Origin: Thermodesulfobacteriota bacterium
GTDB taxonomy: Bacteria; Desulfobacterota; GWC2-55-46
NCBI GenBank assembly: GCA_030583865.1
Contig: CP129479.1
Location: forward strand, 196,744 to 260,743
Direction: 5' to 3'
Length of the DNA stretch: 64,000 nucleotides
Shown: piece after piece, positions 1-64,000 of the stretch
How positions within the stretch are numbered: position 1 is the stretch's first letter
Layout: each line of letters opens with the position of its first letter
Position numbers and translations under genes: made by a program
The notes under the pieces: model-generated
What the model was told of the DNA's origin: nothing
Database searches by the model: none
The model's input: the letters and a program-made list of their open reading frames with translations, nothing else

Positions 1-267
<267 letters not shown>

Positions 268-428
268 CAGGCTGCTGAAAAAGTCGTTCTCCGTCGAAGT
301 GCTACGTCGCTCGTAACTCCGGCGTACACGAAAAGTACGCCTCATTCCTCGCTCCCCTGTTTAAACGGGGCCTCGCATCTGGAGCTTTTTGAGCAGCCTG
401 AATAAAAACGGAGTTTTTCAGCAAGCTG
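268..428 (+). repeat. Repeat family A, copy 1
   Basis: Starts 1 nt after the glnK stop: CAGGCTGCTGAAAAAGTC...CGGCGTACACGAAAAGTACGCCTCATTCCTCGCTCCCC...GAGCTTTTTGAGCAGCCTGAATAAAAACGGAGTTTTTCAG. Confidence 0.85.
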
Positions 429-462
429 CTAAGAAGAAAAAAGAGTAACCGAGGAGGAAAAA

Positions 463-1764
463 ATGAAAACCGTAATATACGCTCTTTTGGTCCTTGTTCT
501 GCTGCCGCTTGGGGCCGCTGCGGAGGAAGCGCCATCCATCGATACGGGAGACACGGCCTGGGTGCTCGTGTCCACGGCCTTCGTGCTCCTTATGACCGCG
601 CCCGGGCTCGCGTTATTCTACTCGGGCCTCGTGAGAAGGAAAAACGTCCTTTCAACGATAATGCAGAGCTTTGCCGCGCTCTCGATAGTGAGCATACAGT
701 GGGTGCTCTGGGGCTACAGCCTCTCCTTCGGCCCGGACCGCTGGGGCCTCATAGGCGGGCTCGAGCTCATCGGCCTCAATGGCGTCGGGCCCGAGCCTGG
801 AGGCTACGCGGCTACCATACCCCACCAGGCCTTCATGGTCTTCCAGATGATGTTCGCGGTCATAACCGTCGCCATAATAACCGGCGCTGTCGCGGAGAGG
901 ATGAAGTTTTCTGCCTTCGTTGCCTTCGCGCTCCTCTGGACGACCTTCGTCTACGACCCGCTCGCGCACTGGGTCTGGGGCGGCGGCTGGATAGGGAAGA
1001 TGGGAGCGCTGGATTTCGCGGGCGGCACCGTCGTTCACATAAGCTCGGGGGTGGCCGCGCTTGCAGCGGCCATTGTGACCGGGAGGAGAAAGGGATACGG
1101 GACCGACCTCATGCTGCCGCATAGCCTCCCGCTTACGCTAATCGGCGCCGGGCTTCTCTGGTTCGGCTGGTTCGGCTTCAACGCTGGTAGCGCACTCGGC
1201 GCGAACGGGCTTGCCGCGACCGCCTTCATGGTCACTAACACCGCGGCTGCAGCTGCGGCCCTCTCCTGGATGGCTGTCGAGTGGCTCCACAGGGGAAAGC
1301 CCACGCTCCTGGGCCTTGCCTCGGGCATAGTTGCAGGCCTGGTCGCGATAACGCCCGCAGCCGGCTTCGTGGGCCCGGTATCGTCGATATTTATCGGGCT
1401 TGCAGCCGGTGCGGTCTGTTATCTCGCGGTTACGCGGCTCAAGCCGCTCCTCGGATATGACGACTCGCTCGACGCCTTCGGCATCCACGGCGTCGGCGGC
1501 GTCTGGGGCGCTATCGCGACCGGCCTCTTTGCCTCGACCGCGGTGAATGCGGCCGGAGCTGACGGCCTTTTCTTCGGAGGGGCTGGGGCCGGGCTCCTTC
1601 TTAAACAGCTCATAGCGGTCGGCGCGAGCGCGGCCTACGCCTTTGTCCTCACATTCATAATCCTCAAGGCGCTCGACTGGGCGATCGGCCTCAGGGTCGC
1701 GGAAGAGGACGAGGTGCAGGGGCTCGATATCACCCAGCACAGCGAGAGCGGATATTCGCTTTAG
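463..1764 (+). CDS. amtB: Ammonium transporter Amt
   Basis: 433 aa with signal peptide and multiple TM segments. Amt-family motifs present ([22 protein letters not shown]). RBS GAGGAGG lies upstream of the ATG. Confidence 0.9.
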
Positions 1765-1780
1765 GGGCGCGGCTAAGCCT

Positions 1781-2428
1781 TCAGCCGTGGTTACGGGCCC
1801 TGGATATGAGCGCCGATATCGATGCCGCCTTGGCCTTTATGCTCGGCGCAAGGAGTATGTCGGATATAAGCGCGGCTGAACAGGCGCCGGATTCCAGGAC
1901 AGATACTATCGTTTCCCCTGTTATGCCGCCGATTGCGACCACCGGTATGTGCACGCTCGCGGAGACCTCCTTGAGCCCCGATAATCCCTTCGGCGTGTCC
2001 GCGTCTGTTTTAGTCCTTGTGGGGAATATGGGGCCGAACGAGATGTAGTCCGCTCCTCCGGCCTCGGCCTTTTTCGCCTCTTCGCGGTTGTGGGTGGATA
2101 CGCCTATTACCGAAGAGGGGAGGAGCCTCCTTGCGTCCTTCAGCGGTATGTCGTCCTGGCCGAGGTGCACCCCTTCGGCAGAGGCCATGAGGGCTATGTC
2201 GATCCTGTCGTTTACGATGAAGATGGCCCTTCCCGCAAGGGCCTTCCTCATCTCCAGCGCCGCCCTGAGCATGGCGCCGCTCGTTTCCCCCTTTGCCCGG
2301 AGCTGCACGATCCTTGCGCCGCCAGAGGCGAGCTCGTCAGCGCATTCGCCCGCCCTTTCAAGGCTCACGTAGGCCGAATCGACAATGGCGTACAGGCCCG
2401 AGATGAACGTGGGATGAGAGTTCTTCAT
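1781..2428 (-). CDS. thiE: Thiamine-phosphate synthase
   Basis: 215 aa with YAIVD...LRAK...VNDRIDIA...GVHLGQDD...GADYISFGPIFPTRTK...VVAIGGI motifs. Its start overlaps the upstream stop by 2 nt. Confidence 0.85.
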   Translation of the reverse strand: MKNSHPTFISGLYAIVDSAYVSLERAGECADELASGGARIVQLRAKGETSGAMLRAALEMRKALAGRAIFIVNDRIDIALMASAEGVHLGQDDIPLKDARRLLPSSVIGVSTHNREEAKKAEAGGADYISFGPIFPTRTKTDADTPKGLSGLKEVSASVHIPVVAIGGITGETIVSVLESGACSAALISDILLAPSIKAKAASISALISRARNHG

Positions 2429-3855
2429 CCTTTGAGCTTCCCCATGCTTATATCGAGCTCCCGTATCTTCTTCCGAAGGGTGTTCCTGTTTATGCCGAGC
2501 ATCTCCGCGGCCTGCACCTGGTTGCCCCTGGTCTTCTCCAGCACAAGCTTTATGAGGGGCCTTTCCATGTACGGCATGATGAAGGAGTAGAGCTCCTGCC
2601 TTGAGCGGTGGTCCGTCTTGTCGATGATGGGCCTCAGGCGCGCGGCAATCATGTCCTCGATGGACTCTTCCCTCCTTGCCCGCTTCTCCGGGAGGGCAAG
2701 GTCTTCGTCCTTGATGCTGACGCTCCGCGACATCAGGACGGCCCGCCTTACGGTGTTCTCAAGCTCACGGACGTTCCCGGGCCACTGGTAGGCCTCGAGC
2801 GCCTCGAGGGCGGATCCGTCGAACGACCTCGGCCCGCAGTTGAATTCCCTGCTGAACTTCTCGAGGAAGTGCTGCGAAAGCACCGCGACGTCTCCCCTCC
2901 GGTCGCGTAGCGGCGGAAGAGTAAGCGTTATGCCGTTGAGCCTGAACAGGAGGTCCTCCCTGAAGCCCCCCCCGGCAACGGCCTTTTCAAGGTCCTGGTT
3001 GGTGGCCGCTATTATCCGGACATCCACGCGCACCGGCTCCCTGCCGCCAACGCGGTAGAACTCCCTCTCCTGTATGACGCGCAGAAGCCGCGCCTGCAGG
3101 TCCGGGCTCATGTCGCCTACCTCGTCGAGAAAAAGGGTGCCTTTGTCGGCAAGCTCGAACTTCCCTTTTTTCGATTCGACAGCGCCGGTAAAGGCACCCT
3201 TTTCGAAGCCGAAGAGCTCGCTCTCCATGAGGTCCCTGGGCACTGCCGCGGTGTTTACGGCAACGAAGGGGCCCTCGGCCCTCGGGCTGTTCACGTGGAT
3301 GAGCCGCGCAAGCAGCTCCTTGCCCGTGCCGCTCTCGCCGAGGACGAGGACGGTAACGTCCCTCGCGGCGACCTTCCCGGCCTTCTTGAAGACCTCCTCC
3401 ACGGCCTTGCTCTTCCCGATGAAGACGGTCTCGTCCGAGAGCTTCTGGAGGAGCCTTTCCTTCAGGGTAGAGACCTTTTCCTTGAGCCTCGAGTTCTCGA
3501 TTGCCCGCTCGACAGTGAGCTCCACCTCGGCGAGGTCAAAGGGCTTGGTTATGTAGTCGAAGGCGCCGAGCTTCATGGCCTCGAGAGTGTTCTTCATGCT
3601 CGGCTCGGCGGTCATTATGATGAAGGAAGCGCCGAGGCCGGCTTCCCGCGCCTCTGTAAGGAGCTTCAAGCCGTCCTTGCCCGGCATGTTTATGTCAAGG
3701 AGGGCGAGAGAGACCTCCTGCCCCGAAAGTATCTTCCAGGCCTCGCCGCCGTCCGAGGCCCTGACCACATCAAGCCCCTTCTCCCTGAGAAACCTCTCCA
3801 GCACCCATAATACGCTCTCGTCGTCGTCCGCAACGAGCACCCTTTCCGCGCTCAT
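2425..3855 (-). CDS. Sigma-54-dependent response regulator (NtrC/NtrX-like): receiver, AAA+ and Fis HTH domains
   Basis: Receiver domain begins LVADDDESVLWVL. AAA+ domain has the Walker A motif GESGTGKE and the GAFTGA motif. C-terminal Fis-type HTH is present. Confidence 0.9.
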   Translation of the reverse strand: MSAERVLVADDDESVLWVLERFLREKGLDVVRASDGGEAWKILSGQEVSLALLDINMPGKDGLKLLTEAREAGLGASFIIMTAEPSMKNTLEAMKLGAFDYITKPFDLAEVELTVERAIENSRLKEKVSTLKERLLQKLSDETVFIGKSKAVEEVFKKAGKVAARDVTVLVLGESGTGKELLARLIHVNSPRAEGPFVAVNTAAVPRDLMESELFGFEKGAFTGAVESKKGKFELADKGTLFLDEVGDMSPDLQARLLRVIQEREFYRVGGREPVRVDVRIIAATNQDLEKAVAGGGFREDLLFRLNGITLTLPPLRDRRGDVAVLSQHFLEKFSREFNCGPRSFDGSALEALEAYQWPGNVRELENTVRRAVLMSRSVSIKDEDLALPEKRARREESIEDMIAARLRPIIDKTDHRSRQELYSFIMPYMERPLIKLVLEKTRGNQVQAAEMLGINRNTLRKKIRELDISMGKLKG

Positions 3856-4946
3856 CCCGCCCCCCTGTCCTCTACCGGGAGATAGACAAGGACCGAGGTG
3901 CCTTCTCCCTGCTCTGAAGCTATCTTCAAGTGACCGCCGTGCTCTTTGATTATTTTAAGGGTGATTGCCATGCCGAGGCCGCTCCCCCTGGGCTTTGTGC
4001 TGAAAAAGGGCGTAAAGACGTTTTCAAGGTCTTCGGGCTTTATCCCGCACCCGGTGTCCCGGACCTCTACGGATACCATGCGGCCCGTGCCGCCCTCGCC
4101 CATGTGGAATTCGGTTATGGCCCTTGTAGAGACGCTCACGATGCCGCTCTCCGAGACGGCCTCGATCGCGTTCTTTACCAGGTTGAGGAAGACCTGCTTG
4201 AGCTGCCCCTCGTCCCCGGCGACCTCCGGGATGCTCGGGTCGTAGCTCTTTACGAAGGCGCAGCGCCCTGCCCCCTCTCCGAGGAGGAGGACCACGGAGT
4301 CGAGCACCTGGTGTATGTTGACCGGCTTTTTAACGAGCCTGGCGGGCCTTGCGAAGTCGAGCATCTCGTTAAGTATGCCGTTCAGGCGGTCGGCCTCTTT
4401 TATGATCACTTCCATGTATTCGTTGAGGCCCTTGTCAGGGGCCTTCCTCGAGAGGAGCTGGGCGGCGCCCCTTATTCCGCTAAGCGGGTTTCTTATCTCG
4501 TGCGCGAGGTTTGCGGCGAAGGCGCCTATGTACGCGAGCCGCTCCTTCCGGAGGGCGCTCGTTTCGAGGGGCTTTATGCCCGAGAGGTCTTTCAATAACG
4601 CAACGGCCCCCCTCAGGCCGCCTTCGGGGTCGAAGACGAGGCTTGTGGTCACGCTCACCGGCAAGGCGTCGCCTGTGATCCTCCTCCAGAGCTTCTCTTC
4701 GTACTCGGCGAAGATGCGACCCTTGGCCAATGTTTCCCGGAGCATCTCGGCTATGCGCGGGTTCCGCTTTAAGCATGCGTCAAGCGGCTTGCCGAGCACA
4801 AAGGAACGCGAAAGCTCGGTCATCTTTTCAGCCGATTGGTTGAAGACGCAGACTTCCATGTCCGGGCCGACGGCGATCACGCCCTCGGCCAGGCTTTCGA
4901 GTATGTCTTCCAGGGAAAGCTGGGATGGGTGGGTAGTCATGCGCAC
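3852..4946 (-). CDS. Sensor histidine kinase (PAS-HisKA-HATPase; NtrB/NtrY-like)
   Basis: PAS region followed by an H-box (AHEIRNPLSGI) and N/G boxes (DTGCGI, GSGLGMAI). It overlaps the downstream response-regulator gene by 4 nt (ATGA). Confidence 0.85.
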   Translation of the reverse strand: MRMTTHPSQLSLEDILESLAEGVIAVGPDMEVCVFNQSAEKMTELSRSFVLGKPLDACLKRNPRIAEMLRETLAKGRIFAEYEEKLWRRITGDALPVSVTTSLVFDPEGGLRGAVALLKDLSGIKPLETSALRKERLAYIGAFAANLAHEIRNPLSGIRGAAQLLSRKAPDKGLNEYMEVIIKEADRLNGILNEMLDFARPARLVKKPVNIHQVLDSVVLLLGEGAGRCAFVKSYDPSIPEVAGDEGQLKQVFLNLVKNAIEAVSESGIVSVSTRAITEFHMGEGGTGRMVSVEVRDTGCGIKPEDLENVFTPFFSTKPRGSGLGMAITLKIIKEHGGHLKIASEQGEGTSVLVYLPVEDRGAG

Positions 4947-5077
4947 TCTGCCTATTTATTAGGCAATGATAGCAGGGCCGCTCTATAAACGCAACGGAAA
5001 ACAAGGGGATAGGGAATGGGACCCGGAGAAATGCAATAGTGATTGTTTTCTGTTCCTCCCGAAAGCATAATGTCTCC

Positions 5078-5482
5078 ATGCGCGAGATGTCCGCAGGAAT
5101 AATCATAAAGGACAAGAAGGTGCTCCTCGTACATAACGTGAAGCACGGGCTGAGGGTCGAGCCTCCGGGCGGAAAAAAACTGTCAGACGAGGGCTGGGAG
5201 GAATCGGTCACGAGGGAGATACGGGAAGAGCTCGGGGCGGAGGTGCGGGTCACAGGGCTGTTCGGCGAATACAGGACCCATTCGCCCGAGGGGGATTTCA
5301 TTGTCAGGATGTATTTCTGCGAAATAGTTTCCGGAGTACCCAGGATAATGGAGCCGGAAAAAATACCCTCATTCGGGTGGTATTCCCTTGAAGACCTGAA
5401 AAGGCTCTCAAGCGAGGGCACGCTCGTCCCTAACATGCGTCTTGCCCTGGACGATTTTGAGGGCCTCTTGTCCGGGAAATAA
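5078..5482 (+). CDS. NUDIX hydrolase
   Basis: Nudix box REIREELGAEV. The ORF is GTG-initiated at 5039 and the first in-frame ATG is at 5078. A rho-independent terminator follows directly. Confidence 0.75.
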   Translation: MREMSAGIIIKDKKVLLVHNVKHGLRVEPPGGKKLSDEGWEESVTREIREELGAEVRVTGLFGEYRTHSPEGDFIVRMYFCEIVSGVPRIMEPEKIPSFGWYSLEDLKRLSSEGTLVPNMRLALDDFEGLLSGK

Positions 5483-5486
5483 AAAA

Positions 5487-5515
5487 GCCCCGCCTTGAAG
5501 GCGGGGCTTTTTTTA
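5487..5515 (+). terminator. Rho-independent terminator (GCCCCGCC-loop-GGCGGGGC followed by T7)
   Basis: Perfect 8-bp GC stem followed by TTTTTTT, immediately after the NUDIX stop codon. Confidence 0.85.
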
Positions 5516-5517
5516 TG

Positions 5518-5612
5518 AGCTGGGTGTTGAAAAAACACCCCGCTAATCAATCAACGGATGGACTGCAAAACTGCGAAGACCATCCAGGTCGAGCAATTTG
5601 CGAGGCTTGGAC
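5518..5612 (+). repeat. Repeat family C, copy 1 (~90 bp structured element starting with the GGGTGTTGAAAAACACCC hairpin)
   Basis: About 85% identical to 9286..9367. Contains an inverted repeat CAAATTGC...GCAATTTG. Confidence 0.8.
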
Positions 5613-5737
5613 TAGATTCTCCGAGGCGCTCGCCAAGCAACGCGCGGAAAGGACCCGAGGCCCCTTTCCGCCTGTTTGCCTGTGGTTCCAATCTGCCCGG
5701 GAGCCCGGCTTTTTGCCAGGCCCTGAACCGGCCTGCG

Positions 5738-6292
5738 TCAGTAGGACTGGCCGGTCTGCCCGGCGTCGCCGCTCATGGTGCCGCCGGCAGCGCCGCCGCC
5801 CGTGGTTCCGCCGTCCATTGCACCCTCACCGCCCGGCATACCTGCAAGCTGCGAATCCACGCTCGCGCGTATGTCGCTGCCGAGGTCGGCAGGGTCGGCC
5901 ACCTCGCCCTCGCGGGCCTGCACCTGGTCGCGGAGCGTCTGTGAGACCATGTCATGGGCGTCGGTATCAGAGAGCCCCCTCTGCATGGCGCTGCTCATGC
6001 TGGCGAGAACGTCCCTAAGGCAAGGGCCGGTGCAGTCGTTGTCAACGGCCGTCTTGGCCAGGTCAGATACGGCCTGGGGGTCCGCGTCGTGCTGGGCGAA
6101 CTCGTTAAGCTGGGGCTCTATTGCGTCGATGTCGGCCTGGGAGAGATCGGTGTTTTCCTGTATCTGCGTCTTGAACTTCTCTACGTCCGCTCCGGCGCCG
6201 GTCCTCTCGCCGGCAGCGTAGGCGGAAGGTGCGGCAACGGCTAATACCAAGCCAAAAGCTGCAGCCAGTCGGAAGAAATTGCTTTTCCTCAT
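5738..6292 (-). CDS. Secreted hypothetical protein (signal peptide; Asp/Gly-rich)
   Basis: Starts MRKSNFFRLAAAFGLVLAVAAPSAYA (signal peptide). RBS GAGGGGGG lies upstream. No recognisable domain. Confidence 0.6.
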   Translation of the reverse strand: MRKSNFFRLAAAFGLVLAVAAPSAYAAGERTGAGADVEKFKTQIQENTDLSQADIDAIEPQLNEFAQHDADPQAVSDLAKTAVDNDCTGPCLRDVLASMSSAMQRGLSDTDAHDMVSQTLRDQVQAREGEVADPADLGSDIRASVDSQLAGMPGGEGAMDGGTTGGGAAGGTMSGDAGQTGQSY

Positions 6293-6378
6293 TTCTGCCC
6301 CCCTCTTTTTAAAGTTGCTGGTTTTTATGCCGCATATAAAAAAGTATATACCAGCATCGGAGGGCGTCAAGGGAGGGC

Positions 6379-6651
6379 TTACGGATTGCCGCGTTTTTCC
6401 TTTTCTTCCATGCTGTCGTAGCCGTAAAAAAGGAAGTATACCAGTACCCCGGCCAGGGTTATGAACATGAATATGCCGTTTGAGGTGGCATACCAGAGGA
6501 CCCCGCCCGCGATTCCAACTATGAAACCAATCCAGTTCAGGGTCTTTACCGTGCCCGGGTCCATCTTCTTCACCAACCGGTCGGCGTACTTGTAGACGAG
6601 TATCATGGCGACTACCACGCCTACCGTTATCATGAAGCCGGTTATGGACAT
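6379..6651 (-). CDS. Small 2-TM membrane protein (hypothetical)
   Basis: 90 aa with two hydrophobic helices. Begins 13 nt downstream of the mtnA stop, so probably co-transcribed. Confidence 0.5.
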   Translation of the reverse strand: MSITGFMITVGVVVAMILVYKYADRLVKKMDPGTVKTLNWIGFIVGIAGGVLWYATSNGIFMFITLAGVLVYFLFYGYDSMEEKEKRGNP

Positions 6652-6664
6652 AAGCAGCCTTTCG

Positions 6665-7699
6665 TCATTTAAAAAGCGCCTTGAGACCCTTCTTATAAGG
6701 GGCCCGCACGACGCCCTTCTCGGTTATTATGCCGGTTACGAGCCTTGCGGGCGTGACGTCGAATGCGGGGTTTCTTACGCCCACGCCCTTCGGGGCTATC
6801 CGCCTCTTCTGTATGTGCGTTACCTCCGAAGGGTCCCTCTCCTCGATGGGGATGAGGTCGCCGTGCGGGGTCTTCAGGTCGATGGTAGAGAGCGGGGCCG
6901 CCACATAGAACGGGATGCCGTGCTCCCTCGCGAGCACCGCGACCGTGTAAGTGCCTATCTTGTTGGCAACGTCCCCGTTCGCGGCTATCCTGTCCGCGCC
7001 GACCACGACCGAGCCTATGAGCCCTTTTTGCATCATGTAGCCGGCCATGTTGTCGGTTATCAGGGTCACGTCTATCCCGTCCTTCTTTAGCTCCCATGCG
7101 GTAAGCCTTGCGCCCTGCAGGAAAGGCCTGGTCTCGTCCGCATATACCTTTATCTTTTTCTTCTGCTCGATAGCGCCCCTTATGACGCCGAGAGCGGTCC
7201 CGTACCCGGCGGTCGCAAGCGCCCCTGCATTGCAATGAGTAAGGACGGCGGAGCCGCTCTTTAGAAGCCTCCCCCCGTGCTTGCCGATAAGTCGGTTTAT
7301 CTCGATATCCTCCCTGTGCATCGTCAAGGCCTCCTTGACGAGCCTCTTCTTGAGTGCCGGCACATCCAGGCCCGGGGAGGATTCCACGACCCCCCTCATC
7401 CGCTCTATCGCCCAGAAGAGGTTCACGGCCGTGGGCCGGGCCGAGGCGATCAGCCCGGTTGCCTTGTCGAACTCCTTCCTGAAGGCCTTCATTCCCCCGG
7501 CCTTTATCCCGAGGGCGCCGAGGGCCGCGCCCATTGCCGCGGCAACGCCTATTGCCGGGGCGCCCCGGACCACCATGTCCTTTATGGCCCCGGCAACGTC
7601 CTTGTGCGAGCGGTATCTCCTGTAAACTTCTTTTTCGGGAAGGAGCCGCTGGTCTATCATCACAACGGAATTGTCCTTCCACTCCACTGTCTTGAACAT
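6665..7699 (-). CDS. mtnA: S-methyl-5-thioribose-1-phosphate isomerase (eIF-2B family)
   Basis: 344 aa. MtnA/eIF2B-family motifs present ([34 protein letters not shown]). Confidence 0.8.
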
Positions 7700-7712
7700 C
7701 GCATTCTCCTAT

Positions 7713-7863
7713 CAGGCTGCTCAAAAAGTCCATCTGCTTCGTTGTCTTCGTCGCTCGTCACTGCGGCGTATACAAAAAATACGCCTCATTCCTCGCTTCT
7801 CGACGCCTCGCATCTGGAGCTTTTTGAGCAGCCTGAATGTGGTTTGAGTTTTTCAGCTAACTG
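7713..7863 (+). repeat. Repeat family A, copy 2 (~150 bp; terminal inverted repeats CAGGCTGCTCAAAAAG / CTTTTTGAGCAGCCTG)
   Basis: Fills the gap between the moeA stop (7869) and the mtnA RBS/start (7699). Internal hairpin CGGCGTATAC...TACGCC. Confidence 0.85.
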
Positions 7864-7868
7864 CCATA

Positions 7869-9107
7869 TCAAAAGGCGGGGACAGCGCTTCCGAGGACTG
7901 TCTCGTCAAATGGCTGCACCTGTACGGTCTCTCCGGCCCTGAACCCCTCCCCGCCCTCCGGGACTATGATAAAGGAGTTTGCCCTGACCATGGTGGATAT
8001 CATGCCCGAGCCCTGGCCGTCAAGCGGGGTGGCGGCAAAGCCTTTTTCCTCGAGAAAGAGCTCGGCCCTTATGAAGTTCATCCTGCCGGGCTTGATCTTC
8101 AGGTCTTTCGTAATGCGCGCCTTGATCGCCCGCCTGAAAAGGTCCTTCCTTCCGGACATCTTGAGAAGAGATGGCCTCACAAACTGCTCGAAAGCCACCA
8201 TCGACGAGACCGGGTTCCCGGGGAGCCCGAAGGCGGGCTTTCCGCCGATAACGCCGAAGGCGAGGGGCTTTCCAGGCTTCATGGCCACCTTCCAGAATAT
8301 CATCGACGAGCCCATCTCCTTCAAGACGTCCTTTACGAAGTCGTAATCGCCGACCGAGACGCCGCCCGAGGACACGATGCAGTCCGAAGACATCGCGGCC
8401 TCGAGCCTTTCGCGAAGGCTCTCCCTCGTGTCCCGCGCTATCCCGAGCTGGACCGGCGCCGCACCTGCGGCCTTTACGAGCGCCGAGAGTGCGTAGCCGT
8501 TGCTGTTCGTTATCTTCCCGAAGCCCGGAGCCTCGAATATGTCCGAGAGCTCGTCGCCCGTCGATATGACGGCCACGCGGGGCCTTTTGTGAACGAAGAC
8601 GAATGGCACGCCGACCGTGGCGAGCATACTCACCTCCGAGGGGCGGATGAGCGCGCCTCTCCCAATGACGGTCTCGCCCGCCTTGAAGTCCTCGCCCTGG
8701 CGCCTTATGTTATCGCCGGGCCGGGCCTGGGCCTTTACGAGTACGTACCCTTCGCCCGGCTCGGTCCTCTCGACCATTATTACCGAGTCCGCGCCCTGAG
8801 GCACGGGCGCGCCGGTCATTATGCGGACAGCGGACCCTCCCGCGACCGGCTCCCCGGGCGTCTGGCCCGCCGGAAGGTCGTAGAGCACCTTGAGCCTGAC
8901 GGGCTTTTCCGGCGAAGCGCCGGAGGTGTCGGCAGCGCGTAGCGCGTAGCCGTCCATGGCGGAGTTGTCCCACGGGGGATTTCCGCCCCTGGCCTTTATG
9001 TCCTCCCCGAGCACCCTGCCGAGCGCCTCCTCAACAGGGACGCTCTCTACACCGAGCGGCCTTATTTCCCTGAGTATGGTCTCGAGGGCTTCTCTTACGG
9101 AGATCAT
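7869..9107 (-). CDS. moeA: Molybdopterin molybdenumtransferase
   Basis: MoeA-family motifs present (SAMDGYA, RIMTGAPVP, GGVSVGDYD, KPGKP). Start taken at MISVREALE. Confidence 0.85.
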   Translation of the reverse strand: MISVREALETILREIRPLGVESVPVEEALGRVLGEDIKARGGNPPWDNSAMDGYALRAADTSGASPEKPVRLKVLYDLPAGQTPGEPVAGGSAVRIMTGAPVPQGADSVIMVERTEPGEGYVLVKAQARPGDNIRRQGEDFKAGETVIGRGALIRPSEVSMLATVGVPFVFVHKRPRVAVISTGDELSDIFEAPGFGKITNSNGYALSALVKAAGAAPVQLGIARDTRESLRERLEAAMSSDCIVSSGGVSVGDYDFVKDVLKEMGSSMIFWKVAMKPGKPLAFGVIGGKPAFGLPGNPVSSMVAFEQFVRPSLLKMSGRKDLFRRAIKARITKDLKIKPGRMNFIRAELFLEEKGFAATPLDGQGSGMISTMVRANSFIIVPEGGEGFRAGETVQVQPFDETVLGSAVPAF

Positions 9108-9122
9108 GACATACCCTTTCAA

Positions 9123-9260
9123 GGCAACTCTCAAAAATTGATCTTTTCCCCGGACTCTTTGTCATGCCTGGAATAAAAATGCTCGCATATTGCCATATAT
9201 GCTCCGCTTTTTATTCCCGGCCTTTTATTGCGGGAAGATCTGCAATTTTTAGAGGTTGCC
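9123..9260 (+). repeat. Repeat family B, copy 1 (~138 bp near-perfect palindromic MITE/ERIC-like element)
   Basis: TIRs GGCAACTCTCAAAAATTGATC / AATTTTTAGAGGTTGCC. Inner inverted repeat GGAATAAAAA...TTTTTATTCC. Lies upstream of the moeA start. Confidence 0.9.
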
Positions 9261-9285
9261 TCAATTTAATCATAGCAGGGTGTTG

Positions 9286-9367
9286 AAAAACACCCTGCTA
9301 TGCAATCCACGGATGGATTGCCAAATTGCGAAGACTATCCAAGTCGAGCAATTTGTGAGGCTTGGAC
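9286..9367 (+). repeat. Repeat family C, copy 2
   Basis: GGGTGTTGAAAAACACCC hairpin plus conserved downstream segment. Matches copy 1 at 5518..5612. Confidence 0.8.
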
Positions 9368-9531
9368 GTATTCATTCCGGCCAAGCCGTAGTTGAAAAAA
9401 TCCAGGAAGGACTTTTTCAACATCCTGATAGTGTAAAACATATCACCATAAGGCTTGCGTGTAAATGGGTAAGAAGATACAGAAGGGCCAGGGAGAGACA
9501 CACTGCTCGAAGGCAGATCAAAAAGAGCTTT

Positions 9532-10050
9532 AACGCGCTGCCGCGCTTTTTGGGCATGAGGCTCCCCTCCATCCTCCGGGCTCGGCTCTTATGTCGCTCG
9601 GCCTTTGCCCTCGCTCCTGCTGCCCCGCCTCGCCCGTCCCTCCTCCATCCCTATGTCCGCTCCGCCTTATGCCCGGGGTTGTTTTAAATGCAAAAACAAA
9701 AGTGCTGTGAGATTTTTTATCTTTAACAAACCCCGGAGGGTAAGGCGAGCGCTGCATAAAGGAGGAAGAGCGTGAACGGGCCGGGAAAGCAGAACTAGGC
9801 CCTTCCCCTTCGTTTCACTCGCTCAGGGTAAACTCCGCGACTTCAGGGGCCCGTTGGAGATTACCGGCATTCCGCCGGGAATCTCCAACGCAAGAGGAAG
9901 ATTTCCGTATTTACATCCGCTCGCTCGACCCAGAAAAAACTCCTGGGTCTCTGCTCTGGTTTTGTGTGTTCACGGGGTGGGGGAGGGGCTGGCAAGCGAG
10001 CCTTACCCCCGGACCGCGCGGAAGCGCGGAAAAGGTCTTTCGTTTCGCGT
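9532..10050 (-). repeat. Repeat family D, copy 1 (~520 bp, internally palindromic with an AT-rich centre; carries a nested ~110-bp mini-insertion)
   Basis: Reverse complement aligns with 33262..33642 along most of its length. Extra segment relative to copy 2 maps to ~9862..9972, with its own inverted-repeat ends (CGTTGGAGATT at 9862..9872 / AATCTCCAACG at 9890..9900). Confidence 0.8.
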
Positions 10051-10147
10051 GAAAAAAAATCGCATCGCGTCAAAACGGTCTAGAAGAAGGGAATCGGATT
10101 AAGAGCTGAATGGGAAGGGTTCGTTTCAGTCAAAAGCTGACGTGCTA

Positions 10148-11575
10148 TCAGCCCTGCGGCTCCGTAACGGTTACCGCTTCAAACGCCGCGAAGGGGCTCT
10201 CCAGCGACGCGCTGCGGTCTGCCCTGACCGGTATCATTATTACGGTGCCGGGCCTGAGCCTCTTCGGGTTTAGGTTTTCGTTAAGGTGCATTATGGGTTT
10301 TATCTCGGTCCCGTACCTGGCGGCTATCCTGCCGAGCGTGTCCCCGCGCTTTATCTTGTGCTGCACGAAAGAAACCCTTTTCGCGGGCGGGACCTTCTTC
10401 ATGTTCTCTACGAACATCTCCGCCGTGCCCGCAGGTATTTTAACCTGGTAGCCGGGATAATCGGGCGGGGTGAACCAGCGCAGGAGCTCGGGGTTGAGCT
10501 TCCTTATCTCCTCGACGGTCGTGCCGGCGGCGGCGGCGATTACACGGAGGTCGGTCGCCTGCTTAACCGGGACCTTGTCATAACGGAGCCCTTCGTTGAA
10601 GACGACGGGGCTGAAGCCGTATTGCTCCGGGTCCTTCGCTATGGTGAGGGCGGCAAGGTACTTGGGCACGTATTCCCGCGTCTCCCGGTGGAGGACCTTT
10701 TTCTTGCTGGCGAGCTCCCAGAAGTCCTCGGTGCCCTGCTTCTTTATGGCCCTGGCGACCCGTCCTTCCCCGGCGTTATAGCCCGCAGCCGCAAGGTACC
10801 ACGAGCCGAACATCCCGTATAGGTTCTTAAGGTAGCTGGCGGCAGCGTACGTGGCCTTTTCGGGGTCCATCCTCTCGTCTATCCACCAGTCCACCCTGAG
10901 GCCGTACCTGACGGCCGTGCCTTTTATGAACTGCCACATGCCTACGGCGTTCGCGTGGGACCTTACGGTCGGGTTTAGCCCGCTTTCTATCAAGGCTATG
11001 TAGGAAAGGTCCTCGGGAAGGCCGTTTTCGCGCAGTATCGCCTGGAGCATGTGCATGTAGTCCGCGCTCCTAACGAGCCATTTTTCAAAGTGTTTCCGCC
11101 CGTTAGTCTGGAAGTACCTTATGAAGGACTCGACGTTCTTGTTGACAACGATGGGGATTTCCGGAAGCCCGGGCACCTCTTCGGCTTCCACCGCCTCCTC
11201 TATCGAGGCCTCGGCCACGAGGAACGGAGGCAGGGCATGGCCGGAGGCAACCTGGCCTGCCGCCTGGCATGAGGGCGCGTTCACCGCCGGCGCGGAACCG
11301 GTGTAGTCAAAGTGCATTACGCCGGTATCAGAGTTGGCATCGCATAGGTACAGCGCGTAAGCGTACCTTAAAGTGGTGATGTTCTGGAAGGGGACTTGTC
11401 CGGCGGGCGCGCCGAGCCCTTCTGTCGAGAGCCGCCCGGAGCTATCCTGGACCAGGGAGGCAAGCTGCGACCCTCCCTCCGCCACGGCCGGCCAGCCCGC
11501 GTCCGTGGTCGAAGCCCACGAGGGGGCGGCGAAGAGCGTCAACGAGAGCGCGGCGGCAAGGAGAGTCGGTTTCAT
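10148..11575 (-). CDS. mltD: Membrane-bound lytic murein transglycosylase (SLT domain + C-terminal LysM repeats)
   Basis: Signal peptide MKPTLLAAALSLTLFAAPSWA. SLT motif ESGLNP...GMWQF. LysM motifs at the C-terminus. Confidence 0.7.
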   Translation of the reverse strand: MKPTLLAAALSLTLFAAPSWASTTDAGWPAVAEGGSQLASLVQDSSGRLSTEGLGAPAGQVPFQNITTLRYAYALYLCDANSDTGVMHFDYTGSAPAVNAPSCQAAGQVASGHALPPFLVAEASIEEAVEAEEVPGLPEIPIVVNKNVESFIRYFQTNGRKHFEKWLVRSADYMHMLQAILRENGLPEDLSYIALIESGLNPTVRSHANAVGMWQFIKGTAVRYGLRVDWWIDERMDPEKATYAAASYLKNLYGMFGSWYLAAAGYNAGEGRVARAIKKQGTEDFWELASKKKVLHRETREYVPKYLAALTIAKDPEQYGFSPVVFNEGLRYDKVPVKQATDLRVIAAAAGTTVEEIRKLNPELLRWFTPPDYPGYQVKIPAGTAEMFVENMKKVPPAKRVSFVQHKIKRGDTLGRIAARYGTEIKPIMHLNENLNPKRLRPGTVIMIPVRADRSASLESPFAAFEAVTVTEPQG

Positions 11576-11583
11576 CGTCACCT

Positions 11584-13089
11584 TCAGCGGTTGTACGGGG
11601 ACCCGGCGCTCTGTCCGGGGATGCCGCCCGCAAGCTCTATCTGCCGGAACTTCTCCTTGACGTCCTCGGCTGTCTTTTTTGCCGCAAGCTCTATCTTTTT
11701 GCCTGCGCTGGTGAGGGCCCTGGTGTAATCGACGAAGTACTGGTTGTTCTTTATCCACTTCTTGGTAAGGCTGTGTCCGTAGGTCTTTATGCCGACATTG
11801 AAGAGGTCGAAGCGCGCGGCCCTCCTCGCTATCTGCCAGAGCGAATAGAATTCCTTGGTCGCCCTCATGGTCTCGGTCTGGAGCTCGTAGTAGCTCATGA
11901 GCTTGGGCTCGAAGACCACGTGGTGGGCGTCGTAGAGGCTCCAGTCCTTGCTTATTATGCGCCCCTCGCTTTCAAGGTCCCTGTAGCACTTGGTGCCCGG
12001 CAGCGGCGTAAGGATAAGGAACTGGACCGATTCGAGGTCGTTCTTCTTCGCGAACTTCACGGTCTCGGCTATGGTGTCGGTCGTGTCCTGGTCGGAGCCG
12101 AAGACGAACATGCCGTGTATCCTTATGCCGTTCTTATGGAGCGTCCTTATGCAGTTCGTTATGTCCTCGACCGACTGCTGCTTGTTATAGAGCTTTAGGG
12201 TCTGCGGGTTTATGGACTCGAGCCCTATGTAGACGGTGTGGCATTTCGATTTCCGCATGAGATCCAGGAGCTCCTGGTCTTTCGCGATCTCCACCCTGAC
12301 CTGGGCCGTCCAGTTGGGCGTCAGGCGCTTTTCTATCATCGTGGAGAGGAGTTCCTTGGTCCTCTTCTTGTGGGCGCAGAAGTTGTCGTCGTAGAAAAAG
12401 ACCCAGTTCCCACCGTACCTCCTGTGGTTCTCGAGCTCTTCTATGACCCTTTCCTTGCTCCTGAACCTGTACTTCTGGCCGAACATGCCGGTGACCGAGC
12501 AGAAGCTGCAGTCATAGGGGCACCCCCGCGAAGTCATTATAGGCGCTATGGTGAGCTTCCTTATGTTCTCGGTCTCCATGCCGCTTATGAGGCTGAAGTC
12601 CGGGGCAGGGAGCGTGTCCAGGTCCTTGCAGAACGGGGCGGTGGAGTTGTGCTTTATGGCGCCGTCCTTGTAATACGAGAGCCCGGCTATCTTGTCGAGC
12701 CCTTTTCCGGTCTCTAACGCCTTTATGAAATCCACGATGACGTCGTCGGCCTCGCCGCGGAGCACGTAATCCGCGTACTGGAGGGCCTCCTCAGGGAGGT
12801 AGGTTACATGGGGGCCGCCCATTGCAACGGGTATTCCGGCCTTCCTCACGAGCTTGGCTATCTCGTAAGACCTGCTGGATGTCGAGGTTATGGTGGAAAT
12901 ACAGACCAGGTCGGCGCTCAGGACGTCCTTGAGATCGAGTTCTCCCACGGACTCCACATAGCTTTTCACCTCATAGCCGCTCTGCCTGAGCCTTGTGCCC
13001 AGAAGCACCGTGCCGAGCCGCGGAAGGGGCATTCTCGTAAAGATATGAAAATCAGGGGGGTTAGGCTCGATGAAGACGATCTTTCGCAT
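11584..13089 (-). CDS. B12-binding-domain radical SAM protein (function unknown)
   Basis: N-terminal cobalamin-binding fold followed by a radical SAM CxxxCxxC motif (SRGCPYDCSFCS). Long C-terminal extension. Its stop lies 9 nt before the mltD start. Confidence 0.8.
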   Translation of the reverse strand: MRKIVFIEPNPPDFHIFTRMPLPRLGTVLLGTRLRQSGYEVKSYVESVGELDLKDVLSADLVCISTITSTSSRSYEIAKLVRKAGIPVAMGGPHVTYLPEEALQYADYVLRGEADDVIVDFIKALETGKGLDKIAGLSYYKDGAIKHNSTAPFCKDLDTLPAPDFSLISGMETENIRKLTIAPIMTSRGCPYDCSFCSVTGMFGQKYRFRSKERVIEELENHRRYGGNWVFFYDDNFCAHKKRTKELLSTMIEKRLTPNWTAQVRVEIAKDQELLDLMRKSKCHTVYIGLESINPQTLKLYNKQQSVEDITNCIRTLHKNGIRIHGMFVFGSDQDTTDTIAETVKFAKKNDLESVQFLILTPLPGTKCYRDLESEGRIISKDWSLYDAHHVVFEPKLMSYYELQTETMRATKEFYSLWQIARRAARFDLFNVGIKTYGHSLTKKWIKNNQYFVDYTRALTSAGKKIELAAKKTAEDVKEKFRQIELAGGIPGQSAGSPYNR

Positions 13090-13379
13090 TAGCAGTAGTC
13101 CTTTTCCACATGAATGCCATTCATCTTACCCGCGTACAACCGCACTGTCAAGGAAAATGCCTGCCCCGCTCTCCTCTGAAAAACGCCTGAATCACGGGTT
13201 TTTTCAGGAAAATCCAGCTCCTCCGGCCAGCTCTGCCGTCCCTTTCGGGAATGCATCATACGCTTGTTTCCGAAATGAATATGTGAGTTGAGGCACGGAT
13301 TCCAGATGAATATGGAAAATAATCCGGATGCCTTGTTTTTACATCGGAGTTTTCGGGGCTGACTTGAGCCGCACGGGCT

Positions 13380-16202
13380 TTAAAAGGGTGTGTTTTTCTG
13401 CAGGGCCTTTTTCAGGTATTTCGCGGTTATGCTCCGGGGGTTCATCGAGACCTCCTCGGGGGAGCCGGCAGCCACTATCCGACCCCCTTCATCTCCGCCC
13501 GAAGGGCCGAGGTCTACTATGTGGTCGGCCGTCTTCATGCAGTCGAGGTTGTGCTCTATCATCAGGACCGAGCTCCCGGAATCGACAAGCCTTCCGAGCA
13601 CCGCGAGTAGTTTTTTCACGTCGTCCATGTGGAGCCCCGTTGTGGGCTCGTCGAGTATGTATAGGACGTCCCCGGAGGACTCCTCCACGAGTTCCCGTGC
13701 AATTTTCAGCCGCTGGGCCTCGCCTCCGGAAAGGGTGGTCGCGCTCTGCCCGAGCTTAAGGTACCCCAGGCCAACTTCCCTGAGGACGGAAAACCTCCTC
13801 TGTAGCGCGGGCTCGTTCGGGAAAAGCGCCATCGCGTCCTCGAAAGTCGTCTCAAGTACATCGTATATGCTTTTTCCCCTGTATTTGACGTCGAGGACGT
13901 GGCCCTTGTACCTCCTGCCCCGGCATACCGCGCATTTTACGTATACGTCAGGGAGGAAATACATCTCGAGCTTCTCAAACCCCTCTCCCTTGCACGACTC
14001 GCACCTGCCGCCGGCGACGTTGAAGGAGAAGTCCCCGGGGGAAAGCCCCATGACGCGGGCAGATGAGATCCCGGCGAATATCTTCCGTATGTCGTCAAAA
14101 CCGCCTATGTAGGTGAGGGGGTTCGAGCGCGGCGTCCTTCCTATGGGGCTCTGGTCGATGAGCTTGACGCCCGAGACCCTGTCAAGGCCCTGCACGGACG
14201 AGTACGGGAGAGGCGGCTCCGACTTCTCGCCGAAGTGCGCGGCGAGCACCGGGTATAGCGTGTCCACTATGAGCGTGCTTTTGCCTGAGCCGGAAACTCC
14301 GGTAACGCACGTCATGGTCTTCAGCGGCACTTCGAGGTCAACGGATTTCAGGTTATTGCCCGAGGCGCCCCGGATGACGAGCGACCTGCCGCTCCCCTTC
14401 CTTCTCCATCTGGGCACGTGTATGGTCTCCCGGCCCGTGAGGTAATCAGAGGTCAGGGTGCGCGCCGATTCAAGGAACTCGCGTGTGGACCCGGCCCATA
14501 CTACCCGCCCGCCCTTTTCGCCGGCGCCGGGGCCGAGCTCTATTATGTGGTCTGATTTCGCCATCATGGACGGGTCGTGCTCGACGGTTACGACGGTATT
14601 CCCGATCGAGGAAAGCCTCTTAAGCTGGTTTGTAAGCAGGTCAATGTCGACCGGGTGGAGCCCTATGGACGGCTCGTCGAGTATGTAGAGGACGCCGGAG
14701 AGCGAGGACGCAAGCTGGGTCGCTATGGTGACCCTTTGCGCCTCCCCGCCGGAGAGGGTCTTTGTGAGCCTGTCCAGGGTTATGTAGCCGAGCCCGGTCT
14801 GGCTGAGGAACTCGAGCTTGGTCCGTATCTGCTTGAGGACCTCCTCCGAGACCGCGGCCTCGAAGGGGGCGAGCTCCAGGGATGAAAAGAACGAGAGTGC
14901 GTCCTTTATAGTCAAAGCGCTGGCCTCGGCTATGTTGAGACCGCCGATCTTCAAGGAGAGCGCCTCTTTCTTGAGCCTTGCCCCCTTGCAGGCTGAACAG
15001 GTTACCTGCCCCTTGTAGCGCGAACTGAACACCTTGATGTGCAGCTTGTATTTCTTGCTCTCCAGGTAGTCGAAGAACTCTTCTATCCCCTCGAAGCCGG
15101 GCGCGCCGCCGAAGACGATATCCCGCTCCCTGGCCGTAAGCTTCCCGAAAGGCTTGTCTATATCGACCCCGTGTCGCGGCGCGTGCTTTATGAGCTCTTC
15201 GTGCCACCACCGGTAGGACGGCTTTGTCCATGGCTCGATAGCGCCCTCGCGGAGCGTAAGGGACTTATCGGGCACGACCTTTGCCTCGTCGAAGCGGAGC
15301 ACATTTCCGAAACCCTTGCACTCCGGGCAGGCGCCCACCGGGTGGTTGAAGGAGAGGGAGATGGGAGATGGCCTTTCGACCCTGGCGCCGCAGTTCCGGC
15401 ATGAAGGCTCTTTTGAAAAGGCCTCTTCGCCCTTTTCCGGCATAAAGGCCCATGCCGAGCCGCCGCCTTCCCTGAAGGCCGTCTCAAGCGCCTCGGTGAG
15501 CCTGCGCCTCTCGCTATTCTTGATGAAGAGCCTGTCCGCAACCACCTCCAGGCGGCCCTTGAGCCCGCCAGGAACGCCCTCGGATATGTCGATTATCTCC
15601 GAACCTTTTCTTACGCGTATGTAGCCCTTCTGGAGGAGCATGGAGACGGCCTCCTCAGAAGTCCTGCCGTTGAGGGGGAGGTTGAAACCTATGTACGCGC
15701 GCTCGCCCTCGTATTTCGAGAGGAGCTCGTCAGCGGCATGGCCCGGACCGCCCTGGCTCACCGGAAACCCGCAGGCCGGGCAGTGGAGCCTCCCGGCCCT
15801 GGAAAAGAGGAGGCGCAGGTAGTCGTTAAGCTCGGTAGTCGTGCCGACGGTCGAGCGGCTGCCGCGGACCGGGTTTTTCTGCTCGACCGCTATGGCGGGC
15901 CGGATGTTCCTTATTGCGTCCACGTCCGGCCTGTCCATCCTTTCGAGGAAAAGCCTCGTGTAGGTGGAGAGCGACTCTATGAACCTCCATCGGCCTTCGG
16001 CAAAAAGGGTGTCGAAGGCGAGCGAGGACTTCCCCGAGCCGCTCGGCCCGACTATGGTCGTTATGAGGTTATGCGGGATGCGGACCGAGATATTCTTGAG
16101 GTTATTCTGCTTGAGCCCCTCGATTACCAGCTCGTCTTTGCCAAGGGGGAGCGGGGATTCGAAGGAGATGGCCTCGGCCTTCCCTGTCTTTTTTCTCGCC
16201 AT
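13380..16202 (-). CDS. uvrA: Excinuclease ABC subunit A
   Basis: 940 aa. Two ABC ATPase modules (GPSGSGKSSLAF, GVSGSGKSTL) and zinc-finger Cys clusters. Confidence 0.95.
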   Translation of the reverse strand: MARKKTGKAEAISFESPLPLGKDELVIEGLKQNNLKNISVRIPHNLITTIVGPSGSGKSSLAFDTLFAEGRWRFIESLSTYTRLFLERMDRPDVDAIRNIRPAIAVEQKNPVRGSRSTVGTTTELNDYLRLLFSRAGRLHCPACGFPVSQGGPGHAADELLSKYEGERAYIGFNLPLNGRTSEEAVSMLLQKGYIRVRKGSEIIDISEGVPGGLKGRLEVVADRLFIKNSERRRLTEALETAFREGGGSAWAFMPEKGEEAFSKEPSCRNCGARVERPSPISLSFNHPVGACPECKGFGNVLRFDEAKVVPDKSLTLREGAIEPWTKPSYRWWHEELIKHAPRHGVDIDKPFGKLTARERDIVFGGAPGFEGIEEFFDYLESKKYKLHIKVFSSRYKGQVTCSACKGARLKKEALSLKIGGLNIAEASALTIKDALSFFSSLELAPFEAAVSEEVLKQIRTKLEFLSQTGLGYITLDRLTKTLSGGEAQRVTIATQLASSLSGVLYILDEPSIGLHPVDIDLLTNQLKRLSSIGNTVVTVEHDPSMMAKSDHIIELGPGAGEKGGRVVWAGSTREFLESARTLTSDYLTGRETIHVPRWRRKGSGRSLVIRGASGNNLKSVDLEVPLKTMTCVTGVSGSGKSTLIVDTLYPVLAAHFGEKSEPPLPYSSVQGLDRVSGVKLIDQSPIGRTPRSNPLTYIGGFDDIRKIFAGISSARVMGLSPGDFSFNVAGGRCESCKGEGFEKLEMYFLPDVYVKCAVCRGRRYKGHVLDVKYRGKSIYDVLETTFEDAMALFPNEPALQRRFSVLREVGLGYLKLGQSATTLSGGEAQRLKIARELVEESSGDVLYILDEPTTGLHMDDVKKLLAVLGRLVDSGSSVLMIEHNLDCMKTADHIVDLGPSGGDEGGRIVAAGSPEEVSMNPRSITAKYLKKALQKNTPF

Positions 16203-16321
16203 GCGTATATAGCCGTCTTTGAGCTTGATTTAACTACTGATTATAGCTCATTAAATGGGAGCATGACCAGAAAAAAAGCCGGACAAAGGGGGGTGAGTCG
16301 CATGAAAATGGGTGTGCTCTT

Positions 16322-17122
16322 CTACATCCTTCGCGAGATACTTACGCCGAACCCGAGATCGGGGCTGCCTTTGGACCATCCTTTCAGGATGTATCCATAC
16401 AGGTCAAGCACAGGGGACAGCCTTTGTCTCACGAATACGGTCGTCTCCAGAGGAGAAGGGACCCCGGGCGAGGCGGCCTGGCGCCACTCCAATATCAGGC
16501 CAGCGGCCGATTCCCTTGCGTACGGGTAGGCGCCGCCCGCCCTCATGAAAATCGCGTTCTTCAAGGTGAAGGCATCGGGGCTCCCGAACGACTCATACCC
16601 GATGGCGCCGAAAAGGGATAAATCGTTCAGTGCCGTTAGAGCGTCGGCCTGCAATGAGTAATCTGTTTCGCCAGTGCCGAGGCCCTTTGACTCGTCAGCG
16701 GTCGGGAATTTGAAATTCATCGCGAGGCTCAAAAGTAGCGGCCGCTCCGGAAGGTACATCACATTGTAAGACGCCCCGGCCACTATGTCGCCCAGGCCGG
16801 AATTCTCCCGGCGCTCTCCGGGCCTTCTGCCCACTACAGGAATTGCGTTCACCCCCGCAGGCACCACGTTCCCGGGGCCGATTACCTGCCTGTACGGAAT
16901 GACGAGCTTCAATCTGAGCGGGCCTCTTTCGTACGAGGCGGAGACCGGCACCTGCACTATGTCGCTGGCCTCGCGCCCGCCGTAGTCGCCTACGCTCAGG
17001 TCAAAGCCGACGCCCAGCTTGATAATCCTGGGGGCTTCATCCGCCGCGCTCGAGGGCCGCGCCGTCATCGTAAGAAGAGACGCGAACACGAGAAGGCTGA
17101 TAATGACGATGGGTTTTTTCAC
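16322..17122 (-). CDS. Putative outer-membrane beta-barrel protein (MetA-pathway/transporter-like family), paralog 1
   Basis: Signal peptide present. Alternating beta-strand pattern. Shares about 50% identity with the adjacent ORF 17474..18295. Confidence 0.5.
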   Translation of the reverse strand: MKKPIVIISLLVFASLLTMTARPSSAADEAPRIIKLGVGFDLSVGDYGGREASDIVQVPVSASYERGPLRLKLVIPYRQVIGPGNVVPAGVNAIPVVGRRPGERRENSGLGDIVAGASYNVMYLPERPLLLSLAMNFKFPTADESKGLGTGETDYSLQADALTALNDLSLFGAIGYESFGSPDAFTLKNAIFMRAGGAYPYARESAAGLILEWRQAASPGVPSPLETTVFVRQRLSPVLDLYGYILKGWSKGSPDLGFGVSISRRM

Positions 17123-17342
17123 AAGCTGCCCGTTCCCGATCTCAAGATCTAATGCCAGTCAGTAAGCGTCCAGTCTTATCGTTTCTCGACGGTCCCGCAG
17201 ATGCTCCGGGCTTGTCTCGCGGCATCCGCAGGCCTTGGCTAAAGGGCTATTGACCAGCCCACATAGCCTTTATACCACAGACCGATTGCGATTTGGAGCT
17301 TAACAGTACGGGCTTTACCTGTTGAGATGACTCCACGGTCTG

Positions 17343-17388
17343 AAAAAAAGCCGGTCCGGATTCCCGGGCCGGCTTTTTTATATGCTTC
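17343..17388. terminator. Bidirectional rho-independent terminator (A7-GCCGGTCCGG-loop-CCGGGCCGGC-T6)
   Basis: GC stem flanked by an A-run and a T-run. Lies between the tandem OMP paralogs. Confidence 0.75.
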
Positions 17389-17473
17389 TTGATTGCCTGC
17401 GGTATCGCCGCGGTGAGCGCGGCGGCTCAATCTCGTTCCCGCCGTGCGCTTTCATGTCCGGCTCAATTTAGAC

Positions 17474-18295
17474 TCACATCCTCCACGAGACACTGAGGCC
17501 GAACCCGAAGTCCGGGCTCCCGTCTGACCAGCCTTTCAAAATGTACCCGGACAGGTTCAGGTCCGGATACAGCTCGCGGCTCAGGTACACTGTCGATTCG
17601 AAGGGCGCCTGGGTCCCCGGCGAGGCGGCCTGCCGCCAATCGAATATCAGGCCAGCGACCGTGCCGGAGGCATGCTTGTAGCCGCCGCCAAAGCTCGCGA
17701 AAACTGTGTCTTCCAAGGCGAAAGCGTCAGGCTCGCCAAAGACCTTGTATCCGACGGTACCGAAAAAGGTGACCTCTTCCCGGACCGTTACTGCATCGAT
17801 TTGAAAGGAATAGTCAATCTCGCCCGTGCCGAGCCCCCTTGTTTCGTCAGCGGTCGGGAGCTTGACATTTGCGGCAAGGTCGACGAGGAGCCGGCTCTCC
17901 GTGAGGTCCAGAACATTATATGCCACTCCGGCCGTTATGTCCCCAATGCCGGATTCCGTGCGGCGCGCCCCGTCCCTAATGACAACCACGGGTGAACCGT
18001 TCGCCCCTCCGACCACCACGTCACCTGGGCCGGTGACTTTTATGTAGGGGATGGTGAGCCTCAACATCACCGGGCCGCTTTCGTACGCGGCGGTAACGGG
18101 TATCTGCAGTACGTCGGTCGAGGAAGAGGAGCCGTACTTGCCCGTGCTGAAGTCGAAGCCGATGCCAAGCTTCACCCGCTCCGAAACCGTTTCAGCCGCT
18201 TGAACGCCGCACACCCCGGCTGCTAAGGGAAACGCCGCTAAAATGAGACTGACGAATATTTTTTTCACGAATCGACTGGTCCCTTCTTCTGTCAA
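17474..18295 (-). CDS. Putative outer-membrane beta-barrel protein, paralog 2
   Basis: Signal peptide present. Collinear similarity to 16322..17122. Confidence 0.5.
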   Translation of the reverse strand: MTEEGTSRFVKKIFVSLILAAFPLAAGVCGVQAAETVSERVKLGIGFDFSTGKYGSSSSTDVLQIPVTAAYESGPVMLRLTIPYIKVTGPGDVVVGGANGSPVVVIRDGARRTESGIGDITAGVAYNVLDLTESRLLVDLAANVKLPTADETRGLGTGEIDYSFQIDAVTVREEVTFFGTVGYKVFGEPDAFALEDTVFASFGGGYKHASGTVAGLIFDWRQAASPGTQAPFESTVYLSRELYPDLNLSGYILKGWSDGSPDFGFGLSVSWRM

Positions 18296-18301
18296 GCAGG
18301 T

Positions 18302-18925
18302 TCAGGGGCGCCCGGGCCGCGCGGGAATCGACGGGCGCTCTATCGCGCCGGACGGCAACCCGGCTGGACGCTCGGGCCTCTCAATGCGTACGGGCTTCTC
18401 GATGCGTTCGGGCCTGGCAGGTTCCGAGGCGCGTATCCTTTCGAGCGCGCCAAGGGCATGGTCCCGTCCTGTTCTCGACACCTCCATGGCGTGTTCGATG
18501 GCGGGCCTGGCCTCAGCAGGCACCTTTTCGAGCAGTCCGGCCAGCACCTCGGTGTGCTTCATGGTCGCGGCCTCGACCCGCTCAAGTGCGCTCCCCGCAT
18601 CCATTCCCAGGCTTTGGGCCAGCTCCGCCTCATCCATCGCCGCCCTGACCGAAGCCCCATACCTGTCGGCCAGTCCCCGGGCGAGCCCGGGTTTTGTCGT
18701 GCCTATTTCCTGCAATTCAGCGAGCCTGTTCCCGGCAAACTCGGTATGCAGGGCCGCCTTTTCAAGAGGGTCTACCGCGGCCCTGAGTTTCGCCTCCTCG
18801 GTGCTTATCTTCGCCTGGTAGAGCGGGTCGTCCGGCAGGGTCCAGTCCGATGCAGAAGGGCTTGAAGTAAAGAGAACTGCCGTTACAAGGAGAGTGAGGA
18901 TAAACGCTGCCGCTTTGGTTCCCAT
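18302..18925 (-). CDS. Secreted hypothetical protein with C-terminal Pro/Arg-rich repeats
   Basis: Start MGTKAAAFILTLL with RBS GGAGG. Its stop is 7 nt before the downstream OMP start. Tail contains PERIEKPVRIERPERP repeats. Confidence 0.55.
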   Translation of the reverse strand: MGTKAAAFILTLLVTAVLFTSSPSASDWTLPDDPLYQAKISTEEAKLRAAVDPLEKAALHTEFAGNRLAELQEIGTTKPGLARGLADRYGASVRAAMDEAELAQSLGMDAGSALERVEAATMKHTEVLAGLLEKVPAEARPAIEHAMEVSRTGRDHALGALERIRASEPARPERIEKPVRIERPERPAGLPSGAIERPSIPARPGRP

Positions 18926-19151
18926 AAGCACCTCCTGTTTTTGATGCTGCCGTTTGACCCCGTCTTTGGGCCGAAGAAGGACTATACCACAATCAGACCG
19001 CCATTTGGAGCGCAGCGTTATAACACGACCCTCCCGGTTGTTTAGTGACTTTAGTCGGTGAGGATGGAAAAAATCCAATCTATGCTGCCCGGCTTCGACG
19101 CAGGCCTGCATGCATTGCGGCGCGTAAAATCGCGTTTTGCTCTTTGCAAGG

Positions 19152-20021
19152 TCAGATTCCTGACGGCCCCGGGCCTTGCGGCACTATCTCAAGCACCGGG
19201 TCCTTGCCGATAAACCGCACATAGCCCATTTCCATGGCCGGGTCGTGCTCGAATATGAGGAGCCATCTGTTTTCGGCGGCCTCGGAGAGGAGTTCCTTTT
19301 TGGCTTTCAGAGTGTCGAGGGGGAAAAGGTCATAGGCGGTTATGAAGGGGATGCGGAGGTGCCTCGTGGTCGGTATCAGGTCTCCAGTGAAAACGGCGGT
19401 CATGCCATCCGAGCGGACGCTCACGATCTGGTTGTCCCGGTTGTGCCCGCCCGTCCTTATGACGGATACCCCGCTTACGACCTCGCAGTCGCCTTCGATA
19501 AGCTCCAGCTGCCCGGCCTCCAGGAGAGGCAGGAAATCGTCGGGACAATAGCTTCCTCTTGTCCTTTCGTTCGGGTTGAGGGCCGCCTCCCATTCCCCGC
19601 GCTGGACGATATAGCGCGCTCTCGGGAACGCGGGCCTCAAGGCCCCGTCCTCCTTTACCGTATTGCCGCCCGCATGGTCGAAATGGAGGTGGGTATTGAT
19701 GACGATGTCGATATCCGAGGGGGAGAGCCCGATAGACTCAAGCGACCCGGAGAGCGTGCGGCCCCTCTCTACAGCGTAAATGGACCTGAACCGCGCATCC
19801 CCCTTGTCCCCTATGCCGGTATCGACGAGCACGTTCTCGCTCCCGGTCTGGATGAGGAGCGGCCTTATCGAAAGTGGTATGCGGTTTTTCTCGTCCGGCT
19901 GGCAAAGGGGTTCCCACATGGCCTTCGGGACCACCCCGAACATGGCGCCGCCGTCAAGCCTGAAGGAACCGTCGCTTAATGAGAATATCCTGAAACGGCC
20001 GAAATCCATCTTTCGATTCAC
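19152..20021 (-). CDS. MBL-fold metallo-hydrolase
   Basis: HxHxDH motif (NTHLHFDHAGGN) and conserved downstream His/Asp residues. Confidence 0.8.
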   Translation of the reverse strand: MNRKMDFGRFRIFSLSDGSFRLDGGAMFGVVPKAMWEPLCQPDEKNRIPLSIRPLLIQTGSENVLVDTGIGDKGDARFRSIYAVERGRTLSGSLESIGLSPSDIDIVINTHLHFDHAGGNTVKEDGALRPAFPRARYIVQRGEWEAALNPNERTRGSYCPDDFLPLLEAGQLELIEGDCEVVSGVSVIRTGGHNRDNQIVSVRSDGMTAVFTGDLIPTTRHLRIPFITAYDLFPLDTLKAKKELLSEAAENRWLLIFEHDPAMEMGYVRFIGKDPVLEIVPQGPGPSGI

Positions 20022-20149
20022 CTGTCTGCTTGAAATGACTTAGGGGGGCAGAGGGCAATGTAAACCCCTGGGGGAGGTTTTGTCAAGGAGGGGCCGCAAC
20101 CAGTTGACTCCGTCCTTTCGGAGTGGGATAATACGCTGGACGGAAAAGT

Positions 20150-21625
20150 ATGCCCATACCTGAAAGAAAGACAAGGATTATCGCAACGATAGGTCCCTCG
20201 TCGAGCTCGCCCGAGGTCATAGAGAAACTCATGCTCGCGGGGGCGGACGTATTGAGGCTGAACCTTTCCCACGGCACAAGGGAGGTGCACGGCAAAGTCA
20301 TCTCCTCCATCCGCGCCGCCTCCAGTAAGCTTGACCTCCCCATAGCCATACTCCTCGACCTCCAGGGCCCCAAGATACGGGTGGGCCGCCTGAGAAAGCC
20401 TTCGATAGAGCTTGTCCCGGGCCAGGAGATATCCATCTCCGCGAGCGAGCCGGACGGCGACGAGCGGATGATATCCACTACCTACGCCGACCTTTACAAG
20501 GACGTAAAGCCCGGGGACAGGATACTTATGGACGACGGCCTCATCGAGGCGTCGGTAACGGGTGTCGAGGGCGATGTGATACGCGCCAGGGTCGTCTACG
20601 GCGGGGCGCTCAAGGAGAACAAGGGCATGAACCTCCCGGGCGTTGCCGTGAGCGCGCCCTGCCTTTCGGACAAGGACCTGGCCGACCTGGCATTCGGGAT
20701 CGAGCAGGGGGTCGACTATATCGCGCTCTCTTTCGTAAGGAGCGCATCCGACATAGCCCGCATAAAGGGGATAATAAGCGGGTCTTCAGCCGACATCCCC
20801 GTGATAGCCAAGATAGAGAAGGCCGAGGCCGTCGAGGACCTCGACGCGATACTCGAGGAGTCGGACGGCATAATGATAGCGCGCGGCGACCTCGGGGTCG
20901 AGCTCTCGACAGAAGAAATTCCAGTGCTGCAGAAAAAGCTCATCACCAGGGCCAACGAGGCCGGTAAGGTCGTCATAACCGCCACACAGATGATGGAGTC
21001 GATGATAGGGAACCCGAGGCCCACCAGGGCCGAGGCGTCGGATGTGGCGAACGCCGTATTCGACGGCACTGACGCCCTGATGCTCTCGGGAGAAACGGCG
21101 GTCGGCGGGTGGCCAGTGAAGGCGGTCGAGATAATGGTGAGGATAGCTACGGAGGCCGAGGAGGCCGCGCTCGCCCACAAGCACCTCCTCCGGAGGAGGA
21201 AGGCCCCGGCAGGCTCGTTCTCCTTTGCACAGGCCGTGGCCCATGCCGCTACCGCGGCATCGGAAGAGGTCGGGCCCAAAGCCGTCGTGGTCTTCACGCA
21301 GACCGGGGAGACGGCCAGGCTATTATCCAAGCTCAGGCCGATAACGCCCATAATCGCATTCACGAACCAGGAAAACATCCGGAGGAGGGCCGCGCTCCTT
21401 TGGGGCGTCACGCCCTTTACAGTCGAGTTCGGCGAGCATACCGACGAGATGATATGCAGGGGGGAGGCCGCGCTCCTGGACCGCGGGCTCGCGGACTTCG
21501 GGGACACGATAGTGGTCGTCTCCGGGAGCAAGGTGGGCATGCGGGGCGCTACCAACATGATGAAGATAGACTGGATAGGGAGCGAGGAGTGCAGGGTCTA
21601 TCTCAAGAGCGGCAGAGTGCCTTGA
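20150..21625 (+). CDS. pyk: Pyruvate kinase
   Basis: 491 aa with pyruvate-kinase motifs (IIATIGP, MIARGDLGVE). Confidence 0.95.
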   Translation: MPIPERKTRIIATIGPSSSSPEVIEKLMLAGADVLRLNLSHGTREVHGKVISSIRAASSKLDLPIAILLDLQGPKIRVGRLRKPSIELVPGQEISISASEPDGDERMISTTYADLYKDVKPGDRILMDDGLIEASVTGVEGDVIRARVVYGGALKENKGMNLPGVAVSAPCLSDKDLADLAFGIEQGVDYIALSFVRSASDIARIKGIISGSSADIPVIAKIEKAEAVEDLDAILEESDGIMIARGDLGVELSTEEIPVLQKKLITRANEAGKVVITATQMMESMIGNPRPTRAEASDVANAVFDGTDALMLSGETAVGGWPVKAVEIMVRIATEAEEAALAHKHLLRRRKAPAGSFSFAQAVAHAATAASEEVGPKAVVVFTQTGETARLLSKLRPITPIIAFTNQENIRRRAALLWGVTPFTVEFGEHTDEMICRGEAALLDRGLADFGDTIVVVSGSKVGMRGATNMMKIDWIGSEECRVYLKSGRVP

Positions 21626-21728
21626 CCGGAAGCTCCCTCCCCGTCTCCCCTCCTAGATCGAAGTACTATCACCCGGGACGCCAGCCCTCTCCATTCAGGA
21701 GACCCGCCCAATACGGCTCATCCAATTC

Positions 21729-22748
21729 TCAAAAAGAGTACTGCAGCGCGAGTATCCAGAAAAGGTCGGTTGACTTGACTCCCTCTGAAGGTTCGCTGTC
21801 GTACTCCACTATATTCGAGAGCTTCATGGCCCAGTCCGCGCCCAGCGACGTAGTTATCGCGGCCTCGTTCCGCAGCTGGTAGTCGTCGGGCTGGTCGAGC
21901 CTGTTGTTCACCACCAGGCTGTCGCTGAACTCGAGATTGCCTGATAGCTTCCACCTGAGCGCTGCCGCGGCGCGGGAAGTGGCCCAGGAGTCGTCCGCGC
22001 CGAGGTAGAGGTCCTCTGAGAAAAAGGCCGCGCCGAGCTCAAGGCGGAGCGACCGGGCGTCGTCGTCCCACACCTGGTAGCCCGCGCCAGGGCCCACGAT
22101 GCTCCTGAGCTTTATGTCCCTGAACCTGTCGGAGAGCATCTCTACGCTCACGTATCCGTAAAGGCGGCCGGTGAAGAAATAATCGTATTTGAGCATCCCG
22201 TATACGTTCCGCGCCGACATGCTGCCGCCCTCCTCGGCGTAGTTATAGAGGAGCTTGAATGTGGCGCGGTCGATGTCCGACTTCTTGACCGCCTCCGCGC
22301 CTATGGAGGCGCTGGTCCTGTCCGTGTTGCCGGACTGCGAGTTCGCCCCGATGGAGACGTTGCCGGTCCACTTGACCTCTTTCGCGGGCGGGTTCAGAGA
22401 TTCTATCTTGTCCCAGCTTATCGCTACAGCGCCCCTGCCCTCGCCGGGCTCGACGACCACCTGGCCGGGTGTCGTCGTGGAAAGCCTCCCCCGGACCACC
22501 TCGCCACCGGATAGATGAATATCGACAGCCTCGTCGGTCGTAATCCTCGCGACCTTGTCGGTAGTGATGCTCACGGGCTTCGAGTATGTCGTAGAGACCG
22601 TCAGGACACCGTTCTCGATCCTCGTCACCTTCCCGGTGATGGTGTCCCCGTTTTCGAGGACGACTTCATCCGCGCCGGCGGGCGCGGAGAACGCGGCAAG
22701 AAAAAAAGCGCATGCCAGGCAGAGCATGTAGATACGGCGAGTGGCCAT
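21729..22748 (-). CDS. DUF481-family outer-membrane protein (YdiY-like)
   Basis: Signal peptide present. Beta-rich sequence with a C-terminal YSF. Confidence 0.6.
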   Translation of the reverse strand: MATRRIYMLCLACAFFLAAFSAPAGADEVVLENGDTITGKVTRIENGVLTVSTTYSKPVSITTDKVARITTDEAVDIHLSGGEVVRGRLSTTTPGQVVVEPGEGRGAVAISWDKIESLNPPAKEVKWTGNVSIGANSQSGNTDRTSASIGAEAVKKSDIDRATFKLLYNYAEEGGSMSARNVYGMLKYDYFFTGRLYGYVSVEMLSDRFRDIKLRSIVGPGAGYQVWDDDARSLRLELGAAFFSEDLYLGADDSWATSRAAAALRWKLSGNLEFSDSLVVNNRLDQPDDYQLRNEAAITTSLGADWAMKLSNIVEYDSEPSEGVKSTDLFWILALQYSF

Positions 22749-22802
22749 TTGTAACCCCCATTTTTTGTATTCTCGTTACTGGCGCGGCCCGACACCCGCG
22801 GG

Positions 22803-25691
22803 TCACTCCAGCTTGAACTCGACGCGGCTGTCCCTGACCCCCTCCTTTTTGCCGGCTTCGAGGTCCCCTGACCAGAGGATGAAGACCCGCGAAGGCTCGA
22901 CCTTGCCGGTACCCAGTATATAGTCCCTGACCGCGTTGGAGCGGCTTCCCGCAAGGCTTCTCAAATCGTCGCCGGTCGCCAGGGTATGTTCCCTTAAAAG
23001 CCTCTCAAGCTCGGGAGCCGGGAGCTTTTTCACCATGCCCAGGAAGTTCTTCTCCTTGTGGAATTCAGCCCTCTTGTAGGCGAGGAACAGATATTTCTCA
23101 AACTCGTCATTGCCGATTTCAACATCGTCGATGGAGCGGCCGCCGCCCCCTGCGGCGGCCTTGAGCTTTTCGGCCTTTAGCGCCCTCGTGAACTTCTCTT
23201 CGGCGACGGCCCTTGCGTCTTCTTCATAATCCGCGTACCCCTCGATTTCGAGCTTCAGGCCAGGCCGTTCGTAAAGCGCGGACACAAGCGCATCGAGCTT
23301 TTTGACGGAGTCCACGGTGAGCGTGCGGCTTCCAGCGGAGAACTCCACGTACCCGAGGTCTTCGCCTCCCCCGAATAGCCCTCCGATAAGCGCAAAGGGC
23401 GAGGTCACCGCCTTTTCCACGAGGTTGAAAATGACCTGCACAATGAGGGCGCCGACACTGAACTCCGGGTCGTCAAGTGAGCCGGAAAGGGGCAGGTCCA
23501 GGGTTATCTGCCCCTTCCTGTCCTTGAGGAGGCTTATTGCGAACGCGACCGGAAGCCCGGTCGCCTGCGGACTGTCCACTTTCTGCCCGAGTGTTATCTG
23601 GTCTATAAGGACCTCGTTTGCGGCCTTGAGCGCCCTTTTTTCGATACGGTAACCAAGGTCCAGGAAAATCTTCCCCTTTTCGACCACGTACCCGATGTGC
23701 CTGCCGGAATAGGGCGTGATTGAGCTTAGCTCATAGCCGTCCAGCTTGATGCGCATGTCGATGAAGAGGTCGTCCTTATTCGGGTTGATCTTACCCTCGG
23801 CCTCGAGGTGCGCGTACTTATCGACCTTGCCGGAAAGTGCCAGCTCCGCAATCCTGCTGCCGTCAAGGAAGAGCCCCCTCATATTGCCGTTAAGCCCCTC
23901 GATGCTCGTGGAAAACGCGGGCTCGACCTGCAGGTCGGTGAAATCCACTCTGCCGTTTCTGAGCGTGACAGAGTCAATCCTCATGTACGAGGGCCCGTCC
24001 GCTCCCGGCCCTGCCGCAGGGGCCGGTGCGTCCGCATTGCCGGCATGCATGGGCTTCATTATCGCGGCGACGTTCAGCCCTCCCTCGCGGCCTGTGACGA
24101 CTCTCGCGTGGAAATCCGAAAGCATGACTGACCTGGCAACGAAGCGGAAAGGGGCAAGGTCGAACTCGACGCCGTTCAGGGCAAGAGAGCCGAACCTCAT
24201 GAAAGGTTCGACGTTCAAGCCGTCGAGCGCTGAAAATCCGGAAAGGCCCCCGTTCCCCTTATAGGAGATGCGCATGCCCGAATGCCCGAGCCCGGCAAGA
24301 AGCTTACCCGAGGCAGAGGCCGCGCCCCTTGTGATTTTCATATCGAGAAAGCCGTCGATGTACGGCTCGAGCGGCCTTACATCCAGGGCCTCGGCTTTCA
24401 ACTCGAGCTCCGCCTCCAGCGGATTAACGGAGAGGCTCCCTTCGGCCAGCACGGCCTCCCCTGAAGGCGCCCTGTAATCGAGGCGCGCCGTTCCGGGCCT
24501 GCCCGGCAGGGTGGTAAAGCCGGTCAGAGAAAAATCTACAGGGTCGAATGCGAGGCGGACGGGCCTGCTTCCCGTCAAGTCAGTAAAGGAAAGACGCGCC
24601 CTGGAGACCTCTATGCTATCGACCTCAAGGCTGGACCCGGCGTCACCTTCGCGAGGTTCTCTTTCGGCAGAACCGGGGAAAAGCGAGAGGAAGTTTATGG
24701 CGCCGTCGGCTCTCCTTACGAGCGCGATGTCAGGCCGCGAGAGGGTAACGGAAGAGAGGCGCGCCTTTCCGGCGAAGATATCGACAGAGGCGATGTCGAT
24801 GTCCAGCTCGGGCGCCTTTGCGACCTCTCCGCCATGCTCGTCCCTCAGGTCGAGGTCCCTGAGCTTAAGCGCGCCCTTCAAGGCAAGCTCGGGAGACCTG
24901 TCCCTGTATTGTATGTAAGAGAGCCCGAGGTCCGCGAAAAGCGTCCCTGAAGGCATCCTCAACTTGAGCGGAACAGGGGAGTACGCGAGGTACTCGGGAA
25001 GGCTGAGCGCCTCAATGCTTATGGCGAGCGACGTCTCGAAAGAATCGGCAAAGGGCTTGCTCTCTCCCTTCAGGTCAAAAGGCGTCCCGTTCACCTTTGC
25101 CGAGAATGAAGGCTTTACGAATATTTCGACCTCGCTCGGTATGCTGGAGATGAACGGTATCTCGACGTTCATCTCCCTTACCGCGTGGGACTTGCCCTTT
25201 GGCAAGTCGATGAAATCCACGCTTCCACCGGTCACGCGGATGTTGTTGAGGGAGAACTTGAGAGGCTCCCCCGACGCCGCCTCCTTTTCATCGGGAGCAC
25301 CCTCGGGGATGAGGTCGGAGAAATTATAGCTCATGTCCATGTTATGGACGGCCCTCAGGTAAGGCTTGTCAAGGGCGAGTTCCTTCACGGTGATCCCGCC
25401 CTTCAGGAGCGACCTTGCCTGCAGGTTCACCCTGAGCTCGCCGAAGGACGCGAACACCTCCGCCTTGCCGGGCTCCATGACCCTGAAGCCGGAGAGCCTG
25501 AAGCTGAAGCTGTACGGATTGAAGCGGACCTCCTCAAGAGAGGTCTCGCGCCCGAGAAGCTCCGTAAGCTTCTTGGGCGCGAGGGATTGTATAAGATACG
25601 GGACGAGGAGGAACCCCAGAAGCGAATAGACCGCAAATGAGGCGAGAAGGGCCGCGAGGAGCTTATTGTACCAGTATTTATTCCATTTCAT
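22803..25691 (-). CDS. Large AsmA-like/DUF748 envelope protein
   Basis: 962 aa with an N-terminal TM anchor, long repetitive beta-rich body and a conserved C-terminal domain. Confidence 0.6.
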   Translation of the reverse strand: MKWNKYWYNKLLAALLASFAVYSLLGFLLVPYLIQSLAPKKLTELLGRETSLEEVRFNPYSFSFRLSGFRVMEPGKAEVFASFGELRVNLQARSLLKGGITVKELALDKPYLRAVHNMDMSYNFSDLIPEGAPDEKEAASGEPLKFSLNNIRVTGGSVDFIDLPKGKSHAVREMNVEIPFISSIPSEVEIFVKPSFSAKVNGTPFDLKGESKPFADSFETSLAISIEALSLPEYLAYSPVPLKLRMPSGTLFADLGLSYIQYRDRSPELALKGALKLRDLDLRDEHGGEVAKAPELDIDIASVDIFAGKARLSSVTLSRPDIALVRRADGAINFLSLFPGSAEREPREGDAGSSLEVDSIEVSRARLSFTDLTGSRPVRLAFDPVDFSLTGFTTLPGRPGTARLDYRAPSGEAVLAEGSLSVNPLEAELELKAEALDVRPLEPYIDGFLDMKITRGAASASGKLLAGLGHSGMRISYKGNGGLSGFSALDGLNVEPFMRFGSLALNGVEFDLAPFRFVARSVMLSDFHARVVTGREGGLNVAAIMKPMHAGNADAPAPAAGPGADGPSYMRIDSVTLRNGRVDFTDLQVEPAFSTSIEGLNGNMRGLFLDGSRIAELALSGKVDKYAHLEAEGKINPNKDDLFIDMRIKLDGYELSSITPYSGRHIGYVVEKGKIFLDLGYRIEKRALKAANEVLIDQITLGQKVDSPQATGLPVAFAISLLKDRKGQITLDLPLSGSLDDPEFSVGALIVQVIFNLVEKAVTSPFALIGGLFGGGEDLGYVEFSAGSRTLTVDSVKKLDALVSALYERPGLKLEIEGYADYEEDARAVAEEKFTRALKAEKLKAAAGGGGRSIDDVEIGNDEFEKYLFLAYKRAEFHKEKNFLGMVKKLPAPELERLLREHTLATGDDLRSLAGSRSNAVRDYILGTGKVEPSRVFILWSGDLEAGKKEGVRDSRVEFKLE

Positions 25692-25778
25692 AATGGCCCC
25701 TCGCGGGAGGCAACCGGGCAGCCGGGGCCGGCTTCAAGAGGAGAGAAGCAGGTCATGGGCGCGGCATCCGAGGCACAC

Positions 25779-26222
25779 TCAACCGATGCCCGAGGTGCAG
25801 TGGGGGCAGCGGGTGGCCTTCAAGGGCACGACTGAAAAGCAATACGAGCATTCCTTGGTCGCCGGAGGGGGCGGCGCCGGGGCTTCGATCCAGAGGCTCC
25901 TTACGCCCTTTATGAGGAGGAACATGGAAAAGGCGACGATCAGGAAGTTGACGACCGTGTTTATGAACGCCCCGTAGTTGAGCGTGACCGCGGCGGCCTT
26001 CTTGGCTTCCGCGAGCGTGGGATAGGGGCCGGCGAATGTCCCGCTCTTGAGCGTGATGAAGAGGTTGGAGAAATCATAGCCGACCAGAAGGCCCATCGGA
26101 GGCATGAGAATGTCTGCAACGAGGGAGTTGACGATGCCGCTGAACGCCACCCCGATGATGACGCCTACAGCCATGTCGATGACGTTCCCTCTTAAAGCGA
26201 ACGTCTTGAACTCCTTGAGCAT
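25779..26222 (-). CDS. mscL: Large-conductance mechanosensitive channel with C-terminal Cys4 zinc-ribbon-like tail
   Basis: MscL core motifs ([19 protein letters not shown]). Tail is CSYCFS-X11-CPHC. Confidence 0.85.
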
Positions 26223-26385
26223 TGTCTACCCGCCCCCGCTTCCCGGCAGCTTGAGATAAGTAAATGACTATGGGAATCTATCAGCTATCGCCCCTGGTGT
26301 CAAGCAGCGCTGGCTGGCGGGAAACGGGCCTTTCGGAAGGGCGGCTGGCTTTGATCGGCTGACTTAAAACGCGGGAGCGCAGAGT

Positions 26386-28101
26386 CTATCTTATATACGC
26401 CTCGGTCACATACCTTCTCATCATCCTGTGAGAGTTGAAGTAGTAGGCGACCTTGCCTATGGAGTTCTCCATCATCTTTATCCATATCCTGCGGTTGTCA
26501 TAAAAAGTCGGGATGACGTCCTTTTCGAGCTTCCTGTAGAGGTCGTCGGCGTCCGCCTCGTCGGTCGAGAGCGCAAGCGAGCTCTCAAGCGGCTGGGGGC
26601 CTATGGACCAGCCGGTATAGCCCTCGATGTGCCCCTCTATCCACCAGCCGTCAAGGATGCTGAAGTTCAAGACCCCGTTGTGGGCGGCCTTCATTCCGCT
26701 CGTGCCCGAGGCCTCCCTGGGCCGCATCGGGGTATTCAGCCATACGTCCACGCCCGAGATCATCTTCAGGGCGAGGTCCATGTCGTAGTTCCCGAGGTAC
26801 GCTATTTTGATATCGTCAGCGAGCTCGCGGGCGGTCTTTACGATGCGCTCTATATTCCTCTTGCCTTCGATGTCCCTGGGGTGGGCCTTACCGGCGTAGA
26901 TGACCTGAACCTTTTTCCTGCCGATCTTCCGGAGGCGCTCGACATCCCAGAGGAGCAGGTTCGACCTCTTGTAGGCAGTGGCCCGCCTGGCGAAGCCTAT
27001 GGTGAGGGTTTCATAGTCCATGCCGGCGCCGGTTTCGCCGTTCACGAAGTCTATGAGCCTCCTTTTCGCCTCCATGTGCGCGCCCCAGAGCTCTTCTTCG
27101 GGGATACGGGTTATCCTCACGAAAAGCTCGGGCTCGTTGGCCCAGCCGGGCAGGTACTTGTCGTAGAGGCGCGCGAAGGGCTCCGAGACCCAGGTGAAGG
27201 TATGCACGCCGTTTGTGATGGCCTGTATCTTGTAGCCGGGGAATAGGACCTTCGAGACCTCGCTGTGCTTCTTCGCGACCCCGTTCATGTACTGGCTCAG
27301 GTTCATGGCAAGGAGCGTCATATTCAGCTTGTTCGCGCCGCCAAGCTCCTTCAAGACGTCGAAAGGCACGTCCTCGCCGAGGACCTCCCGCACGAGGTCG
27401 TAAGAAAACTTGTCGTGCCCGGCCTCGACCGGGGTGTGCGTCGTGAATACGCAGAGGTTTTTGACGCGCTCTATGTCCCAGACCTCGCGTTCGTCCCAGA
27501 CCGCCTCTATGTCGCGCTTGTATCTCTGCAGTAGTTCGAGCGTAAGGAGCGCCGCGTGTCCTTCGTTCATGTGGTATTTCTTTATCCTGAATCCCAGGGC
27601 CCTGAGCATGAGCACTCCGCCCAGGCCGAGCACCACCTCCTGCTTGAGCCTGTAGCGGTCGTCGCCGCCGTAGAGGTGGTCGGTTATGGCCCTGTCCTCG
27701 GGGGTGTTCTCCGGGAGGTCGGTGTCGAGGAAGAAGATCGGCACATTCCACTTGGTGACCAGGCTCCGTATGGAATAGACCCAGGCCTGGACAGCGACCT
27801 CCCTCCCTTCTATCGTGACCCTTATCCGCTGGGGCAGCAGCTGCATGTGCTCTGCCGGGCTCCATTTCTCCGGGTGCTCTGTCTGCTTTCCGTCCTTGTC
27901 AAGCTCCTGCCTGAAGTACCCCTTCCGGTGTATGAGAGTGACCGCCACCATGGGAAGGTTGAGGTCTGCAGCCGATTTTATCGTGTCTCCGGCAAGCACC
28001 CCCAGGCCGCCGCTATAGGTGGGTATCTCGTTCCTGAAGCCCACCTCCATTGAGAAATAGGCTATCTTGGATTCGGCTGTAAGCTCTTCAAGCAATGACA
28101 T
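26386..28101 (-). CDS. Alpha-glucan (glycogen) phosphorylase family protein, GT35
   Basis: 571 aa with GT35 motifs (YFSMEVG, GGLGVLAGD, TNGVH). Confidence 0.8.
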   Translation of the reverse strand: MSLLEELTAESKIAYFSMEVGFRNEIPTYSGGLGVLAGDTIKSAADLNLPMVAVTLIHRKGYFRQELDKDGKQTEHPEKWSPAEHMQLLPQRIRVTIEGREVAVQAWVYSIRSLVTKWNVPIFFLDTDLPENTPEDRAITDHLYGGDDRYRLKQEVVLGLGGVLMLRALGFRIKKYHMNEGHAALLTLELLQRYKRDIEAVWDEREVWDIERVKNLCVFTTHTPVEAGHDKFSYDLVREVLGEDVPFDVLKELGGANKLNMTLLAMNLSQYMNGVAKKHSEVSKVLFPGYKIQAITNGVHTFTWVSEPFARLYDKYLPGWANEPELFVRITRIPEEELWGAHMEAKRRLIDFVNGETGAGMDYETLTIGFARRATAYKRSNLLLWDVERLRKIGRKKVQVIYAGKAHPRDIEGKRNIERIVKTARELADDIKIAYLGNYDMDLALKMISGVDVWLNTPMRPREASGTSGMKAAHNGVLNFSILDGWWIEGHIEGYTGWSIGPQPLESSLALSTDEADADDLYRKLEKDVIPTFYDNRRIWIKMMENSIGKVAYYFNSHRMMRRYVTEAYIR

Positions 28102-28302
28102 GGGTTCCCCTGAAAAGTTGGATTGTTAAAAACGAGCTTTCCCACCGCCGGGCCGGAGCAAGATATTTCCCTTATTAATTTTTTTATTCCGCCAGCCGAT
28201 ATATAAAAAGTTGTGTTTTATCAAATCCGTAGTCGACCGCAATTATACATCAGGACCTGCCCCGATTACAGCTTTTCCGGGCCTCGCTCGTCCTGTCCGC
28301 TC

Positions 28303-28330
28303 TTGAAGGAGAGCGGACTTGTGGTATAAT
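28303..28330 (+). promoter_or_regulatory. Sigma70-type promoter with extended -10 (TTGAAG-16 nt-TGgTATAAT)
   Basis: Called from the sequence by eye. Located about 20 nt upstream of the slt ATG at 28350, which has RBS GGAGGTG. Confidence 0.5.
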
Positions 28331-28349
28331 GCGGCGGTGGAGGTGCCCG

Positions 28350-30752
28350 ATGGCTTCGATTAAAAGGAGCCTTCATATACCGGCCCTGGTTTCCGCGCTT
28401 TCGCTCCAGCTCTTTTTTACCGGACCCGCTCACGCCTTTTTCGTAAAAACCAGCCAGGTAACGGCCCCCGAGGCCGCTCAATCCCTATTTCGCAAGGCCG
28501 GGCCTGAGCCGCTTTTCATGTTCGCGCTCAAGATGAAGGACGAGGGAAACAAGGCCGAGGCCAGGAGGTCCTTTGCGGAGGTCCGCAAGCTCTTCCCGGA
28601 TTCGGCATGGGCCCCGAGGGCGGCGTTTCTCCTGGCCCTTATTGCCCTGGAGGAGGGGGACCCCGGCGCGCTTGCCTATCTTGAAGAATCCGCAGGCCTT
28701 TCGGGCATCGACGATTACCGCCTCTTTTACAGGGCCAAGGCCCTTTCCGCGCAGGGCCTCCATGCGGAGGCTGCCGGCGCCTATGAATCCATTATACTAT
28801 CCTATCCGTCATCTTTGCTTGCCGAAAAGTCCCGGTATCTCGGCGCCGCGGCCCTTTTCGAGGGTGCTGCCTTCCAGAAATCCGCGGAAGCATTCGAGAA
28901 ATTCCTGAAAACGCACCCTGAAGGCCCCCTTTCCGCGGACGCGGCCCTCATGCTTTCCGATTCCTACATCAAATCCGGCGCGCCGGAAAAGGGTGTTGCA
29001 CGCCTTAAGGGGCTGGCGCTCGGGCAGCCTGCCGCCGCCTCCGGGCAAAAGGCCCATAAGAAGCTCGCCCAACTCGATTCAGAGGGGGTGAAGGGCGCAA
29101 AATTGACTCCTGAGGAAAGGTTCAGGAGGGCAGAGGGGCTCCTCAGGGCCGCCTCATTCGAGGCTGCCATCGGGGAGTATAAAAGTTTGAGCGGCTCGCC
29201 CGAATTCAAAGGCAAGGCGTCCGTCAAGACCGCGGTCGCGCTCGCAAGGCAGAAGAAGTACGGCCAGGCCGAAAAGCTCCTTAAAGAACATCTTTCAGCC
29301 GAGAAGCCGTCCCTTGAGGCGGAAGCGCTCTACTGGTACGCGCTGACTTCGATAAGGCAGGGAAAAGATGGCGGCGCCCTGGAGGCCCTTAAGAGGCTTT
29401 CAGTGAAATTCCCCAGAAGCGACGAGCGCGGAAGGGTTATGATGCTCCTCGCCCGCTTCAAGGAAGAAAAAGACCTTGAAGAGGCTGTGAAGCTTTATAA
29501 GACGGTAATCTCGGATTTCGCCGGCAGCCCCGTATCGGATGACGCGTTCTGGAACCTTGCATGGGGCGCGTACGCCTCCGGCAGTTATGAGGACGCCTAC
29601 GAAGGCTTCTCGCGATATCTCGCTGCGAAGCCCGGCGGCAGGGATACGACGAGGTCGCGCTACTGGAAGGCCAGGAGCGCTGAGAACCTCGGGAGGGGCG
29701 GGGAGGCGGCAGGCGGGTACGAGGAAGTTTGCGCCAAGGCCCCGGATACCTTCTATTGCCTCATGGCCGCATCGAGGGCAAGGGAGCTTGAAAAACGGAC
29801 TGGAGCGGTCCTGGCCGGGGCGAGGGCGATCCCGGCAAGCGCATTTAATCCAGGCACGCGGCCTTCTACCGATGGATTGCAAGGCGAAAGCGTTTTCGCG
29901 GGGGTTCCAGGGTACAGGGCTGCCGTGGAGCTTCTCGCTCTGGGCTTACGGGAGGAGGCCGCTGACGAGCTTGAGAGGATAGCGTCGCTTCATTCGGGGA
30001 AGCGGGCGGACCTTGCCGAGATCGCAATGCTCCTCTACGAGGCAGGGGACTACTACAGGGCCTTCAGGATATACAGGCTCCACCTCTCGGCGGATAGGGA
30101 TTTCAACCACCTCGGGTTCCCGCTCCGGATAGTCGAGTCCGTCAGGGAGAAATCCGGAGTTCCAGTTGACCCGTTCCTGGTGGCTGCCGTAGCGCGCGAG
30201 GAGAGCCATTTCAACCCCGGCGCGGTCTCGCCCGTTGGCGCGCTCGGGATGATGCAGATAATGCCCTCGACCGGAAAGGGCATAGCCGCCAGGCTCGGAG
30301 AAAGCTTCGCGGAGGGGAGCCTTTTCGAGCCGGCCACGAGCATCAGGTTCGGGTCCTGGTACCTCGGGCATCTCCTTGAGAGGTTCAACGGCGACCTGGC
30401 GCTCGCGATATCTGGCTATAACGCCGGTCCGAACGCGGCAGAGAGATGGGCGAGGAGCCTGCCATTCGAGCTCGACGAGTTCGTGGAATCCATTCCCTAT
30501 AACGAGACAAGGGCCTATTCGAAAAGGGTATTGAGGAGCTATGCCGAGTTCCTGAGGCTTGCAGGGGAGGACCCTGTCGAGCGGATAAGGAGGGTTGAGC
30601 CGTACGGCGGCAAGGCAAAAGACCCTGGCGAGGCCGACGCAAGCGGGGTAATGCCGGTTTACGCCTCTACAGGGAGCGGGCCGGGTCTTCGCCCTTTTTT
30701 CCCTTTGACCTTGCTTTCCGCACCTTTTCAGCGAGCGATTCCGCTTTTTTGA
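28350..30752 (+). CDS. slt: Soluble lytic murein transglycosylase (TPR superhelical domain + SLT catalytic domain)
   Basis: Signal peptide present. SLT motif REESHFNPGAVSPVGALGMMQIMP...YNAG. Confidence 0.8.
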   Translation: MASIKRSLHIPALVSALSLQLFFTGPAHAFFVKTSQVTAPEAAQSLFRKAGPEPLFMFALKMKDEGNKAEARRSFAEVRKLFPDSAWAPRAAFLLALIALEEGDPGALAYLEESAGLSGIDDYRLFYRAKALSAQGLHAEAAGAYESIILSYPSSLLAEKSRYLGAAALFEGAAFQKSAEAFEKFLKTHPEGPLSADAALMLSDSYIKSGAPEKGVARLKGLALGQPAAASGQKAHKKLAQLDSEGVKGAKLTPEERFRRAEGLLRAASFEAAIGEYKSLSGSPEFKGKASVKTAVALARQKKYGQAEKLLKEHLSAEKPSLEAEALYWYALTSIRQGKDGGALEALKRLSVKFPRSDERGRVMMLLARFKEEKDLEEAVKLYKTVISDFAGSPVSDDAFWNLAWGAYASGSYEDAYEGFSRYLAAKPGGRDTTRSRYWKARSAENLGRGGEAAGGYEEVCAKAPDTFYCLMAASRARELEKRTGAVLAGARAIPASAFNPGTRPSTDGLQGESVFAGVPGYRAAVELLALGLREEAADELERIASLHSGKRADLAEIAMLLYEAGDYYRAFRIYRLHLSADRDFNHLGFPLRIVESVREKSGVPVDPFLVAAVAREESHFNPGAVSPVGALGMMQIMPSTGKGIAARLGESFAEGSLFEPATSIRFGSWYLGHLLERFNGDLALAISGYNAGPNAAERWARSLPFELDEFVESIPYNETRAYSKRVLRSYAEFLRLAGEDPVERIRRVEPYGGKAKDPGEADASGVMPVYASTGSGPGLRPFFPLTLLSAPFQRAIPLF

Positions 30753-31731
30753 TAAGCTGCCTGTTCCCCGAGAGGTTGAAGAATTCGAGGGCCTTTTCCG
30801 GCTCGTTCTCCTTCATTGCGGCATACCCGAGCTCATCCGCCCTCTTCGCCACCTTCGCCACCGGCTCGCCCTCGCCGGCAAAGGAGTAGAATTCTATGGC
30901 GTCGTACAGGTCGTTTACGGAAGTCCTTTTGACGGCATCCTCGGCCCTGCGCGCCGCGCGCGAGTAGACCCGCGCCTTTCCTGGCTCCCCGATCAGGGCG
31001 GCCCATTTCAGGGCCGACTCGAGGATAGCCAGGGATTCCTCGCAGTCACTCGTCCCGGCATACGACCGTTCCTCCTTCAGCAGCAATGAATCCAGGCTCG
31101 AGGAGGCGGCCCCCCTGAGCCCGGCCAGATGGGCCGGGTCCACGGAGTAGCCCGGGAGATTCAGGCGCTCCCTCGACCTGAAGTGCCTGAAGGCCCTTTC
31201 GGCTGAATCAAGGTCGGCAGGGGCTGATTTCACGGACTTCATGACGAGCGAGTCGGATTCCCTGTAATTGTAAGTGGCCTCATACCAGTCGTACGCGCCG
31301 GCTGAGCGCTCGATCTCAACTCTCATTCCGCCGGAGGATGCCACGCAGAGCCCGGGCACGGCCGTCTCGTACGGGTTAGGCGAAATCAATATGTGCCTGG
31401 CCCATCTCCGGCAGTCCTCGTCAGGCACCCTGGCCAGTATGTTCTTCCCGGAAAAAAACCTGCCTTCCTTTTCGGCAGATGACCCCATCCTGGCGCCGAT
31501 GCGCTGAAGGCCTTTTCTGGCCTCGGCGCGTTTTCCGCAGAACGAGTCCGCTGCCCTGAAAAAAAGGAGCGCCTCCAGCGCGTGCCCGGCCTTTTCCGCA
31601 GCCAGGCCGTTTTCAAGATAGGAGTCGAGCTTCTCGACGTCAGCGTGGTTGCACATGGCGTCGCCGTAAGCGTGGCCCGAAAAGGTTAGGGCCGTGAAGA
31701 TGACGATCATAGACTTTGAAAGGATTCCCAT
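30667..31731 (-). CDS. Secreted hypothetical protein
   Basis: N-terminal signal-like segment and TPR-like helical composition. Its 3' end overlaps the slt 3' end by 86 bp in convergent orientation. Confidence 0.45.
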   Translation of the reverse strand: MGILSKSMIVIFTALTFSGHAYGDAMCNHADVEKLDSYLENGLAAEKAGHALEALLFFRAADSFCGKRAEARKGLQRIGARMGSSAEKEGRFFSGKNILARVPDEDCRRWARHILISPNPYETAVPGLCVASSGGMRVEIERSAGAYDWYEATYNYRESDSLVMKSVKSAPADLDSAERAFRHFRSRERLNLPGYSVDPAHLAGLRGAASSSLDSLLLKEERSYAGTSDCEESLAILESALKWAALIGEPGKARVYSRAARRAEDAVKRTSVNDLYDAIEFYSFAGEGEPVAKVAKRADELGYAAMKENEPEKALEFFNLSGNRQLIKKAESLAEKVRKARSKGKKGEDPARSL

Positions 31732-31934
31732 GCGCGAGTCAGCATTCGGGCGGCCACGGCAGAGGCTGCCCGCTCTCTTTTTCTGGATGATAATGAATAC
31801 AGGCCGGCGGCCGGATGCCCGCCTGTCATTTCGGTTTCAGGTTGGACTGGGACATGCTATCCTTAGCACGACCAGGGCCGTCTGTCAAGGCGTAACGCCC
31901 TGCCGTGGCGCGGCTTTGAGCCCCGGGAATTCCG

Positions 31935-33206
31935 GTGTACAATCAAGGTATGGACCCTTCGCCTGCGCTTATCTTCATAGTGGGACTGTATCTGGCCTCA
32001 ACGGGGGCCGGTCTTGTCCTCGAATTTCTGAACATCAGGAGGCTTAACGAGAGGTGGGGCGAGGTGCCGCCCGGCTTCGAGGGGCGCATCGACCGGGATT
32101 CCCTCGCGCTCTCAAGGGAATACACGGTCGAGAACGCAAGGCTCGCGATGGCAGAGAAGCTCGCCGGGTCTCTTGCCTCGGCCGTTTTCGTGCTATTCCT
32201 CCTCAAGCCCTATGACAGGTGGATAGATTCGCTGGGGGGCGGCTTCATAGCATCCGGGGCGGTCTTTTTCATGCTCCTTCTGCTTGCGGAGACCCTGCTG
32301 AGCGCGCCTTTTGCCTTCTGGCGCGTCTTCAGGATAGAGAGGAAGTTCGGGTTCAGCGCAATGACCCCGGGGCTATGGGCCGCCGACCTGGCCAAGTCCA
32401 TAGCCGTCTCGTCGGCGCTGGCCCTCCTCTTCATATGCGCCGCGCTCTGGATAGTCTCACTCAGCCCGGGGCTATGGTGGTTCTGGCTATGGCTCCTTTT
32501 CATCGGGTTTACGGTATTCATGATGTACGTTTCGCCGCACCTGATAGAGCCGCTTTTCAACAGGTTCGACGAGGTCGACGACCCGGGCCTCAGGGACGGC
32601 ATAAGGGAGGTCCTTAAAAAAGCCGGCATACGGGCCGGCAAGGTCCTCAAGGTGGACGCATCGAGGCGCACCTCGCATACGAACGCCTATTTCACCGGGA
32701 TAGGGAGCGTAAAGAGGATAGTGCTCTACGATACGCTTTTGGAAAAGCTCGGGAAGGAGGAGATAATCTCGGTCCTCGCCCACGAGGCCGGACACTGGAA
32801 GGGGCGCCATCTCCTCAAGGGCCTGACAGCGACGGCGCTCATCGGACTCGCGGCGCTACATGTCTCCTACAGGGTGATTGGAAGCGGACTTCTCGAGAGG
32901 GCCTTCGGATTCGAGGGCGCCTCGCTTTACGCGCAAATCGTGCTCCTGGGCTTACTCGCATCCATAGCCGCCTTCTTTTTTATTCCCGTTTTCACGTGGC
33001 TCTCCAGGCGGCGAGAGATGGGGGCTGACCGGTTCGCAGCCGAGATTAGCGGCGACCCGTCCTCGATGGCATCGGCGCTAATTAAGCTATCCAGGGACAA
33101 CCTCTCGAACCTGCACCCGCACCCGCTTTATGCCGCGTTCCACTACTCGCATCCGCCAGTGGCCGAACGTGTAAGGGAATTGCGGAAGACTGGAGAGGGA
33201 ACCTGA
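31935..33206 (+). CDS. M48-family zinc metalloprotease (Ste24/CAAX-protease-like), integral membrane
   Basis: Multiple TM segments. HExxH motif (HEAGHW) with a downstream Glu. Confidence 0.8.
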   Translation: MYNQGMDPSPALIFIVGLYLASTGAGLVLEFLNIRRLNERWGEVPPGFEGRIDRDSLALSREYTVENARLAMAEKLAGSLASAVFVLFLLKPYDRWIDSLGGGFIASGAVFFMLLLLAETLLSAPFAFWRVFRIERKFGFSAMTPGLWAADLAKSIAVSSALALLFICAALWIVSLSPGLWWFWLWLLFIGFTVFMMYVSPHLIEPLFNRFDEVDDPGLRDGIREVLKKAGIRAGKVLKVDASRRTSHTNAYFTGIGSVKRIVLYDTLLEKLGKEEIISVLAHEAGHWKGRHLLKGLTATALIGLAALHVSYRVIGSGLLERAFGFEGASLYAQIVLLGLLASIAAFFFIPVFTWLSRRREMGADRFAAEISGDPSSMASALIKLSRDNLSNLHPHPLYAAFHYSHPPVAERVRELRKTGEGT

Positions 33207-33261
33207 GCCTCATAGTAATGGGAGCGAAAGGCCCTAAAGCAGGCGGCTTTCGGCATGAGCA

Positions 33262-33642
33262 AAAAACTTTTTCCGCGCTGCCGCGCGGTTTTCGAGGGCA
33301 AGGCTCGCTTGCTAACCCCCTCCCCCACCCCGTGAACGGACCCCTGAAGTCGCTTCGCTCCTGGCTTCCCCGGCCCGTTCACGCTCCGCCTCCCTTATGC
33401 AGCGCTCGCCTTACCCTCCGGGGTTTGTTTCAAGACAAAAAAGGACTTTTACAGCACTTTTGTTTTTGCATTTAAAACAACCCAGGGCATAAGGCGGAGC
33501 GAACATAGGGTTGGAGGAGGGGCGGGCGAGGCGGGGCAGCAGGAGCGAGGCCAAAGGCCGAGCGACTTAAGGGCCGAGCCCGGAGGATGGAGGCGGAAGG
33601 GAGCGGAGCCTTATGCCCAAAAAGAGCGCGGCAGCGCGTGAA
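33262..33642 (+). repeat. Repeat family D, copy 2 (~380 bp, internally palindromic with an AT-rich centre)
   Basis: Inverse of copy 1 (9532..10050). Terminal inverted repeats TTTTTCCGCGCTGCCGCGCGG / CGCGGCAGCGCG. Confidence 0.8.
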
Positions 33643-33698
33643 ATAGGTCTTTTCGAGAGAGACCGATTTGATCCGAACACAAAAGGCCGTGGTTACCC

Positions 33699-34484
33699 TC
33701 AGCGCGCCGCCTCATGGGTGTCGAGCAGGAGCTTAAGGAACATCTTTACCTCGTCCTGCGCTATGAGGTGGAAGGCGGCCTCATCTGCCTCGCACCCCAC
33801 ATGCACCGAGAGCCCTTCAGGGCCGAGCGCCCTGTAGGCGTCCTTGTCGGTCTCGTCGTCGCCGATAAAGATGGGCGTCGTGCCCCTGAAGCGTTTTCTG
33901 CCGAGCATCCAGAGTACCGCCCGGCCTTTGTCCCAGTTGACCCTGGCCTTTATCTCGAAGGCCCTCTTGCTCTCCGCGAGGCGGACCCGGCCCCGCGAAA
34001 GGGCGGGAGCTACGGCCTTGTCGAACCCCTCCTTGAAAAGGGGGAACTGCCGCGAGCCGAGAAGCCTGTAGTGGACGGTGTGCGAAGCACCCTTGTTTTC
34101 GAAAATCACGCCCTTCCACCTCTCCTCCAGCTCCGAGAGCGCGGGCGCGAGCCCGTCCAGCTCTTCTCGCGCGGCGCGCCCTATGTCGTATGTCATGGTG
34201 AAGTCCGGAGCGGCGGCCTCAAGGCCGTGGTTCCCGGCGTACGCGACCCCGTCGATGCCGACTAGGGACATTATGTCCGCAAGGCCCCTGCCCGAGACTA
34301 TCGCCACCGGCATGGAGACGGCGAGCGTCCTGACGAGCTCCTTCATCTGGAAGGAGAGGCGCGCGTCCTCGGGCCTGCCGGCCACCGGGGTAAGCGTGCC
34401 GTCATAGTCGAGGAAAAGGGAGACGTCCCTATCTTTTAAGCACGACCGCGCTTCCTCCATGGATTTCAGAAGGTATCTGCTCAT
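33699..34484 (-). CDS. otsB: Trehalose-6-phosphate phosphatase
   Basis: HAD-family motifs (LFLDYDGTLTP, GDDETDKDA). Confidence 0.8.
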   Translation of the reverse strand: MSRYLLKSMEEARSCLKDRDVSLFLDYDGTLTPVAGRPEDARLSFQMKELVRTLAVSMPVAIVSGRGLADIMSLVGIDGVAYAGNHGLEAAAPDFTMTYDIGRAAREELDGLAPALSELEERWKGVIFENKGASHTVHYRLLGSRQFPLFKEGFDKAVAPALSRGRVRLAESKRAFEIKARVNWDKGRAVLWMLGRKRFRGTTPIFIGDDETDKDAYRALGPEGLSVHVGCEADEAAFHLIAQDEVKMFLKLLLDTHEAAR

Positions 34485-35889
34485 CCTGTATCCTTTTCAT
34501 CGCCGAGAATATGTCTTCCACCCAGCGGTAGATGTCGTGCTTTCTCACGTGCGCCCTGGCCTGCAAGAGCTTCCTTTTCCTGCCTTCAGGGTCGGTCTCC
34601 AGGGCGGCCTTCATCGCGTCAACGCAGGCCTCGGTGTCGTAGGGGTTTATGACGGTAACGCCCGGGATCTCCTCTGAGGCGCCGGCGAACTCGCTTATGA
34701 GGATGCTCCCGGAGAGGTCGAGCTGGGAGGCGAGGAACTCCTTGGCGACGAGGTTCATGCCGTCATAGACGGAGCTTATGACCCCGAGGTCGGCCCTCCT
34801 GTAAAGGGCGGCAAGCTCGGTGTGCGAGAGGTTCGAGGTGATGTACTCGACGGGCCTCCAGCCGTCGCTTCCGAAACGCCTGTTTATGGATTCCACCTTG
34901 CGCTCGACCCGCTCCATGTAGCTTAGGAAGGGCTCGACCTTCCGGGTGGGGACCGCGACCTTTATGAACGTGAACTTTCTCCTGTACCTGGGGTATTTGG
35001 TGAAGAAGAGCTCAACCGCCTCAAGGCATTTTATTACGCCCTTGGTGTAGTCGAGCCGGTTGACGCTAAGGCCCAGCTTGAGGTGCCCGAGCTCCCGCTT
35101 CCTCAAAAACCTCGTTATGAAGGATTCTGCTTCAGGTGAAGCGGCAGCGGCCTCGAACCAGCCGAAGTCCACGCTAATGGGGAAGGTCCGGAGACGCGTA
35201 AGCCGTCCCTTATGCCTTATTGCGCCTTCGACCGGGTCCACCTCGGCGCCCAGTTCCCTTTCCGCGCAGGTCATGAAATTCTGCATGAAACTCGGGAGCT
35301 GGAAACCCAGCAGGTCGTTCGCGAGGAGCCCTTCGAGCAGCTCCTTTTTCTGCGGGCATATCCTGAAGACCCCGTGGGGCGGCCAGGGTATGTGCCAGAA
35401 GAGCGAGACGAAAGCCTCAGGCCGGAGAGCCCGTATCCCCGCAGCGGCAAGCGCAAGGTGGTAGTCCTGCAGCCATATTATCGAGTTTTCCCCGGCTTCC
35501 TCGGCAACGGCCTTCGCGAAAAGACCGTTGACTCTCGTATAGCTCCGCCAGTACGAGCGGGTGAGGTAGATCCTGTCGAGAGTTATATGGCAGAGCGGCC
35601 AAAGGAACCGGTTGGAGTATCCGTTATAGTAGCCTTCGATGTCGTTTGAGCTCAGGGGAACAAGGCGCAGGGTGTAGGACGGGGAGTCGGGCGGCACCTG
35701 GATCCTGAGCGGCCCGTCTTTCTTATCGCCTTTCGGGTTTGAGGCTATCCAGACGCCCCTTGTGGCCTGCATCAGCGGGTCGAGCGCGGAGACCAGCCCG
35801 CCCACGGTCTTCTGGAGTCTGCCCTTGTTTAGGCTGTAAGGCTCCCGGTTTGAGACGATGATTATTTTTTTTTGGTCGAGTCCTTCCAT
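34429..35889 (-). CDS. otsA: Alpha,alpha-trehalose-phosphate synthase (GT20)
   Basis: 486 aa with OtsA motifs (WIHDYHL-like WLQDYHL, NRLDYTKG). Confidence 0.85.
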   Translation of the reverse strand: MEGLDQKKIIIVSNREPYSLNKGRLQKTVGGLVSALDPLMQATRGVWIASNPKGDKKDGPLRIQVPPDSPSYTLRLVPLSSNDIEGYYNGYSNRFLWPLCHITLDRIYLTRSYWRSYTRVNGLFAKAVAEEAGENSIIWLQDYHLALAAAGIRALRPEAFVSLFWHIPWPPHGVFRICPQKKELLEGLLANDLLGFQLPSFMQNFMTCAERELGAEVDPVEGAIRHKGRLTRLRTFPISVDFGWFEAAAASPEAESFITRFLRKRELGHLKLGLSVNRLDYTKGVIKCLEAVELFFTKYPRYRRKFTFIKVAVPTRKVEPFLSYMERVERKVESINRRFGSDGWRPVEYITSNLSHTELAALYRRADLGVISSVYDGMNLVAKEFLASQLDLSGSILISEFAGASEEIPGVTVINPYDTEACVDAMKAALETDPEGRKRKLLQARAHVRKHDIYRWVEDIFSAMKRIQDEQIPSEIHGGSAVVLKR

Positions 35890-36028
35890 AAGTAAGCTTC
35901 TTTTTCCTGCCCGCCACGAGAACAGGCCAGCATCTATTTTAGCGGTTAAGGGCAGGAATGCAACACTTAATAGATTTTATGAAAAGAAAACAGGGGGTTA
36001 GGAGGTGTTCAGGCGGGGTGGAGGGGCC

Positions 36029-37243
36029 TCAGATATAGATCACCTTCTCATCCCTTCTTTCAAGGGCTGTCCAGATCCCGAGGTAGTTTCTGATGTTGCG
36101 GGTCGTAAGGAAGTTCCTCCTGATATGTTCCCTCCCTGCCTCGCCCATCCTCTCCGCCCTTTCCGGATTCTCAAGGAGCTGCCGTATCCTGTATGCGGTC
36201 CCTTCCACCGAATGGACCAGGAACCCCGTGACGCCTTCGATGACCTGGAGCGGTATGCCGCCCGCGTCACCGGCTATCACCGGCTTTTTCTTCCAGAGCG
36301 CCTCTGCGACGACCAGGCCGAAGCCCTCGCGGGTCGATTTCTGAAGGACTATGTCGGCCCCCCTCTGGAGCGCGTTCACCTCCCGGTCGCTGAAGGGCGG
36401 GAGAAGCAGTATGTGTATGTCCGGGTCGCCTGCCGCTTTTTCCTCGACCTCGGCGAGCACCTTCTCTCCCTCGGGGTCGTCTGTCGCGGTCCCTCCGGCG
36501 AGGACAAGCCTGCAGTCGTGGTATTTTTTCGCGAGCTTATAAGCCTCTATGACGCCCAGCGGGTCCTTGAACGGGTCGAACCTCGAGACCTGCAGGAGCA
36601 CAGGCTTGTCGAGCGGCACGCCGAGCCGCTCGTATATGCCCCGCACCTCCTCGTCCTCGATGTGGACGTTCTTTTCGGCAAGGGGGTCTATGGTGGGCTG
36701 TATGAGAAATTGGTGGATGGGGAGTGACTGGGCGAAGTTCGCGACCGAGAATATCGACCCGTCGTACTTTTCGACCATGTCCTTCAGCTGGTGCCAGGTG
36801 CTCCTGTCGGGCGAGGAGATGTCGATATGGCACCTCCATATCCAGGTGCCCCTTTTTCTGTAATCGATGAACATGGCAGGCTGCGGGTCGTGGATTACGA
36901 CGAAGTCCGCGTCAAGGTCTATCCGCCCCGCATTCTCCCTGTTCACGCGGGCGTATTCCTCCCACATATCCTTCGTGAGTGGCCTCCCCCTGCCCTGCAG
37001 GGAATTATGGATGTTCTTCGTTACCTCGAAGAAGGGCCGGTCTGCCTGCATGACCTCCCACCTTACGTCCAGGCCGATGTCCTTGAAAAGCGGCACCATC
37101 CTGGTGAGGAGCTCCGCGACCCCGCCCCCTGCAGCTGTCGAGTTCACGTGGAGCATCTTCCTGCCCGCGAGGACCGAGGCCATCCGCTCTATCGCGCGGA
37201 GGTCCCCGGGCTCGGCTATGCCTTCGTAGTCCTTGAGGCTCAC
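36029..37243 (-). CDS. treT: GT4 glycosyltransferase, TreT-like trehalose glycosyltransferring synthase
   Basis: LHVNSTAAGGGVAELL...WIWRCHIDIS...REGFGLVV resembles archaeal/Thermotoga TreT as I remember those sequences. Confidence 0.6.
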   Translation of the reverse strand: MSLKDYEGIAEPGDLRAIERMASVLAGRKMLHVNSTAAGGGVAELLTRMVPLFKDIGLDVRWEVMQADRPFFEVTKNIHNSLQGRGRPLTKDMWEEYARVNRENAGRIDLDADFVVIHDPQPAMFIDYRKRGTWIWRCHIDISSPDRSTWHQLKDMVEKYDGSIFSVANFAQSLPIHQFLIQPTIDPLAEKNVHIEDEEVRGIYERLGVPLDKPVLLQVSRFDPFKDPLGVIEAYKLAKKYHDCRLVLAGGTATDDPEGEKVLAEVEEKAAGDPDIHILLLPPFSDREVNALQRGADIVLQKSTREGFGLVVAEALWKKKPVIAGDAGGIPLQVIEGVTGFLVHSVEGTAYRIRQLLENPERAERMGEAGREHIRRNFLTTRNIRNYLGIWTALERRDEKVIYI

Positions 37244-37890
37244 AGCGCCTCCTCGATAAGCGCGGCTATCTTGTCCCTGAGCACCTCGGTCGAATACATA
37301 TAAGGGTCGAGCGATTTTATCCTTGCCGCTATGCCGGGGCGGTTGAGCGAGGTGGAAAGGTATTCGCTGAAGTCGTCCGTCGGCCTGCCGAGCCTGAGCC
37401 TTGCCTCGTAGAAATGGAAATATATGCTCGAGAAGTCGACCTCCCGGAGCTTCTGCAGGAAATCGTGGAGCTGGGGCCCGGACTCCATGGAGGTCGGCAG
37501 CACTATCGTGATGCCTTCGTTGAACATGAACTCGCGCCCTGGCAGGACCGGCCTCGGGGGCGGGTAATTATCGAGGTACTCGTGTATTATCCTCATGAGC
37601 TCGGAGCGAAGGTCCTCTGTTTTCGCGAACTCGAACGGGTTCACGTTCGCGAGCGCCTCGGCCAGGAGCGGCTCGCCTAGCGATTCCGAGACCCATACCG
37701 CGAAGTCGTTCGGGAACTCGGGCTCTACCGCGTGCGGCTTCAGGAAATACTGGTGCATGTGGTGGAAGATGGACTCGCGGCTTACGTCCTTCATTATGTC
37801 CAGGAGGTCGAGGATGTCCGCGGCCTTGCGGCCGGTAAGGGTCGTGAGCGCGAAGCACTCGTAAAACCTGAATGTCTTCTCCTCTGCCAT
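37240..37890 (-). CDS. Conserved hypothetical protein; first gene of the trehalose operon
   Basis: 216 aa with no recognised motif. Overlaps treT by 4 nt. Confidence 0.5.
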   Translation of the reverse strand: MAEEKTFRFYECFALTTLTGRKAADILDLLDIMKDVSRESIFHHMHQYFLKPHAVEPEFPNDFAVWVSESLGEPLLAEALANVNPFEFAKTEDLRSELMRIIHEYLDNYPPPRPVLPGREFMFNEGITIVLPTSMESGPQLHDFLQKLREVDFSSIYFHFYEARLRLGRPTDDFSEYLSTSLNRPGIAARIKSLDPYMYSTEVLRDKIAALIEEAL

Positions 37891-38206
37891 TTGTCCCCTG
37901 TTATGCGCATGTAAGGCCCGGCAAATAACGGCGGTCCTTTTATCTGACCGTAACAGAGCGATTGCGCCATGTCAAGGATAAGCGGGCCGGCTGTCCGGAG
38001 ATTAAAAATGGCCTGAACCCCGCCGACTGCGCGGATTCGGGCTATAATACCTCGTTGGAAATCCGGTATCAGCGCCGTTTAATAAAGACGGTGCGCAAGA
38101 TGCGGCGTCAATCTTCCATTTAGGCCTGTTGCAATAAAACATTTAAAAGCTCAACGAGACTTGTTATATTTGGGAAGGCTCGGAGCGCGCGCGGGAGGTG
38201 AAGAGA

Positions 38207-41149
38207 ATGGTGAACAGGGACTCCGGTATCGACTTCATCGGGCAGGTGCCCTGGGGCACGCATCTCTGCCAGTTCTACGGCACGGAAAACGACCACATGG
38301 ACATGGCCGTCCCTTTCATAGCCGCGGGCCTCAAGTCGAACGAGCGCTGCGTCTTCATAGCCTCCGGAAGAGAGCAGCAGGAACGCGCGCTAAAGGCGTT
38401 AGAGAGGGCGGTCCCCGAGCTCGAGAAGCGCATATCAGGGCGTGAGCTCGAATTTCAGGGCCATGAGTGGTATTGCAAGGACGGGTCGTTTGAGCCCGAA
38501 GAAGTAATCCGCTCCTGGACCGAGATGCACGACAGGGCATTGAAGGCCGGATTCGAGGGGCTGAGAGTAGTCGGCAACACGCTCTGGCTCGAAAAGAAGC
38601 TCTGGAAGAGCTTCATGGAATACGAAGAGGCGGTCAGCGGCGTAATCAGGAAGCTCAATATGCTGGCCCTCTGCACCTACCCGGTCGGAGCGTGCGGGGC
38701 CGCGGAGCTCCTGGAAGCGGCCGCGAGCCACAAACCGGCCATAATAAAGTGCAACGGGCAATGGAGGTCGATAGAGGGCTTAGGGCATAAGGCCTCCGAG
38801 AGCGCCCTCAAGGAAAGCGAGCGCCGGTACAGGCTCCTTACGGAGTTCACGTCCGATATCGTCTTCAGGATGTCCATAAGGCCGGACGGCGGGCTGGACC
38901 TCGAGTGGATAACCGAGGCCTTTGAGAACGTATCGGGGTACGGCAACTGGGAGATATCCTCCTCCGAAAGCCTTGAGAAGCTCATTCACCCGGAGGACGC
39001 GCGGGAGTACCGGGACATGCTCGCGTCGGTATTGTCCGGCAGGCAGTCGGATTCGGAGGTCAGGTACATTTCCAGGGCCTCGGAGGTCCGCTGGCTCAAG
39101 CTCTATGCCCTGCCCGAATATTACGAGGGGACCAGGATAATAAAGGGGGTAATCGGGCGCGGCAAGGACATAACCCGGAGGAAAAGGGCGGAGGAGAGGC
39201 TTAGGGACTCCGAAAGGAAGCACAGGGGGCTCTTCGAGTCCATAAGCGAAGGGATACTGGAGACCTCGCTTGACGGCGCGGTCATCGACTGCAACCAGGC
39301 CTGCCTGGACATGCTCGGCTATTCGAGGGACGAGCTGAAGACGCTCTCGATCTCCGGGATTGCCGGGCCGCCGAAAGGGGGGGCATCGGATGAAAGCCCG
39401 TCCGGCGAGCGCGAATACGAATACGAGTGCCGCAGGAAAGACGGCTCAACCGTCCCGGTCTGCCAGAGGACCATGCCCATAAGGGACGCGTCAGGCGCCG
39501 TCGTCGGCGCGTGGCTGGTGCTCAAGGACCTTTCTCCCCTTAAGGAGGCCTGCAGGGAGCTCGACGCCAGGGTAGAGGAGGGGACCCGTGAGCTTAGGGA
39601 ACTGGTCTCAATCCACAGGGCGGGCGAGGAGCGCTTCAGGGCCCTGGTCGAGACGACGAGCGACTGGGTCTGGGAGACCGATCCCGAGGGCGCGTACACA
39701 TACGTGAGCCCGAAGGTCCTGGAGTTACTGGGCTACAGGCCGGAGGAGGTGGCCGGGAGAAACAGGTTCGATTTCATGGCCCCGGACGAGGCGCAATGCA
39801 TGAGGGCCGCCTTCAGTGAGATAGCCGCGGTCAGGAAGCCCTTTTCTCTCGTCGAGATCCGGAAGACAAGGAAAGACGGAAGGATGGTCATCATCGAGAC
39901 GAGCGGCGCGCCCATACTGGACCCCAACGGGAGCCTCCTCGGCTACAGGGGTGTCGACAGGGACATAACCGCAAGGAAGGTAGAGGAAGAGGAGCGGGGC
40001 AGGATACAGGACCAGCTCATCCAGTCCCAGAAGATGGAGGCCATAGGCGCCCTTGCCGGAGGCATAGCCCACGACTTCAATAACCTGATGGTGGTCATAA
40101 AGCTCAACGCCGAGCTTGCCCTGAAACGAGAGCAGCAGAAAGGCGACATAAGCGCCTTCCTCGAGCAGATAGGCATAGCCTCGGAAAGGGCCGAGAACCT
40201 TACGAGGCAGCTCCTCATATTCAGCCGAAAGCAGCCCACCCAGACGAGGGCCCTGAACCTCAATGCCAAGGTCGACAACATGCTCAGGATACTCAAGCGA
40301 CTCATAGGCGAGAATATCCGCATAAAGACCTTCTTCGACCCCGGGATAAAGAAGATAAGGGCAGACAAGGTCAATATCGAGCAGATCGTAATGAACCTGG
40401 TCATAAACGCCAGGGACGCGCTCCCGAGGGGCGGGACCATTACCATAAGGACCGACAACGTCGAGGTCTCCGGGAGCGATTCGGCCCGGACAGCCTCTCT
40501 CTCGGCCGGCGCATACGCCAGGCTGACGGTGGAGGACGACGGGGTCGGTATTGAAGGCGGCGTCATAAGGCGCATCTTCGAGCCCTTTTTCACCACCAAG
40601 GGCCCGCGCGGCACAGGCCTAGGCCTCGCCGTAGTACACGGCATAGTTAAAGAGCTCAAGGGCTGGATAGACGTGGAGAGCAAGTCCGGAGCGGGCGCCA
40701 GGTTCGAGGTCTATCTGCCGGCCATGGAATGGATTGAGGAGGCGGAGGCAAAACGGCCCCCCGAAGGGCCGCTCCTGGGCAAGGGCGAAAGGGTGCTCGT
40801 CGTGGAGGACGAGAAGCTCCTCCGGAAAAGCGTTGCCGTTGTGCTCGCACGGAACGGCTACAGGGTCTTCGAGGCCTCCTCGGCAAAGGAAGCCATCGAG
40901 CTCTTTGAGAAGGAGAAGGGCATCTTCGACCTCGTCTTCAGCGACATGGTCCTCGAGGACAAGGACGGGGTGCGCCTCGTCGACGACCTCCGGGCAAGGA
41001 ACTCCGCCTTCAAGGCGCTCATCACAAGCGGGTACCTGAACGTTGAGTCGCAGTGGCCGGCCATAAGGGACCGTGGGTTCAACTTCCTCCAGAAGCCTTA
41101 CGAGGTGACCGACCTCCTGAGGTCGATACGGAACGCCATAGAGAACTGA
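38207..41149 (+). CDS. Hybrid sensor histidine kinase (MEDS + PAS x3 + HisKA + HATPase + receiver)
   Basis: N-terminal MEDS-like segment (HLCQFYGTENDH). H-box HDFNN. Terminal receiver domain. RBS GGGAGGTG precedes the ATG at 38207. Confidence 0.8.
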   Translation: MVNRDSGIDFIGQVPWGTHLCQFYGTENDHMDMAVPFIAAGLKSNERCVFIASGREQQERALKALERAVPELEKRISGRELEFQGHEWYCKDGSFEPEEVIRSWTEMHDRALKAGFEGLRVVGNTLWLEKKLWKSFMEYEEAVSGVIRKLNMLALCTYPVGACGAAELLEAAASHKPAIIKCNGQWRSIEGLGHKASESALKESERRYRLLTEFTSDIVFRMSIRPDGGLDLEWITEAFENVSGYGNWEISSSESLEKLIHPEDAREYRDMLASVLSGRQSDSEVRYISRASEVRWLKLYALPEYYEGTRIIKGVIGRGKDITRRKRAEERLRDSERKHRGLFESISEGILETSLDGAVIDCNQACLDMLGYSRDELKTLSISGIAGPPKGGASDESPSGEREYEYECRRKDGSTVPVCQRTMPIRDASGAVVGAWLVLKDLSPLKEACRELDARVEEGTRELRELVSIHRAGEERFRALVETTSDWVWETDPEGAYTYVSPKVLELLGYRPEEVAGRNRFDFMAPDEAQCMRAAFSEIAAVRKPFSLVEIRKTRKDGRMVIIETSGAPILDPNGSLLGYRGVDRDITARKVEEEERGRIQDQLIQSQKMEAIGALAGGIAHDFNNLMVVIKLNAELALKREQQKGDISAFLEQIGIASERAENLTRQLLIFSRKQPTQTRALNLNAKVDNMLRILKRLIGENIRIKTFFDPGIKKIRADKVNIEQIVMNLVINARDALPRGGTITIRTDNVEVSGSDSARTASLSAGAYARLTVEDDGVGIEGGVIRRIFEPFFTTKGPRGTGLGLAVVHGIVKELKGWIDVESKSGAGARFEVYLPAMEWIEEAEAKRPPEGPLLGKGERVLVVEDEKLLRKSVAVVLARNGYRVFEASSAKEAIELFEKEKGIFDLVFSDMVLEDKDGVRLVDDLRARNSAFKALITSGYLNVESQWPAIRDRGFNFLQKPYEVTDLLRSIRNAIEN

Positions 41150-41359
41150 CCCGGAAGGTCCCGGGTTTAATCGTCGTGTTCCTGCGGGACGGATTTTCAC
41201 TGCGGCCGTCATTCATTGCGAGGAGCGAATCGACGAAGCAATCTCAGCGCGCCTGATTTCCGAAAGATGAGATTGCCGCGCCCGCTCGCAACGAAGAGCG
41301 CTTGAATCGGTCGGGGTTTCACAAACGACCCGTCCCCCAGGCAGGCCGTCATATTTAGC

Positions 41360-41387
41360 TTGACTTTGGATGAAATAGGACTAAAAT
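41360..41387 (+). promoter_or_regulatory. Sigma70-type promoter (TTGACT-16 nt-TAAAAT) followed by a palindrome overlapping the RBS
   Basis: Called from the sequence by eye. TCCTCCTTAA / TTAAGGAGTA inverted repeat at 41388..41414 contains the Shine-Dalgarno sequence of rrf2. Confidence 0.45.
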
Positions 41388-41420
41388 CCTCCTTAATGTC
41401 TTTTTTTAAGGAGTAGCCAC

Positions 41421-41873
41421 ATGCTTCAGCTCACCAGGAACGGCGAATACGCGGTCAGGGCCGTCCTTTACCTCGCATCCCAGCCGCCGGGCAAGCCCGC
41501 GCTCATAACCGAGATATCCGAATCGCAGGAGGTGCCGAAGAGCTATCTCTCCAAGATAATGCAGCACCTTGTGCGCGCGGGGCTCGTGCGGTCCCGCCGG
41601 GGCATAAACGGCGGCTTCACTCTCGCAAGGCCCGCGGAGAGCATAACCCTCAAGGAGACGATCGAGGCGGTCGAGGGGCCCATACACCTGAACATATGCC
41701 TTATAAAAAAAGGCGAGTGCCACAGGGACGACTTCTGCCCGGTCCACCCGGTATGGCAGGAGGCGCAGAGGAGGCTTTCCGAGGTGCTGGACGGAAAGTC
41801 GATGGCCGACCTCGCAAGGGACGGCGAGGCCATAAAGAACCGGCTGAAAAAAACCAGAAGAAAACAGAAGTGA
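41421..41873 (+). CDS. Rrf2-family transcriptional regulator (three Cys; probable Fe-S sensor)
   Basis: Rrf2 HTH and conserved Cys cluster. Confidence 0.85.
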   Translation: MLQLTRNGEYAVRAVLYLASQPPGKPALITEISESQEVPKSYLSKIMQHLVRAGLVRSRRGINGGFTLARPAESITLKETIEAVEGPIHLNICLIKKGECHRDDFCPVHPVWQEAQRRLSEVLDGKSMADLARDGEAIKNRLKKTRRKQK

Positions 41874-41988
41874 CGCGGTAATCCGGCCGCCTTCCCAGGG
41901 CCACGGCCCGGTGCGCGGCTTGAGCGAGGGCGTTCGTTATCTGCTAAAATGTATCTGTACTATTCCTGCATTTTCCAACGGAGACCGG

Positions 41989-43191
41989 ATGAAAAAGGGA
42001 TTTAAGTACGTTATCATCGGAGGCGGCCTTGCGGGGGCCTCGGCGATTAAAGGCATAAGGGGGCGCGATAAGGAGGGCGGGGTCCTCCTCATCGGCGCCG
42101 AGAGCGAGAGGCCCTATGACAGGCCCCCGCTCACCAAAAAGCTCTGGTTCGGCAAAAAGAAGGTAGATGAGATATTCCTTGACGAGCCCGGCTATTACGG
42201 CGAGAACGGGGTGGAGCTGAGGCTCGGGAAAAAGGCAGTGAAGCTCGACCCGGCCGGGAAGACCGTAACCGACGAGACAGGGGCCGAGTTCTCCTATGAA
42301 AAGCTCCTGATAGCGACGGGAGGGGTCCCGAGGAAGCTCGACCTGCCCGGAGCGGATATCGACGATATCATATATTACAGGAACCTCGGCGACTACACCC
42401 GGTTGAGGGAGAGGGCGGGGAATGGCGCCTCCGCTATCGTCGTCGGCGGCGGTTTCATCGGCTCCGAGATAGCCGCCTCGCTCAACATGAACGGGGTGGA
42501 CGTAACGATGGTCTTCCCTTCGCCCTATCTCTGCCACAAGGTCTTTCCGGAGGGGCTTGGAAGGGCCGTCCAGGCGGAATTCGGGAAGAGGGGGATAAAG
42601 GTGTTCGCGAGCGAATCCCCGGCCTCCTTTGCCGGGGCGGGCGGCAAGCTGGTCGCAAGGACGACCGGCGAGATGGTCTTCCAGGCCGATGTAGTCATAG
42701 TGGGCGCGGGGATACTGCCTGCTGCGGACCTTGCCAGGGGCGCGGGGCTTAAGGTCGAGGACGGCATAACAGTGGACGAATTCATGAGGACCTCCGTGCC
42801 CGACGTATATGCGGCAGGGGACGTGGCCAACTTCCCCTATAAGGAGCTCGGGAAAAGGATGAGGGTGGAGCACTGGGACAACGCCCTCTCCCAGGGAACA
42901 CTCGCCGGCGCCAACATGGCAGGGGGAGCCGAGCCGTACTATCATATGCCGTACTTCTTCTCAGACCTTTTCGATTTCGGGTACGAGGCGGTGGGCGAGG
43001 TGAACTCGTCTCTTGAGACCTTTGCCGACTGGCAGGAAGAGAACATGAAAGGGGTCGTATACTACCTGCGGGAAGGGCGAGTGAGGGGAGTAATGCTCTG
43101 CAATATCTGGGACAAGGTGGACGAGGCGAGGGATCTCATAAAGAAAGGTGAGCGCTTTACGCATTCGGACCTGAAGGGAAAAATAAAATAA
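41989..43191 (+). CDS. FAD/NAD(P)-dependent pyridine nucleotide-disulfide oxidoreductase
   Basis: Two Rossmann motifs (GGGLAG, GGGFIG). RBS GGAG upstream. Confidence 0.75.
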   Translation: MKKGFKYVIIGGGLAGASAIKGIRGRDKEGGVLLIGAESERPYDRPPLTKKLWFGKKKVDEIFLDEPGYYGENGVELRLGKKAVKLDPAGKTVTDETGAEFSYEKLLIATGGVPRKLDLPGADIDDIIYYRNLGDYTRLRERAGNGASAIVVGGGFIGSEIAASLNMNGVDVTMVFPSPYLCHKVFPEGLGRAVQAEFGKRGIKVFASESPASFAGAGGKLVARTTGEMVFQADVVIVGAGILPAADLARGAGLKVEDGITVDEFMRTSVPDVYAAGDVANFPYKELGKRMRVEHWDNALSQGTLAGANMAGGAEPYYHMPYFFSDLFDFGYEAVGEVNSSLETFADWQEENMKGVVYYLREGRVRGVMLCNIWDKVDEARDLIKKGERFTHSDLKGKIK

Positions 43192-43234
43192 GAAGGACTT
43201 CGTCGGCATCCTGAGGCAACAGGGAGGATAAGCC

Positions 43235-43561
43235 ATGAAGCTTTCAGAAGAGAACTGCCGTCCGATTGAAAGGGGGGAGAGGCCCCTTTCCGGGAACGAA
43301 GTACAGGAGCTTTCGAGGGAGGTGCCGGGCTGGGCGCAAAGGAACTCGGCTATAGAGAGGGAGTTCAGGTTCAAGGACTTCAGCGAGGCCATGGAGTTCG
43401 TAAACGGGGTCGCGGGGCTCGCGGCCTCCGAGGACCACCACCCGGACATCTCGATAATGTACAACAAGGTAGGCCTCCGGCTCGAAACGCACAAGATAGG
43501 GGGCCTCTCCAGGAACGATTTCATACTGGCGGCCAAGATAGACGAGATGAAGGCGCATTGA
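43235..43561 (+). CDS. Pterin-4a-carbinolamine dehydratase
   Basis: 108 aa with EREF...DHHPD motifs. Confidence 0.8.
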   Translation: MKLSEENCRPIERGERPLSGNEVQELSREVPGWAQRNSAIEREFRFKDFSEAMEFVNGVAGLAASEDHHPDISIMYNKVGLRLETHKIGGLSRNDFILAAKIDEMKAH

Positions 43562-43621
43562 GCATCTACCGAGCGGGTCATATGCAGGTCGCACCTACTA
43601 ACTAATCGGAGCGGAAACCGG

Positions 43622-44374
43622 ATGTCCTGGGATTTGAGGGGAAGGAACGCGCTCGTAACCGGCGGGGCGAAGCGCATAGGCAAGGCGATAGCCACAGCCC
43701 TTGCCAAAGAGGGCGCAAACGTATGCATCCACTACAGCAGCTCCGAGTCCGAGGCAAAGGGGGTTAAGGCCGCCCTTGAGGCCCTGGGAGTAAAGTCCTG
43801 GCTCTTGCACGCCGACTTCGATAAAAACGGGTATGAGGGCCTCGTCGAAAGGGCCGCCGAAGAGACGGGCGGCATCGATATCCTCGTAAATAACGCCTCC
43901 ATCTTTCCGCAATCCACCCTTGGGGGCATGACCCTTGAAGGGCTCTTGTCAAATATACGCGTAAACGCCTGGGCGCCCTTTGTGCTCATACGCGACCTCG
44001 CGAGGATTTCGGAAAACGCAAGGGTGGTGAACCTCCTCGATTCGAGGCTTTCGGGCTACGACTGGACCCACGCGGAGTACATACTCAGCAAGCACCTCCT
44101 TTCAGTGATTACGAAGATGGCGGCCGTCGAGTACGCGCCAGGGCTCGCCATAAACGCGGTTTCGCCTGGCCTTATACTCCCGCCGCCCGGAAAGGGCATG
44201 GAATACATCGAAAAGCTCAAAAAGACCGTGCCGCTCAAAAAGCGCGGGAGCCCCGAGGAGATAGCGGCGGCGGCAATCTACCTGCTTAAATCCGAGTTCC
44301 TGGCCGGAGAGGTCATATACGTGGACGGAGGGAGGCACCTTATTGAATACGACAGGGGACCGCATCCGGATTGA
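43622..44374 (+). CDS. SDR oxidoreductase, pteridine reductase/FolM-like
   Basis: TGGAKRIG Rossmann motif. Context is the pterin gene cluster. Confidence 0.7.
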   Translation: MSWDLRGRNALVTGGAKRIGKAIATALAKEGANVCIHYSSSESEAKGVKAALEALGVKSWLLHADFDKNGYEGLVERAAEETGGIDILVNNASIFPQSTLGGMTLEGLLSNIRVNAWAPFVLIRDLARISENARVVNLLDSRLSGYDWTHAEYILSKHLLSVITKMAAVEYAPGLAINAVSPGLILPPPGKGMEYIEKLKKTVPLKKRGSPEEIAAAAIYLLKSEFLAGEVIYVDGGRHLIEYDRGPHPD

Positions 44375-44705
44375 AGGGCTTTCGGCCCGCTGCATTATCG
44401 GAATAAACCACGACGAGCGGAGGGAGAGGCAGGACGTCGTAATAGACATAGACCTTCACGCAGACCTCCGCGCCCCGGGGCGTTCCGACGACATCAATGA
44501 CGCCGTCAACTACAGGGACATCAAGAAAAAGGTGCTCGGGCTCGTCGAGTCCTCGAGCTTTCATCTCATCGAGGCGCTGGCAGAGGGCATAGCAAGGGTC
44601 TGCCTTGAGCACCCGTCCGTTCAAGGGGTAAGGGTGAGGGTGGATAAGCCCTCGGCCTTGAGGTTTGCCAAGACCGTGGGCGTTGAAATAAACAGGGGGC
44701 GTTAG
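44343..44705 (+). CDS. folB: Dihydroneopterin aldolase
   Basis: Motif GLSARCIIGINHDER. TTG start with RBS GGAGG 9 nt upstream. Overlaps the SDR gene 3' end. Confidence 0.75.
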   Translation: MNTTGDRIRIEGLSARCIIGINHDERRERQDVVIDIDLHADLRAPGRSDDINDAVNYRDIKKKVLGLVESSSFHLIEALAEGIARVCLEHPSVQGVRVRVDKPSALRFAKTVGVEINRGR

Positions 44706-45214
44706 TGCCTTCGGCCTTCGTGGGCATCGGCTCGAACATGGAGCCCGAGGAGAATTTGAAGAAGGCCTTGCGGCTCCTTTCAGGAGAGGGGCTTTTTGCC
44801 CTCTCGACCGTTTACCGGACCGAGCCGCTTAATAGGCCCGGGCAGCCCAGGTTCCTTAACTGTGTTGCCGGGCTCAAGACGGAAAGGCCGCCACTTGAGC
44901 TAAAGGCCGCGCTCAAGGATATCGAGGCCTCGCTCGGGCGGGTGCGCACGGGCGACAGGTACGCGCCGAGGCCAATAGACCTCGACCTCGTCTCATATTG
45001 CGATACAAGGCTTGAAGAAGGCGGCCTCGTCCTCCCGGACCCTGAGATAGAGACCCGCCCGTTTATCGCAATCCCGTTACTTGAAATCGCCCCTGACGCC
45101 CTGACCCCCTCAGGCACTCCGCTTGAAAAGATCGTAAATGGACTTCCCGGGATTCATATGGAGCCGCTCACAGAGCTTACGGAGCGGCTCAGAAGCGACC
45201 TTTCACTCCTTTAA
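44705..45214 (+). CDS. folK: 6-hydroxymethyl-7,8-dihydropterin pyrophosphokinase
   Basis: HPPK motifs (GIGSN, RPIDLDL). Confidence 0.85.
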   Translation: MPSAFVGIGSNMEPEENLKKALRLLSGEGLFALSTVYRTEPLNRPGQPRFLNCVAGLKTERPPLELKAALKDIEASLGRVRTGDRYAPRPIDLDLVSYCDTRLEEGGLVLPDPEIETRPFIAIPLLEIAPDALTPSGTPLEKIVNGLPGIHMEPLTELTERLRSDLSLL

Positions 45215-45317
45215 CCTGCGCGACACGCCATGCCCTTTCTTAACCAGAATCGCTCGGTATGTATCCTGTTGTAAACCCTTAAGGGTTCGATTTCTCAAGA
45301 ATTTTTTAATAAAAAGG

Positions 45318-45346
45318 TTGACATTCTACTTACAGTAGAATATTAT
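45318..45346 (+). promoter_or_regulatory. Consensus sigma70 promoter TTGACA-17 nt-TATTAT with embedded palindrome TTCTACT-N3-AGTAGAA
   Basis: Called from the sequence by eye. Lies 40 nt upstream of the YHS-protein ATG. The palindrome fills the spacer. Confidence 0.6.
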
Positions 45347-45387
45347 GGGGCCTGGACTTGATCCAAATTCCAGGGGAGGATTTAACA

Positions 45388-45771
45388 ATGCTATCCAGTA
45401 TCGGAAAACATTTGAAGATAAGCCTTTTCATAGTGCTGGGCATACTAATGCTCCATGCCTATTCGGAAGCCGAGGCCATGAAGGCGGGGATAAAGGAGGC
45501 CGAAGCCGGCAAGGTCTGCATGGTCAACGACACTGTGATGGGCAAGCCCCAGATACCGGTGGAGTTCGAGGGAAAGACCTATTACGGGTGCTGCGCCGGC
45601 TGCGTTGAGAGGCTTAAGTCTGACAGGACTGTGCGATATGCCGTTGACCCCGTCACTGGCAAAGAGGTAGACAAGGCAAAGGCGGTAATTCTCGAAGGGC
45701 CTGGGGGCGAGGCTATTTATTTCGAGTCAGCCGATTCGGCAATCCGGTACAGGATAAACGCCATGAAATAA
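45388..45771 (+). CDS. Secreted YHS/TRASH-type metal-binding domain protein
   Basis: Signal peptide followed by VCMV...EGKTYYGCCAGCVERL. RBS GGGGAGGA upstream. Confidence 0.65.
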   Translation: MLSSIGKHLKISLFIVLGILMLHAYSEAEAMKAGIKEAEAGKVCMVNDTVMGKPQIPVEFEGKTYYGCCAGCVERLKSDRTVRYAVDPVTGKEVDKAKAVILEGPGGEAIYFESADSAIRYRINAMK

Positions 45772-46020
45772 ATGCCGGAAGGGGCGTACCCGCACAATGG
45801 ACGGGACGTCTCCCGGAATGGACCCGTCCGCAGGGCAGCTCCGGGGTATCTTCAGGCGTCCCCTCCCATCAATTTAATCAGGCGGGAGGGGATAAGGAGA
45901 GGGTGGACTTATCTTAGGTTTCACCCCCTCCCATGCCTCCCCGTCAAGGGGAGGAGTTAAGGACAGCGCAGCAGGCTACGGGGAATTCGACCTGAAAATG
46001 ATTAAAGTGCCCCGTTTTCC

Positions 46021-46049
46021 TTGACAATGCGGGCTATTTCTGTTAACAT
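46021..46049 (+). promoter_or_regulatory. Sigma70-type promoter TTGACA-17 nt-TAACAT
   Basis: Called from the sequence by eye. Lies 320 nt upstream of htpX. Confidence 0.45.
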
Positions 46050-46198
46050 CCTACATCGTAAAGGGGAGTAGCTTGCAATGAACGCCGCCAGCACGGCCAT
46101 CAGGCCCGGCGCCATTGGTTAGCGGAGCTAACAGCGAGACCTTTACCGCGCTTGGGAGGGTTTTCAGCTTCCCGCGGTATAAGGTCTTTTTCTTTAAA

Positions 46199-46336
46199 GG
46201 CAGCTCTAAAAATTGATCTTTTCCCCGGACTCTGTGTCAGGCCGGTAATAAAAATGCTCACATATTGACATATATGCTCCGCTTTTTATTCCCGGCTTCC
46301 TCTATTGCGGGAAAAATCTCTAATTTTAGAGCTGCC
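46199..46336 (+). repeat. Repeat family B, copy 2
   Basis: GGCAGCTCTAAAAATTGATC...TTTTAGAGCTGCC ends with a palindromic core. Ends 34 nt before the htpX ATG. Confidence 0.9.
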
Positions 46337-46369
46337 ATAAACAAACAGTAAGGAACGGAGGCCAATAAA

Positions 46370-47212
46370 ATGAACGGGCTCAAGACAGGAGTTCTCATGC
46401 TGACGCTTACGCTCATGCTGGTCGCGGTCGGCGCGGTCATAGGCGGGCAGAGCGGCATGACCATCGCGCTCGTCCTTGCCTTCGGCATGAACTTTTTCAG
46501 CTACTGGTTCAGCCACAAGATAATACTCAAGATGTATGGCGCAAAACCGGTCTCGGAAGCGGAGGCGCCGGAGCTCTACTCGATGGTCGCGAGGCTTTCG
46601 AGCGCCGCCGGGCTCCCGATGCCCGGGGTCTACATAATGGACCAGCCCCAGCCCAACGCCTTCGCCACAGGGAGGAACCCGGCCCACGGCGTGGTAGCCG
46701 TGACGACCGGCCTCATGAAGCTCCTCTCGCGCGAGGAGCTTGAAGGGGTCATCGCGCACGAGCTCGCGCACATAAAGCACAGGGACATACTCGTAGGCAC
46801 CATAGCCGCCTCCTTTGCAGGCGCCATAAGCTATCTCGCGCAGATGGCCCAGTGGGCCATGATATTCGGCGGCAGGTCGAGCGACAGGGACGGCGGAAGC
46901 CCCATCGCGGCGATCGTCATGATGATAGTGGGGCCGATAGCGGCCATGCTCGTGCAGATGGCCATATCGAGGTCCAGGGAGTACAAGGCGGACGAAGGCG
47001 GGGCCACGATAGCCGGGAACCCCCTCTATCTCGCGAACGCCCTCAGGAAGCTCCACATGGCCTCGCAGAGGATACCGATGGAGGCTAGCCCTGCCACCTC
47101 GCACATGTTCATCGTGAACCCGCTCTCGGGCGGCGCTTTCTTCAAGCTCTTCAGCACGCACCCCCCCATAGAGGAGAGGGTAAAGAGGCTCGAGTCCATG
47201 CTGCTCGGCTGA
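46370..47212 (+). CDS. htpX: Protease HtpX (M48)
   Basis: HELAH motif and TM segments. Confidence 0.9.
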
Positions 47213-47230
47213 ACTATCCGGCAGACACCA

Positions 47231-47267
47231 AAAGCCCCCGCCGCTCACCCGGCGGGGGCTTTTTTTC
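47231..47267 (+). terminator. Rho-independent terminator (AGCCCCCGCC-loop-GGCGGGGGCT-T7)
   Basis: 10-bp GC stem followed by T7, 19 nt after the htpX stop. Confidence 0.85.
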
Positions 47268-47441
47268 ATTTCAGATCGATTCCCCTGCCGTTTCGGCGGT
47301 GTAGTTCATTTCAGGCGGCCCAAGCGGGAGTTCTTTAAAATAAGCAACTTAAGGTCGAAATTCATTCAAGTCTTCACTCCATGCCTCCGAAGAGAAGGGT
47401 AAATGGCCGGCCAGGCCGGAAAGAACCAAAGGAGGAGAAGC

Positions 47442-47621
47442 ATGGAAACCAGGTGCATCCATCTCGCCGGGGCCGTATGCAAGGCCTCTCTGAGCAGCAT
47501 GGTCCCGAGCCTATTCGATTATGACGCGCTCTGCAAGTCCCATGTGCATTCGAGCTGCCCAGTGCTCAAGGCCTACAAGGAGCGCGGCGAGTTCGACGAA
47601 CTCTATAAGATCGCCGTTTAG
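47442..47621 (+). CDS. Small Cys4 protein (59 aa), paralog of ORF 50711..50896
   Basis: RBS GGAGGAG present. Shares CxASLxxMVPSxxxxxxAxCxxxxxxxCPxL with the second copy. Confidence 0.55.
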   Translation: METRCIHLAGAVCKASLSSMVPSLFDYDALCKSHVHSSCPVLKAYKERGEFDELYKIAV

Positions 47622-47750
47622 GCCTCAGTCCGTTACCTGAATTCTTGCACCGTCCGGAGCCTTCGGATGAAGCGGTTTTTTGACATTCCGCTTCCCAAGG
47701 GCGCCTTTAGCCTTGCCCGCCCCCGCCCCTTCAAGTTAAAATATCCAGAT

Positions 47751-49097
47751 ATGCGAAAGACAGCGGAAAAGGTCTGCCTCGTAAGCCTCGGCTGCCCCAA
47801 GAACCTCGTCGATTCCGAGGTGATGCTGGGCATCCTCAGGGAGGCAGGGGCCGAGCTTACGACTGACGAAGCGCTTGCCGACGTCATCGTGGTCAATACC
47901 TGCGGCTTTATCGGGGACGCGAAAGAGGAATCCATAGACGCCATCCTGGCCCTTGCCGAGAGGAAGAAGACCGGCAGGTGCAGGAGGCTTATAGTCGCGG
48001 GGTGCCTAACCCAGCGCTACAAGGAAGAGCTCGCGGATAGCCTGCCCGAGGTCGACTGCTTCATAGGTACGGGCGAGTACCACAGGATAGCGGAAGCGAT
48101 ACGTGAGGATTTCAGGGAGAGGGTGCTCGTCGGACTGCCTACCTATATACACGACTACACGACCCCGCGTATCGTCTCGACCCCGGGACGTTACGCATAC
48201 GTGAAGGTAGCCGAAGGGTGCTCGAACCACTGCAGCTACTGCAGCATCCCTTCCATAAGGGGCGGGTTCAGGAGCAGAAGCGTCGATTCCGTTGTGAGGG
48301 AGGCGGCCTCCCTTGCCGAGCAGGGCATAAGGGAAGTTAACCTCATCGCGCAGGACACTACCTCTTTCGGCAAGGACAGGGGCGCGGGTCTCGAAGAGCT
48401 GCTTAAAAACCTCGTCCCCATTAAGGGGATAGAATGGATAAGGCTACTCTATCTCTATCCGGGGAGGGTATCCGACGGACTCATATCCATAATGGAGGCA
48501 GAGGAGAAGGTGTTGAGCTACATAGACCTTCCGCTCCAGCACATAAGCCCGCCGGTCTTGAAGGCCATGAACAGGCAGTACACGAGGGCCGAGGTGGAGG
48601 GGCTTATAGAAAAACTCCGCTCAAGGCTGCCTGGCCTGACCTTGAGGACATCCATCATAACCGGCTTCCCCGGCGAGACGGACAGGGACTTCGAGGAGCT
48701 TCTTGATTTCATCGATGCCGTCCAATTCGACAGGCTCGGCGTATTCATGTACTCGCGGGAGGAAGGCACCCCGGCCTACGATTTCAAAAGGCAGGTCCCG
48801 GCCAAAGTAAAGGCAGGGAGGATGGACGCGCTCATGAGCGCGCAGAGGGAGATTTCGCTCCGGAAAAACAGGGAGCTTATCGGCAAGGGGATAAGGGTGC
48901 TCGTTGAGGAAGGCCCGCGAGAGGGATATTCGCTCAAGGGCAGGGCCTCTTCCCAGGCGCCGGACGTGGACGGAGCCGTATACATGACGGCCACCCATGC
49001 CGCGCCCGGAGATATAATATCCGCGGTCGTGACCGGCGCAGACGACTACGACATCCACGCCGAGGCCACGGGGGCTACTTCCGCAGCTCCTTCCTGA
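47751..49097 (+). CDS. rimO: Ribosomal protein S12 methylthiotransferase (MTTase + radical SAM + TRAM)
   Basis: MTTase domain (LGCPKN), radical SAM CSNHCSYCS motif, and a TRAM tail. Confidence 0.85.
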   Translation: MRKTAEKVCLVSLGCPKNLVDSEVMLGILREAGAELTTDEALADVIVVNTCGFIGDAKEESIDAILALAERKKTGRCRRLIVAGCLTQRYKEELADSLPEVDCFIGTGEYHRIAEAIREDFRERVLVGLPTYIHDYTTPRIVSTPGRYAYVKVAEGCSNHCSYCSIPSIRGGFRSRSVDSVVREAASLAEQGIREVNLIAQDTTSFGKDRGAGLEELLKNLVPIKGIEWIRLLYLYPGRVSDGLISIMEAEEKVLSYIDLPLQHISPPVLKAMNRQYTRAEVEGLIEKLRSRLPGLTLRTSIITGFPGETDRDFEELLDFIDAVQFDRLGVFMYSREEGTPAYDFKRQVPAKVKAGRMDALMSAQREISLRKNRELIGKGIRVLVEEGPREGYSLKGRASSQAPDVDGAVYMTATHAAPGDIISAVVTGADDYDIHAEATGATSAAPS

Positions 49098-49386
49098 GCC
49101 TCTTCTCAAGAGACTCGACCTTCGCGGATATCCGCCCCTTCTTCCCCTTCCTGTAGTCGACCTTTATGGAGACCGAGACGCGGCCGCAGTCCTTCCTCAT
49201 ACGCTCGAAGCACTTCCTCACCACCCCGAAGACCTCGTCCCAGTCGCCCTCGACCACCGTGCCCATGGGGTTCAGCCTGTACGGGAGCCCGCTCCTGTCG
49301 ATGATCTCTAGCGACCTTGCGACATATTTGCTTACGCTCTCTCCCCTGCCGATGGGGGTCATGCTGAATTCCAGAAGGACCGACAT
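49075..49386 (-). CDS. MTH1187/YkoF-family thiamine-binding protein
   Basis: 103 aa with DUF77-like pattern. Confidence 0.65.
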   Translation of the reverse strand: MSVLLEFSMTPIGRGESVSKYVARSLEIIDRSGLPYRLNPMGTVVEGDWDEVFGVVRKCFERMRKDCGRVSVSIKVDYRKGKKGRISAKVESLEKRLRKELRK

Positions 49387-49488
49387 GCGCTACCTCCTCC
49401 ATACCGTTTTCAAGCCCCGCAGGACTTTGCGCAATTTTCCCAAACGCACTTGAAATTTGCAAGTCTTACGGATATGCTCTTATTTATT

Positions 49489-49629
49489 GGCAACCTCTAA
49501 AAATTGACCTGTACCCCGGACCCTGCGTCTGGCCGGGAATAAAAATGCTCACTATTACTCATATATGCTCCGCTTTTTATTCCCGGCCCTCCTTGATTGC
49601 GGGAAAAATCTCCAATTTTGGAGGTTGCC
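49489..49629 (+). repeat. Repeat family B, copy 3
   Basis: TGGCAACCTCTAAAAATTGAC...CCAATTTTGGAGGTTGCC. Ends 28 nt before the cytochrome c ATG. Confidence 0.9.
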
Positions 49630-49657
49630 TGTTGTATTTAAACCAAAAGGAGGCCTT

Positions 49658-49990
49658 ATGAACAGGATAATTTACTGTGCGGTTTTAACCCTGGCCCTGG
49701 CCGTTCCGGGAGCGGCCCTGGCGGCTGATGCGGGGGCGCTTTTCAAGTCCAGGTGCCAGCCGTGCCACGGCCCCGAGGCAAAAGGCACCGCAATCGCGCC
49801 GGGCCTGGCGAATAGCCAGTTCGTGCGTGACGCCTCCAGGGAGGAAATCGCCCAGACCATAACCAAGGGCCGCCAGGGAGCTGACAGGAAATACCCGCAG
49901 CAGTTCCCGGCAGGGATGCCCCCGCAGAAGCTTTCAGACGACGAGGTGAACCAGCTTGTAGACTATCTTAAGGGATTGCAAGGCAAATAA
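49658..49990 (+). CDS. Mono-haem c-type cytochrome
   Basis: Signal peptide and CQPCH haem motif. RBS AGGAGG upstream. Confidence 0.85.
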   Translation: MNRIIYCAVLTLALAVPGAALAADAGALFKSRCQPCHGPEAKGTAIAPGLANSQFVRDASREEIAQTITKGRQGADRKYPQQFPAGMPPQKLSDDEVNQLVDYLKGLQGK

Positions 49991-50057
49991 GGGCAACACC
50001 TGAAAAACATCTCTGATTTTTAGGTGTTCCGTAAGAAAAATTTTCGACTGGAAAGCG

Positions 50058-50095
50058 AAAAAGCCCGGCGGCAAAACCGCCGGGCTTTTTTTTCA
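50058..50095 (+). terminator. Rho-independent terminator (AGCCCGGCGG-loop-CCGCCGGGCT-T8)
   Basis: GC stem followed by T8 after the cytochrome gene. Confidence 0.85.
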
Positions 50096-50263
50096 ATCGG
50101 GCCTGCGGCTTTCCGCACTGCCGGTCGGAAACCCATTTCCCGTACGGCCTCCCTCGCGACGAATCCCTTACTTTTCTTCCTGACTGCAAAACCTTAACGC
50201 GCCCGTAACCCCGTCTTTACCTGACTTCCCCATAATAAAAGAAAAAAGTAAAAAGGAGAGAGG

Positions 50264-50668
50264 ATGGAGGAAAGGATATTGATAATCGAGGACGAGCTGG
50301 ACCTGCTGGACCTCGTGGATTTCAATCTTACTCGAAAGGGCTATATCACACGCGGCGCTCTCGACGGAAGTGAGGGTTTAAGCCTCGCAATGTCGTTCGC
50401 GCCGGAGCTTGTGATACTCGATCTGATGCTCCCAGGCATCGACGGATGGCAGCTCTGCAGGCTCATAAAAAAGGAATTGGCCGGGGTCCGGGTGCTAATG
50501 CTCACGGCCAAGGGCCTGTCCGACGACATGGAAAAGGGCCTTGCGACGGGCGCCGACGATTATATGACCAAGCCCTTCAGCCTGGATGAGCTTTTTTCCA
50601 GTGTTGAACGCCTGCTTAAGGGAGGCGGCAGGAAACGGAACTATAACACCCCCGTCACAATCCCTTGA
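50264..50668 (+). CDS. Single-domain response-regulator receiver (PhoB-paralogous, no DNA-binding domain)
   Basis: Receiver-domain residues conserved. About 45% identical to the receiver of PhoB at 53576. Ends right after the receiver. Confidence 0.8.
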   Translation: MEERILIIEDELDLLDLVDFNLTRKGYITRGALDGSEGLSLAMSFAPELVILDLMLPGIDGWQLCRLIKKELAGVRVLMLTAKGLSDDMEKGLATGADDYMTKPFSLDELFSSVERLLKGGGRKRNYNTPVTIP

Positions 50669-50710
50669 CATTGGCCGCCTATACTCTTTTTAAAAACAAG
50701 GAGAAAAGAG

Positions 50711-50896
50711 ATGGAATGTCCGTATCTGGAAAAGGGGAGGGTGGCCTTGTGCGGCGCGTCGATAACCATGATGGTCCCCTCGATCGAAGAGGAGAAGGCC
50801 TGGTGCAGCACCGAAGACCACTACCGCTGCCCGATGCTCGTAAGCCATGTGTTGAGGTCAGGAATAAGGAAAGAGCGCGTAAAGAGGACAGCTTAA
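50711..50896 (+). CDS. Small Cys4 protein (61 aa), paralog of ORF 47442..47621
   Basis: RBS AGGAGAAAAGAG present. Shared Cys4 spacing and MVPS motif. Confidence 0.55.
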   Translation: MECPYLEKGRVALCGASITMMVPSIEEEKAWCSTEDHYRCPMLVSHVLRSGIRKERVKRTA

Positions 50897-50940
50897 CAAA
50901 TCCCCGCAGGGGCATATCAATAAGGAGGACGTACAAACAG

Positions 50941-52131
50941 ATGAAGAGGAAACTTATCTGGACTCTCGCTTTCGCAACTCTCGGTGCCTGCCTGATATCA
51001 GGTGCCGCGGCCCCGGCCCACGCGGAGTACATATTCGGCGACGAGACAAAGGGAGTGAAAATCACGCAGAACGAATCCGACCTGAACATAAGGCTCAGGC
51101 TTCAGCCCAGGTTCGATTTCGGGGACACCATCAAGTCGAAGGACGGCAGCTCCTACGCGAGCGAGAGCGACCTGTATCTGAGGAGGGTGCGCCTTGAGCT
51201 CGGCGGGAATCTCCTTGCCAAGACCCTTAGCTACAACGTCACTCTCAGCGCCGACAAGTGGGACGCCGCCGGGGGCTCCAACGCCAACGTAAGCCTTTTA
51301 TACGCCTACGTGAGGTGGCACGCTGACGACGCGGTAGCCCTGACCGCAGGCAAGGAGAAGCTCCCCTATTCGAGGGTCTCGCTTGCGTCCTCCGCAAGGC
51401 AGCTCCTTGTAGAGAGGCCGGTATCCACAGAAGCCGCAAAGAAGGTATTCGGCAAGACCGACGCCTACTACCAGCCGAAGCTTGCGGCGTCCGGCAAGCT
51501 CGCCGAGGGCGTTTTCGCGTACGAGGCGGCGGTCGCGGACGGCTGGCAGAACGGGGATGCGATACAGACCGGCAGGACCGTCTTCAAGGCAAGCCCGCTC
51601 TACGCGGCAAGGGTCGAGCTCTCGCCGCCTGGATGGGTCGAGAAGTCGAGGAGCGATGCCCACCTCGGCAAGGGGCGGCACCTGACCTTCGGCGCGAACG
51701 TCGTCAACCAGGGCGGCATAGAATACAAGGAAAACGGGTTTGAGGAGGACAGGACTCTCCTCGGCTTCGACATATCGGGCCACCTGAACGGGCTTACCGC
51801 CCAGTTCGAGTACAACGCGTGGGAGGTCGACTCGACCGACCCTGCCGTCGGGACAAGCAAACCCAGGGGCTGGTACGCGCAGGCAGGCTACTTCATAGAC
51901 GGACCGAATATCGAGCCCGTTGCCAGGTACGAGGTCTATGACCAGAACTCGAACGCCGCGGACAAGGATGAGAAGGTAACGACCCTTGGTGTCAACTGGT
52001 ACGGCAAGGGGCACAGCCTGAAGGTAGGGGCGAACTGGGTGCGTCACGAGTACGGCGGGAACGCGAGCGGCAAGCTTGCCAACGCCGACTCCAAGGACCT
52101 TTTCCAGGTGCAGGCCCAGATGTACTTCTAA
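50941..52131 (+). CDS. oprP: Phosphate-selective porin O/P
   Basis: Signal peptide present. Porin_O_P-type beta-barrel ending in F. RBS GGAGGA upstream. Confidence 0.8.
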   Translation: MKRKLIWTLAFATLGACLISGAAAPAHAEYIFGDETKGVKITQNESDLNIRLRLQPRFDFGDTIKSKDGSSYASESDLYLRRVRLELGGNLLAKTLSYNVTLSADKWDAAGGSNANVSLLYAYVRWHADDAVALTAGKEKLPYSRVSLASSARQLLVERPVSTEAAKKVFGKTDAYYQPKLAASGKLAEGVFAYEAAVADGWQNGDAIQTGRTVFKASPLYAARVELSPPGWVEKSRSDAHLGKGRHLTFGANVVNQGGIEYKENGFEEDRTLLGFDISGHLNGLTAQFEYNAWEVDSTDPAVGTSKPRGWYAQAGYFIDGPNIEPVARYEVYDQNSNAADKDEKVTTLGVNWYGKGHSLKVGANWVRHEYGGNASGKLANADSKDLFQVQAQMYF

Positions 52132-52288
52132 CAGGTTGCTGAAAAAGTCCATCTGCGTCGAAGGCTACGTACTTGATACTCCGGCGTACAGGGAAAGTAC
52201 GCCTCATCCTCGCTCCCCTGTTCCAATAAGGCCTCGCATCTGAAGTTTTTTCGGGAGCCTGAATAAACGAAGTTTTTAGCAAGCTAAA
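52132..52288 (+). repeat. Repeat family A, copy 3
   Basis: Starts 1 nt after the porin stop: CAGGTTGCTGAAAAAGTC...CGGCGTACAGGGAAAGTACGCCTCATCCTCGCTCCCC.... Confidence 0.85.
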
Positions 52289-52301
52289 AGTGATTTCAAA
52301 G

Positions 52302-52392
52302 TTTACAGGGCCGCAGACACCCTGTAAATACCCGCGAAAAAGTTGCGGGGCTTTTCATCCGGCAGGGCGGGAGCGTCCACCCTCCCGCCCTG
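52302..52392 (+). promoter_or_regulatory. Structured pstS leader: palindrome TTTACAGGG-N9-CCCTGTAAA followed by two GC hairpins
   Basis: Perfect 9-bp inverted repeat at 52302..52328. Hairpins CCCGC...GCGGG (52331..52350) and CAGGGCGGGAG...CTCCCGCCCTG (52363..52392). Confidence 0.4.
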
Positions 52393-52417
52393 CAAAAAAA
52401 ACGACCAAGGAGAAGAT

Positions 52418-53461
52418 ATGAGAAAGGCGATGATCCTTACCGTCATATGCGCGGCGCTTGCCCTGCTGGCCGGAAATGCGCGGGCTGAGGCGCTCATAAA
52501 CGGCGCGGGCGCGACCTTCCCGTACCCGCTCTATTCGAAGTGGGTCTACGAGTACGGGAAGATAACCGGCGCGAAGATCAACTACCAGTCCATAGGGAGC
52601 GGCAGCGGCATAAGGCAGATAAAGGCCAAGACCGTGGATTTCGGCGCATCCGACGCGCCGCTTGAGTTTAAGGACCTGGAGGAATCGGGCCTCATGCAGT
52701 TCCCGGCGGCGGTTGGCGGGGTGGTGCCGGTAGTGAACATCAAGGGCATCGCGCCCGGCGATCTCAAGCTCACCCCGGGCGTGCTGGCCGACATCTATCT
52801 CGGGAAGATAGAGAGATGGGACGACAAGGCCATACAGGCACTTAATCCCGGGCTTAAGCTGCCGTCGGATTCCATAACCGTCGTCCGCCGCTCTGACGGG
52901 AGCGGCACTACATGGATATTCACCAATTACCTCAGCAAGGTGAGCGCGGAGTGGAAAGACAAGGTCGGCTTCGGCACGGCGGTCAACTGGCCGGCAGGCG
53001 TCGGCGGCAAGGGAAACGAGGGCGTCGCGAATTACGTCAAGAGGATAAAGAACACCATCGGCTACGTGGAGCTTGTGTACGCGCTCCAGAACAAGCTCAC
53101 CTACACGAGCCTCCAGAACAGGGAAAAGGCGTTTGTACAGCCGTCAAAGGAGAGCTTCATGGCCGCGGCATCCGGGGCGGACTGGAATGGCGCGCCAGGC
53201 TTTTCGGTTGTGCTCACCGACCAGCCCGGCAAGGACGCCTGGCCAATGGCCGGCGCGACCTTCATACTGGTCCACAAAAACCCGCAGAACTGCGGCAACA
53301 CCAGGGCGGTCCTCGAGTTTTTCGACTGGGCCTACCAGAACGGCGCGGAGATGGCCACGGCGCTTGATTACGTGCCCATCCCCAAAAACGTTTACTCGAT
53401 AGTGGAGGATGCCTGGGCGAGCCAGATAGCCTGCAACGGCGAGCCGGTCTGGAAGAAGTAA
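52418..53461 (+). CDS. pstS: Phosphate ABC transporter substrate-binding protein
   Basis: Signal peptide and PstS fold motifs. RBS AAGGAGAAG upstream. Confidence 0.9.
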   Translation: MRKAMILTVICAALALLAGNARAEALINGAGATFPYPLYSKWVYEYGKITGAKINYQSIGSGSGIRQIKAKTVDFGASDAPLEFKDLEESGLMQFPAAVGGVVPVVNIKGIAPGDLKLTPGVLADIYLGKIERWDDKAIQALNPGLKLPSDSITVVRRSDGSGTTWIFTNYLSKVSAEWKDKVGFGTAVNWPAGVGGKGNEGVANYVKRIKNTIGYVELVYALQNKLTYTSLQNREKAFVQPSKESFMAAASGADWNGAPGFSVVLTDQPGKDAWPMAGATFILVHKNPQNCGNTRAVLEFFDWAYQNGAEMATALDYVPIPKNVYSIVEDAWASQIACNGEPVWKK

Positions 53462-53485
53462 AATCCATCTGAAATATCCGGTATA

Positions 53486-53518
53486 AGAAAGCCGCCCTGC
53501 AAGGGGCGGCTTTCTTAT
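53486..53518 (+). terminator. Rho-independent terminator (AAAGCCGCCC-loop-GGGGCGGCTTT)
   Basis: GC stem followed by TTTCTTATT after pstS. Confidence 0.75.
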
Positions 53519-53575
53519 TGGAATCTCAACCGGCCCGTAACATTACCTTAACAATAGCGGAATAGAATCGAGCAT

Positions 53576-54256
53576 ATGAGACAGACCATACTCGCGGTAG
53601 ACGACGAAACCGATATACTTAAGCTCCTCAGGTATAACCTTTCCAACGCCGGGTATGGTTTCCTGGAAGCCGAGGACGGGCCCGAAGCCCTGGAGCTTTC
53701 CAGAAAGTCCTCTCCCGACCTGATACTTCTTGACGTGATGCTCCCGAACATGGACGGTAATGAGGTGCTCAAGCGGCTGAAGGCGGCCCCGGACACAAAG
53801 GGCATACCCGTTATCATGCTCACGGCCAAGGGAGAGGAGATAGACAGGGTGCTGGGCCTTGAGCTGGGCGCCGACGATTACATCGTGAAGCCATTCAGCC
53901 CGAGGGAGCTATTGCTGAGGGTAAGGGCGGTCATGAGAAAGGGGCAGGACGCCGCGCCGAAGGTAGCGGGCGCCGGGCCGCTTTCCATGGATACCGAAAG
54001 GTTCGCCGCGTTCGCGGACGGAAAAAGGCTCGACCTCACCGCTGCCGAGTTCAGGCTTTTATTGGCGCTCGTGGATTCAAAGGGCAGAATACTCGGAAGG
54101 CAGGCGCTTATCCGGCGCATTGGAACTGATGAGGCCGCCGCAGGCTCGCGGACCATAGACACGCACGTAAGGAACCTCAGAATGAAGCTCGGTGCGTACG
54201 CTGGGCTTATCGAAACCGTAAGGGGGTTGGGCTACAGATTTACAGGAGGCGAGTAG
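53576..54256 (+). CDS. phoB: Phosphate regulon response regulator (OmpR family)
   Basis: Receiver domain plus winged-helix domain (TIDTHVRNLR...GLGYRF). Confidence 0.85.
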   Translation: MRQTILAVDDETDILKLLRYNLSNAGYGFLEAEDGPEALELSRKSSPDLILLDVMLPNMDGNEVLKRLKAAPDTKGIPVIMLTAKGEEIDRVLGLELGADDYIVKPFSPRELLLRVRAVMRKGQDAAPKVAGAGPLSMDTERFAAFADGKRLDLTAAEFRLLLALVDSKGRILGRQALIRRIGTDEAAAGSRTIDTHVRNLRMKLGAYAGLIETVRGLGYRFTGGE

Positions 54257-54294
54257 GCATTAGAAAAAACGGCGCGGAAGGAATGCCGGTCGCC

Positions 54295-55365
54295 TCAGGA
54301 ATAGGGAGCCCTTAGCTTCAGGTCTGAAGCTTCGGCCCCGAAGAGCCGTTTTCTAAAGTAAACGGACACATTCACAAGGGCCATCATTACCGGCACCTCG
54401 ACCAGCGGGCCGATGATCGCGGCGAAAGCCGCCTCGGAGTGGATCCCGAAGGTGGCGATCGCCACGGCTATTGCCAGCTCGAAATTATTGGAGGCCGCGG
54501 TAAAGGCCACTGTAGCGGTCCTTGGGTAATCCGCTCCGACCCGCCTCCCCATCCAAAAACTCACCAAGAACATGACGACGAAATAGACGAGGAGCGGCAG
54601 GGCTATGAGCGCGGCATCGAGAGGTATCCTCATGACTTCCCCGCCCTTCAGGCTGAACATCACGACAATCGTGAAGAGGAGGGCCGTAAGGGTCAGGGGG
54701 CTTATCTTGGGGATGAACGAGCCCTCGTACCAGTCGCGCCCTTTGAGCCTTACGAGAACGAGCCTGGTAACCATGCCGGAAAAGAAAGGTATGCCGAGGT
54801 ATATGAGGACGCTCTCCGCGATTTCCGGCATGCCTATGTTGACGACCGCGCCTTCCGCGCCCAGAAGCGGAGGGAGGAGTGTTATGAAGAACCAGGCGTA
54901 GAGGCTGTAAAAGACTATCTGGAAGAGGCTGTTCACGGCCACTATGCCCGCAGCGTACTCCGAATCGCCTCCGGCGAGGTTGTTCCAGACTATGACCATT
55001 GCGATGCAGCGCGCAAGCCCCACGAGTATGAGGCCGGCCATGTACCCCGGGTGGTTTCCGAGGAAGAGGAGGGCCAGTCCGAACATGAGCGCCGGGCCGA
55101 TAAGCCAGTTCTGCGTAAGCGACAGGGCGAGTATCTTCCAGTCCCTGAAGACCTTGCCGAGCTCCTCGTAACGGACCTTCGCAAGAGGCGGGTACATCAT
55201 GAGTACGAGGCCTATTGCTATGGGTATGTTGGTCGTGCCGCTCCCGAGCGAGTCTATGAAGACCGAAAGCGCGGGGAATGCCCAGCCCGCCAGAACGCCC
55301 GCGCCCATGGCCAGGAGCACCCAGGCGGTCAGGAACCTGTCGATGAAAGAAAGCCTTGCCGTCAA
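54295..55365 (-). CDS. acr3: Arsenite efflux transporter, ACR3 family
   Basis: 10-TM protein with ACR3-family N-terminal motifs. Confidence 0.85.
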
Positions 55366-55794
55366 TTACGAACCCTTTTCGAGTATCTCGGGCAGTCTCT
55401 TTATGAATTCCCGTATCTCGTCCCTGACCCTTCGGTAATGCGCAATGGCCTCTTCGCGGCTCCTTGCGCTTTTTGCTAGACCTGGCGGGTCGTCAAAGCC
55501 CGCGTGCACTACCTTCGGCGCGCCGGGGAAAAGGGGGCAGTTCTCGTCTGCATCCGAGCAGACAGTTATCACAAGGTCGAAATGCCTTCCATTCACGGCA
55601 TCCAGGCCCTTCGAGGCCTGGCCGCTTATGTCCACGCCGGCCTCCTGCATGGCCCCTACCGCGAGAGGGTCGAGCCCCTTGGGCCTTGTGCCAGCGGATT
55701 CGGCCTCAATGCGTCCGGCCCAGAAGTGGCGCGCCCAGCCCTCGGCCATCTGGCTCCTGCACGAGTTCCCGGTGCAGAGAAAGAGCACCCTCAT
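55366..55794 (-). CDS. arsC: Arsenate reductase, LMW-PTP type (thioredoxin-coupled)
   Basis: CTGNSCRS P-loop. Its ATG overlaps the arsR stop (ATGA). Confidence 0.85.
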   Translation of the reverse strand: MRVLFLCTGNSCRSQMAEGWARHFWAGRIEAESAGTRPKGLDPLAVGAMQEAGVDISGQASKGLDAVNGRHFDLVITVCSDADENCPLFPGAPKVVHAGFDDPPGLAKSARSREEAIAHYRRVRDEIREFIKRLPEILEKGS

Positions 55795-56156
55795 TTTTTC
55801 GCCTGTGTCCTGCAAAGCTCCTCCTTTGAGACCCCGGTGATCTTTTTGAGGCTCAGCAAATCCCTCGTAACGGAACTGTCTGCCTCGAGCGCCTCCCTGA
55901 CCCACTTCAGGGCCTTCCGCGCCGAGGGAGAGGCGTCCCGGCCCGCGAGCCTGAAGTACACCCAGCGGCCGTCCTTCCGGGAGCTTATGAGGCCGGCCTG
56001 ATGGAGCACGCTGAGATGTTTGGAGACCGTGGAGGGCGCAAGCCCGAGGAGGCCGACTATCTGGCAAACGCAGAGCTCGCCGCCTGAAAGGGCCATAATG
56101 GCCCGGAGCCTTGCCTTATCCGAAAGAGCCCTTGCTATGGAGACCGTCTCGTTCAT
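55791..56156 (-). CDS. arsR: ArsR-family metalloregulator
   Basis: ELCVCQI metal-binding motif within the HTH region. Confidence 0.85.
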   Translation of the reverse strand: MNETVSIARALSDKARLRAIMALSGGELCVCQIVGLLGLAPSTVSKHLSVLHQAGLISSRKDGRWVYFRLAGRDASPSARKALKWVREALEADSSVTRDLLSLKKITGVSKEELCRTQAKK

Positions 56157-56359
56157 TCATAATACTATAATTCGCCACATGACGAATTGTCAAGGGCTAT
56201 TGCGCAGGCATGGGCCGTGTGCCGGACAGGCGCATTTCAGGAAGGGTTCCCGCCCGTTAAAAGCACGGGACGCTTATCTGCCCCTTTTCAGAAAATGAAT
56301 GATCTATTCGGAATGCTCGGGATATGGAGGCAGGCTGGAGCCTTTGGGAAGGATGTAGG

Positions 56360-56758
56360 TTATTTGCCCGGGCCGGAGACCGTCTCGCCCCCGGCTTTAA
56401 TCCAGGCGTTTATGCCGCCCTCAAGGTCGCGTACTCCCTTGTTGCCTTTCCAGCCGAGGATGCCGCGGGCCGTCTGGCTCCTCTTGCCGGAGCGGCAGTA
56501 GAGGATTACCTGGCCGTCCTCGGGGAGGGGCTCTGCGTTCTCCAGGGTATCCAGCGGCATAAGGACGCTCCCCGGGATGTGCGATTCCGCGTGCTCCTGC
56601 GGGGTGCGGACGTCTATCAGTATCACGCGCTCCCCTCTCTCCATCATGGCCTTCAATTCCCCGGCAGTCACCCTGGCCGGGTCAGCCGCGATTGATACCG
56701 ACGCGAAGCAGGCGATAAGGAACGCGAGGGGGATAGCCGTAAAAAGCAGGTTACGCAT
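56360..56758 (-). CDS. Periplasmic single-domain rhodanese (sulfurtransferase)
   Basis: Signal peptide present. Active-site loop CRSGKRS. Confidence 0.8.
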   Translation of the reverse strand: MRNLLFTAIPLAFLIACFASVSIAADPARVTAGELKAMMERGERVILIDVRTPQEHAESHIPGSVLMPLDTLENAEPLPEDGQVILYCRSGKRSQTARGILGWKGNKGVRDLEGGINAWIKAGGETVSGPGK

Positions 56759-56802
56759 GGCCGCATTATACCAGTTCAGGCCCTGCGGGCAAAGTGTTTT
56801 TT

Positions 56803-56945
56803 GGCAACCTCTAAAAATTGATCTTTTCCCCGGACCCTGGGTAGTTACGGGAATAAAAATGCTCACATATTACTCATATATGCTCCGCTTTTTATTCCCG
56901 GCCTTCCTTGATTGCGGGAAAAATCTCTAATTTTTAGAGGTTGCC
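56803..56945 (+). repeat. Repeat family B, copy 4
   Basis: TGGCAACCTCTAAAAATTGATC...TTTTTAGAGGTTGCC. Lies between the permease stop and the rhodanese start. Confidence 0.9.
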
Positions 56946-56947
56946 TT

Positions 56948-57760
56948 TTATCGGGAAAAGGCCTTGCCGCCAGCGCCTGAAAAGAGCCTCAGGGCGAGGA
57001 GCGCGAAGAACAAGACGCTCAGGGAGGCCACTATGAGAGGGGCCGCCGGCAGGTCGAAGGAATAGGAGAGGATGAGCCCCGAAAGGCTCGCCGCCACGCC
57101 AAGGGCCCAGCCCAGGAGCAGCTGCCATTTGAGCCTGCCTGTTAAAAGCTTTCCTGTGAGCACCGGTATCACCAGGAAAGCGAAGACCTGAAGCACCCCG
57201 GCCATCTGAACGGATTTTACGAGAACGAGCGCGAAGCTCAGGAAGAAAAGGAACTCCCAGGCACCGCCGCCCCGTCCCTCGAAAGAGAGCGAAAGGAACT
57301 TCCTCCTGAACGCGAACTGGAAGAGCCCTATCCCGGAATAGAGCGCGAAGGCCGCGAAAAGCTCACCGGGCGCGACCCACAGTATGCTGCCGTTCAGTAT
57401 GGCCTTGAACTCTTCCATGCCGTGAGGCGTCCTGTCGAGGACGAGCATGCTCGCCGAGAGTGAAAAGATGTAGAGGACGCCTATGAAGGCTTCGATATTG
57501 GCAACCCTCGATATCGTCCTTGAGAAAGAAAGTATGAAGGCCCCCAGCACCGCGAAGCCCAGTGAAAAGGCCGCGCCGCTCCATTCGCCCCATCCCAGAA
57601 AGAACGAGAGCGCGGTCCCGAGCCCGATGAACTGGGCGAGCGAGAGGTCCACGAAAATTATCCCCCTCCGGAGCACATGCACCCCGAAGTAAGCGTGCGC
57701 GATTACGAGGAGCACGCACGCCAGGAAAGGGAAAAGGAGTATGCCGAGGGCCTCCATCAC
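56948..57760 (-). CDS. Metal (Zn/Mn-type) ABC transporter permease, ABC-3 family
   Basis: 270 aa with 8-9 TM segments and a ZnuB-like pattern. Confidence 0.75.
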   Translation of the reverse strand: MMEALGILLFPFLACVLLVIAHAYFGVHVLRRGIIFVDLSLAQFIGLGTALSFFLGWGEWSGAAFSLGFAVLGAFILSFSRTISRVANIEAFIGVLYIFSLSASMLVLDRTPHGMEEFKAILNGSILWVAPGELFAAFALYSGIGLFQFAFRRKFLSLSFEGRGGGAWEFLFFLSFALVLVKSVQMAGVLQVFAFLVIPVLTGKLLTGRLKWQLLLGWALGVAASLSGLILSYSFDLPAAPLIVASLSVLFFALLALRLFSGAGGKAFSR

Positions 57761-57762
57761 CT

Positions 57763-58653
57763 TTAATCTCCGCTTAAATCCTTAACCACCCTGTCCATGA
57801 GGCCGAACCAGTCGTCTATGCCTTTCTGGCTCCCGACCTCGTGGGGCAGGACTATCGCTTTCACGCCGGTCCTCTTCGAGAGGAAGCCGAGGGCCTTGCC
57901 GCCGTGATAGGAGGTGGTAAGGATAGCGTCCGGCCTCTCTTTCGACATCGAATCCACAAGCTCCGCAATGTGCCCGGAGGAGGGCGGGATGCCTGGCCGC
58001 TGCTCTATGTAGCCGGTTATCCTGAAACCGAGGTCCGCCGCCAGGTACTCGAAGAACCTGTGGAAAGCCACATAGCTTTTGCCCTTGAGCCTTCCATCCC
58101 ATTCCTTCCTCCTCTCGGCGAGTTTTTTCTCGAAAGAGGCGAGGTTGGCCATGTAAAGGCCCCCGCTGCCGCTGTCGAGCGCCGAGAGGGCCTCTGCGAT
58201 GCCCCTGGCGACCCTGCCCATTTGAGAGGCCGAGAGGTGGTAATGCGGGTTGCCGAGCGGGTGCACGTCACCCTGGCTCCTGTCGACCCGCTCCTGTATT
58301 TCTATTGGTTTGACGAATTTGGAGCAGTCCAGGTAGCCCGCCTTGCCCGGCTGGATACCGGGATTTCTCGACGACTCGATTATGACCGGAAGATAGCCGA
58401 TTTCCAGGTCCAGGCCGTTGAATATGACGATATCCGCTTTCCTTGCCGCGGCTATCATGCTCGGCCTGGCCTCGATGTAATGCGGGTCCTGGTTCGGTTT
58501 TACGAGCACGGTAACGGTGACCCTGTCTCCGCCGATGTCCTTTGCGACGCTCCCTATCCATGGGAGCGTCGCAAGGACATTAAGCTCGGCGGCTAATGCC
58601 GGGCCTGAAAGGAAAAACATCGTGAAAACGGCCAAGAGAGCCCTTTTAAGCAC
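57763..58653 (-). CDS. Metal ABC transporter substrate-binding protein (ZnuA/TroA-like)
   Basis: Signal peptide. Cluster-9 SBP with His-containing metal-site motifs. Confidence 0.75.
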   Translation of the reverse strand: MLKRALLAVFTMFFLSGPALAAELNVLATLPWIGSVAKDIGGDRVTVTVLVKPNQDPHYIEARPSMIAAARKADIVIFNGLDLEIGYLPVIIESSRNPGIQPGKAGYLDCSKFVKPIEIQERVDRSQGDVHPLGNPHYHLSASQMGRVARGIAEALSALDSGSGGLYMANLASFEKKLAERRKEWDGRLKGKSYVAFHRFFEYLAADLGFRITGYIEQRPGIPPSSGHIAELVDSMSKERPDAILTTSYHGGKALGFLSKRTGVKAIVLPHEVGSQKGIDDWFGLMDRVVKDLSGD

Positions 58654-58663
58654 GTATTCCTCC

Positions 58664-59908
58664 TTAGAACTTGTGGGCTGAGTGGGCGCCTATGCCGAAT
58701 ATGGCCTGCAAAAAGACCTCGCGGTTCGTCTCTCCGCCGCTTAAGCTCCTGTCGTGGTTATACTGGAGCCTGAGCCTCGTGAACTCGGAGGGGTTGTATT
58801 CGATTGCGGCAGTCGCCCTCCAGGGGTCGTTCCCGAAGTCCACAGGCTCGCCGTCGAGGATGTATTTGTCCTTAAAGAGCCCGAGGCCGTCGTATCTCGC
58901 GCCCAGCCTCCATCTGTCGACCCGGTACACGGCCTGTACATAGTAGCCGTCCTGCTTTCTCTCCAGCCCCTCAAGAGTCAAAAGGTTTCCGTCGTCGTCG
59001 AATTCCGACAGGTCGCCGTCCTGGTCCCTGTAGAGGTATTCGGCCTGGAGTTTGAAGGCCCTTTTTTCCGAAGGCGTCAATTTATAGGTGAGCTCAAGGC
59101 CCCATAGGGTGGAATCGCCCTCGAACCCGGTGTTTTCCCCGATGGAGCCGGTATTGGTCTTGCCAAAGGCTACTGAAGGACCGAAAAGGAGCGTGGACTT
59201 CTCGTCAAGGTCAAGAGACGCCTTCGCGAAAGCCGCATAGGCGCGCGGGCCGGTCGCAGCGTCTTCCCGGAAAAGAACCTCGTTCTCTCCCTGGAGCGCC
59301 TCAAGCCCCAACTCCGCATAGAACGGCAGGGCCGGGAGGTATGTGACCTGGACGCCCTTTTCTATCAGGCCCTCGTCGCCTAAAAAGGCCCTGTAGGGAA
59401 GAGGGGAGTCGGCAAAGTCCCACTGGTGCCGGTGCTGGCCGTTGAGCCTGCCGAAGCCGCTCTTGAACTTGCCGCCCTTGAGCTGCAGTCCCGCCGAAAG
59501 CGCCGTGGTAACGAAGTAAGCCTCCTCGAGCTCCACCTCCTCTTCCGTCACGGGGATCGTGGCGTAGAGGTTGAAATACGGGTCGACCGGCGCGAAGAAG
59601 AAGAGCTCCGCCGATTCGAGGTTGAAGCCCTTCTTATGCTCGAACTCCTCGTGGATATAGCCGGAGATCTCCCGCTCCTCTATCTCCGAAGGCGAGAGGT
59701 TTGAGCCGTAGAAGAAGGTGTCGAGTATGAGCGAGATATTGGGGTTCATGAGCGCGGAACCCCCGAAGAGGCCGCTTGACGCGCGCGAGTCCTTTTCTTG
59801 CGATTTGAGCGCGTCCTCAAGGTTCTTTATCCGGGTCTCGATATCATCGGCGTATGCCGGAAATGCAAGAACCGCCATCAACATGAAAGAGAGCAGGTAT
59901 TTCAACAC
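58664..59908 (-). CDS. Outer-membrane beta-barrel protein associated with the metal-uptake locus
   Basis: Signal peptide present. Acidic, beta-rich sequence with a C-terminal F. Confidence 0.55.
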   Translation of the reverse strand: MLKYLLSFMLMAVLAFPAYADDIETRIKNLEDALKSQEKDSRASSGLFGGSALMNPNISLILDTFFYGSNLSPSEIEEREISGYIHEEFEHKKGFNLESAELFFFAPVDPYFNLYATIPVTEEEVELEEAYFVTTALSAGLQLKGGKFKSGFGRLNGQHRHQWDFADSPLPYRAFLGDEGLIEKGVQVTYLPALPFYAELGLEALQGENEVLFREDAATGPRAYAAFAKASLDLDEKSTLLFGPSVAFGKTNTGSIGENTGFEGDSTLWGLELTYKLTPSEKRAFKLQAEYLYRDQDGDLSEFDDDGNLLTLEGLERKQDGYYVQAVYRVDRWRLGARYDGLGLFKDKYILDGEPVDFGNDPWRATAAIEYNPSEFTRLRLQYNHDRSLSGGETNREVFLQAIFGIGAHSAHKF

Positions 59909-60029
59909 GTTATTCCTCCTCAGCAGGTGAAATAGATGTCCATAGACGGGAAAAGGCGGACGAGCCCGCGCGATTACGGATTACTTCCGCAGCCGGCTAT
60001 GGCGGTTATGTAGGTTCTCTGGCTGGATT

Positions 60030-60293
60030 TCAGAAAAGAGGAGGGGCCCTGACTCTTTTGCGGCTCTGAATCTGAGCGGGCCTGTATATGAAGAAGGCCG
60101 TGGATAGTACGAAGAGGACGGATAAGGCCGGCGCCCACGATGCCGATGACGGCGTAACCGACTGATGGTGAGAGGCTACGGCGCAGACCTGGCAGTCCTT
60201 GTGGACGGCCCCGTCCTCGTGGTGGTGGATGCTCAGGCCGACCCCGGTAAAAAGGAAGACGGCGGCCAGGATTATAAGGAGCTGCCTTCTCAT
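60030..60293 (-). CDS. Small 2-TM protein with His/Cys-rich loop (HHHEDGAVHKDCQVCAVASHH)
   Basis: 87 aa with a metal-binding-like loop between two hydrophobic segments. First gene of the metal-uptake cluster. Confidence 0.5.
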   Translation of the reverse strand: MRRQLLIILAAVFLFTGVGLSIHHHEDGAVHKDCQVCAVASHHQSVTPSSASWAPALSVLFVLSTAFFIYRPAQIQSRKRVRAPPLF

Positions 60294-60515
60294 GACCGCG
60301 CCATTTTAGTTTACGCGGCCACTGCTGTCAACCGGAACCGGAAGCTCAGCTTCGGGAATCCATTTTTTCTGCACTGCCCCGCTTCCTTGACAATCCACCC
60401 TTGTGTGTTAGGGTTTTAAGTGAGAGCCGCATTCCGGGCGTGTCTACGCGTTCCCTCAGGAGGAGCGCGCCAGTTCAATCAATCTCGGTTTTTTTGAAAA
60501 GACAGGGGGTATGGC

Positions 60516-60923
60516 TTGAGCGCTGCTGCCCAATACGCGCCGCTTTGGCCGCTTGCCGTCTATTTCGTCGGGGTAGTCCTCCTCGTCGGGGCCATGCTCG
60601 TCCTCTCCCATGTGCTTGGCGAGCGGAGGAGGGAAAGGCTCACCTCCGTCCCCTATGAGTCCGGTGTCGTAGCGACCGGCTCGGCCCGCCTACATTTCGA
60701 CGTGAAATTCTACATGGTAGCCATGTTCTTCGTGATCTTCGACATGGAAGCCGTCTTCGTATTCGCCTGGGCCGTTTCCGCACGCGAAGCAGGCTGGGCC
60801 GGATATATCGAGATGCTAATCTTCATAGGGATACTGCTTGCCGCGCTCTTTTATCTATGGAAGCTCGGGGCCCTCGAATGGGGCACCTCCATGAAGATAA
60901 GGAGGAAGACAGAGCCTCTCTGA
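60516..60923 (+). CDS. nuoA: NADH-quinone oxidoreductase subunit A
   Basis: 3-TM NuoA-like protein. TTG start with a GGGGG RBS. Confidence 0.8.
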   Translation: MSAAAQYAPLWPLAVYFVGVVLLVGAMLVLSHVLGERRRERLTSVPYESGVVATGSARLHFDVKFYMVAMFFVIFDMEAVFVFAWAVSAREAGWAGYIEMLIFIGILLAALFYLWKLGALEWGTSMKIRRKTEPL

Positions 60924-60944
60924 AAATATCAAAGGGGGCGGGTC

Positions 60945-61556
60945 ATGCGGTTGAATACCGGGCATGCGGAGATGCCGGCGGGCGTGGAAGCGCAGCGCCG
61001 GAACTTTTTGCTTACGAAGCTCGAAGACATGGTGGCATGGGGCAGGAAGAACTCCCTGTGGCCGCTTAACTTCGGGCTTTCGTGCTGCTATATAGAGATG
61101 GCCGCGAGCATAACGAGCAGGCACGATATCGCGCGCTTCGGCGCCGAGGTCCTCCGGTCAAGCCCCAGGGAGGCGGACCTAATGATAGTGGCAGGCACCG
61201 TGTTCGTAAAGGTGGCGCCCATGGTAAAGAGGGTCTACGAGCAGATGATGGCCCCCAAATGGGTGATCTCAATGGGCTCGTGCGCGAACTCCGGCGGCAT
61301 GTACGACATATATAGCGTTGTCCAGGGCGTTGACTCGATACTGCCGGTCGACGTCTATGTGCCGGGATGCCCGCCGAGACCGGAGGCGCTCACTGAGGGG
61401 CTCATCCTACTTCAGAAGAGGATAGCCGCGGAGAGGAAACCCCTTACATGGATAACGGGTGAAGCCGAAACGAGGGGAAAAAAGCTCCCGGTCATGCGGG
61501 AGCAAAAAGGCTGGAGGAAAGAGGCGACCACGTTAAGGGAGCCTGACGAGGCCTGA
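60945..61556 (+). CDS. nuoB: NADH-quinone oxidoreductase subunit B
   Basis: Fe-S cluster motifs ([21 protein letters not shown]). Confidence 0.9.
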
Positions 61557-61560
61557 AAAA

Positions 61561-61694
61561 TGGCAGCCTCTAAAAATTGATCTTTTCCCCGGACTCTGCG
61601 TCAGTCCGGGAATAAAAATGCTCACATATTGCCATATATGCTCCGCTTTTTATTCCCGGCCTTCCGGGAAAAGCGGGAAAAATCTCTAATTTTC
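61561..61694 (+). repeat. Repeat family B, copy 5
   Basis: TGGCAGCCTCTAAAAATTGATC...TTTTCAGAGGGTTGCC. Starts 5 nt after the nuoB stop. Confidence 0.9.
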
Positions 61695-61753
61695 AGAGGG
61701 TTGCCATTAATTTACGCTCGTTTCGGCCATCCGTTCAGGCCCTTAAGCCTCAT

Positions 61754-61880
61754 CAGGGTAGCATAACGTCTTCAAAATTGGCAACTCCGGCGTACAATAA
61801 AAGTACGCCTCATTCCTCCTAATTCGACTCCTTGCATCTTGAGCTTTTTGAGCCGCCTGAATATGATTTTAAATAAGCTT
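61754..61880 (+). repeat. Repeat family A, copy 4 (5' arm degenerate)
   Basis: CCGGCGTACAATAAAAGTACGCCTCATTCCTCC...GAGCTTTTTGAGCCGCCTGAATATG. Ends 16 nt before the nuoC ATG. Confidence 0.7.
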
Positions 61881-61896
61881 CCTCCAGCGGGGCGCT

Positions 61897-63654
61897 ATGT
61901 CCATTGCGGCAGCATCGAACATATTGGAGGACCTGGCATCCAGGTTCGGCGAGGGCGCGGTTACGCCAGAGCCCACTGCCGACAGCTTGCCTACCTTCTG
62001 GACGCCGAAGGAGAAGCTGCTGGAGGTGCTCCAGTTCCTGAAGACCGGCGTCGAGGGGCCGTACAGGATGCTCTACGACCTCACGGCAATCGACGAGCGC
62101 ACCCGCCGGAAGCGCAAGGGGCAGCCCGAGAGCGACTTTACCGCCGTTTATCACCTCCTTTCTTTCGACCGTAACGAGGACATAAGGATAAAGGTCGCGC
62201 TCAAGGGTGAGAGCCCGTCAATACCGTCGGCGACCGGGGTGTGGAGCTCGGCAAACTGGTACGAAAGGGAGATATGGGACATGTTCGGCGTCCGGGCAGA
62301 GGGGCACCCGAACCTCCGGCGCATACTCATGCCGCAGTCCTGGGAAGGGCACCCGCTCAGGAAGGACCACCCGGCGCGAAGGACGGACATGGAAAGGTAC
62401 ACCCTCCCGCTCGAGAAGGAGGTCAGGGAAGAGGCGGCGCTAAGGTTCGTCCCTAAAGAATGGGGGATATACAGGACCGAGGGGAACGGGACAGAGTTCA
62501 TGTTCCTCAACATGGGCCCGCACCACCCCGGCACCCACGGGATATTCCGCATCATACTCGAGCTCGACGGCGAGGAGATAGTGAACGCCTTCCCGGACAT
62601 CGGCTACCACCACCGCGGGGCCGAGAAGATGGGCGAAAGGCAGACCTGGCACACCTACATACCTTATACGGACAGGATAGACTACCTTGCCGGGCCGCTC
62701 AACAACTTCCCGTACGTGCTCGCCGTAGAGAGGCTCGCGGGCATAGAGGTTCCCGAAAGGGCCAGGATCGCCCGCGTGATGTTCGCGGAGCTATTCCGCA
62801 TAGCGAGCCATCTCGTCTGGTACGGCACGTTCGCGCAGGACCTGGGGCAGCTCACCCCCGTGTTCCTCACCTTCAACGACAGGGAGCGCGCCTATTCCAT
62901 AATAGAGGCCGTCTCCGGCTTCCGCATGCACCCGGCCTGGTTCAGGATAGGCGGCGTCCAATCCGACCTGCCCAGAGGATGGGAAAAGCTCGTAAGGGAT
63001 TTCATCGAGTACCTGCCGCCCAGGCTCATGGAATACGAAAAGCTCGTGATGGAGAACGCTATAGTGAAGGTGCGGACAAGGGGCATAGGCACGCTCACAC
63101 TCGACCAGGCAATCGACTGGGGAGTGACGGGCCCGAACCTCCGCGCGTGCGGCATCGAATGGGACTTCCGGAAAAAGCGCCCCTATTCAGGCTATGACCA
63201 GTTCGAGTTCGACATACCTACCGCCCATGAGGGCGACAGCTACGCGAGGGCCTTGGTAAGGGTCGAGGAGATGCGCCAGAGCCTGAGGATAATCGAGCAG
63301 TGCCTGGATAACATGCCTTCCGGGCCATATAAGAGCGACCACCCGCTCGCCACCCCGCCGAGAAAAGAGAGGACGATGCGGGACATAGAGACGCTCATAG
63401 GCCATTTCCTTTCGGTAAGCTGGGGGCCTGTCGTCCCGGCAGGGGAGGCCGCGATCGGCACCGAGGCCGCGAAGGGGAACAACACCTATTATCTCGTAAG
63501 CGACGGGGACACCTCTTCATACAGGACCCGCATACGCACCCCTTCATTTCCGCATTTGCAGGCGCTCCCTCTCATGTGCAAGGGCTTCGAGATAGCCGAC
63601 CTCATCGCCATAATGGGGAGCATAGATTTCGTGATGGGCGACGTGGACCGTTAA
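61897..63654 (+). CDS. nuoC: NADH-quinone oxidoreductase subunit C/D (fused)
   Basis: 585 aa with an N-terminal NuoC-like part and a C-terminal NuoD part containing the [NiFe]-hydrogenase-like fold. Confidence 0.9.
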
Positions 63655-63664
63655 GGAGGCGCGA

Positions 63665-64000
63665 GTGCTTTCCGACGAGGAGAGGCGCGAGATAGAGGAG
63701 GAGACCAGGCATTACGGGCAGAAACGGGGGGCTTCCGTCGAGGCGCTCATGTGCGTGCAGCGCCGCAGGGGCTGGGTGGACGACGAAACGCTCCGGGAGG
63801 TCGCGGACATGCTCGGCATGAGCGTTGACGAGCTCGACGGGGTCGCGACCTTCTATAACCTGATATTCAGGAGGCCCGTGGGAAAGAACGTCATACTCAT
63901 ATGCAATACCATAAGCTGCATGGTCATGGGCTATGAAAGGATACTCGCCCACCTGGAGGTAAGGCTCGGCATAAGGCTCGGCCAGACCACGGCCGACGGC
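63665..64000 (+). CDS. nuoE: NADH-quinone oxidoreductase subunit E (3' end lies outside window)
   Basis: GTG start. Thioredoxin-like 2Fe-2S subunit motifs (LICNTISC). Confidence 0.75.
   Translation, partial: MLSDEERREIEEETRHYGQKRGASVEALMCVQRRRGWVDDETLREVADMLGMSVDELDGVATFYNLIFRRPVGKNVILICNTISCMVMGYERILAHLEVRLGIRLGQTTADG

Follow-up and report, generated by a model that had tools for sequence, protein, structure and literature searches.

How repeats of about 150 bp come to fit so neatly between the genes of several operons is the question raised by the window, a 64,000-nt stretch of the genome of a Thermodesulfobacteriota bacterium. The sequence-only reading had described four related copies of one repeat (family A, copies A1 to A4) in the glnK–amtB, moeA–mtnA, oprP–pstS and nuoB–nuoC gaps, and had likened them to REP/BIME elements or intercistronic RNA regulators. 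Alignment and nhmmer searches confirmed that all four copies are real, with the end of A3 at 52283 and A4 reduced to a relic at about 61767–61866, and the names of the flanking genes were borne out by Pfam. The repeats very probably represent an undescribed family of non-autonomous MITEs that inserts at YTAR, often at a TAA or TAG stop codon, and their position reflects landing and survival rather than RNA regulation. The copies and the parts of A1 are:

268–428, plus strand: A1, full element of 161 bp in the glnK (P-II)–amtB gap, in sense orientation; nhmmer model positions 1–151, E = 4.7e-43
264–267: left flank of A1, GTGA, a degenerate copy of the target-site duplication that holds the glnK stop TGA (265–267)
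268–283, plus strand: left terminal inverted repeat of A1, CAGGCTGCTGAAAAAG, the family consensus
321–353, plus strand: conserved core of A1, hairpin GGCGTAC-N7-GTACGCC and, 3' of it, the box TCATTCCTCGCT
385–400, plus strand: internal right arm R1 of A1, CTTTTTGAGCAGCCTG, which forms a long hairpin with the left arm
413–428, plus strand: terminal right arm R2 of A1, GTTTTTCAGCAAGCTG, the true element end
429–432: right flank of A1, CTAA, the YTAR target-site duplication
7713–7863, plus strand: A2, full element of 151 bp in the moeA–mtnA gap (neighbours by Pfam); nhmmer E = 1.8e-46
52132–52283, plus strand: A3, directly 3' of the oprP stop (TAA, 52129–52131); nhmmer E = 7.5e-32
61767–61866, plus strand: A4, truncated relic in the nuoB–nuoCD gap; nhmmer model positions 31–130, E = 9.2e-21

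The elements are non-coding and 151–161 bp long (consensus 151 bp, individual copies 148–176 bp), and the length differences between subfamilies stem from indels. The left end is the inverted repeat CAGGCTGCTGAAAAAG, and the right repeat occurs in tandem as an internal R1 and a terminal R2; across 80 copies, the left arm differs from the reverse complement of R1 at a mean of 2.1 positions per 16 nt and from that of R2 at 4.6. Across 152 copies, conservation ends precisely at CAGG... and ...CTG, with background levels beyond, and R2 itself is poorly conserved (0.46) and missing from many copies. The 3' tail that had been taken for an AU-rich hairpin shows no conservation as a hairpin and is in fact R2, where the right arm occurs for the second time. 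The 16-nt arms described for the family were located in the window copies, with the exception of the left arm in A4, which also lacks R2 and keeps the core (61789–61820) and R1 (61844–61859). A4, which represents another subfamily, is found directly downstream of a family-B repeat; A3 has a degenerate R1 and an R2 without the final 3 nt. The internal hairpin GGCGTAC/GTACGCC and the box TCATTCCTCGCT, which is CU-rich and anti-Shine-Dalgarno-like, were both found where they were expected, A2 carrying the compensatory variant GGCGTAT/ATACGCC, and the central module is framed by AAAAAGTCCATCTGC and GCATCTGGAGCTTTTT. Copies without R2 were also considered as a "short form" with its duplication directly after R1, and this was rejected because the 4 nt at that place are a conserved AAYA and the left flank is not repeated.

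Family A extends well beyond the window, with at least 165 further copies at no fewer than 120 loci in at least 22 assemblies of uncultured Thermodesulfobacteriota ("Deltaproteobacteria"); including the window, at least 169 matches were obtained with nhmmer at E < 1e-8. The pattern used for scanning was the core itself, and distant relatives therefore carry the core by construction. The four window copies share 84–92% identity with copies in other genomes (nhmmer E from 1e-46 to 9e-21). No copies were found in PLSDB plasmids by blastn or in IMG/VR viral contigs by two pattern scans, and searching the literature for MITEs of these taxa, or for the sequences of arms and core, returned no match.

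The flanks of the elements disclose how they arrived. A 4-bp target-site duplication with the consensus YTAR is present on both sides; the flanks are identical in 24 of 56 strictly full copies and match at three of four positions in 13 more of these, as against 6.7 identical pairs with permuted partners and none when the flanks are shifted 5 nt outward. Rare variants of the target are duplicated as well (GTAG/GTAG, CCAA/CCAA and CTAT/CTAT). In the window, the duplication is perfect for A3 (CTAA/CTAA, 52128–52131 and 52284–52287) and imperfect for A1 and A2, which match at two and three of four positions, respectively, the flanks of A2 being CTAT (7709–7712) and CCAT (7864–7867). Furthermore, the glnK–amtB junction is empty in relatives whose AmtB is 80% identical, where a 27-bp spacer is found, and the orthologous empty site, at the position of the left flank of A1, ends in CTGTAA. 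Two other orthologous sites likewise differ in occupancy (L089 filled and L022 empty; L069 filled and L010 empty). Target-site duplications together with empty orthologous sites establish that the element is mobile. Some stop-adjoining copies persist across species splits. One old insertion is shared between orthologous loci (L074 and L094); the two members of this pair have diverged over the full length of the element, including the core, next to a spacer that is nearly identical, and the core hairpin is broken in one of them.

Mobility of a palindromic repeat could also be due to a RAYT transposase acting on REP/BIME-type units or to an IS200/IS605-type element moving as single-stranded DNA. 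REPs are imperfect palindromes of 20–40 nt associated with RAYT transposases, and they have neither terminal inverted repeats nor a target duplication; REP/BIME elements are often found within operons and at gene 3' ends, and are able to stabilise upstream mRNA. Family A resembles them as a dispersed, intergenic, palindromic repeat of high copy number, and its subterminal and central hairpins recall the ends of single-strand transposons. However, such systems make no duplication and have asymmetric ends, whereas family A, at about 150 bp, has a 4-bp duplication and inverted repeats of 16 nt; a GTAG-headed REP unit is absent, and Rfam models of IS605- or IscB-associated RNAs did not match. Family A thus falls outside REP/BIME, and movement by RAYT or as single-stranded DNA is extremely improbable. 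What holds of the likeness drawn at the outset is a dispersed palindromic intergenic repeat that is tolerated in operons and is loosely comparable to REP/BIME, ERIC and Correia elements; a dedicated RNA regulator is not supported.

The case for such a regulator, that is, a structured RNA selected in polycistronic mRNAs as a stabiliser, processing site or regulator with its position and orientation under selection, began with the arrangement of the copies. All four window copies share one orientation (chance 0.125), and three of the four lie in sense inside plausible operons. On the other hand, moeA and mtnA are both on the minus strand, so A2 is antisense to the transcription of its operon. 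In the wider family, with gene context taken from a codon-model gene caller run with the elements masked, the constant orientation is gone: 41 copies are sense and 37 antisense to transcription (p = 0.73), which is random, and among full copies only the counts are 17 and 21. The absence of such a bias had been named beforehand as a result that would refute the sequence-only reading. Moreover, 20 copies lie between convergent and 12 between divergent gene pairs, which also speaks against it.

The fit to stop codons, by contrast, exceeds expectation. A1 and A3 do start right after a stop, as had been noticed (the TGA of glnK and the TAA of oprP), and 19 of 66 full copies abut a stop codon, 11 with the left end and 8 with the right, compared with only 7.8% expected from the available YTAR sites (p = 4e-7 for the excess), a point that could favour a selected RNA. 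An apparent preference of the left end for stops (23 vs 8 in all copies) was lost when only copies with a defined R2 were counted (11 vs 8). The claim that copies end just before the next RBS proved less general, since A3 stops 130 nt short of pstS, with a terminator-like hairpin between them, and in A2 it is the left end that adjoins the mtnA RBS. The neat intercistronic fit arises because the YTAR target contains TAA and TAG stops, to which the loss of harmful insertions adds. In coding DNA, YTAR is threefold rarer here than in non-coding DNA, and many of the viable targets are therefore stop codons; with the stop preserved in the left copy of the duplication, the upstream protein is not altered. 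Stop-abutting repeats in operons are thus explained by the choice of YTAR and purifying selection, and an RNA function is not needed.

The structural evidence is likewise divided. A1 folds into a long hairpin (MFE −53 kcal/mol, z −2.7), and the transcribed strand of A2 is still more stable (MFE −61 kcal/mol, z −7.4). In the stem of the left arm and R1, 13 of 20 pairs have undergone compensatory changes, and the observed values were reached by none of 500 shuffles. These hairpins and changes would suit a selected RNA, and the covariation called for by the sequence-only reading is indeed there; it is equally expected for the terminal repeats of a transposon. R2 also covaries with the left arm, which fits DNA recognition by a transposase and not a single RNA helix. 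When 80 copies were folded with RNAalifold, the prediction was limited to the core hairpin and the 4 outermost pairs (covariation term −0.27), which is no evidence for a specific RNA fold, and the old orthologous copy described above decayed over its full length. The features of a cis-regulatory or Rfam family are likewise lacking, as orientation is random and the whole window gave no Rfam match at gathering score; a permissive Rfam scan of A1 gave one chance-level match only, and no promoter or terminator was found within the element. Nothing indicates a dedicated RNA regulator, and an RNA selected for its position and orientation is very unlikely.

For the MITE family, the following course of events may be proposed. 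A DDE-type transposase supplied in trans would cut at the outer ends and insert the element into a 4-bp YTAR target, which would be duplicated in a pattern of the IS5 type, a 4-bp duplication being also made by the IS701 type. An insertion at a stop codon would spare the upstream protein and the downstream RBS, and the copy could persist. Transcribed in either direction, the element would add a stable long hairpin to the mRNA as a by-product, and this hairpin may change mRNA processing or stability. The duplication by itself suggests the type of transposase: IS5 makes a 4-bp YTAR target duplication and prefers non-coding DNA (PMC5009759), and the duplications of IS701 are exactly 4 bp (PMC2266710), so that the likeness of family A to IS5 in its 4-bp YTAR duplication is not exclusive. 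The arms of family A are unlike the ends of E. coli IS5 (GGAAGGTGCGAA...) and unlike the IS701 end consensus, and the comparison with E. coli IS5 revealed no terminal repeats shared with a DDE_Tnp_1-encoding IS5 member. No IS-sized pair of these repeats that could mark an autonomous partner was present in about 1 Mb of locus and window DNA, and when the six-frame ORFs of about 1 Mb including the window were searched by jackhmmer with InsH of E. coli IS5, no InsH-like transposase was obtained. Solitary arm sequences, considered as ends of a parent IS, were truncated relics, and every pair of inverted repeats spaced by 700–2800 bp consisted of adjacent MITE copies or of another nested small repeat.

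Family A has the characters of a MITE, being non-coding and shorter than about 300 bp, with terminal inverted repeats, a target-site duplication and dispersed copies that differ in presence and absence. Bacterial MITEs that are co-transcribed with neighbouring genes include Correia in Neisseria and ERIC in Enterobacteriaceae (PMC10969869, PMC3184786). Like family A, these elements are non-coding, measure about 100–160 bp, carry terminal inverted repeats, duplicate a short AT-containing target and occur in many intergenic copies; they form long RNA hairpins on transcription and are tolerated within operons (PMC10969869, PMC3184786). They differ from family A in their unrelated sequence, in a duplication of TA instead of the 4-bp YTAR, and in that the right arm is in tandem in family A. 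Family A behaves like Correia and ERIC, as an element that operons tolerate and that is not under selection for a regulatory role. A further MITE of a "deltaproteobacterium", Chunjie of Geobacter uraniireducens, is described in reviews as inserted in a phosphate-uptake operon without breaking it; A3 likewise adjoins pstS. In contrast to family A (151–161 bp, 16-nt repeats, 4-bp YTAR), Chunjie measures 178–235 bp, its terminal repeats 21 bp and its direct repeats 9 bp (PMC3184786), and the two are different families.

The interior of the MITE deserves separate consideration. The core is about as conserved as R1 and more so than the left arm (0.88 vs 0.75 in a less biased sample), a level that is not predicted by simple decay of a MITE interior, and its closing pair changes from C:G to T:A in several subfamilies. 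Family C has the same arms without the core, and relatives in other lineages keep the core and the subterminal blocks with different outer arms and apparently longer direct repeats. These observations could mean that the core, hairpin and TCATTCCTCGCT together, is functional cargo: it would bind a protein or serve as a small RNA module, to the advantage of the element or of its host, and its retention across subfamilies and in lineages with other termini would thereby be accounted for. The central module may even be carried by different transposon backbones through Thermodesulfobacteriota, the candidates being a site for a host or element protein and an RNA motif acting on mRNA; if so, a motif with a regulatory or structural role would be spread to gene 3' ends, with the MITE as its carrier. 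However, the core served as the scan pattern and is exact in only 7 of 39 bystander copies, one member of the L074/L094 pair has a broken core hairpin, no known RNA family, promoter or terminator matches, and a common master copy can mimic constraint. Functional cargo is therefore unlikely, and its carriage by several backbones has a similarly small chance of being right.

An undescribed MITE family in uncultured subsurface Thermodesulfobacteriota is for the most part an ordinary finding. Its tandem right end and conserved core may bear on how MITEs are recognised by a transposase. Short-read contigs with the identical AmtB all break inside A1, and the places at which short-read assemblies of these genomes are interrupted by family A repeats are predictable. 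Small transposons are unusually active in the lineage marked by families A, B and C, and they are usable for strain typing and for dating insertions. The family C element at 9276–9427 of the same window has terminal repeats of the same type around an unrelated interior and is flanked by an ATAG/ATAG duplication.

All four family-A copies that the sequence-only reading had described in the window were recovered by an nhmmer profile built from full copies, mostly of other genomes.

Family-A copies in the window and the genes next to A2
268-428, plus strand: A1, glnK-amtB gap (E 4.7e-43)
7713-7863, plus strand: A2, moeA-mtnA gap (E 1.8e-46)
52132-52285, plus strand: A3, oprP-pstS gap (E 7.5e-32)
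61767-61866, plus strand: A4, nuoB-nuoCD gap (E 9.2e-21, model positions 31-130 only)
6665-7699, minus strand: MtnA
7869-9134, minus strand: MoeA

The neighbouring genes were identified by Pfam as P-II/AmtB, MoeA/MtnA (IF-2B family), phosphate porin/PstS and NuoB/NuoCD, and Megablast aligned A1 with copies of other genomes at 84-92% identity. A2 shares its DNA strand with the other window copies, yet it is antisense to its operon because MoeA and MtnA are both encoded on the minus strand. A terminator-like hairpin (52331-52349) lies in the 130 nt between the end of A3 and pstS; therefore, oprP and pstS may be separate transcripts, in which case A3 would be located within the oprP 3' UTR. The same spacer (window 52288-52417) contains three GC-rich hairpins, of which the terminator-like one is followed by a T-run.

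When species-representative genomes were searched once for the core pattern, which comprises the central hairpin and the adjacent box, at least 120 loci from at least 22 assemblies were recovered, the window's own genome not included. These loci derive nearly all from uncultured 'Deltaproteobacteria'/Thermodesulfobacteriota MAGs of groundwater and sediment, and at least 169 family-A copies were detected by nhmmer at E<1e-8 in the listed loci and the window. When 152 copies were aligned together with 50-nt flanks, conservation dropped to background as soon as the left CAGG... or right ...CTG boundary was passed. The 151-nt consensus consists of the left arm CAGGCTGCTGAAAAAG, then TCCATCTGC ... 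GGCGTAC-loop-GTACGCC, and then TCATTCCTCGCT ... GCATCTGGAG CTTTTTGAGCAGCCTG (the internal right arm, R1) AAYAAA.... GTTTTTCAGCAAnCTG (the terminal right arm, R2). What had been taken for a 3' tail is, in this consensus, R2, a second and terminal copy of the right arm. Over 16 nt, R1 has 2.1 and R2 4.6 mismatches to the left arm, and position 10 of R1 is a conserved mismatch at which R2 matches the left arm. Subfamilies differ in the presence or absence of a CCCC...GGGG hairpin, found in both A1 and A3, and in further indels, and R1 and R2 are fused in the L114 copy through a deletion between them.

Some family-A copies of the NC_groundwater_1706 MAG possess a conserved tail, AATATGCATAGCGAGCGCATTCCCCGCAG...CTGCGGGG, in place of R2 (loci L017, L038, L039, L057, L082, L114, L117, and L119). 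This tail also occurs inverted beside other family-A copies (L117, L049) and is probably a separate repeat family making chimeras with family A. In addition, exact CAGGCTGCTGAAAAAG left arms stand alone directly 3' of stop codons (ctaa-CAGG, ttaa-CAGG) at L078 7487-7502, L114 3385-3400, and L066 3258-3273, where the rest of the element is not recognisable; they are either relics left by truncation or derivatives of very small size.

The four bases flanking family A on both sides have the consensus YTAR. Among the matches listed, the flank pairs of strictly full copies are identical in 24 of 56 cases and match at three of four positions in 13 of 56, while permuted partners gave 6.7 identical pairs and a 5-nt outward shift gave 0. 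Duplication was also observed at off-consensus targets (GTAG/GTAG, CCAA/CCAA, and CTAT/CTAT). In the window, the flanks are CTAA/CTAA for A3, with the oprP stop codon within the left copy, CTAT/CCAT for A2, and GTGA/CTAA for A1. An empty site is found in relatives with 80% identical AmtB, in which glnK ends in ...CTGTAA and the glnK-amtB gap measures 27 bp where the window has the 161-bp A1; in UBA5799, the closest relative (AmtB identity 91%), a family-B repeat, not A1, lies upstream of amtB.

Two more orthologous pairs of filled and empty sites were found (L089 vs L022 and L069 vs L010), and four orthologous sites are occupied in both genomes. At one of these pairs of loci, L074/L094, the element has diverged throughout and the core hairpin is broken in one copy; since the flanks are nearly identical, the insertion is older than the split of the two species-level genomes. 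The oprP stop-codon site is occupied in both the window and L114, by different subfamilies, which suggests either that insertion favours this site as a hot spot or that copies have converted one another. Furthermore, the contigs of five independent Logan short-read assemblies with identical AmtB (L121-L125) start at the same A1 base (TAAAAACGGAGTTTTTCAGC...). Such a shared break is the behaviour expected of a dispersed repeat, and A1 systematically interrupts short-read assemblies of the window's organism.

The position of the copies relative to genes was determined with gene calls from a codon-usage model after masking of the elements. Among the matches listed, 41 copies between co-directional genes are sense and 37 antisense (p=0.73), the full copies alone being divided 17 to 21, and 20 further copies lie between convergent and 12 between divergent genes. 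The sequence-only reading was largely right in its description and had recognized a real family; its proposal of a selected intercistronic RNA element, for which it had made orientation bias decisive, is unsupported because that bias is absent. The positional signal is genuine: the stop codon of a neighbouring gene lies within the duplication in 19 of 66 full copies among the matches listed (left end 11, right end 8). In the analysed DNA, YTAR occurs at 3.3 per kb in coding versus 9.9 per kb in non-coding sequence, and 19% of stop codons fall within a YTAR. Stop-codon sites account for 7.8% of the non-coding-plus-stop YTAR sites, and the observed 29% exceeds this share 3.7-fold (p=4e-7). An element landing on a stop codon would do the least harm, and such copies would survive, because the stop codon and the downstream RBS are both kept. 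This would account for the exact fit to the gaps without an RNA function.

In the predicted fold, the left arm and R1 form a long hairpin enclosing an inner hairpin; the MFE of A1 is -53 kcal/mol (z -2.7), and that of the transcribed A2 strand is -61 kcal/mol (z -7.4). Both sides of the left-arm/R1 stem have changed at 13 of 20 pairs, and none of 500 shuffles attained the observed values; in subfamilies with altered arms, complementarity is kept and R2 also changes in step. This covariation is no argument for an RNA role, because it is expected when one transposase must recognise two ends, and R1 and R2 cannot both lie within one RNA helix. Neither the window nor A1 gave an Rfam match, and no sigma-70-like promoter or intrinsic terminator was found in the A1 region.

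In the main alignment, the hairpin and the TCATTCCTCGCT box are nearly invariant, an invariance that is inflated because the core itself was the scan pattern. Bystander copies sharing a locus with an ascertained copy carry the exact pattern in only 7 of 39 cases among the matches listed, most being 1-3 bases off. In a less biased set of 43 copies among the matches listed, conservation is 0.89 for R1, 0.88 for the core, 0.84-0.85 for the subterminal blocks, 0.75 for the left arm, 0.71-0.81 for the interior arms, and 0.46 for R2. In several subfamilies, including that of A2, T:A replaces C:G as the closing pair of the core hairpin. The core and subterminal blocks are shared with elements of other lineages (L002 ~6905-7060, L109 ~2340-2500, L042 ~3250-3400, L012, L023, L071, L083, and L096), hosted by MFD MAGs, LacPavin, ORM2a, Smithella, and a 'Bacteriovoracaceae' MAG. 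Their outermost arms, (G)ACGGCTTCGTAAAAAG, CTCCTTTGTAAAAAG, and CAGAGCGTGATAAC, are unlike those of family A. Three of these elements are bordered by direct repeats that measure 6-9 bp (AAACATT, AAGTTT, and TTAAAACTT), not 4 bp. The core may be conserved because the copies retain the sequence of a successful master, because efficient transposition requires it in cis, or because it has a cargo function; that the old orthologous copy at L074/L094 has decayed argues against a function of the core where the element is inserted.

Duplication of a 4-bp YTAR target is characteristic of IS5 (PMC5009759), and a duplication of exactly 4 bp is likewise made by members of the IS701 family (PMC2266710); a putative partner transposase is assigned from this duplication. 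No such partner was found in the fetched DNA: solitary arms, as signs of an autonomous parent, were relics only, no IS-sized inverted-repeat pair with family-A arms turned up, and E. coli IS5 InsH had no homologue in six-frame translations of all fetched DNA. Family-A copies were present neither on PLSDB plasmids nor on IMG/VR viral contigs.

Family A works like Correia and ERIC, which are bacterial MITEs, and its tandem right end and conserved core are its only unusual features. REP/BIME and IS200/IS605-type elements are without terminal inverted repeats or target duplications, and assignment to them was rejected since family A has both. Family A also works like the Chunjie MITE of Geobacter, which has been described as lying within an operon that it leaves intact (PMC3184786). 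Identity with Chunjie was rejected on the values given for the latter, namely a length of 178-235 bp, 21-bp repeats, and 9-bp duplications (PMC3184786). The literature searched contained no account of the family-A sequences and none of any MITE from these taxa.

Two further small repeats, families B and C, occur in the window.

Family-B and family-C copies in the window
9122-9261, 46197-46336, 49488-49630, 56802-56946: family B
61561-61705: family B, directly upstream of A4
9276-9427: family C, full
5520-5612: family C, truncated

Family B measures ~140-150 nt and is bounded by the inverted repeats (T/A)GGCAACCTCTAAAAATT...AATTTTTAGAGGTTGCC at its termini; no clear target duplication was seen for it. 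Its copies in the H5_GWC MAG are 83-97% identical, and the UBA5799 repeat upstream of amtB corresponds to L126 1-65. Family C, also present in L048, L069, and L088, has arms of the family-A type (CAGGGTGTTGAAAAAC / CTTTTTCAACATCCTG), an unrelated interior, and the duplication ATAG/ATAG, and was probably moved by the same kind of transposase as family A. At L022 ~3561-3583, two family-B arms stand back to back and make up a perfect palindrome of 25 nt, TCAACCTCTAAAAATTAGAGGTTGA, either a minimal element or the footprint of an excision; the L089 orthologue of this intergenic spacer carries a family-A copy. In L105 (2245-2528, 437-590), another small repeat has inserted ~140 bp into a family-A copy and split it; the inverted partner of this nested repeat lies 1.8 kb off, and the two share a perfect inverted repeat of 50 nt.

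Follow-up and report, generated by a model that had tools for sequence, protein, structure and literature searches.

Family B, a probable MITE of ~142 bp at gene borders in an uncultured deltaproteobacterial lineage

Five copies of a long palindromic repeat, here called Family B, lie within a stretch of 64,000 nt from a Thermodesulfobacteriota bacterium (GCA_030583865.1, contig CP129479.1, positions 196,744-260,743, forward strand; hereafter the window). The question raised by this locus is what kind of element Family B is, and why its copies are found where they are. The explanation best suited to the evidence is a non-autonomous DNA transposon (MITE) ~142 bp long, a reading to which a probability of about 0.85 was assigned. 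The host genome is complete (2.75 Mb), and the intergenic regions of this lineage are densely filled by several repeat families.

Copies and structure of Family B in the window

An earlier note on this DNA had listed five copies. All five exist (c1-c5, Table 1), every one on the plus strand. The invariant 27-mer CATATATGCTCCGCTTTTTATTCCCGG has exactly five exact matches in the window and none across 100 shuffles, and an nhmmer scan of the window detected no copies beyond c1-c5. The lengths of c1-c5 are ~138-144 bp, compared to 138-146 bp across Family B copies. The coordinates given previously were correct for c1-c4, but c5 ends at 61705 and not at 61694; the shorter version folds poorly because it lacks the 3' terminal inverted repeat (TIR). 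The identity of more than 85% that had been claimed does not apply to some pairs, the pairwise range being 83.3-90.2%.

Table 1. Family B copies and, with c4 as the example, landmarks of the element. Coordinates are window positions; TSD, target-site duplication.
Feature	Position	Strand	Length	TSD	Sequence
c1	9123-9260	+	138 bp	TCAA at 9119-9122 and 9261-9264	
c2	46199-46336	+	138 bp	imperfect, TAAA / ATAA	
c3	49489-49629	+	141 bp	TATT / TGTT	
c4	56803-56945	+	143 bp	TTTT at 56799-56802 and 56946-56949	
c5	61562-61705	+	144 bp	no clear TSD	
5' TIR (c4)	56803-56823	+			GGCAACCTCTAAAAATTGATC
Apical core (c4)	56852-56901	+			AATAAAAATGCTCACATAT..CATATATGCTCCGCTTTTTATTCCCGG
3' TIR (c4)	56926-56945	+			TCTAATTTTTAGAGGTTGCC

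The copies create spurious ORF starts; once those within the element are discounted, the claim that all copies are intergenic holds. The 5' end of c1 lies 15 nt from the ATG of the divergent moeA. c2 precedes the ATG of htpX (Peptidase_M48) by 33 nt and, given a predicted promoter upstream at 46021-46049, is probably inside the htpX 5' UTR. c3 is flanked by a Thiamine_BP-family gene on the minus strand and by a cytochrome c gene, whose ATG is 28 nt downstream. c4, the copy nearest to the consensus, has perfect 17-bp TIRs; it lies 3 nt beyond the stop codon of an ABC-3 permease gene, before the promoter predicted for a rhodanese gene, and is antisense to both. c5 begins 6 nt after the nuoB stop codon, ahead of the fused nuoCD, in the sense orientation.

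The TIRs, inner inverted repeat and asymmetric core are as described in the earlier note, the TIRs measuring 17-21 bp. The 5' TIR of c4 contains TAA at element positions 10-12 and TGA at 17-19, and these codons terminate upstream ORFs in several copies. The terminal GGC/GCC shows no substitution anywhere alignable. Double changes cluster in the TIR helices, and the c2 TIRs carry matching changes on both sides (GGCAGC...GCTGCC). The single long hairpin that had been proposed was recovered; however, with ~53 consensus pairs, bulges and a ~28-nt asymmetric apex, it is not a near-perfect palindrome. The plus strand folds at -51 to -59 kcal/mol and the minus strand at -51 to -67 kcal/mol (z about -6 to -10), the RNA of the minus strand folding at least as well as that of the plus strand. 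The sole internal ORF, of 25 codons, is interrupted by indels among the copies, indicating that there is no conserved coding capacity. A search of the window with the Rfam 15 covariance models gave no match. The best sub-threshold hit reached 19.8 bits, the gathering score being 87, and no plasmid match was found.

Distribution, target sites and mobility

Family B is also multi-copy in related genomes. The nhmmer search gave ~95 copies at ~84 distinct sites in related uncultured MAGs. The core 20-mer was found in 85 stretches among 185,579 species genomes, and the real matches were confined to a handful of related MAGs (H5_GWC, UBA5799, several NC_groundwater MAGs, GWB2_55_19, DP16D_bin.2 and BACT1) and to a single short contig whose bin is labelled Methylophilaceae. 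Family B is restricted to a small clade of uncultured 'Deltaproteobacteria/Thermodesulfobacteriota' MAGs and occurs in tens of copies per genome. The earlier expectation of hundreds of copies genome-wide is unsupported; H5_GWC, the closest well-sampled relative (~2.6 Mb estimated), has ~60 matches, about one per 43 kb, which makes the expectation a roughly three-fold overestimate for that relative. The lineage occurs in anammox-reactor and groundwater assemblies.

The 4-mers flanking 40 full-length copies were identical in 15 and matched at three of four positions in another 11, while an offset control gave one perfect match in 40. These 4-bp duplications vary in sequence (TTTA, TTAA, TCAA, TGAA, TGTA, TTTT, TAAA) and define an A/T-rich target, T-[T/A/G]-W-A (T-N-W-A), usually followed by R-T. 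They were confirmed by the empty sites at c4 and c1, where close relatives have the target in one copy. The related loci L086, L088 and L090 have a clean empty c4 site, GTGTTTTTTATGGGG as compared to GTGTTTTTT-element-TTTTATCGGG, and BLAST located the same empty junction in L087. The c1 site is empty in L093/L094 and L095/L096, where a single (A/T)TGA is present. At the c2 site, L086/L087 retain no more than a footprint, 15 bp left over from the 3' TIR (TTTTAAGAGGTTGCC). L086/L087 carry an orthologous copy of c3 (7123-7265), and in H5_GWC the contig ends within the c3 copy. c5 is shared with the more distant MAG UBA5799 (L090, 9182-9326); the H5_GWC clade has a different 38-bp spacer at this site, hence there is no clean empty site. 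Copies have been gained or lost between genomes that are 85-93% identical, and truncated copies are also seen between close relatives. Copies face both ways with respect to genes. The multiple copies, TSDs and empty sites support the MITE reading, of the general Correia or ERIC style, that the earlier note had put forward.

The possibility was considered that the copies are attC-like recombination sites of gene cassettes, since attC sites are imperfect palindromes of similar size with a fixed orientation after cassette ORFs. Family B agrees in size, its ends resemble ..AAC / GTT..., its copies follow closely on the stop codons of genes that run in the same direction, and neighbouring copies tend to share orientation. 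However, the insertions at c1 and c4 added the element and its TSD alone, without a cassette ORF, and the copies are dispersed among core genes (nuo, htpX, moeA, mreB, amtB) with no arrays. Moreover, the ends as read from the sequence depart from RYYYAAC / GTTRRRY except for AAC/GTT, and this origin is scarcely credible.

A REPIN or REP-like element, which a RAYT (HUH, IS200/IS605-like) transposase would move in single-stranded form, was also considered. Elements moved in this way are long intergenic hairpins with a possible replication-strand bias, and REPINs, which resemble Family B as long-hairpin intergenic repeats, occur in tens to hundreds of copies. The entire Family B element folds as a long hairpin, and its arms covary past the inverted repeats (33:132, CG to UA in nine copies; 52:116, CG to GC in 16). 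Orientation runs along contigs, with a weak link to GC skew (57:33). However, the replication-strand signal was not significant after coding-strand correction (47:38), and no RAYT gene was seen in the 8-kb blocks around copies. REPINs are RAYT-dependent and have no target-site duplication, nor does IS200/IS605-type insertion produce one, whereas Family B has variable 4-bp duplications that were confirmed at empty sites. A RAYT-moved element is therefore very improbable.

As a MITE, Family B would be mobilized in trans by a DDE-type transposase that binds both inverted repeats, makes 4-bp staggered cuts in the target and then inserts the element there. Inverted repeats that begin with GG, together with an A/T-rich duplication of 4 bp, suggest the IS5 family as the best fit. 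IS5-family MITEs, bacterial relatives of PIF/Harbinger-Tourist, have inverted repeats starting with GG or GA and A/T-rich duplications of 2-4 bp, and both features of Family B fit these ISfinder criteria. The target of Family B (T-N-W-A, then R-T) is less strict than the YTAR of the IS5 group, and it is asymmetric. A second MITE (TIR GGAAGCTCTGATTAATTC, TSD CTAA), whose duplication fits YTAR, is nested within outer Family B ends in a composite of ~285 bp. The composite is present as six copies at different loci in three genomes and therefore appears to be mobile as a whole unit. Neither the window nor ~0.75 Mb of related loci yielded an autonomous element carrying the Family B inverted repeats or an IS5-like (DDE_Tnp_1) partner with them, and metagenome scans for a cognate autonomous IS returned 0 and 2 matches. 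The possibility that the copies are parts of known IS ends was also examined; at no locus examined is Family B the end of a larger IS.

Conserved core and orientation

In 14 divergent copies, the core was 98.9% conserved as compared to 79% for the arms, when scored at positions not used for copy retrieval. Conservation thus peaks in the core and not in the outer inverted repeat, an unusual pattern for a MITE that is purely selfish. The core possibly has a protein-binding role. Speculatively, the apical core would most likely be a cis-acting site needed for the element's own propagation, such as a bend or a site for an accessory protein through which two ends separated by only ~100 bp could synapse.

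The orientation of the copies is also biased. Stop codons of co-oriented genes abut the 5' end of the element in 29 cases, while six stop codons abut the 3' end, and of 41 pairs of neighbouring copies, 31 have the same orientation (P = 0.001 relative to a model based on gene orientation). A symmetric cut-and-paste model predicts neither the stop-codon polarity nor the concordance of neighbours. The genome has 59% G+C, with a GC3 of ~0.78, and A/T-rich targets are mostly found at gene borders: stop codons, spacers beside ribosome-binding sites and terminator loops. This concentration accounts for the strictly intergenic positions and for the frequent siting at, or supply of, stop codons.

These observations raise the possibility that Family B is a domesticated cis-element, of MITE origin but kept for host use, either as a polar RNA hairpin in 3' ends or 5' UTRs (stabilizing or attenuating) or through a core to which a nucleoid or regulatory protein binds. 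The difference in conservation between core and arms in divergent lineages and the 29 to 6 ratio of abutting stop codons are consistent with this proposal, as are the retention of c3 and c5 across genomes 85-92% identical and the position of c2 and c3 between predicted promoters and start codons. However, the asymmetric target motif at unoccupied stop codons (36 forward, 17 reverse) by itself already predicts a ~2:1 polarity at gene ends. Between co-directional genes, 22 copies are antisense. Copies are freely gained, lost and truncated between close relatives, and orthologous copies diverge about as much as the surrounding sequence. At the RNA level, G-U pairs (74) are not in excess of A-C mismatches (96), and therefore do not point to selection on one transcribed strand; the minus-strand RNA folds at least equally well, and no strand-specific RNA signal was found in Family B. 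No canonical terminator or sigma-70 promoter was found within copies, and a scan of window positions 45-64 kb gave no consistent terminator-like site at them. An intrinsic terminator has a T-run directly behind its G+C-rich stem; the only Ts after the Family B hairpin are those of the 4-bp duplication. The suggestion that the element is a bidirectional terminator or mRNA stabilizer is thus unsupported; an efficient terminator at c5 would be harmful because this copy sits in the nuo operon. Domestication is consequently unlikely. If Family B is a MITE, its hairpin of -50 to -65 kcal/mol in the htpX and cytochrome c 5' UTRs and in the nuoB-nuoCD spacer would influence adjacent genes, if at all, only incidentally.

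A further, unlikely reading is that Family B is not an ordinary symmetric MITE but is polar in its integration or survival, placing its 5' end against gene borders, above all the stop codons of co-oriented genes, with orientation concordant over tens of kb, a near-invariant apical core of ~45 nt and covarying arms.

Related elements and significance

The Correia elements (CREE) of Neisseria are MITEs of ~100-155 bp, palindromic over nearly their full length, which lie at gene borders, are often co-transcribed and have a functional internal site. They have 26-bp inverted repeats and a TA duplication; IHF binding, promoters and RNase III processing are documented. Family B is alike in size, palindromic form and siting at gene borders, but its inverted repeats are unrelated in sequence and its duplication is 4 bp. 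The nearest IHF-like match, in the 5' arm (GATCAATTTTTAG), is two positions off the consensus.

A deltaproteobacterial MITE, Chunjie of Geobacter uraniireducens Rf4 (Chen et al. 2008), is summarized as having ~21-bp inverted repeats, a stable hairpin, an A+T content higher than that of its host and tens of mostly intergenic copies, one of which lies within an operon and leaves it intact (PMC3184786, PMC10969869). Family B shares all of these features, c5 in the nuo operon being comparable to the intra-operon copy. However, the size and direct repeats given for Chunjie (178-235 bp, 9 bp; PMC3184786) differ from the ~142 bp and 4-bp duplications of Family B. There is no evident sequence relation, and no real match to the core 20-mer was labelled Geobacter. 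The ERIC/IRU elements of enterobacteria are imperfect palindromes of ~127 bp, intergenic and in transcribed regions, for which no transposase is known (PMC3184786, Table 1); Family B differs in host clade and sequence, and is marked by clear duplications of 4 bp and by insertion polymorphism of recent origin.

MITEs as such are well known, and Family B is a new family in an uncultured deltaproteobacterial lineage. A barely studied group thereby gains a well-supported MITE family whose boundaries, target motif and subfamilies are described, together with a partner MITE nested within it. Its repeats break short-read assemblies, as at the H5_GWC contig end in c3; they can provide genes with stop codons, and they are useful as strain markers. 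Only the orientation polarity and the conserved core could give new insight into MITE target choice or co-option. If the polarity is true, the transposition system would sense, via a core-bound factor, either asymmetry in the target or the direction in which replication or transcription proceeds; alternatively, the host would have recruited a MITE as a polar element just after stop codons.

Extent, fold and distribution of the Family B copies

Alignment assigned the five intervals described in the earlier note to a single repeat family, every copy being on the + strand. An invariant 27-mer, CATATATGCTCCGCTTTTTATTCCCGG, had exactly five matches in the window compared with none in 100 shuffles, and an nhmmer profile made from the five copies found no sixth copy there. 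The ends form the inverted-repeat pair GGCAACCTCTAAAAATT...AATTTTTAGAGGTTGCC. Copy c5 had originally been ended too early, which dropped its 3' terminal inverted repeat (TIR), and the identity, put at >85% for all copies, was found to be 83-90% in pairwise comparison. The proposed single long hairpin was borne out, as every full copy folds in this way, if imperfectly, on either strand. The folding energies range from -51 to -59 kcal/mol for the + strand and from -51 to -67 kcal/mol for the - strand, with z values of about -6 to -10. Coding potential was ruled out, a 25-codon ORF beginning in the core, the conserved apical part of the hairpin, being frameshifted between subfamilies. The G+C content of the window was 56-61% and the GC3 of real genes about 0.7-0.83.

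The gene context of the copies was established from Pfam and annotated relatives. ORFs that seem to begin within copies are artefacts of choosing the first start codon. Promoters were predicted upstream of c2 and of c3, and these two copies are therefore probably carried in 5' UTRs. Between co-directional genes, the family occurs in both orientations (39 sense, 22 antisense).

Family B copies and other features, in the window or in loci (L) of related uncultured MAGs, each locus in its own coordinates
Feature	Sequence	Position	Context
c1	window	9123-9260 (+)	5' end 15 nt from divergent moeA ATG
c2	window	46199-46336 (+)	33 nt upstream of htpX
c3	window	49489-49629 (+)	28 nt upstream of cytochrome c gene
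c4	window	56803-56945 (+)	3 nt beyond ABC-3 permease stop, upstream of rhodanese gene; antisense to both
c5	window	61562-61705 (+)	6 nt past nuoB stop, ahead of fused nuoCD
Copy at c3 site	L086	7123-7265	same site and same duplication as c3
CAGGCTGCTGAAAAAG repeat family, ~105-180 bp	window	251-432; about 7693-7855; 52132-52283; 61767-61872	52132-52283 in porin-pstS spacer
CAGGCTGCTGAAAAAG repeat family	L086	4553-4658; 11868-11972; 19156 onward	examples from several copies in relatives
~158-bp repeat	window	9274-9431	13 bp from c1
~400-500 bp G+C-rich, internally palindromic repeat	window	9520-10040; 33250-33650	opposite orientations
ORFs called over the ~400-500 bp repeat	window	9256-9687; 33218-33475	
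GGAAGCTCTGATTAATTC-TIR MITE, ~125-145 bp	L009; L086; L001; others	5409-5551; 9722-9864; 3531-3671; 	CTAA/TAA duplication
amtB-thiE interval of H5_GWC	L076	774-3366	Family B copy and ~2.5 kb of nitrite/sulfite-reductase-like genes
Counterpart of L076 774-3366	window	1765-1781	neither Family B copy nor reductase-like genes
Duplicated part of the interval	L076	774-2586	97.7% match on separate 5-kb contig (L002)
NotI-like restriction enzyme and D12-class methyltransferase	L086/L087	906-2750	between HPPK and gene upstream of htpX
Segment without the ~2-kb restriction/methyltransferase block	window	45178-45280	matches L086 799-2893
Low-GC3 ORF	window	6693-7733	shadow of mtnA

The core 20-mer was scanned against one genome per species (185,579 species), giving 85 stretches. 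Real matches were confined to a handful of uncultured MAGs plus one Methylophilaceae-binned 2.4-kb contig, the hosts being H5_GWC (the best-sampled close relative), UBA5799, four NC_groundwater MAGs, GWB2_55_19, DP16D_bin.2 and BACT1; two matches, in Metabacillus and Clostridia, were not recognised by the profile and were set aside as chance. H5_GWC comes from a partial-nitritation/anammox reactor (PMC7648391). Its DNA shares roughly 90% identity with that of the window, which is part of a 2.75-Mb contig belonging to a 'Thermodesulfobacteriota' MAG. By nhmmer, about 95 copies were found at about 84 distinct sites, with about 60 copies in H5_GWC, whose contigs sum to about 2.6 Mb; the hundreds of copies genome-wide expected from the window are thus reduced to tens per genome. 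In JGI metagenome contigs, the core 20-mer had two matches, i.e. two Family B copies only, and the TIR 21-mer had none. No plasmid match to the family was found. These genome, plasmid and metagenome scan counts indicate that Family B is lineage-restricted, with tens of copies per genome.

Insertion sites, neighbouring repeats and the search for a partner transposase

The 4-mers flanking full-length copies were identical in 15 of 40 cases and agreed at three of four positions in another 11, compared with one perfect match in 40 in the offset control. These target-site duplications (TSDs) are varied in sequence (TTTA, TTAA, TCAA, TGAA, TGTA, TTTT and TAAA). Orthologous regions were retrieved via PstS and MoeA homologues, and empty sites were found for two copies. 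At c4 the relatives read GTGTTTTTTATGGGG and the window GTGTTTTTT[element]TTTTATCGGG; at c1, where TTGA borders the element on each side in the window, the relatives show (A/T)TGA only once, immediately upstream of the ribosome-binding site of moeA. An unrelated second MITE that adjoins c1 in the window is missing from these relatives as well. An NC_groundwater copy (L019) was rejected as an orthologue of c1, the match being limited to the repeats.

The remaining sites differ in history. At c2, two relatives retain only TTTTAAGAGGTTGCC, the final ~15 nt of the element, and the same two relatives share c3. Since c3 and its L086 counterpart occupy the same site with the same TSD, they are orthologous; they differ, however, in subfamily-specific blocks (CCTTGATTGCGGG vs CCGGGAAAAGCGTGG), a pattern suggestive of gene conversion between dispersed copies. 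Copy c5 is shared with the more distant UBA5799, and its spacer is replaced in the H5_GWC clade.

Furthermore, one and the same second MITE is inserted into the 3' arm of six variants of ~285 bp, which lie at different loci and come from three genomes. This nested MITE has the TIR GGAAGCTCTGATTAATTC and the TSD CTAA, and is also found alone. Because the same nested insertion recurs at different loci, the composite has been copied as a unit via the outer Family B ends. With TSDs, empty sites and the composite, the family shows all the defining features of a MITE, one of the possibilities named in the earlier note, except an identified partner.

No autonomous partner was found in the window or in about 0.75 Mb of loci, nor was any multi-copy ORF found in those loci. 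Wherever two TIRs lay 0.4-4 kb apart, they belonged to separate MITEs, and the neighbours of truncated copies were housekeeping genes. The 2.6-kb insertion adjoining an H5_GWC copy encodes nitrite/sulfite-reductase-like genes, and a low-GC3 ORF was likewise rejected as a transposase. The GG-starting inverted repeats and 4-bp A/T-rich duplications of Family B would suit the IS5 family, and the CTAA of the nested MITE suits the YTAR target of that family. An IS5-family origin is a lead.

Other repeats were observed in the same regions. The family with ends CAGGCTGCTGAAAAAG...CTTTTTGAGCAGCCTG and internal motif CTCCGGCGTAC..GTACGCCTCATTCCTC is probably another MITE family. The porin-pstS spacer, which holds one of its copies in the window, holds the GGAAGCTCTGATTAATTC MITE in L086/L088, so that different MITEs fill the same spacer in different strains. 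The ~158-bp repeat is bounded by the inverted ends CAGGGTGTTGAAAAA / TTTTTCAACATCCTG and may be flanked by a CTAT/TAT duplication. L093-L096 lack it in the orthologous region upstream of moeA, and L019 holds a copy ~110 bp from a Family B copy. The ~400-500 bp repeat has matches in at least eight related loci, and the ORFs called over it are probably not genes because they have low GC3 and no Pfam match. The amtB stop is TAG in both H5_GWC and the window, its G in H5_GWC being the first base of the element.

RNA, regulatory and other readings

The possibility of a structured RNA or riboswitch was considered. No Rfam match to the family was found, and RNAalifold on an 83-copy MAFFT alignment returned only an apical stem; this reading was rejected. 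When 53 consensus pairs were scored across 83 copies, pairing was kept in 89.6% of cells, and two-sided changes occurred in 75 cells compared with 27 +/- 4 in shuffles. The double changes cluster in the TIR helices, as expected when both ends must fit one transposase, and quasi-palindrome correction could be another source of them. G-U pairs (74) were not above A-C mismatches (96), and selection for one particular RNA strand is therefore not apparent. Neither a terminator within the element, as the earlier note had suggested, nor a promoter was upheld: a consensus scan showed no consistent sigma-70 promoter or intrinsic terminator inside copies, and hand inspection for sigma-54, ECF-type and sigma-70 motifs gave only matches at variable positions. 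The TSDs and the dispersed single insertions adjoining core genes led to rejection of both the REPIN/RAYT and the attC readings.

Polarity and the conserved core

At 29 sites, a credible gene reads into the element and has its stop codon between -18 and +11 nt relative to the 5' end, and only six sites satisfy the same criterion at the 3' end (p about 1e-4). The stop lies inside the 5' TIR in about ten cases, either as TAA at element positions 10-12 or as TGA at positions 17-19. The bias cannot be due to stop supply, since the two inverted repeats hold equivalent stops. Asymmetry is also a property of the target: the T-N-W-A duplication is followed by a purine at position +5 and by T at position +6 (39/62), compared with T in 14/62 at the mirrored 5'-side position. 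Because unoccupied gene ends carry the motif 36 times forward and 17 in reverse, target availability can account for roughly 2:1 of the roughly 5:1 bias, and the residue is not statistically separable from this effect.

Neighbouring copies on a contig had the same orientation in 31 of 41 pairs, the five window copies all being +, compared with 20.8 +/- 3.2 expected under a gene-direction-conditioned model (P = 0.001). Local hopping was rejected, adjacent copies being 87.6% and non-adjacent copies 88.0% identical. Orientation relative to GC skew was 57:33 raw and 47:38 once the coding-strand effect was removed; a replication-strand effect is possible but unproven. Genes in the window are mostly on the - strand over 1-38 kb and mostly on the + strand over 38-64 kb, and the cumulative GC skew climbs from about 38 kb onward. 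At each of the five copies, c1 included, the + strand has a positive GC3 skew after correction for coding strand.

In 14 copies from divergent lineages, core positions 50-69, which lie outside the retrieval 20-mer, were 98.9% identical to the consensus, compared with 79% for the arms. The core is under selection. The best guess is that the core would be a cis-site required to mobilise so short an element; alternatively, it may be conserved through a host-level role.

Among known elements, Family B comes closest to Chunjie of Geobacter uraniireducens, which measures 178-235 bp and has inverted repeats of 21 bp and direct repeats of 9 bp (PMC3184786, PMC10969869). Family B is also like Correia and ERIC in architecture, but its sequence, its host clade and its 4-bp T-N-W-A target set it apart from all three. 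The observation of Family B is thus confirmed and its interpretation as a MITE supported. The family would gain interest if its polarity or its conserved core proves to be mechanistic.

Follow-up and report, generated by a model that had tools for sequence, protein, structure and literature searches.

Organisation of the locus and anatomy of the element

The 64-kb stretch of DNA analysed here (the window), part of a 2.75-Mb source genome, carries two inverted copies of a palindromic element, named Family D. Within the refined limits, copy c1 occupies 9520-10042 on the plus strand (523 bp), between a mltD-like gene (10148-11575, minus strand) and moeA (7869-9107, minus strand), and copy c2 occupies 33252-33654 on the minus strand (403 bp), between the convergent genes for an M48 peptidase (31947-33206, plus strand) and otsB (33699-34484, minus strand). 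The genes which an earlier note had listed between the copies were found again, as SLT-LysM, UvrA, pyruvate kinase, MscL and TPR-SLT products. The claim that both copies represent one element was confirmed by a repeat search of the window, which returned three inverted pairs (9566-9708/33451-33593, 143 nt, 95%; 9725-9790/33364-33429, 66 nt, 94%; 9974-10020/33284-33330, 47 nt, 74%), and by pairwise alignment of c1 and c2, which gives a single element with indels between the copies. Moreover, core motifs of 28-29 nt occur in c1 and c2 only, none being expected from shuffled sequences.

Family D is a foldback of ~400 bp (403-523 bp in individual copies), made up of two GC-rich arms of ~170 nt, which are mutually imperfect inverted copies, and a ~50-nt AT-rich centre between them. 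Each end is a terminal inverted repeat (TIR) of ~30 nt with a short GC hairpin followed, reading from the outside inwards, by a T-run; both the TIRs and the AT-rich centre are as first described. In all copies the TIRs pair (G)AAAAGACCTTTT-AACGCGCTGCCGCGC with the reverse complement of GCGCGGMAGCGCGG-AAAAGGTCTTTT, and the hairpin motif CGCGCTGCCGCGC, with at most one mismatch, is found in the window at the four termini only (0.49 expected).

In c1 (plus strand), the left TIR (9520-9551) contains the small hairpin CGCG-CTGC-CGCG (9534-9546) followed by TTTTT, and is succeeded by a pyrimidine-rich left arm (9552-9675), the AT-rich centre forming the apical loop region (9676-9740), a purine-rich right arm (9741-10013) and the right TIR (10014-10042), with the hairpin CCGCGC-GGAA-GCGCGG (10014-10029). 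The right arm is interrupted by two insertions. The nested one already noticed, insB (9853-9967, ~115 nt), has two hairpins of its own and recurs only within a non-orthologous copy of the H5_GWC genome (L002), at the identical internal position; the other, insA (9795-9836, 42 nt), had been overlooked and is otherwise present, in a shorter form, only in the H5_GWC c1 copy. In c2 (minus strand), the left TIR (33623-33654) carries a hairpin at 33626-33638 followed by CTCTTTTT when read from otsB, the AT-rich centre lies at 33414-33483, and the right TIR (33252-33288) carries the hairpin CCGCGC-GGCA-GCGCGG (33273-33288), which, when approached from the M48 gene on the plus strand, is a hairpin followed by TTTT.

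The earlier view that neither copy holds a convincing ORF was borne out, as no ORF is conserved among the copies. No plasmid or phage match to Family D was found, and no transposase, recombinase or RAYT domain was detected among the 48 window ORFs scanned. Furthermore, no direct repeat attributable to a target-site duplication flanks any of the seven copies at any plausible boundary, the boundaries themselves being fuzzy by a few nucleotides.

Distribution and locus states in related genomes

The carriers of Family D are a few related uncultured Thermodesulfobacteriota. For the comparisons below, W denotes the window genome, H5 the H5_GWC MAG and DIDN the MAG GCA_002418185.1. H5 has at least four Family D loci on three contigs, that is, three loci with the centre motif (the only exact matches to it in the whole assembly) and one diverged copy; no Family D was found in the other species representatives. 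All the W and H5 loci are intergenic, mostly just downstream of a gene.

The two loci of the window occur in several states. At the c1 locus, the full element is present in W and H5, remnants are found in DIDN and L014, and nothing is found in UBA5799 and LVEI03. At the c2 locus, the full element is present in W, H5 and a DIDN-like contig, while UBA5799 has a solo 45-nt terminus. In strains whose flanks are 98.5% identical to those of W, the polymorphic segment of 437 nt (33188-33624) is replaced by 90 nt, consisting of a spacer (Y) and a mini-remnant with both termini; the spacer adjoining c2 thus differs between filled (X) and unfilled (Y) sites. Apart from the c1 site of UBA5799, sites of close relatives without the full element are not clean empty sites, but hold remnants of 45-90 nt, and the deletion junctions of the c2 mini-remnant partly map inside the element sequence.

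It had also been proposed that the inverted copies could mediate inversion of the 23-kb segment between them. This was not observed: the c1 flanks (mltD, element, moeA) of H5_GWC and JAHDWX and the c2 flanks (M48, element, otsB) of H5_GWC are collinear with the window, as is a strain 98.5% identical to it from 21954 to 41172. Because c1 and c2 share 143 nt at 95%, the pair is still a possible substrate for such an inversion. What is found instead is the flipping of the c1 element between species and, in the near-identical strain, the reduction of c2 to the 90-nt segment. The whole of c1, termini included, is inverted between W and H5 within collinear flanks. Each lineage shows a single c1 orientation in independent assemblies (six for W, three to four for H5), the junction DNA differs between the two orientations, and the orientation of c2 is constant in three lineages.

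Sequence comparison moreover shows that copies exchange sequence within one genome: the left-arm and right-arm variants of the H5 c2 copy match L002 of the same genome and not its own ortholog, and insA and insB are distributed across the copies as a mosaic.

Folding and sequence conservation

The internal palindromy attributed to the element is evident on folding, each copy giving a single imperfect hairpin of ~180 bp with the AT-rich centre in the middle (z from -5.2 to -8.75). As RNA, the two strands of c2 reach -213.6 and -206 kcal/mol (z -8.1 and -7.4) and those of c1 -237.5 and -236.2 kcal/mol (z -5.9 and -5.2); with DNA parameters, c2 reaches -116.8 kcal/mol (z -8.75). Over 142 stem pairs compared across the copies, pairing is intact in 89% of the cells, against ~48% when the controls are slid. 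Variation is also lower in paired columns (33%) than in unpaired ones (52%; p = 0.002), and six of the seven copies show a nearly invariant left half of the loop. However, only one of the 67 variable stem pairs is compensatory and 49 contain broken pairs, while G-U counts and fold energies are similar on both strands. Since compensatory change is almost absent and there is no strand bias, Family D is a DNA palindrome by descent, whose pairs are not individually maintained, and not a structured-RNA gene. The sole clearly compensated pair, a change from G:C to A:T in three sequences, lies in the small right-terminal hairpin, which fits recognition of a local hairpin.

Conservation of the element is harder to account for. 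Orthologous c2 copies are 90-91% identical, whereas the four-fold sites of the genes flanking c2 are 80-84% identical between W and H5 and 54-65% between W and DIDN; the element is thus more conserved than four-fold sites and equals codon positions 1 and 2. Orthologous and non-orthologous copies alike lie at about the same distance from each other (88-91%), and the W-H5 and W-DIDN divergence of the element is equal (~10%) despite unequal synonymous divergence of the hosts. No imported flanking tract was found around the copies. A level of conservation far above that of neutral DNA is not predicted by a purely selfish, decaying repeat, and remains a puzzle.

Relation to known repeat families

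REPINs are doublets of REP sequences which form hairpins and are mobilised by RAYT transposases (Bertels & Rainey 2011, PMC3116915). Like Family D, they have two short GC-rich inverted palindromic end units which, together with the spacer, form one long hairpin in single-stranded DNA or RNA, or alternatively a clover fold with two small terminal hairpins; both are extragenic, show no detectable target-site duplication and persist for long at orthologous sites, and in both solo units are remnants of doublets and asymmetric deletion products keep a few terminal bases (PMC3116915). On the other hand, Family D, at ~400 bp, is 4-5 times longer than a REPIN (the GI REPIN has ~71 bp between two invariant 16-mers, PMC3116915), its ~330-nt spacer is itself a diverged palindrome, it has a handful of copies rather than hundreds, and the compensatory changes common in REPIN stems (PMC3116915) are nearly absent from it. 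The criterion for RAYT-mobilised repeats, a unit of ~100 bp in tens to hundreds of copies, does not describe Family D, and the cognate single-copy RAYT (a Y1/HUH transposase) flanked by repeats has no counterpart in the 64-kb window.

Bacterial MITEs include Correia/CREE in Neisseria, Nezha in Anabaena/Nostoc and Chunjie in Geobacter uraniireducens (Delihas 2011, PMC3184786). They share with Family D a non-autonomous, non-coding nature, TIRs, a size of up to ~400 bp, an intergenic location, a long stem-loop of high thermodynamic stability, and orthologous sites which, among close relatives, may or may not hold the full element (PMC3184786). As expected of a MITE, Family D has TIRs around a core, small size (the usual bound being ~400-500 bp) without a transposase gene, and multiple, though few, dispersed copies. 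Unlike MITEs, it has no detectable direct-repeat target duplication and, in the window scan, no IS with matching TIRs; moreover, it is palindromic over its whole length and not at the ends only, it is GC-rich, and its unfilled sites hold remnants.

The ERIC/IRU elements of enterobacteria, on which Hulton in 1991, Sharples and Lloyd in 1990 and Wilson and Sharp in 2006 have reportedly written, are likewise imperfect palindromes of transcribed intergenic DNA low to moderate in copy number, present at an orthologous locus in some genomes but not in others and conserved above the non-coding expectation, and insertions at fixed internal positions give longer variants, as insA and insB do here. ERIC is ~127 bp long and lacks subterminal GC hairpins; the two families show no sequence similarity and belong to different phyla. 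A further likeness, by analogy only, is to the foldback (FB) transposons of eukaryotes, in which inverted repeats around a short unique centre make up almost the whole element, and which are prone to inversion and deletion; FB transposons are much larger and have tandem sub-repeats in their arms. Finally, invertons, which are invertible promoters flanked by inverted repeats, resemble Family D in being bounded segments that occur both ways round, but Family D has no nearby site-specific recombinase, no promoter consensus, a lineage-fixed orientation and unlike junction DNA.

Nature and origin of Family D

The reading that we favour, with moderate confidence, places Family D among the dispersed DNA repeats of the MITE/REPIN kind, as a non-coding family restricted to its lineage. 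As bacterial repeats go, it is fairly ordinary in kind, yet unusually well conserved and prone to flipping and collapse. Its copies are shown to undergo remodelling at the DNA level, of the sorts that long palindromes and dispersed repeats typically experience, namely inter-copy exchange, the insertions that define the insA and insB sub-variants, collapse to 45-90-nt remnants keeping one or both termini, and whole-copy inversion. Its spread would have depended on a trans-acting enzyme, either an IS transposase acting on the TIRs or a RAYT-type enzyme acting on the terminal hairpins. Since the sites lacking the element hold remnants, with a different spacer at c2, true transposition is proposed rather than observed. 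The low copy number, the absence of any visible target-site duplication, the lack of a parent IS, transposase or RAYT among the 48 window ORFs and the conservation of the element far above that of neutral DNA count against this reading. At present, the very stable hairpin at transcript 3' ends may act in cis in termination, insulation or 3'-end protection, by analogy with the REP, ERIC and Correia elements, for which such roles have been described.

An unlikely alternative is that the element has been exapted, so that purifying selection keeps it as a bidirectional terminator or insulator, or as a protector of mRNA 3' ends, the family being a relic of former spread. In this respect, c2 sits between convergent genes, at four of the five loci the upstream gene has its 3' end turned towards the left terminus (hairpin and T-run), both termini read inwards as a GC hairpin followed by T4-5, and the distant relative LVEI03 has a canonical terminator in place of the element at the c1 site; conservation on a par with codon positions 1 and 2 and the lower variability of paired columns also agree with selection. 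However, a consensus scan for intrinsic terminators (a GC-rich stem of at least 5 bp directly followed by a U-run) found none in c1 or c2, the termini being by eye weaker versions with stems of 4-6 bp, and the terminus of W c1 that lies towards mltD has no T-run. Both loci are without the element in close relatives, compensatory change is almost absent, and the equal W-H5 and W-DIDN divergence is unlike steady purifying selection.

It is rather doubtful that Family D, instead of decaying junk, is a sequence-constrained palindromic cassette which has repeatedly settled, either way round, in the same small docking hairpins downstream of genes, and has spread among related lineages after their divergence. 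If this is true, Family D would be of an undescribed type, either a non-autonomous mobile element that targets hairpins or a bidirectional terminator that is portable and under selection. Such a history would account for copies that are all ~90% identical although synonymous divergence between their hosts is near saturation, for the opposite c1 orientations and for the terminus-like hairpins at unoccupied sites.

The mobile form of this idea, in which a core re-inserts either way round into small palindromic docking sites, the mini and solo forms being targets and the invasion following the lineage split, appears quite improbable. The near-equidistance of the copies against widely varying host divergence, the lack of an imported tract, the different junction DNA of the oppositely oriented c1 copies of W and H5, the terminus-like hairpins kept by core-less sites at exactly the same place, and the locus-specific terminus signatures (TATTCAC at c2, TTTAAC at the other loci) are all in its favour. 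Nevertheless, the same ~30-nt termini are present on all dispersed copies, and thus move together with the element; elsewhere in the window, the terminus motif shows no enrichment (9 matches at two mismatches versus 6.8 expected); and insA is common to both c1 copies in spite of their opposite orientations, a point in favour of a single ancestral insertion. Long palindromes collapse by deletion, which is a simpler account of the remnants, and we know of no enzyme for such a cassette.

Very little probability is given to a gene family for a long-hairpin structured ncRNA, such as a double-stranded RNA or RNase III substrate with a function in trans. The fold is very stable (z from -5 to -8), the sequence highly conserved and the left half of the loop nearly invariant, but both strands fold equally well without G-U bias, compensatory pairs are limited to 1 of 67, the orientation to neighbouring genes is not fixed, and insertions of 42 and 115 nt, as well as loss, are tolerated. 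Moreover, no promoter or terminator consensus is present inside c1 or c2, and the Rfam search which the earlier note had suggested matched no family in the window at the gathering score, all that appeared at E values up to 10 being look-alikes of miRNA hairpins below the threshold.

Less credible still is a recombination switch, with the element as an invertible, phase-variable segment or with c1 and c2 driving a reversible 23-kb inversion: both c1 orientations exist among related genomes and the two copies are mutually inverted with a long stretch in common, but orientation is single in each lineage, junction DNA is unlike between the two states, c2 is constant, no recombinase domain was found among the window ORFs scanned, and every comparison shows a collinear 23-kb segment. 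An assembly or chimera artefact can be dismissed: palindromes and repeats often break or confuse assemblies, and several short-read contigs do end within the element, but five independent short-read assemblies reproduce the mltD-side c1 junction, insB included, at 99.7-100%, identical sequence and junctions recur in MAGs of different samples, and other MAGs have orthologous copies.

Whatever its origin, Family D is a well-delimited addition to the repeats of the UBA5799-like Thermodesulfobacteriota, an uncultured clade of which little is known. The full element, the flipped element, the mini-palindrome, the solo terminus and the site with nothing form a natural series that a single data set seldom contains, and that shows the ways in which bacterial chromosomes remodel long palindromes. 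Together with the other repeat families of the genome, Family D accounts in practice for breaks in contigs and for structural differences between strains in metagenome assemblies. Should the conservation puzzle reflect function or site-specific re-insertion, the element would serve as a useful model of portable terminators or of mobility targeted to hairpins. One member of the clade comes from a partial-nitritation/anammox reactor.

The element and its two copies

Family D, the ~400-bp intergenic palindrome present twice in the window, is a real, non-artefactual and lineage-restricted family of non-coding foldback repeats, and it is structurally dynamic, with inversion, collapse, nested insertion and conversion. 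The earlier note described two inverted copies of one internally palindromic element, and repeat search, alignment and folding all agree with this description. Three collinear inverted matches, of 143 nt (95% identity), 66 nt (94%) and 47 nt (74%), link 9566-10020 with 33284-33593, and the pairwise alignment of both copies shows a single element with indels. Their limits have been refined to 9520-10042 on the + strand for c1, between an mltD-like gene and moeA, and to 33252-33654 on the - strand for c2, between the convergent M48 peptidase and otsB genes. The genes named by the earlier note between the copies were correct. Core motifs of 28-29 nt occur in the window at c1 and c2 only, with no matches in shuffled sequence. 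c1 is longer than c2 because its right arm carries two insertions, insA (9795-9836) and insB (9853-9967); the nested insertion already noticed in c1 is thus present as insB, but is not the only one.

In the c1 orientation (+ strand), the element starts with the outer terminal inverted repeat (G)AAAAGACCTTTT and a small hairpin (CGCG-CTGC-CGCG) with T4-5 behind it. Next come the left arm, rich in pyrimidines, the AT-rich centre (GGGTTGTTTTAAATGCAAAAACAAAAGTGCTGT...AACAAACCCC) and the right arm, rich in purines, and the element ends with the right small hairpin CCGCGC-GGMA-GCGCGG and the outer repeat AAAAGGTCTTTTT(GCTCAKGCC). Read from the outside inward, both termini consist of a GC hairpin and then a short T-run. 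With up to one mismatch, the terminal hairpin motif matches the window at the four termini only (0.49 matches expected), and at two mismatches it is not enriched elsewhere in the window (9 vs 6.8 expected).

Each copy is a long imperfect palindrome, and the folding proposed for it gave a single long hairpin with strongly negative z in both cases. As RNA, c2 forms one continuous hairpin of ~180 bp (-213.6 and -206 kcal/mol for the two strands, z -8.1 and -7.4), c1 reaching -237.5 and -236.2 kcal/mol (z -5.9 and -5.2); folded with DNA parameters, c2 reaches -116.8 kcal/mol (z -8.75). The suspicion of an assembly artefact does not hold, the c1 junction with insB being recovered at 99.7-100% identity in five Logan assemblies from other samples.

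Relatives and distribution

The window MoeA (412 aa) is identical to WKZ33018.1, and its SLT/LysM protein to WKZ33019.1. MoeA identity to the genome carrying the window (W) is 93% in the MAG H5_GWC (H5, JABTVA01), which comes from a partial-nitritation/anammox reactor (PMC7648391), and in JAHDWX01; 92.7% in "Desulfobacterota UBA5799" (JAIOIE01), 90.8% in DIDN01 (the MAG GCA_002418185.1, DIDN), 88% in a Logan-only lineage (contig L014) and 79% in LVEI03.

Among 185,579 species-representative genomes, the 22-nt centre located Family D in H5_GWC only, at three loci, and a fourth, diverged copy was found there by BLAST. Other matches to this AT-rich 22-mer (L001, L003, L005) lie in unrelated AT-rich genomes and were judged to be chance. 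Plasmid and phage collections gave a single 26-nt chance match, and viral contigs none. In the JGI metagenome scan, one pattern gave no match in a collection evidently without the known carrier contig L024, and a second gave 34, all chance matches within GC-rich coding DNA. The window itself is ordinary chromosomal DNA: the 48 ORFs scanned carry housekeeping domains, with no transposase, integrase or recombinase among them.

Variation at the c1 locus

The spacer between mltD and moeA differs widely among relatives. It holds a full element in W (~1040 nt) and, inverted with respect to W, in H5 and JAHDWX (794 nt), a ~70-nt remnant with a terminus-like hairpin in DIDN (272 nt), no element in UBA5799 (230 nt) and a canonical terminator in LVEI03 (163 nt). 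In the 88% lineage, with another gene upstream, a solo terminus-like hairpin (GACTTTTCCGCGTTGCTGCGCATTTTCG) precedes the conserved moeA promoter-like region. The H5 state was recovered from two MAGs and one Logan contig.

The flanking genes of W and H5 are collinear, with 91-93% identity, while the element is inverted, termini included, at 79-89%. On either side, the stretch that separates the element from the conserved flanks is specific to the lineage, and comparison ruled out that it is the inverted form of the opposite side. Two explanations may be weighed. The presence of insA in the c1 copies of W and H5, and in no other, favours a single ancestral insertion that later flipped; the junctions, which differ between W and H5, argue for independent insertion or re-insertion.

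Some further features of this spacer were recorded. A 185-nt insert with internal hairpins (…GTCATTCCGAGGGAGCGAAACGACC…) lies between mltD and c1 in H5_GWC (L008:9252-9436) and is absent in W and all other fetched loci. A moeA promoter-like sequence, TTTACA-17-TATGTT, is found on the minus strand at 9465-9437 (region 9108-9465); its distance to the start codon is ~25 nt in H5_GWC and DIDN, with ~290 nt of repeats inserted before the ATG in W and ~100 nt inserted in UBA5799.

Variation at the c2 locus

W, H5 (L006) and a DIDN-like JGI contig (L024) all carry the full c2 element, and its orientation does not differ among them. It is lacking in two Logan assemblies whose flanks match W at 98.6% over 11.2 kb and at 98.3% over 7.5 kb: 437 nt of W (33188-33624) are replaced in both by 90 nt, made up of a spacer Y, unrelated to spacer X of W, and a mini-palindrome in which both termini are joined head to head (GGCATGAGAGCAGAAGGCCTTTTAACGC|TGCCGTAAAGCGCGGCAGCGCGTAAAAAGCTC). 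UBA5799 has Y and, of the element, no more than the outermost ~45 nt at the left terminus. The X/Y difference co-occurs with the full or mini state, and the M48 peptidase differs with it in its last 5-7 codons, ending in …RKTGEGT (window 33188-33206) or …RKIRDSLE (L027:11239-11260) before the stop codon, so that the polymorphic segment extends into coding sequence.

Long palindromes are expected to collapse by deletion, and we take the mini and solo forms to have arisen from the full element in this way. REP singlets, regarded as remnants of REPINs, offer a parallel (PMC3116915). The haplotype with the full element is read as the older one because the X-type peptidase C-terminus, RKMGEG, resembles the RKMGG of distant homologues. 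The idea that W gained c2 by recombination with a divergent donor was rejected, flank divergence between W and the mini strain being a uniform 1-2% up to the breakpoints; nor was the similarity of Y to the element or to X significant. The trehalose cluster adjoining c2 (otsB, otsA, a TreT-like GT1 and DUF5752; 34429-37890) is kept in all relatives.

The length and similarity of c1 and c2 would be sufficient for RecA-dependent recombination. The earlier note suggested inversion of the 23 kb between them, which no comparison favours, the relatives being collinear: the order mltD, element, moeA is kept in H5_GWC and JAHDWX, that of M48, element, otsB in H5_GWC and the DIDN-like contig, and a W-like strain is collinear with window 21954-41172.

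Conservation and exchange between copies

Pairwise identities are star-like, at 86.5-91% whatever the locus or genome, with the H5 c1 copy at 81-84%. Variant blocks of the H5 c2 copy are common to the copy at another locus of the same genome (H5_L002) and not to the W orthologue, which points to exchange between copies. Moreover, insB is confined to W c1 and the non-orthologous H5_L002, sitting at one and the same internal position in both, and insA is found in both c1 copies, so that the insertions have a mosaic distribution. Occurring only inside Family D copies, insB was ruled out as an independent repeat.

Between W and H5 the c2 element is 90.1% identical, against 80-84% at four-fold degenerate sites and 93-96% at codon positions 1+2 of the genes flanking c2; between W and the DIDN-like contig the values are 90.9%, 54-65% and 83-94%. 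The element is thus far better conserved than neutral DNA, and its divergence does not scale with that of the hosts. These two points underlie a less likely reading of Family D, as a re-inserting or sequence-constrained cassette. Either the sequence may be constrained, the W-H5 distance then being raised by conversion from paralogues, or homogenisation or re-insertion of the family may have followed the split of the lineages. This anomaly of conservation and clock is the one feature that could set Family D above ordinary repeats.

Coding, RNA and regulatory signals

No ORF is conserved among the copies, in line with the earlier view that neither holds a convincing one. The proposed Rfam search matched no family at the gathering score, permissive thresholds giving microRNA-precursor look-alikes only, far below threshold. 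Consensus scans placed no sigma-70 promoter or terminator inside c1 or c2, and two candidates noted by eye in the centre, an IHF site and a sigma-54 promoter, were dropped for misfits of spacing or consensus.

When the W c2 hairpin was mapped onto the alignment of seven copies, 89% of cells were paired, vs 46-50% with partners slid by 1-3 columns. Among the 67 variable pairs, 1 had a compensatory double change, 18 had wobble changes only and 49 included broken pairs; folding energies and G-U counts gave no strand preference. The scarcity of compensatory changes, the many broken pairs and the likeness of the strands indicate a palindrome by descent, slowly decaying; individually maintained RNA pairs are not the signature seen. 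The local exception is the right-terminal 6-bp hairpin, where one G:C pair becomes A:T in three sequences, consistent with the small hairpin itself being recognised. Variability is somewhat lower in paired than in unpaired columns (33% vs 52%, Fisher p = 0.002, with a reference structure drawn from one of the aligned sequences), weak evidence for some structural constraint. From position and shape, Family D may plausibly act in cis at the 3' ends of genes, as a terminator or insulator.

Comparison with known repeats

Family D resembles MITEs (PMC3184786) in its terminal inverted repeats, small size, lack of a transposase, stable stem-loop and dispersed copies, and full copies occupy the orthologous sites of some relatives only. 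No target-site duplication has been found at its copies, and no parent IS among the 48 window ORFs scanned. With REPINs it has in common inverted GC-rich palindromic units, the alternative of long-hairpin and clover folds, singlet remnants and the lack of any duplication found (PMC3116915); however, it is four to five times longer, has few copies and lacks their frequent compensatory stem changes, and the window ORFs scanned include no RAYT. In termini and behaviour, REPINs are the closest kind. ERIC elements have internal insertions at fixed positions and above-neutral conservation, and Family D appears similar in both. Among non-autonomous palindromic repeats between genes, Family D can be filed under the broad MITE/REPIN kind, in no named family.

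Other repeats in and around the window

A second hairpin family, of ~140 nt with its own inverted repeats, has five copies in the 64 kb (9122-9264, 46192-46341, 49488-49632, 56802-56947 and 61554-61711) and others in L002 (41-188, 952-1103, 6344-6477) and L016 (~3905-3990). Every copy borders the start or end of a gene, and H5_GWC and UBA5799 have the family too. Short-read contigs break within it, L019 and L020 starting at window 9213. In the 88% lineage, L014:4600-5345 corresponds to window 9109-9478 plus 56361-56802, the rhodanese gene (56361-56866) being joined directly to the sequence upstream of moeA; the 47 kb from ~9.1 to ~56.4 kb must then lie elsewhere or be absent there. Both breakpoints fall at direct copies of the ~140-nt repeat (9122, 56802), and the junction carries the solo Family-D-like terminus.

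Furthermore, a third intergenic family, whose units of ~150 nt have inverted repeats inside them (families D2/D3/D5/D7, I6), occurs at 261-406, 7693-7855, 52125-52267 and 61770-61869. Finally, an 82-nt direct repeat pair of 88% identity lies at 5531-5612 and 9286-9367, its second copy within the repeat-laden moeA leader.

Follow-up and report, generated by a model that had tools for sequence, protein, structure and literature searches.

Two short open reading frames (ORFs) lie in the window, the whole 64-kb stretch of DNA that was analysed. All window features given with coordinates below are on its + strand. Copy 1 (47442–47621) encodes 59 aa and falls in a clade that we label "FDYDA". Copy 2 (50711–50896) encodes 61 aa, falls in the "TEEHYRCP" clade and heads an operon with a Pho box. 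Both were identified from the ORF, a family HMM, orthologues, dN/dS and AlphaFold models. Strong ribosome-binding sites were read from the sequence: AGGAGG (47430–47435) lies 6 nt 5′ of the ATG of copy 1, a start shared by its orthologues, and AAGGAG (50698–50703) lies 7 nt 5′ of the ATG of copy 2. A preliminary description had reported these two ORFs with good ribosome-binding sites, and our translations were identical to those given there. The spacing C-x17-C-x7-C, claimed to be identical in both copies, was confirmed. As an additional N-terminal Cys is also conserved (C5 in copy 1, C3 in copy 2), all four Cys align. The two proteins are 44% identical over 32 aa (BLASTP, E=3e-9), and six-frame translation of the 64-kb window found the motif at these two sites only. 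The family HMM matches copy 1 at 5.6e-18 and copy 2 at 2.9e-27.

Orthologues of copy 1 are 81–93% identical to it and those of copy 2 are 82–93% identical. The dN/dS values were 0.22–0.33 for copy 1 and 0.08–0.28 for copy 2, so that purifying selection acts on both copies (0.08–0.33 overall). Orthologues have also been called as genes in other genomes with matching synteny, which bears out the earlier claim that both ORFs are real genes. In one of these loci (L001), the synteny of the entire 45–54 kb stretch is conserved. An Rfam search of the window returned no RNA family. The two copies fall in different clades, of which that of copy 2 is predicted to be Pho-regulated and that of copy 1 is not. 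This difference in clade had been overlooked in the preliminary description.

Copy 1 is located between htpX and rimO. An intrinsic terminator after htpX (47230–47263), made up of a 14-bp stem that includes 10 GC pairs and of a T run behind it, marks the upstream boundary of the copy 1-rimO transcription unit. The rimO gene (47667–49097; UPF0004, Radical_SAM and TRAM domains by Pfam) starts 45 nt 3′ of copy 1. No terminator is predicted in the gap, and the two genes are probably co-transcribed. The order htpX-Cys4-rimO is conserved in loci L001, L002, L009, L026, L027 and L031, and copy 1 lies directly 5′ of rimO in 7 genomes. No Pho-box site of at least 9 bits was found in 47264–47441. Within the copy 1 clade, L026 and L031 had none and L027 had a site of only 13.2 bits. 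Neither a convincing Pho box nor a convincing conserved promoter element was seen 5′ of copy 1. The proximity of a radical-SAM gene also raised the idea that copy 1 is a RiPP precursor. This was rejected, since the neighbour is a canonical RimO found with one clade only and the remaining members are mostly found with pst, pho or receiver genes. No dedicated maturase of the SPASM or RRE type adjoins the genes across the family.

Copy 2 lies within a cluster of phosphate genes. Upstream is a stand-alone PhoB-like receiver (50264–50668; 134 aa) with a Pfam match to Response_reg only and no DNA-binding domain. Aligned with the receiver domain of PhoB, it shows 42% identity and, by our own reading of that alignment, retains the phospho-acceptor residues, with matches to the acidic pocket, D53, T81 and K103. 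The phosphate-selective porin gene oprP (50941–52131; Porin_O_P, Pfam 9.6e-27) starts 44 nt 3′ of copy 2. These neighbours, together with rimO, are as first described. Further downstream are genes for the phosphate-binding protein PstS (52418–53461; PBP_like_2, with the start taken as the ATG after AAGGAGAAGAT) and for PhoB (53576–54256; Response_reg and Trans_reg_C, a receiver with a winged-helix domain). The window thus holds a linked Cys4-oprP-pstS-phoB cluster. No separate Pho box of at least 9 bits was found 5′ of pstS.

A Pho box (50641–50670) precedes copy 2. It consists of three 7-bp repeats in an 11-bp phase (CTATAAC ACCC CCGTCAC AATC CCTTGAC A), overlaps the stop codon of the receiver gene and ends 41 nt 5′ of the copy 2 ATG. 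Its PWM scores were 21.4 and 12.5 bits, which makes it the second-best site in the 64 kb, and the maximum in 20 shuffles was 17.8. Orthologous loci carry the same Pho box. The phased repeats are followed by a putative −10 hexamer, TATACT (50680–50685), read from the sequence 10 nt 3′ of the last repeat, a spacing that agrees with E. coli Pho promoters and would put the box at the −35 position. Orthologous and independent loci show this arrangement too. The best Pho box of the window lies 5′ of phoB (53535–53553; CCGTAACATTACCTTAACA, 25.6 bits). A weak site 5′ of the receiver gene (50192–50210; CCTTAACGCGCCCGTAACC, 9.1 bits) scores within the shuffle range and is tentative; stronger Pho-box sites precede psiE or receiver genes in related loci. 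Copy 2 therefore leads an operon Cys4-oprP-pstS behind a Pho box. With this box and operon layout, production of copy 2 is predicted to start when phosphate starvation sets in. The preliminary description had overlooked both this Pho box and the association of the whole family with the Pho regulon and with receivers.

Word-index searches for relatives gave no more than near orthologues or part of the family. It took an exhaustive profile search of 1.84 billion proteins to find the family, with 99 representatives at E≤1e-3. Relatives elsewhere were the check proposed in the preliminary description, and they exist. The family comprises about 100 clusters at 50% identity. Its members have 52–126 aa (median 67 aa) and are nearly all stand-alone. 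Four Cys are invariant in 101 of 101 aligned members with the spacing C-x7-11-C-x17-C-x7-C, in which x17 and x7 are fixed in 92–99 of the 101. Exactly four Cys are present in 56 of the 101. Four Cys in about 60 residues give a Cys content of 6–7%. The resemblance of the two copies and their relatives is far beyond chance. A few members are fusions, whose partners are a GcvH-like domain or a DksA/TraR zinc finger and never a receiver. The gene contexts of the distant fusion members P0074 and P0084 tell nothing on the Pho link. No homologue was found in the plasmid collection.

This family of small Cys4 proteins is unannotated, as the first description had proposed. Pfam and NCBIfam gave nothing above cut-off, a PDB sequence search gave nothing, and all source names seen were "hypothetical protein". 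Literature searches returned no description of the family. The only database model to touch copy 2 is Pfam PF24184 Phage_zn_bind_5 (residues 11–41; 13.8 bits vs a 27-bit cut-off, E=0.05). It was matched by 1 of 101 members and was rejected as a relative because the match is at chance level.

AlphaFold predicted a beta-hairpin and two helices for copy 2 (pLDDT 82.4) and the same topology for copy 1 (pLDDT 71.8). In the model the hairpin and the helices carry the four Cys at their ends, an arrangement that would be compatible with one metal centre, either Zn or Fe-S. As cytoplasmic proteins with four invariant Cys, the Cys4 proteins are putative metal-binding or redox proteins, a plausible part of the preliminary description. 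A zinc-ribbon or rubredoxin-like fold had been suggested earlier, and this part of the description was not supported. Rubredoxins and zinc ribbons likewise have four Cys able to hold one metal ion within 50–60 residues. However, the Cys4 family lacks CxxC or CPxCG knuckles, its Cys being single and spaced by x7-11, x17 and x7, and the hairpin with two helices had no structural neighbour in Foldseek (best PDB match E=7.7). PhnA/YjdM, a small Cys4 zinc-ribbon protein of the Pho-regulated phn operon whose role is unknown, also comes from a Pho-regulated cluster, but it has CxxC...CxxC knuckles, and no zinc-ribbon model reached threshold on our family. WhiB-like (Wbl) proteins are small cytoplasmic actinobacterial regulators with four invariant Cys and a [4Fe-4S] cluster that contact the transcription machinery. 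They share with the Cys4 proteins the small size, the cytoplasmic location and the four invariant Cys, but their spacing is C-xn-C-x2-C-x5-C, they are actinobacterial and the Cys4 family has no Pfam match. With four Cys in about 60 residues, the proteins have neither the high Cys content nor the CxC/CxxC clusters of metallothioneins. With no long hydrophobic run, they show neither an evident signal peptide nor an evident membrane segment and appear to be cytoplasmic. A secreted disulfide protein was rejected on the same grounds.

We compared gene contexts across 118 related loci. Typically a Pho box is directly followed by the Cys4 gene and then by oprP, pstS(CAB-phoU) or phoB. The next labelled downstream gene, in 89 evaluable loci, is pstS in 31 (30 on the same strand and 1 on the opposite strand), oprP in 16 and a response regulator in 19. 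Pho genes are found within 2.5 kb in 62 of the 118 loci. A different subfamily provided an independent set of 80 metagenome loci, of which 49 had a Pho box of at least 14 bits on the + strand and 3 had one on the reverse strand. All genome loci examined that have an upstream receiver or psiE gene have a strong Pho box between it and the Cys4 gene. Ordered tandem arrays of 2–4 paralogues are frequent, some with overlapping stop and start codons.

Response regulators adjoin the Cys4 gene in 37 of the 118 loci, and stand-alone receivers do so in 24. The layouts include (psiE-)REC-Cys4-oprP, HK-REC-Cys4-Cys4-pstSCAB-phoU, NarL-type RR-Cys4-REC-short kinase, Pho box-Cys4-phoB and, in a distant high-GC member, Cys4 followed by a REC-like gene. 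Four or more unrelated gene arrangements place a Cys4 gene beside a stand-alone receiver. An adjoining receiver is missing from about half of the Pho-linked loci, so that a receiver partner need not be encoded in cis.

The position first behind a Pho box and the recurrent adjacency to receivers lead us to propose that Cys4 proteins are phosphate-starvation-induced, metal-binding (Zn or Fe-S) accessory regulators of PhoB-type receiver signalling, and that copy 1 is a diverged, non-Pho paralogue. We give this reading a probability of about 40%; its chemistry and partner are the parts that we infer. Under this proposal, PhoB would activate the Cys4-oprP-pstS operon and the copy 2 product would appear as starvation begins. 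The protein would then bind a PhoB-type receiver, either the adjoining receiver-only paralogue, PhoB itself or both, and would tune the phosphotransfer or output of that receiver. The tuning might be set by the state of the Cys4 metal or thiol centre. Copy 1 may act as the constitutive equivalent of copy 2 or as its partner.

The role of a receiver-binding connector is suggested by gene adjacency in several layouts. Small connector or anti-adaptor proteins of two-component systems are known. IraP is induced by phosphate starvation and binds the response regulator RssB, and PmrD is another small connector. Like the working model for Cys4, they are small stand-alone proteins that are controlled by a stress regulon and bind a receiver-containing protein. 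Unlike the Cys4 proteins, they have no Cys4 centre and are enterobacterial; there is no relation in sequence or structure, and binding of Cys4 to receivers is a proposal. Several points weigh against the regulatory model, among them the Pho-linked loci that have no adjoining receiver. The adjacency to phoB may be mere clustering of Pho genes. The copy 1 clade, which has no Pho box and lies with rimO, is unexplained by it. The absence of receiver fusions, in a family that does have fusions to other domains, counts against it. We also considered a wider form in which the Cys4 proteins are a class of Pho-regulon co-regulators: metal- or redox-sensing micro-proteins that would be the first product of PhoB-activated promoters and would bind PhoB-type receivers, sometimes as ordered hetero-oligomers of paralogues, to gate starvation signalling by iron, sulfur or redox state in anaerobes. 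This wider form is rather unlikely.

The Cys4 protein might instead be a small redox or electron-transfer metalloprotein, with mononuclear Fe(Cys)4 or Fe-S, and not a regulator. Copy 1 would then supply electrons or sulfur to RimO, which would fit its conserved place directly 5′ of rimO, and the Pho-linked copies would serve a redox step in starvation. Two of the four invariant Cys are in Cys-Pro motifs, all members seen came from anaerobe-type MAGs, and a multihaem cytochrome c3 gene adjoins that of one fusion protein. Yet most members accompany genes for transport and signalling, functions for which an electron donor is not required, CxxC or ferredoxin-like motifs are absent, and neither Pfam nor structural searches matched a redox protein. 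We regard this explanation as quite improbable.

Another explanation is that Cys4 is a small Zn protein that would bind PstB, PhoU or PhoR instead of a receiver and modulate transport or the signal from transporter to kinase. In 46 of 89 loci the Cys4 gene is first in oprP-pstS or directly before pstSCAB-phoU, it has its own Pho box, and the ordered tandem paralogues with occasional stop/start overlaps suggest a hetero-oligomer of fixed proportions. PhoU itself is a Pho-controlled accessory regulator in the pst operon, reported to bind metal, and is found in the same loci. It differs in that it has about 220 aa in two three-helix bundles (PF01895) and shows no similarity to the Cys4 proteins of about 60 aa, which coexist with PhoU and do not replace it. 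The window and several relatives, however, have oprP-pstS-phoB with no pstCAB-phoU nearby, and on the sequence available for the NarL-type RR-Cys4-REC-kinase loci neither pst genes nor a Pho box were detected. An accessory of Pst, PhoU or PhoR is accordingly a doubtful reading with a low chance of being correct.

A thiol-based binder or chaperone of arsenite (or Zn) is very unlikely. Its co-induction with high-affinity phosphate uptake would make sense, as arsenate too enters through Pst; the Pho cluster of the window borders an arsR-arsC-acr3 operon, Cys4 and arsR point away from each other across about 130 nt in L019, L023 and L045–L048, and aquaglyceroporin genes are present in several loci. 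But ars genes are immediately 5′ in only 8 of 87 loci, and even the arsR-divergent loci have a Pho box on the Cys4 gene. Three Cys are the norm in As(III) sites, and the four invariant Cys here, far apart within a folded domain of 60 aa, look structural, at a Cys content that is low for such a role. Finally, that the ORFs encode no functional proteins, being either fortuitous or leader peptides that act in cis on the operons behind them, as their short length and invariably promoter-proximal place might suggest, has hardly any chance of being right and is effectively refuted by four Cys invariant across 101 divergent sequences, dN/dS below 0.35, a confident predicted fold, paralogues in unrelated contexts and as fused domains, and independent gene calls in many assemblies.

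The Pho regulon is among the best-studied bacterial stress circuits, and the Cys4 family is absent from all curated libraries searched. In many uncultivated lineages resembling sulfate reducers and Nitrospirota, Cys4 holds the first slot behind the Pho box of phosphate-uptake or phoB operons. The place of copy 2, behind a Pho box and ahead of the porin and pstS genes, marks the family as a predicted, so far unrecognised part of the phosphate-starvation response in uncultivated anaerobic bacteria. At a minimum, the family merits a definition so that its genes are no longer skipped or called hypothetical. If Cys4 is a metal- or redox-dependent modulator of receivers, it would give a function to a fold without known relatives and would feed a new signal into the sensing of phosphate in anoxic groundwater rich in iron and arsenic.

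Two small ORFs on the + strand encode four-cysteine (Cys4) proteins. Copy 1 (47442-47621) encodes 59 aa and copy 2 (50711-50896) 61 aa, with ATG codons 6 nt past AGGAGG and 7 nt past AAGGAG, respectively. The two proteins are 44% identical over 32 residues in an ungapped alignment (E=3e-9). The preliminary description had reported both ORFs with good ribosome binding sites, three equally spaced cysteines and the neighbouring genes, and we found all of these as claimed. Because the N-terminal Cys is also conserved (C5 in copy 1, C3 in copy 2), four rather than three cysteines align. A scan of the six-frame translation found the motif in the window in these two copies only. The neighbours, all on the + strand, are rimO (47667-49097) 3′ of copy 1, a receiver-only response regulator gene (50264-50668) 5′ of copy 2, and a phosphate-selective porin gene (oprP, 50941-52131) 3′ of copy 2. 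The stand-alone receiver shares 42% identity with the receiver half of PhoB (53576-54256, +), and from this alignment its phospho-acceptor residues appear to be kept. Copy 2 is in frame with the receiver gene, with one TGA and 14 codons between them (50264-50896).

Word-index searches found close orthologues only. When 1.84 billion cluster representatives were searched exhaustively with a profile, 99 proteins had E≤1e-3. Family members are nearly all stand-alone and are 52-126 aa long. All four Cys are invariant among 101 aligned members, 92 of which show the spacing C-x7-11-C-x17-C-x7-C; 56 contain no Cys beyond these four. Ala15, Pro6, Pro22 and Pro40 are kept in 83-94 members; residue 36 is His in 67 and Tyr in 24. 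The family consensus is MxCPYL...CxAS...PS...YCxTExHxxCPxxLxxxLR. No member scored above the cut-off of any Pfam or NCBIfam model, the family profile had no match among PDB sequences, and every source name seen was “hypothetical protein”. The sources are all uncultivated and are labelled “Deltaproteobacteria”, Thermodesulfobacteriota, Nitrospirae/Dissulfurispiraceae or plain “bacterium”; the sample names of many MAGs refer to groundwater. A related MAG has a 446-kb contig on which the htpX-to-phoB gene order is wholly kept and both small genes are called. Compared with orthologues in two related loci (L001 and L002), the window genes have dN/dS of 0.08-0.33. Both copies are thus real genes of an unannotated family, as first proposed. 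One copy 2 orthologue (L015, 1055-1236) is split by a frameshift, with two overlapping HMM matches and a translation that breaks past residue 23; this reflects either a pseudogene or faulty assembly.

AlphaFold2 models were made with the family alignment. The copy 2 model is confident (mean pLDDT 82.4, ∼90 across residues 11-50) and consists of a beta-hairpin (6-8/12-14) and helices 25-32 and 41-50. The copy 1 model (pLDDT 71.8) has the same topology. The cysteines lie right before strand 1, at the end of strand 2, at the end of helix 1 and right before helix 2, an arrangement in the predicted fold that would suit a single metal site. We consider metal binding likely. Foldseek found no neighbour in PDB (best E=7.7) or BFVD, and CxxC knuckles are absent from the family; therefore the zinc-ribbon or rubredoxin-like fold raised earlier is not supported. 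No signal peptide or membrane segment was found in the Cys4 proteins.

We gathered 35 genome loci with a subfamily alignment and clustered their ORFs. The recurrent order was [psiE]-[stand-alone receiver]-Cys4-porin O/P-pstS-(pstCAB-phoU)-phoB. Loci that lack the receiver have a clear Pho box upstream, with two CTGTCAT-like repeats in 11-bp phase ∼50-60 nt 5′ of the ATG. A weight matrix built from 12 sites of these receiver-less loci was used to scan the window. The best site in 64 kb was 53535-53553 (25.6 bits), directly 5′ of phoB. The second best was 50652-50670 (21.4 bits), directly 5′ of copy 2, with a third phased repeat from 50641. The maximum in 20 shuffles was 17.8 bits. The copy 2 box spans the TGA stop codon of the receiver gene, so the promoter is partly inside the upstream coding sequence. 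It ends 10 nt ahead of a TATACT hexamer and 41 nt ahead of the ATG, which is the geometry of PhoB-activated promoters such as those of E. coli. Copy 2 is the promoter-proximal gene, followed by the genes for phosphate uptake and by phoB. The matrix scan found no separate Pho box 5′ of oprP or pstS in the window, and copy 2 therefore probably heads a Cys4-oprP-pstS transcript. A strong Pho site also lies between the upstream receiver/psiE gene and the Cys4 gene in every such genome locus examined outside the set from which the matrix was built. We conclude that copy 2 very likely belongs to the Pho regulon. The third-best site in the window (37937-37955, 15.8 bits) is inside the shuffle range; it lies ∼240 nt upstream of a gene for a 983-aa MEDS-PAS-HisKA-HATPase-receiver hybrid kinase (38198-41149). 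No PhoR gene adjoins phoB in the window.

The Pho link also holds in an independent second subfamily (CPHLxKW...YVPSxFxLxEYC..KxHxKCPF; 80 metagenome loci). A + strand Pho box of at least 14 bits was present in 49 of these loci; the reverse strand gave 3. Distances from the sites to the Cys4 gene downstream are 12-97 nt, and further sites often occur between Cys4 genes and pstS. When all loci were pooled, the next labelled gene downstream was pstS in 31 of 89 (30 on the same strand, 1 opposite), a response regulator in 19 and oprP in 16. Pho genes lay within 2.5 kb of the Cys4 gene in 62 of 118 pooled loci; a response regulator adjoined it in 37 and a stand-alone receiver in 24. The family is enriched beside receiver domains, and this adjacency recurs across several unrelated layouts: (psiE-)REC-Cys4-oprP (REC, stand-alone receiver); kinase-REC-Cys4-Cys4-pstSCAB-phoU; NarL-type regulator-Cys4-REC-short HisKA/HATPase kinase; Pho box-Cys4-phoB; and, for a distant high-GC member, a receiver-like protein after Cys4. 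In the short kinase HisKA begins ∼35 residues from the N-terminus, so there is little space for a sensor domain. Two loci (L045/L046) have the Cys4 gene separated from pstS by a pair of Porin_O_P genes and a LysR regulator gene. Their pst operon has at the PstB position an ABC ATPase with a TusA-family match (15790-16207), which would be an unusual fusion. In 18 of 87 loci, genes for small HMA_2 proteins (PF19991, “CoBaHMA”) precede Cys4 genes, upstream of the arrays in L040 (679-954), L049, L054, L085-L090, L099 and L100, often with a second, divergent HMA_2 gene and an upstream Pho box. CoBaHMA is otherwise discussed with intracellular carbonate biomineralisation of cyanobacteria (bioRxiv 10.1101/2024.07.07.602159).

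By HMM scan, 44 of 129 loci carry 2-4 Cys4 copies. Divergent paralogues standing in tandem, 2-4 per array (L037 4813-5165, L072 1643-3094, L074, L106, L123), have the “CPIFLxKxLRR” type first and the “YVPSxFEL” type last, never the reverse. Aligned coding regions in L037 and L123 overlap by 3-6 nt, which points to translational coupling and hetero-oligomers. The fixed order and the overlaps suggest that different paralogues act together. Copies 1 and 2 are unlinked and in different clades, bridged by intermediate sequences in L026 and L031. Copy 1 belongs to an “FDYDA” clade, arranged htpX-Cys4-rimO in seven genomes, in which no Pho box was found. Two fusions were observed. P0084 (L043, 637-1593) joins two tandem Cys4 modules to a GcvH-like domain and adjoins a multihaem cytochrome c3; P0074 (L129, 1535-2284, on at least five contigs) joins a DksA/TraR C4 zinc finger to a Cys4 module.

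The reading we rank first, at a probability of about 0.4, is a receiver-binding accessory regulator. The Cys4 protein would be induced by phosphate starvation, would hold a Zn or Fe-S centre with its four Cys, and would bind a receiver of the PhoB type or some other component of Pho signalling. A rival reading makes it an accessory of Pst, PhoU or PhoR instead of the receiver. An electron-transfer metalloprotein would fit the distribution among anaerobes and the association of copy 1 with rimO, but the transport and signalling contexts of the family speak against it. Binding of arsenite or zinc is another rival. In the window an ars operon on the − strand (arsR 55791-56156, arsC ∼55366-55800, acr3 54295-55365) abuts the Pho cluster and converges on phoB. 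The same operon is divergent from the Cys4 gene, at ∼130 nt, in L019, L023 and L045-L048; an association of arsenic resistance with the Pho cluster thus recurs in these lineages. However, the Cys4 gene retains its Pho box even in the ars-linked loci. A leader peptide or spurious ORF is effectively excluded.

Just past the ars operon, and so close to the Cys4/Pho region, is a metal-uptake cluster (56360-58653, −) of rhodanese, ABC-3 permease (ZnuB-like) and ZnuA-type metal-binding protein genes. A protein of 137 aa (45358-45771, +) carrying the motif “GKTYYGCCAGC” has only sub-threshold TRASH/YHS matches (E ∼0.002-0.006) and is possibly a metal-binding periplasmic protein; L001 and a few other loci have a homologous ORF.

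The closest functional analogues of the family are IraP-type connectors, PhoU and PhnA/YjdM. Small connector or anti-adaptor proteins act on response regulators, among them IraP, which is induced by phosphate starvation. PhoU, which is reported to bind metal, is an accessory regulator within the pst operon, and PhnA/YjdM is a small Cys4 protein of a Pho-regulated operon whose role is not known. The Cys4 family is unrelated to all three in sequence, Cys pattern and predicted fold, and we found no description of it in the searchable literature. We regard it as a putative stress-regulon accessory protein, small and with a Cys4 pattern, whose fold and family lack known relatives. Its Pho link is robust, and unexpected given how well studied the Pho regulon is.
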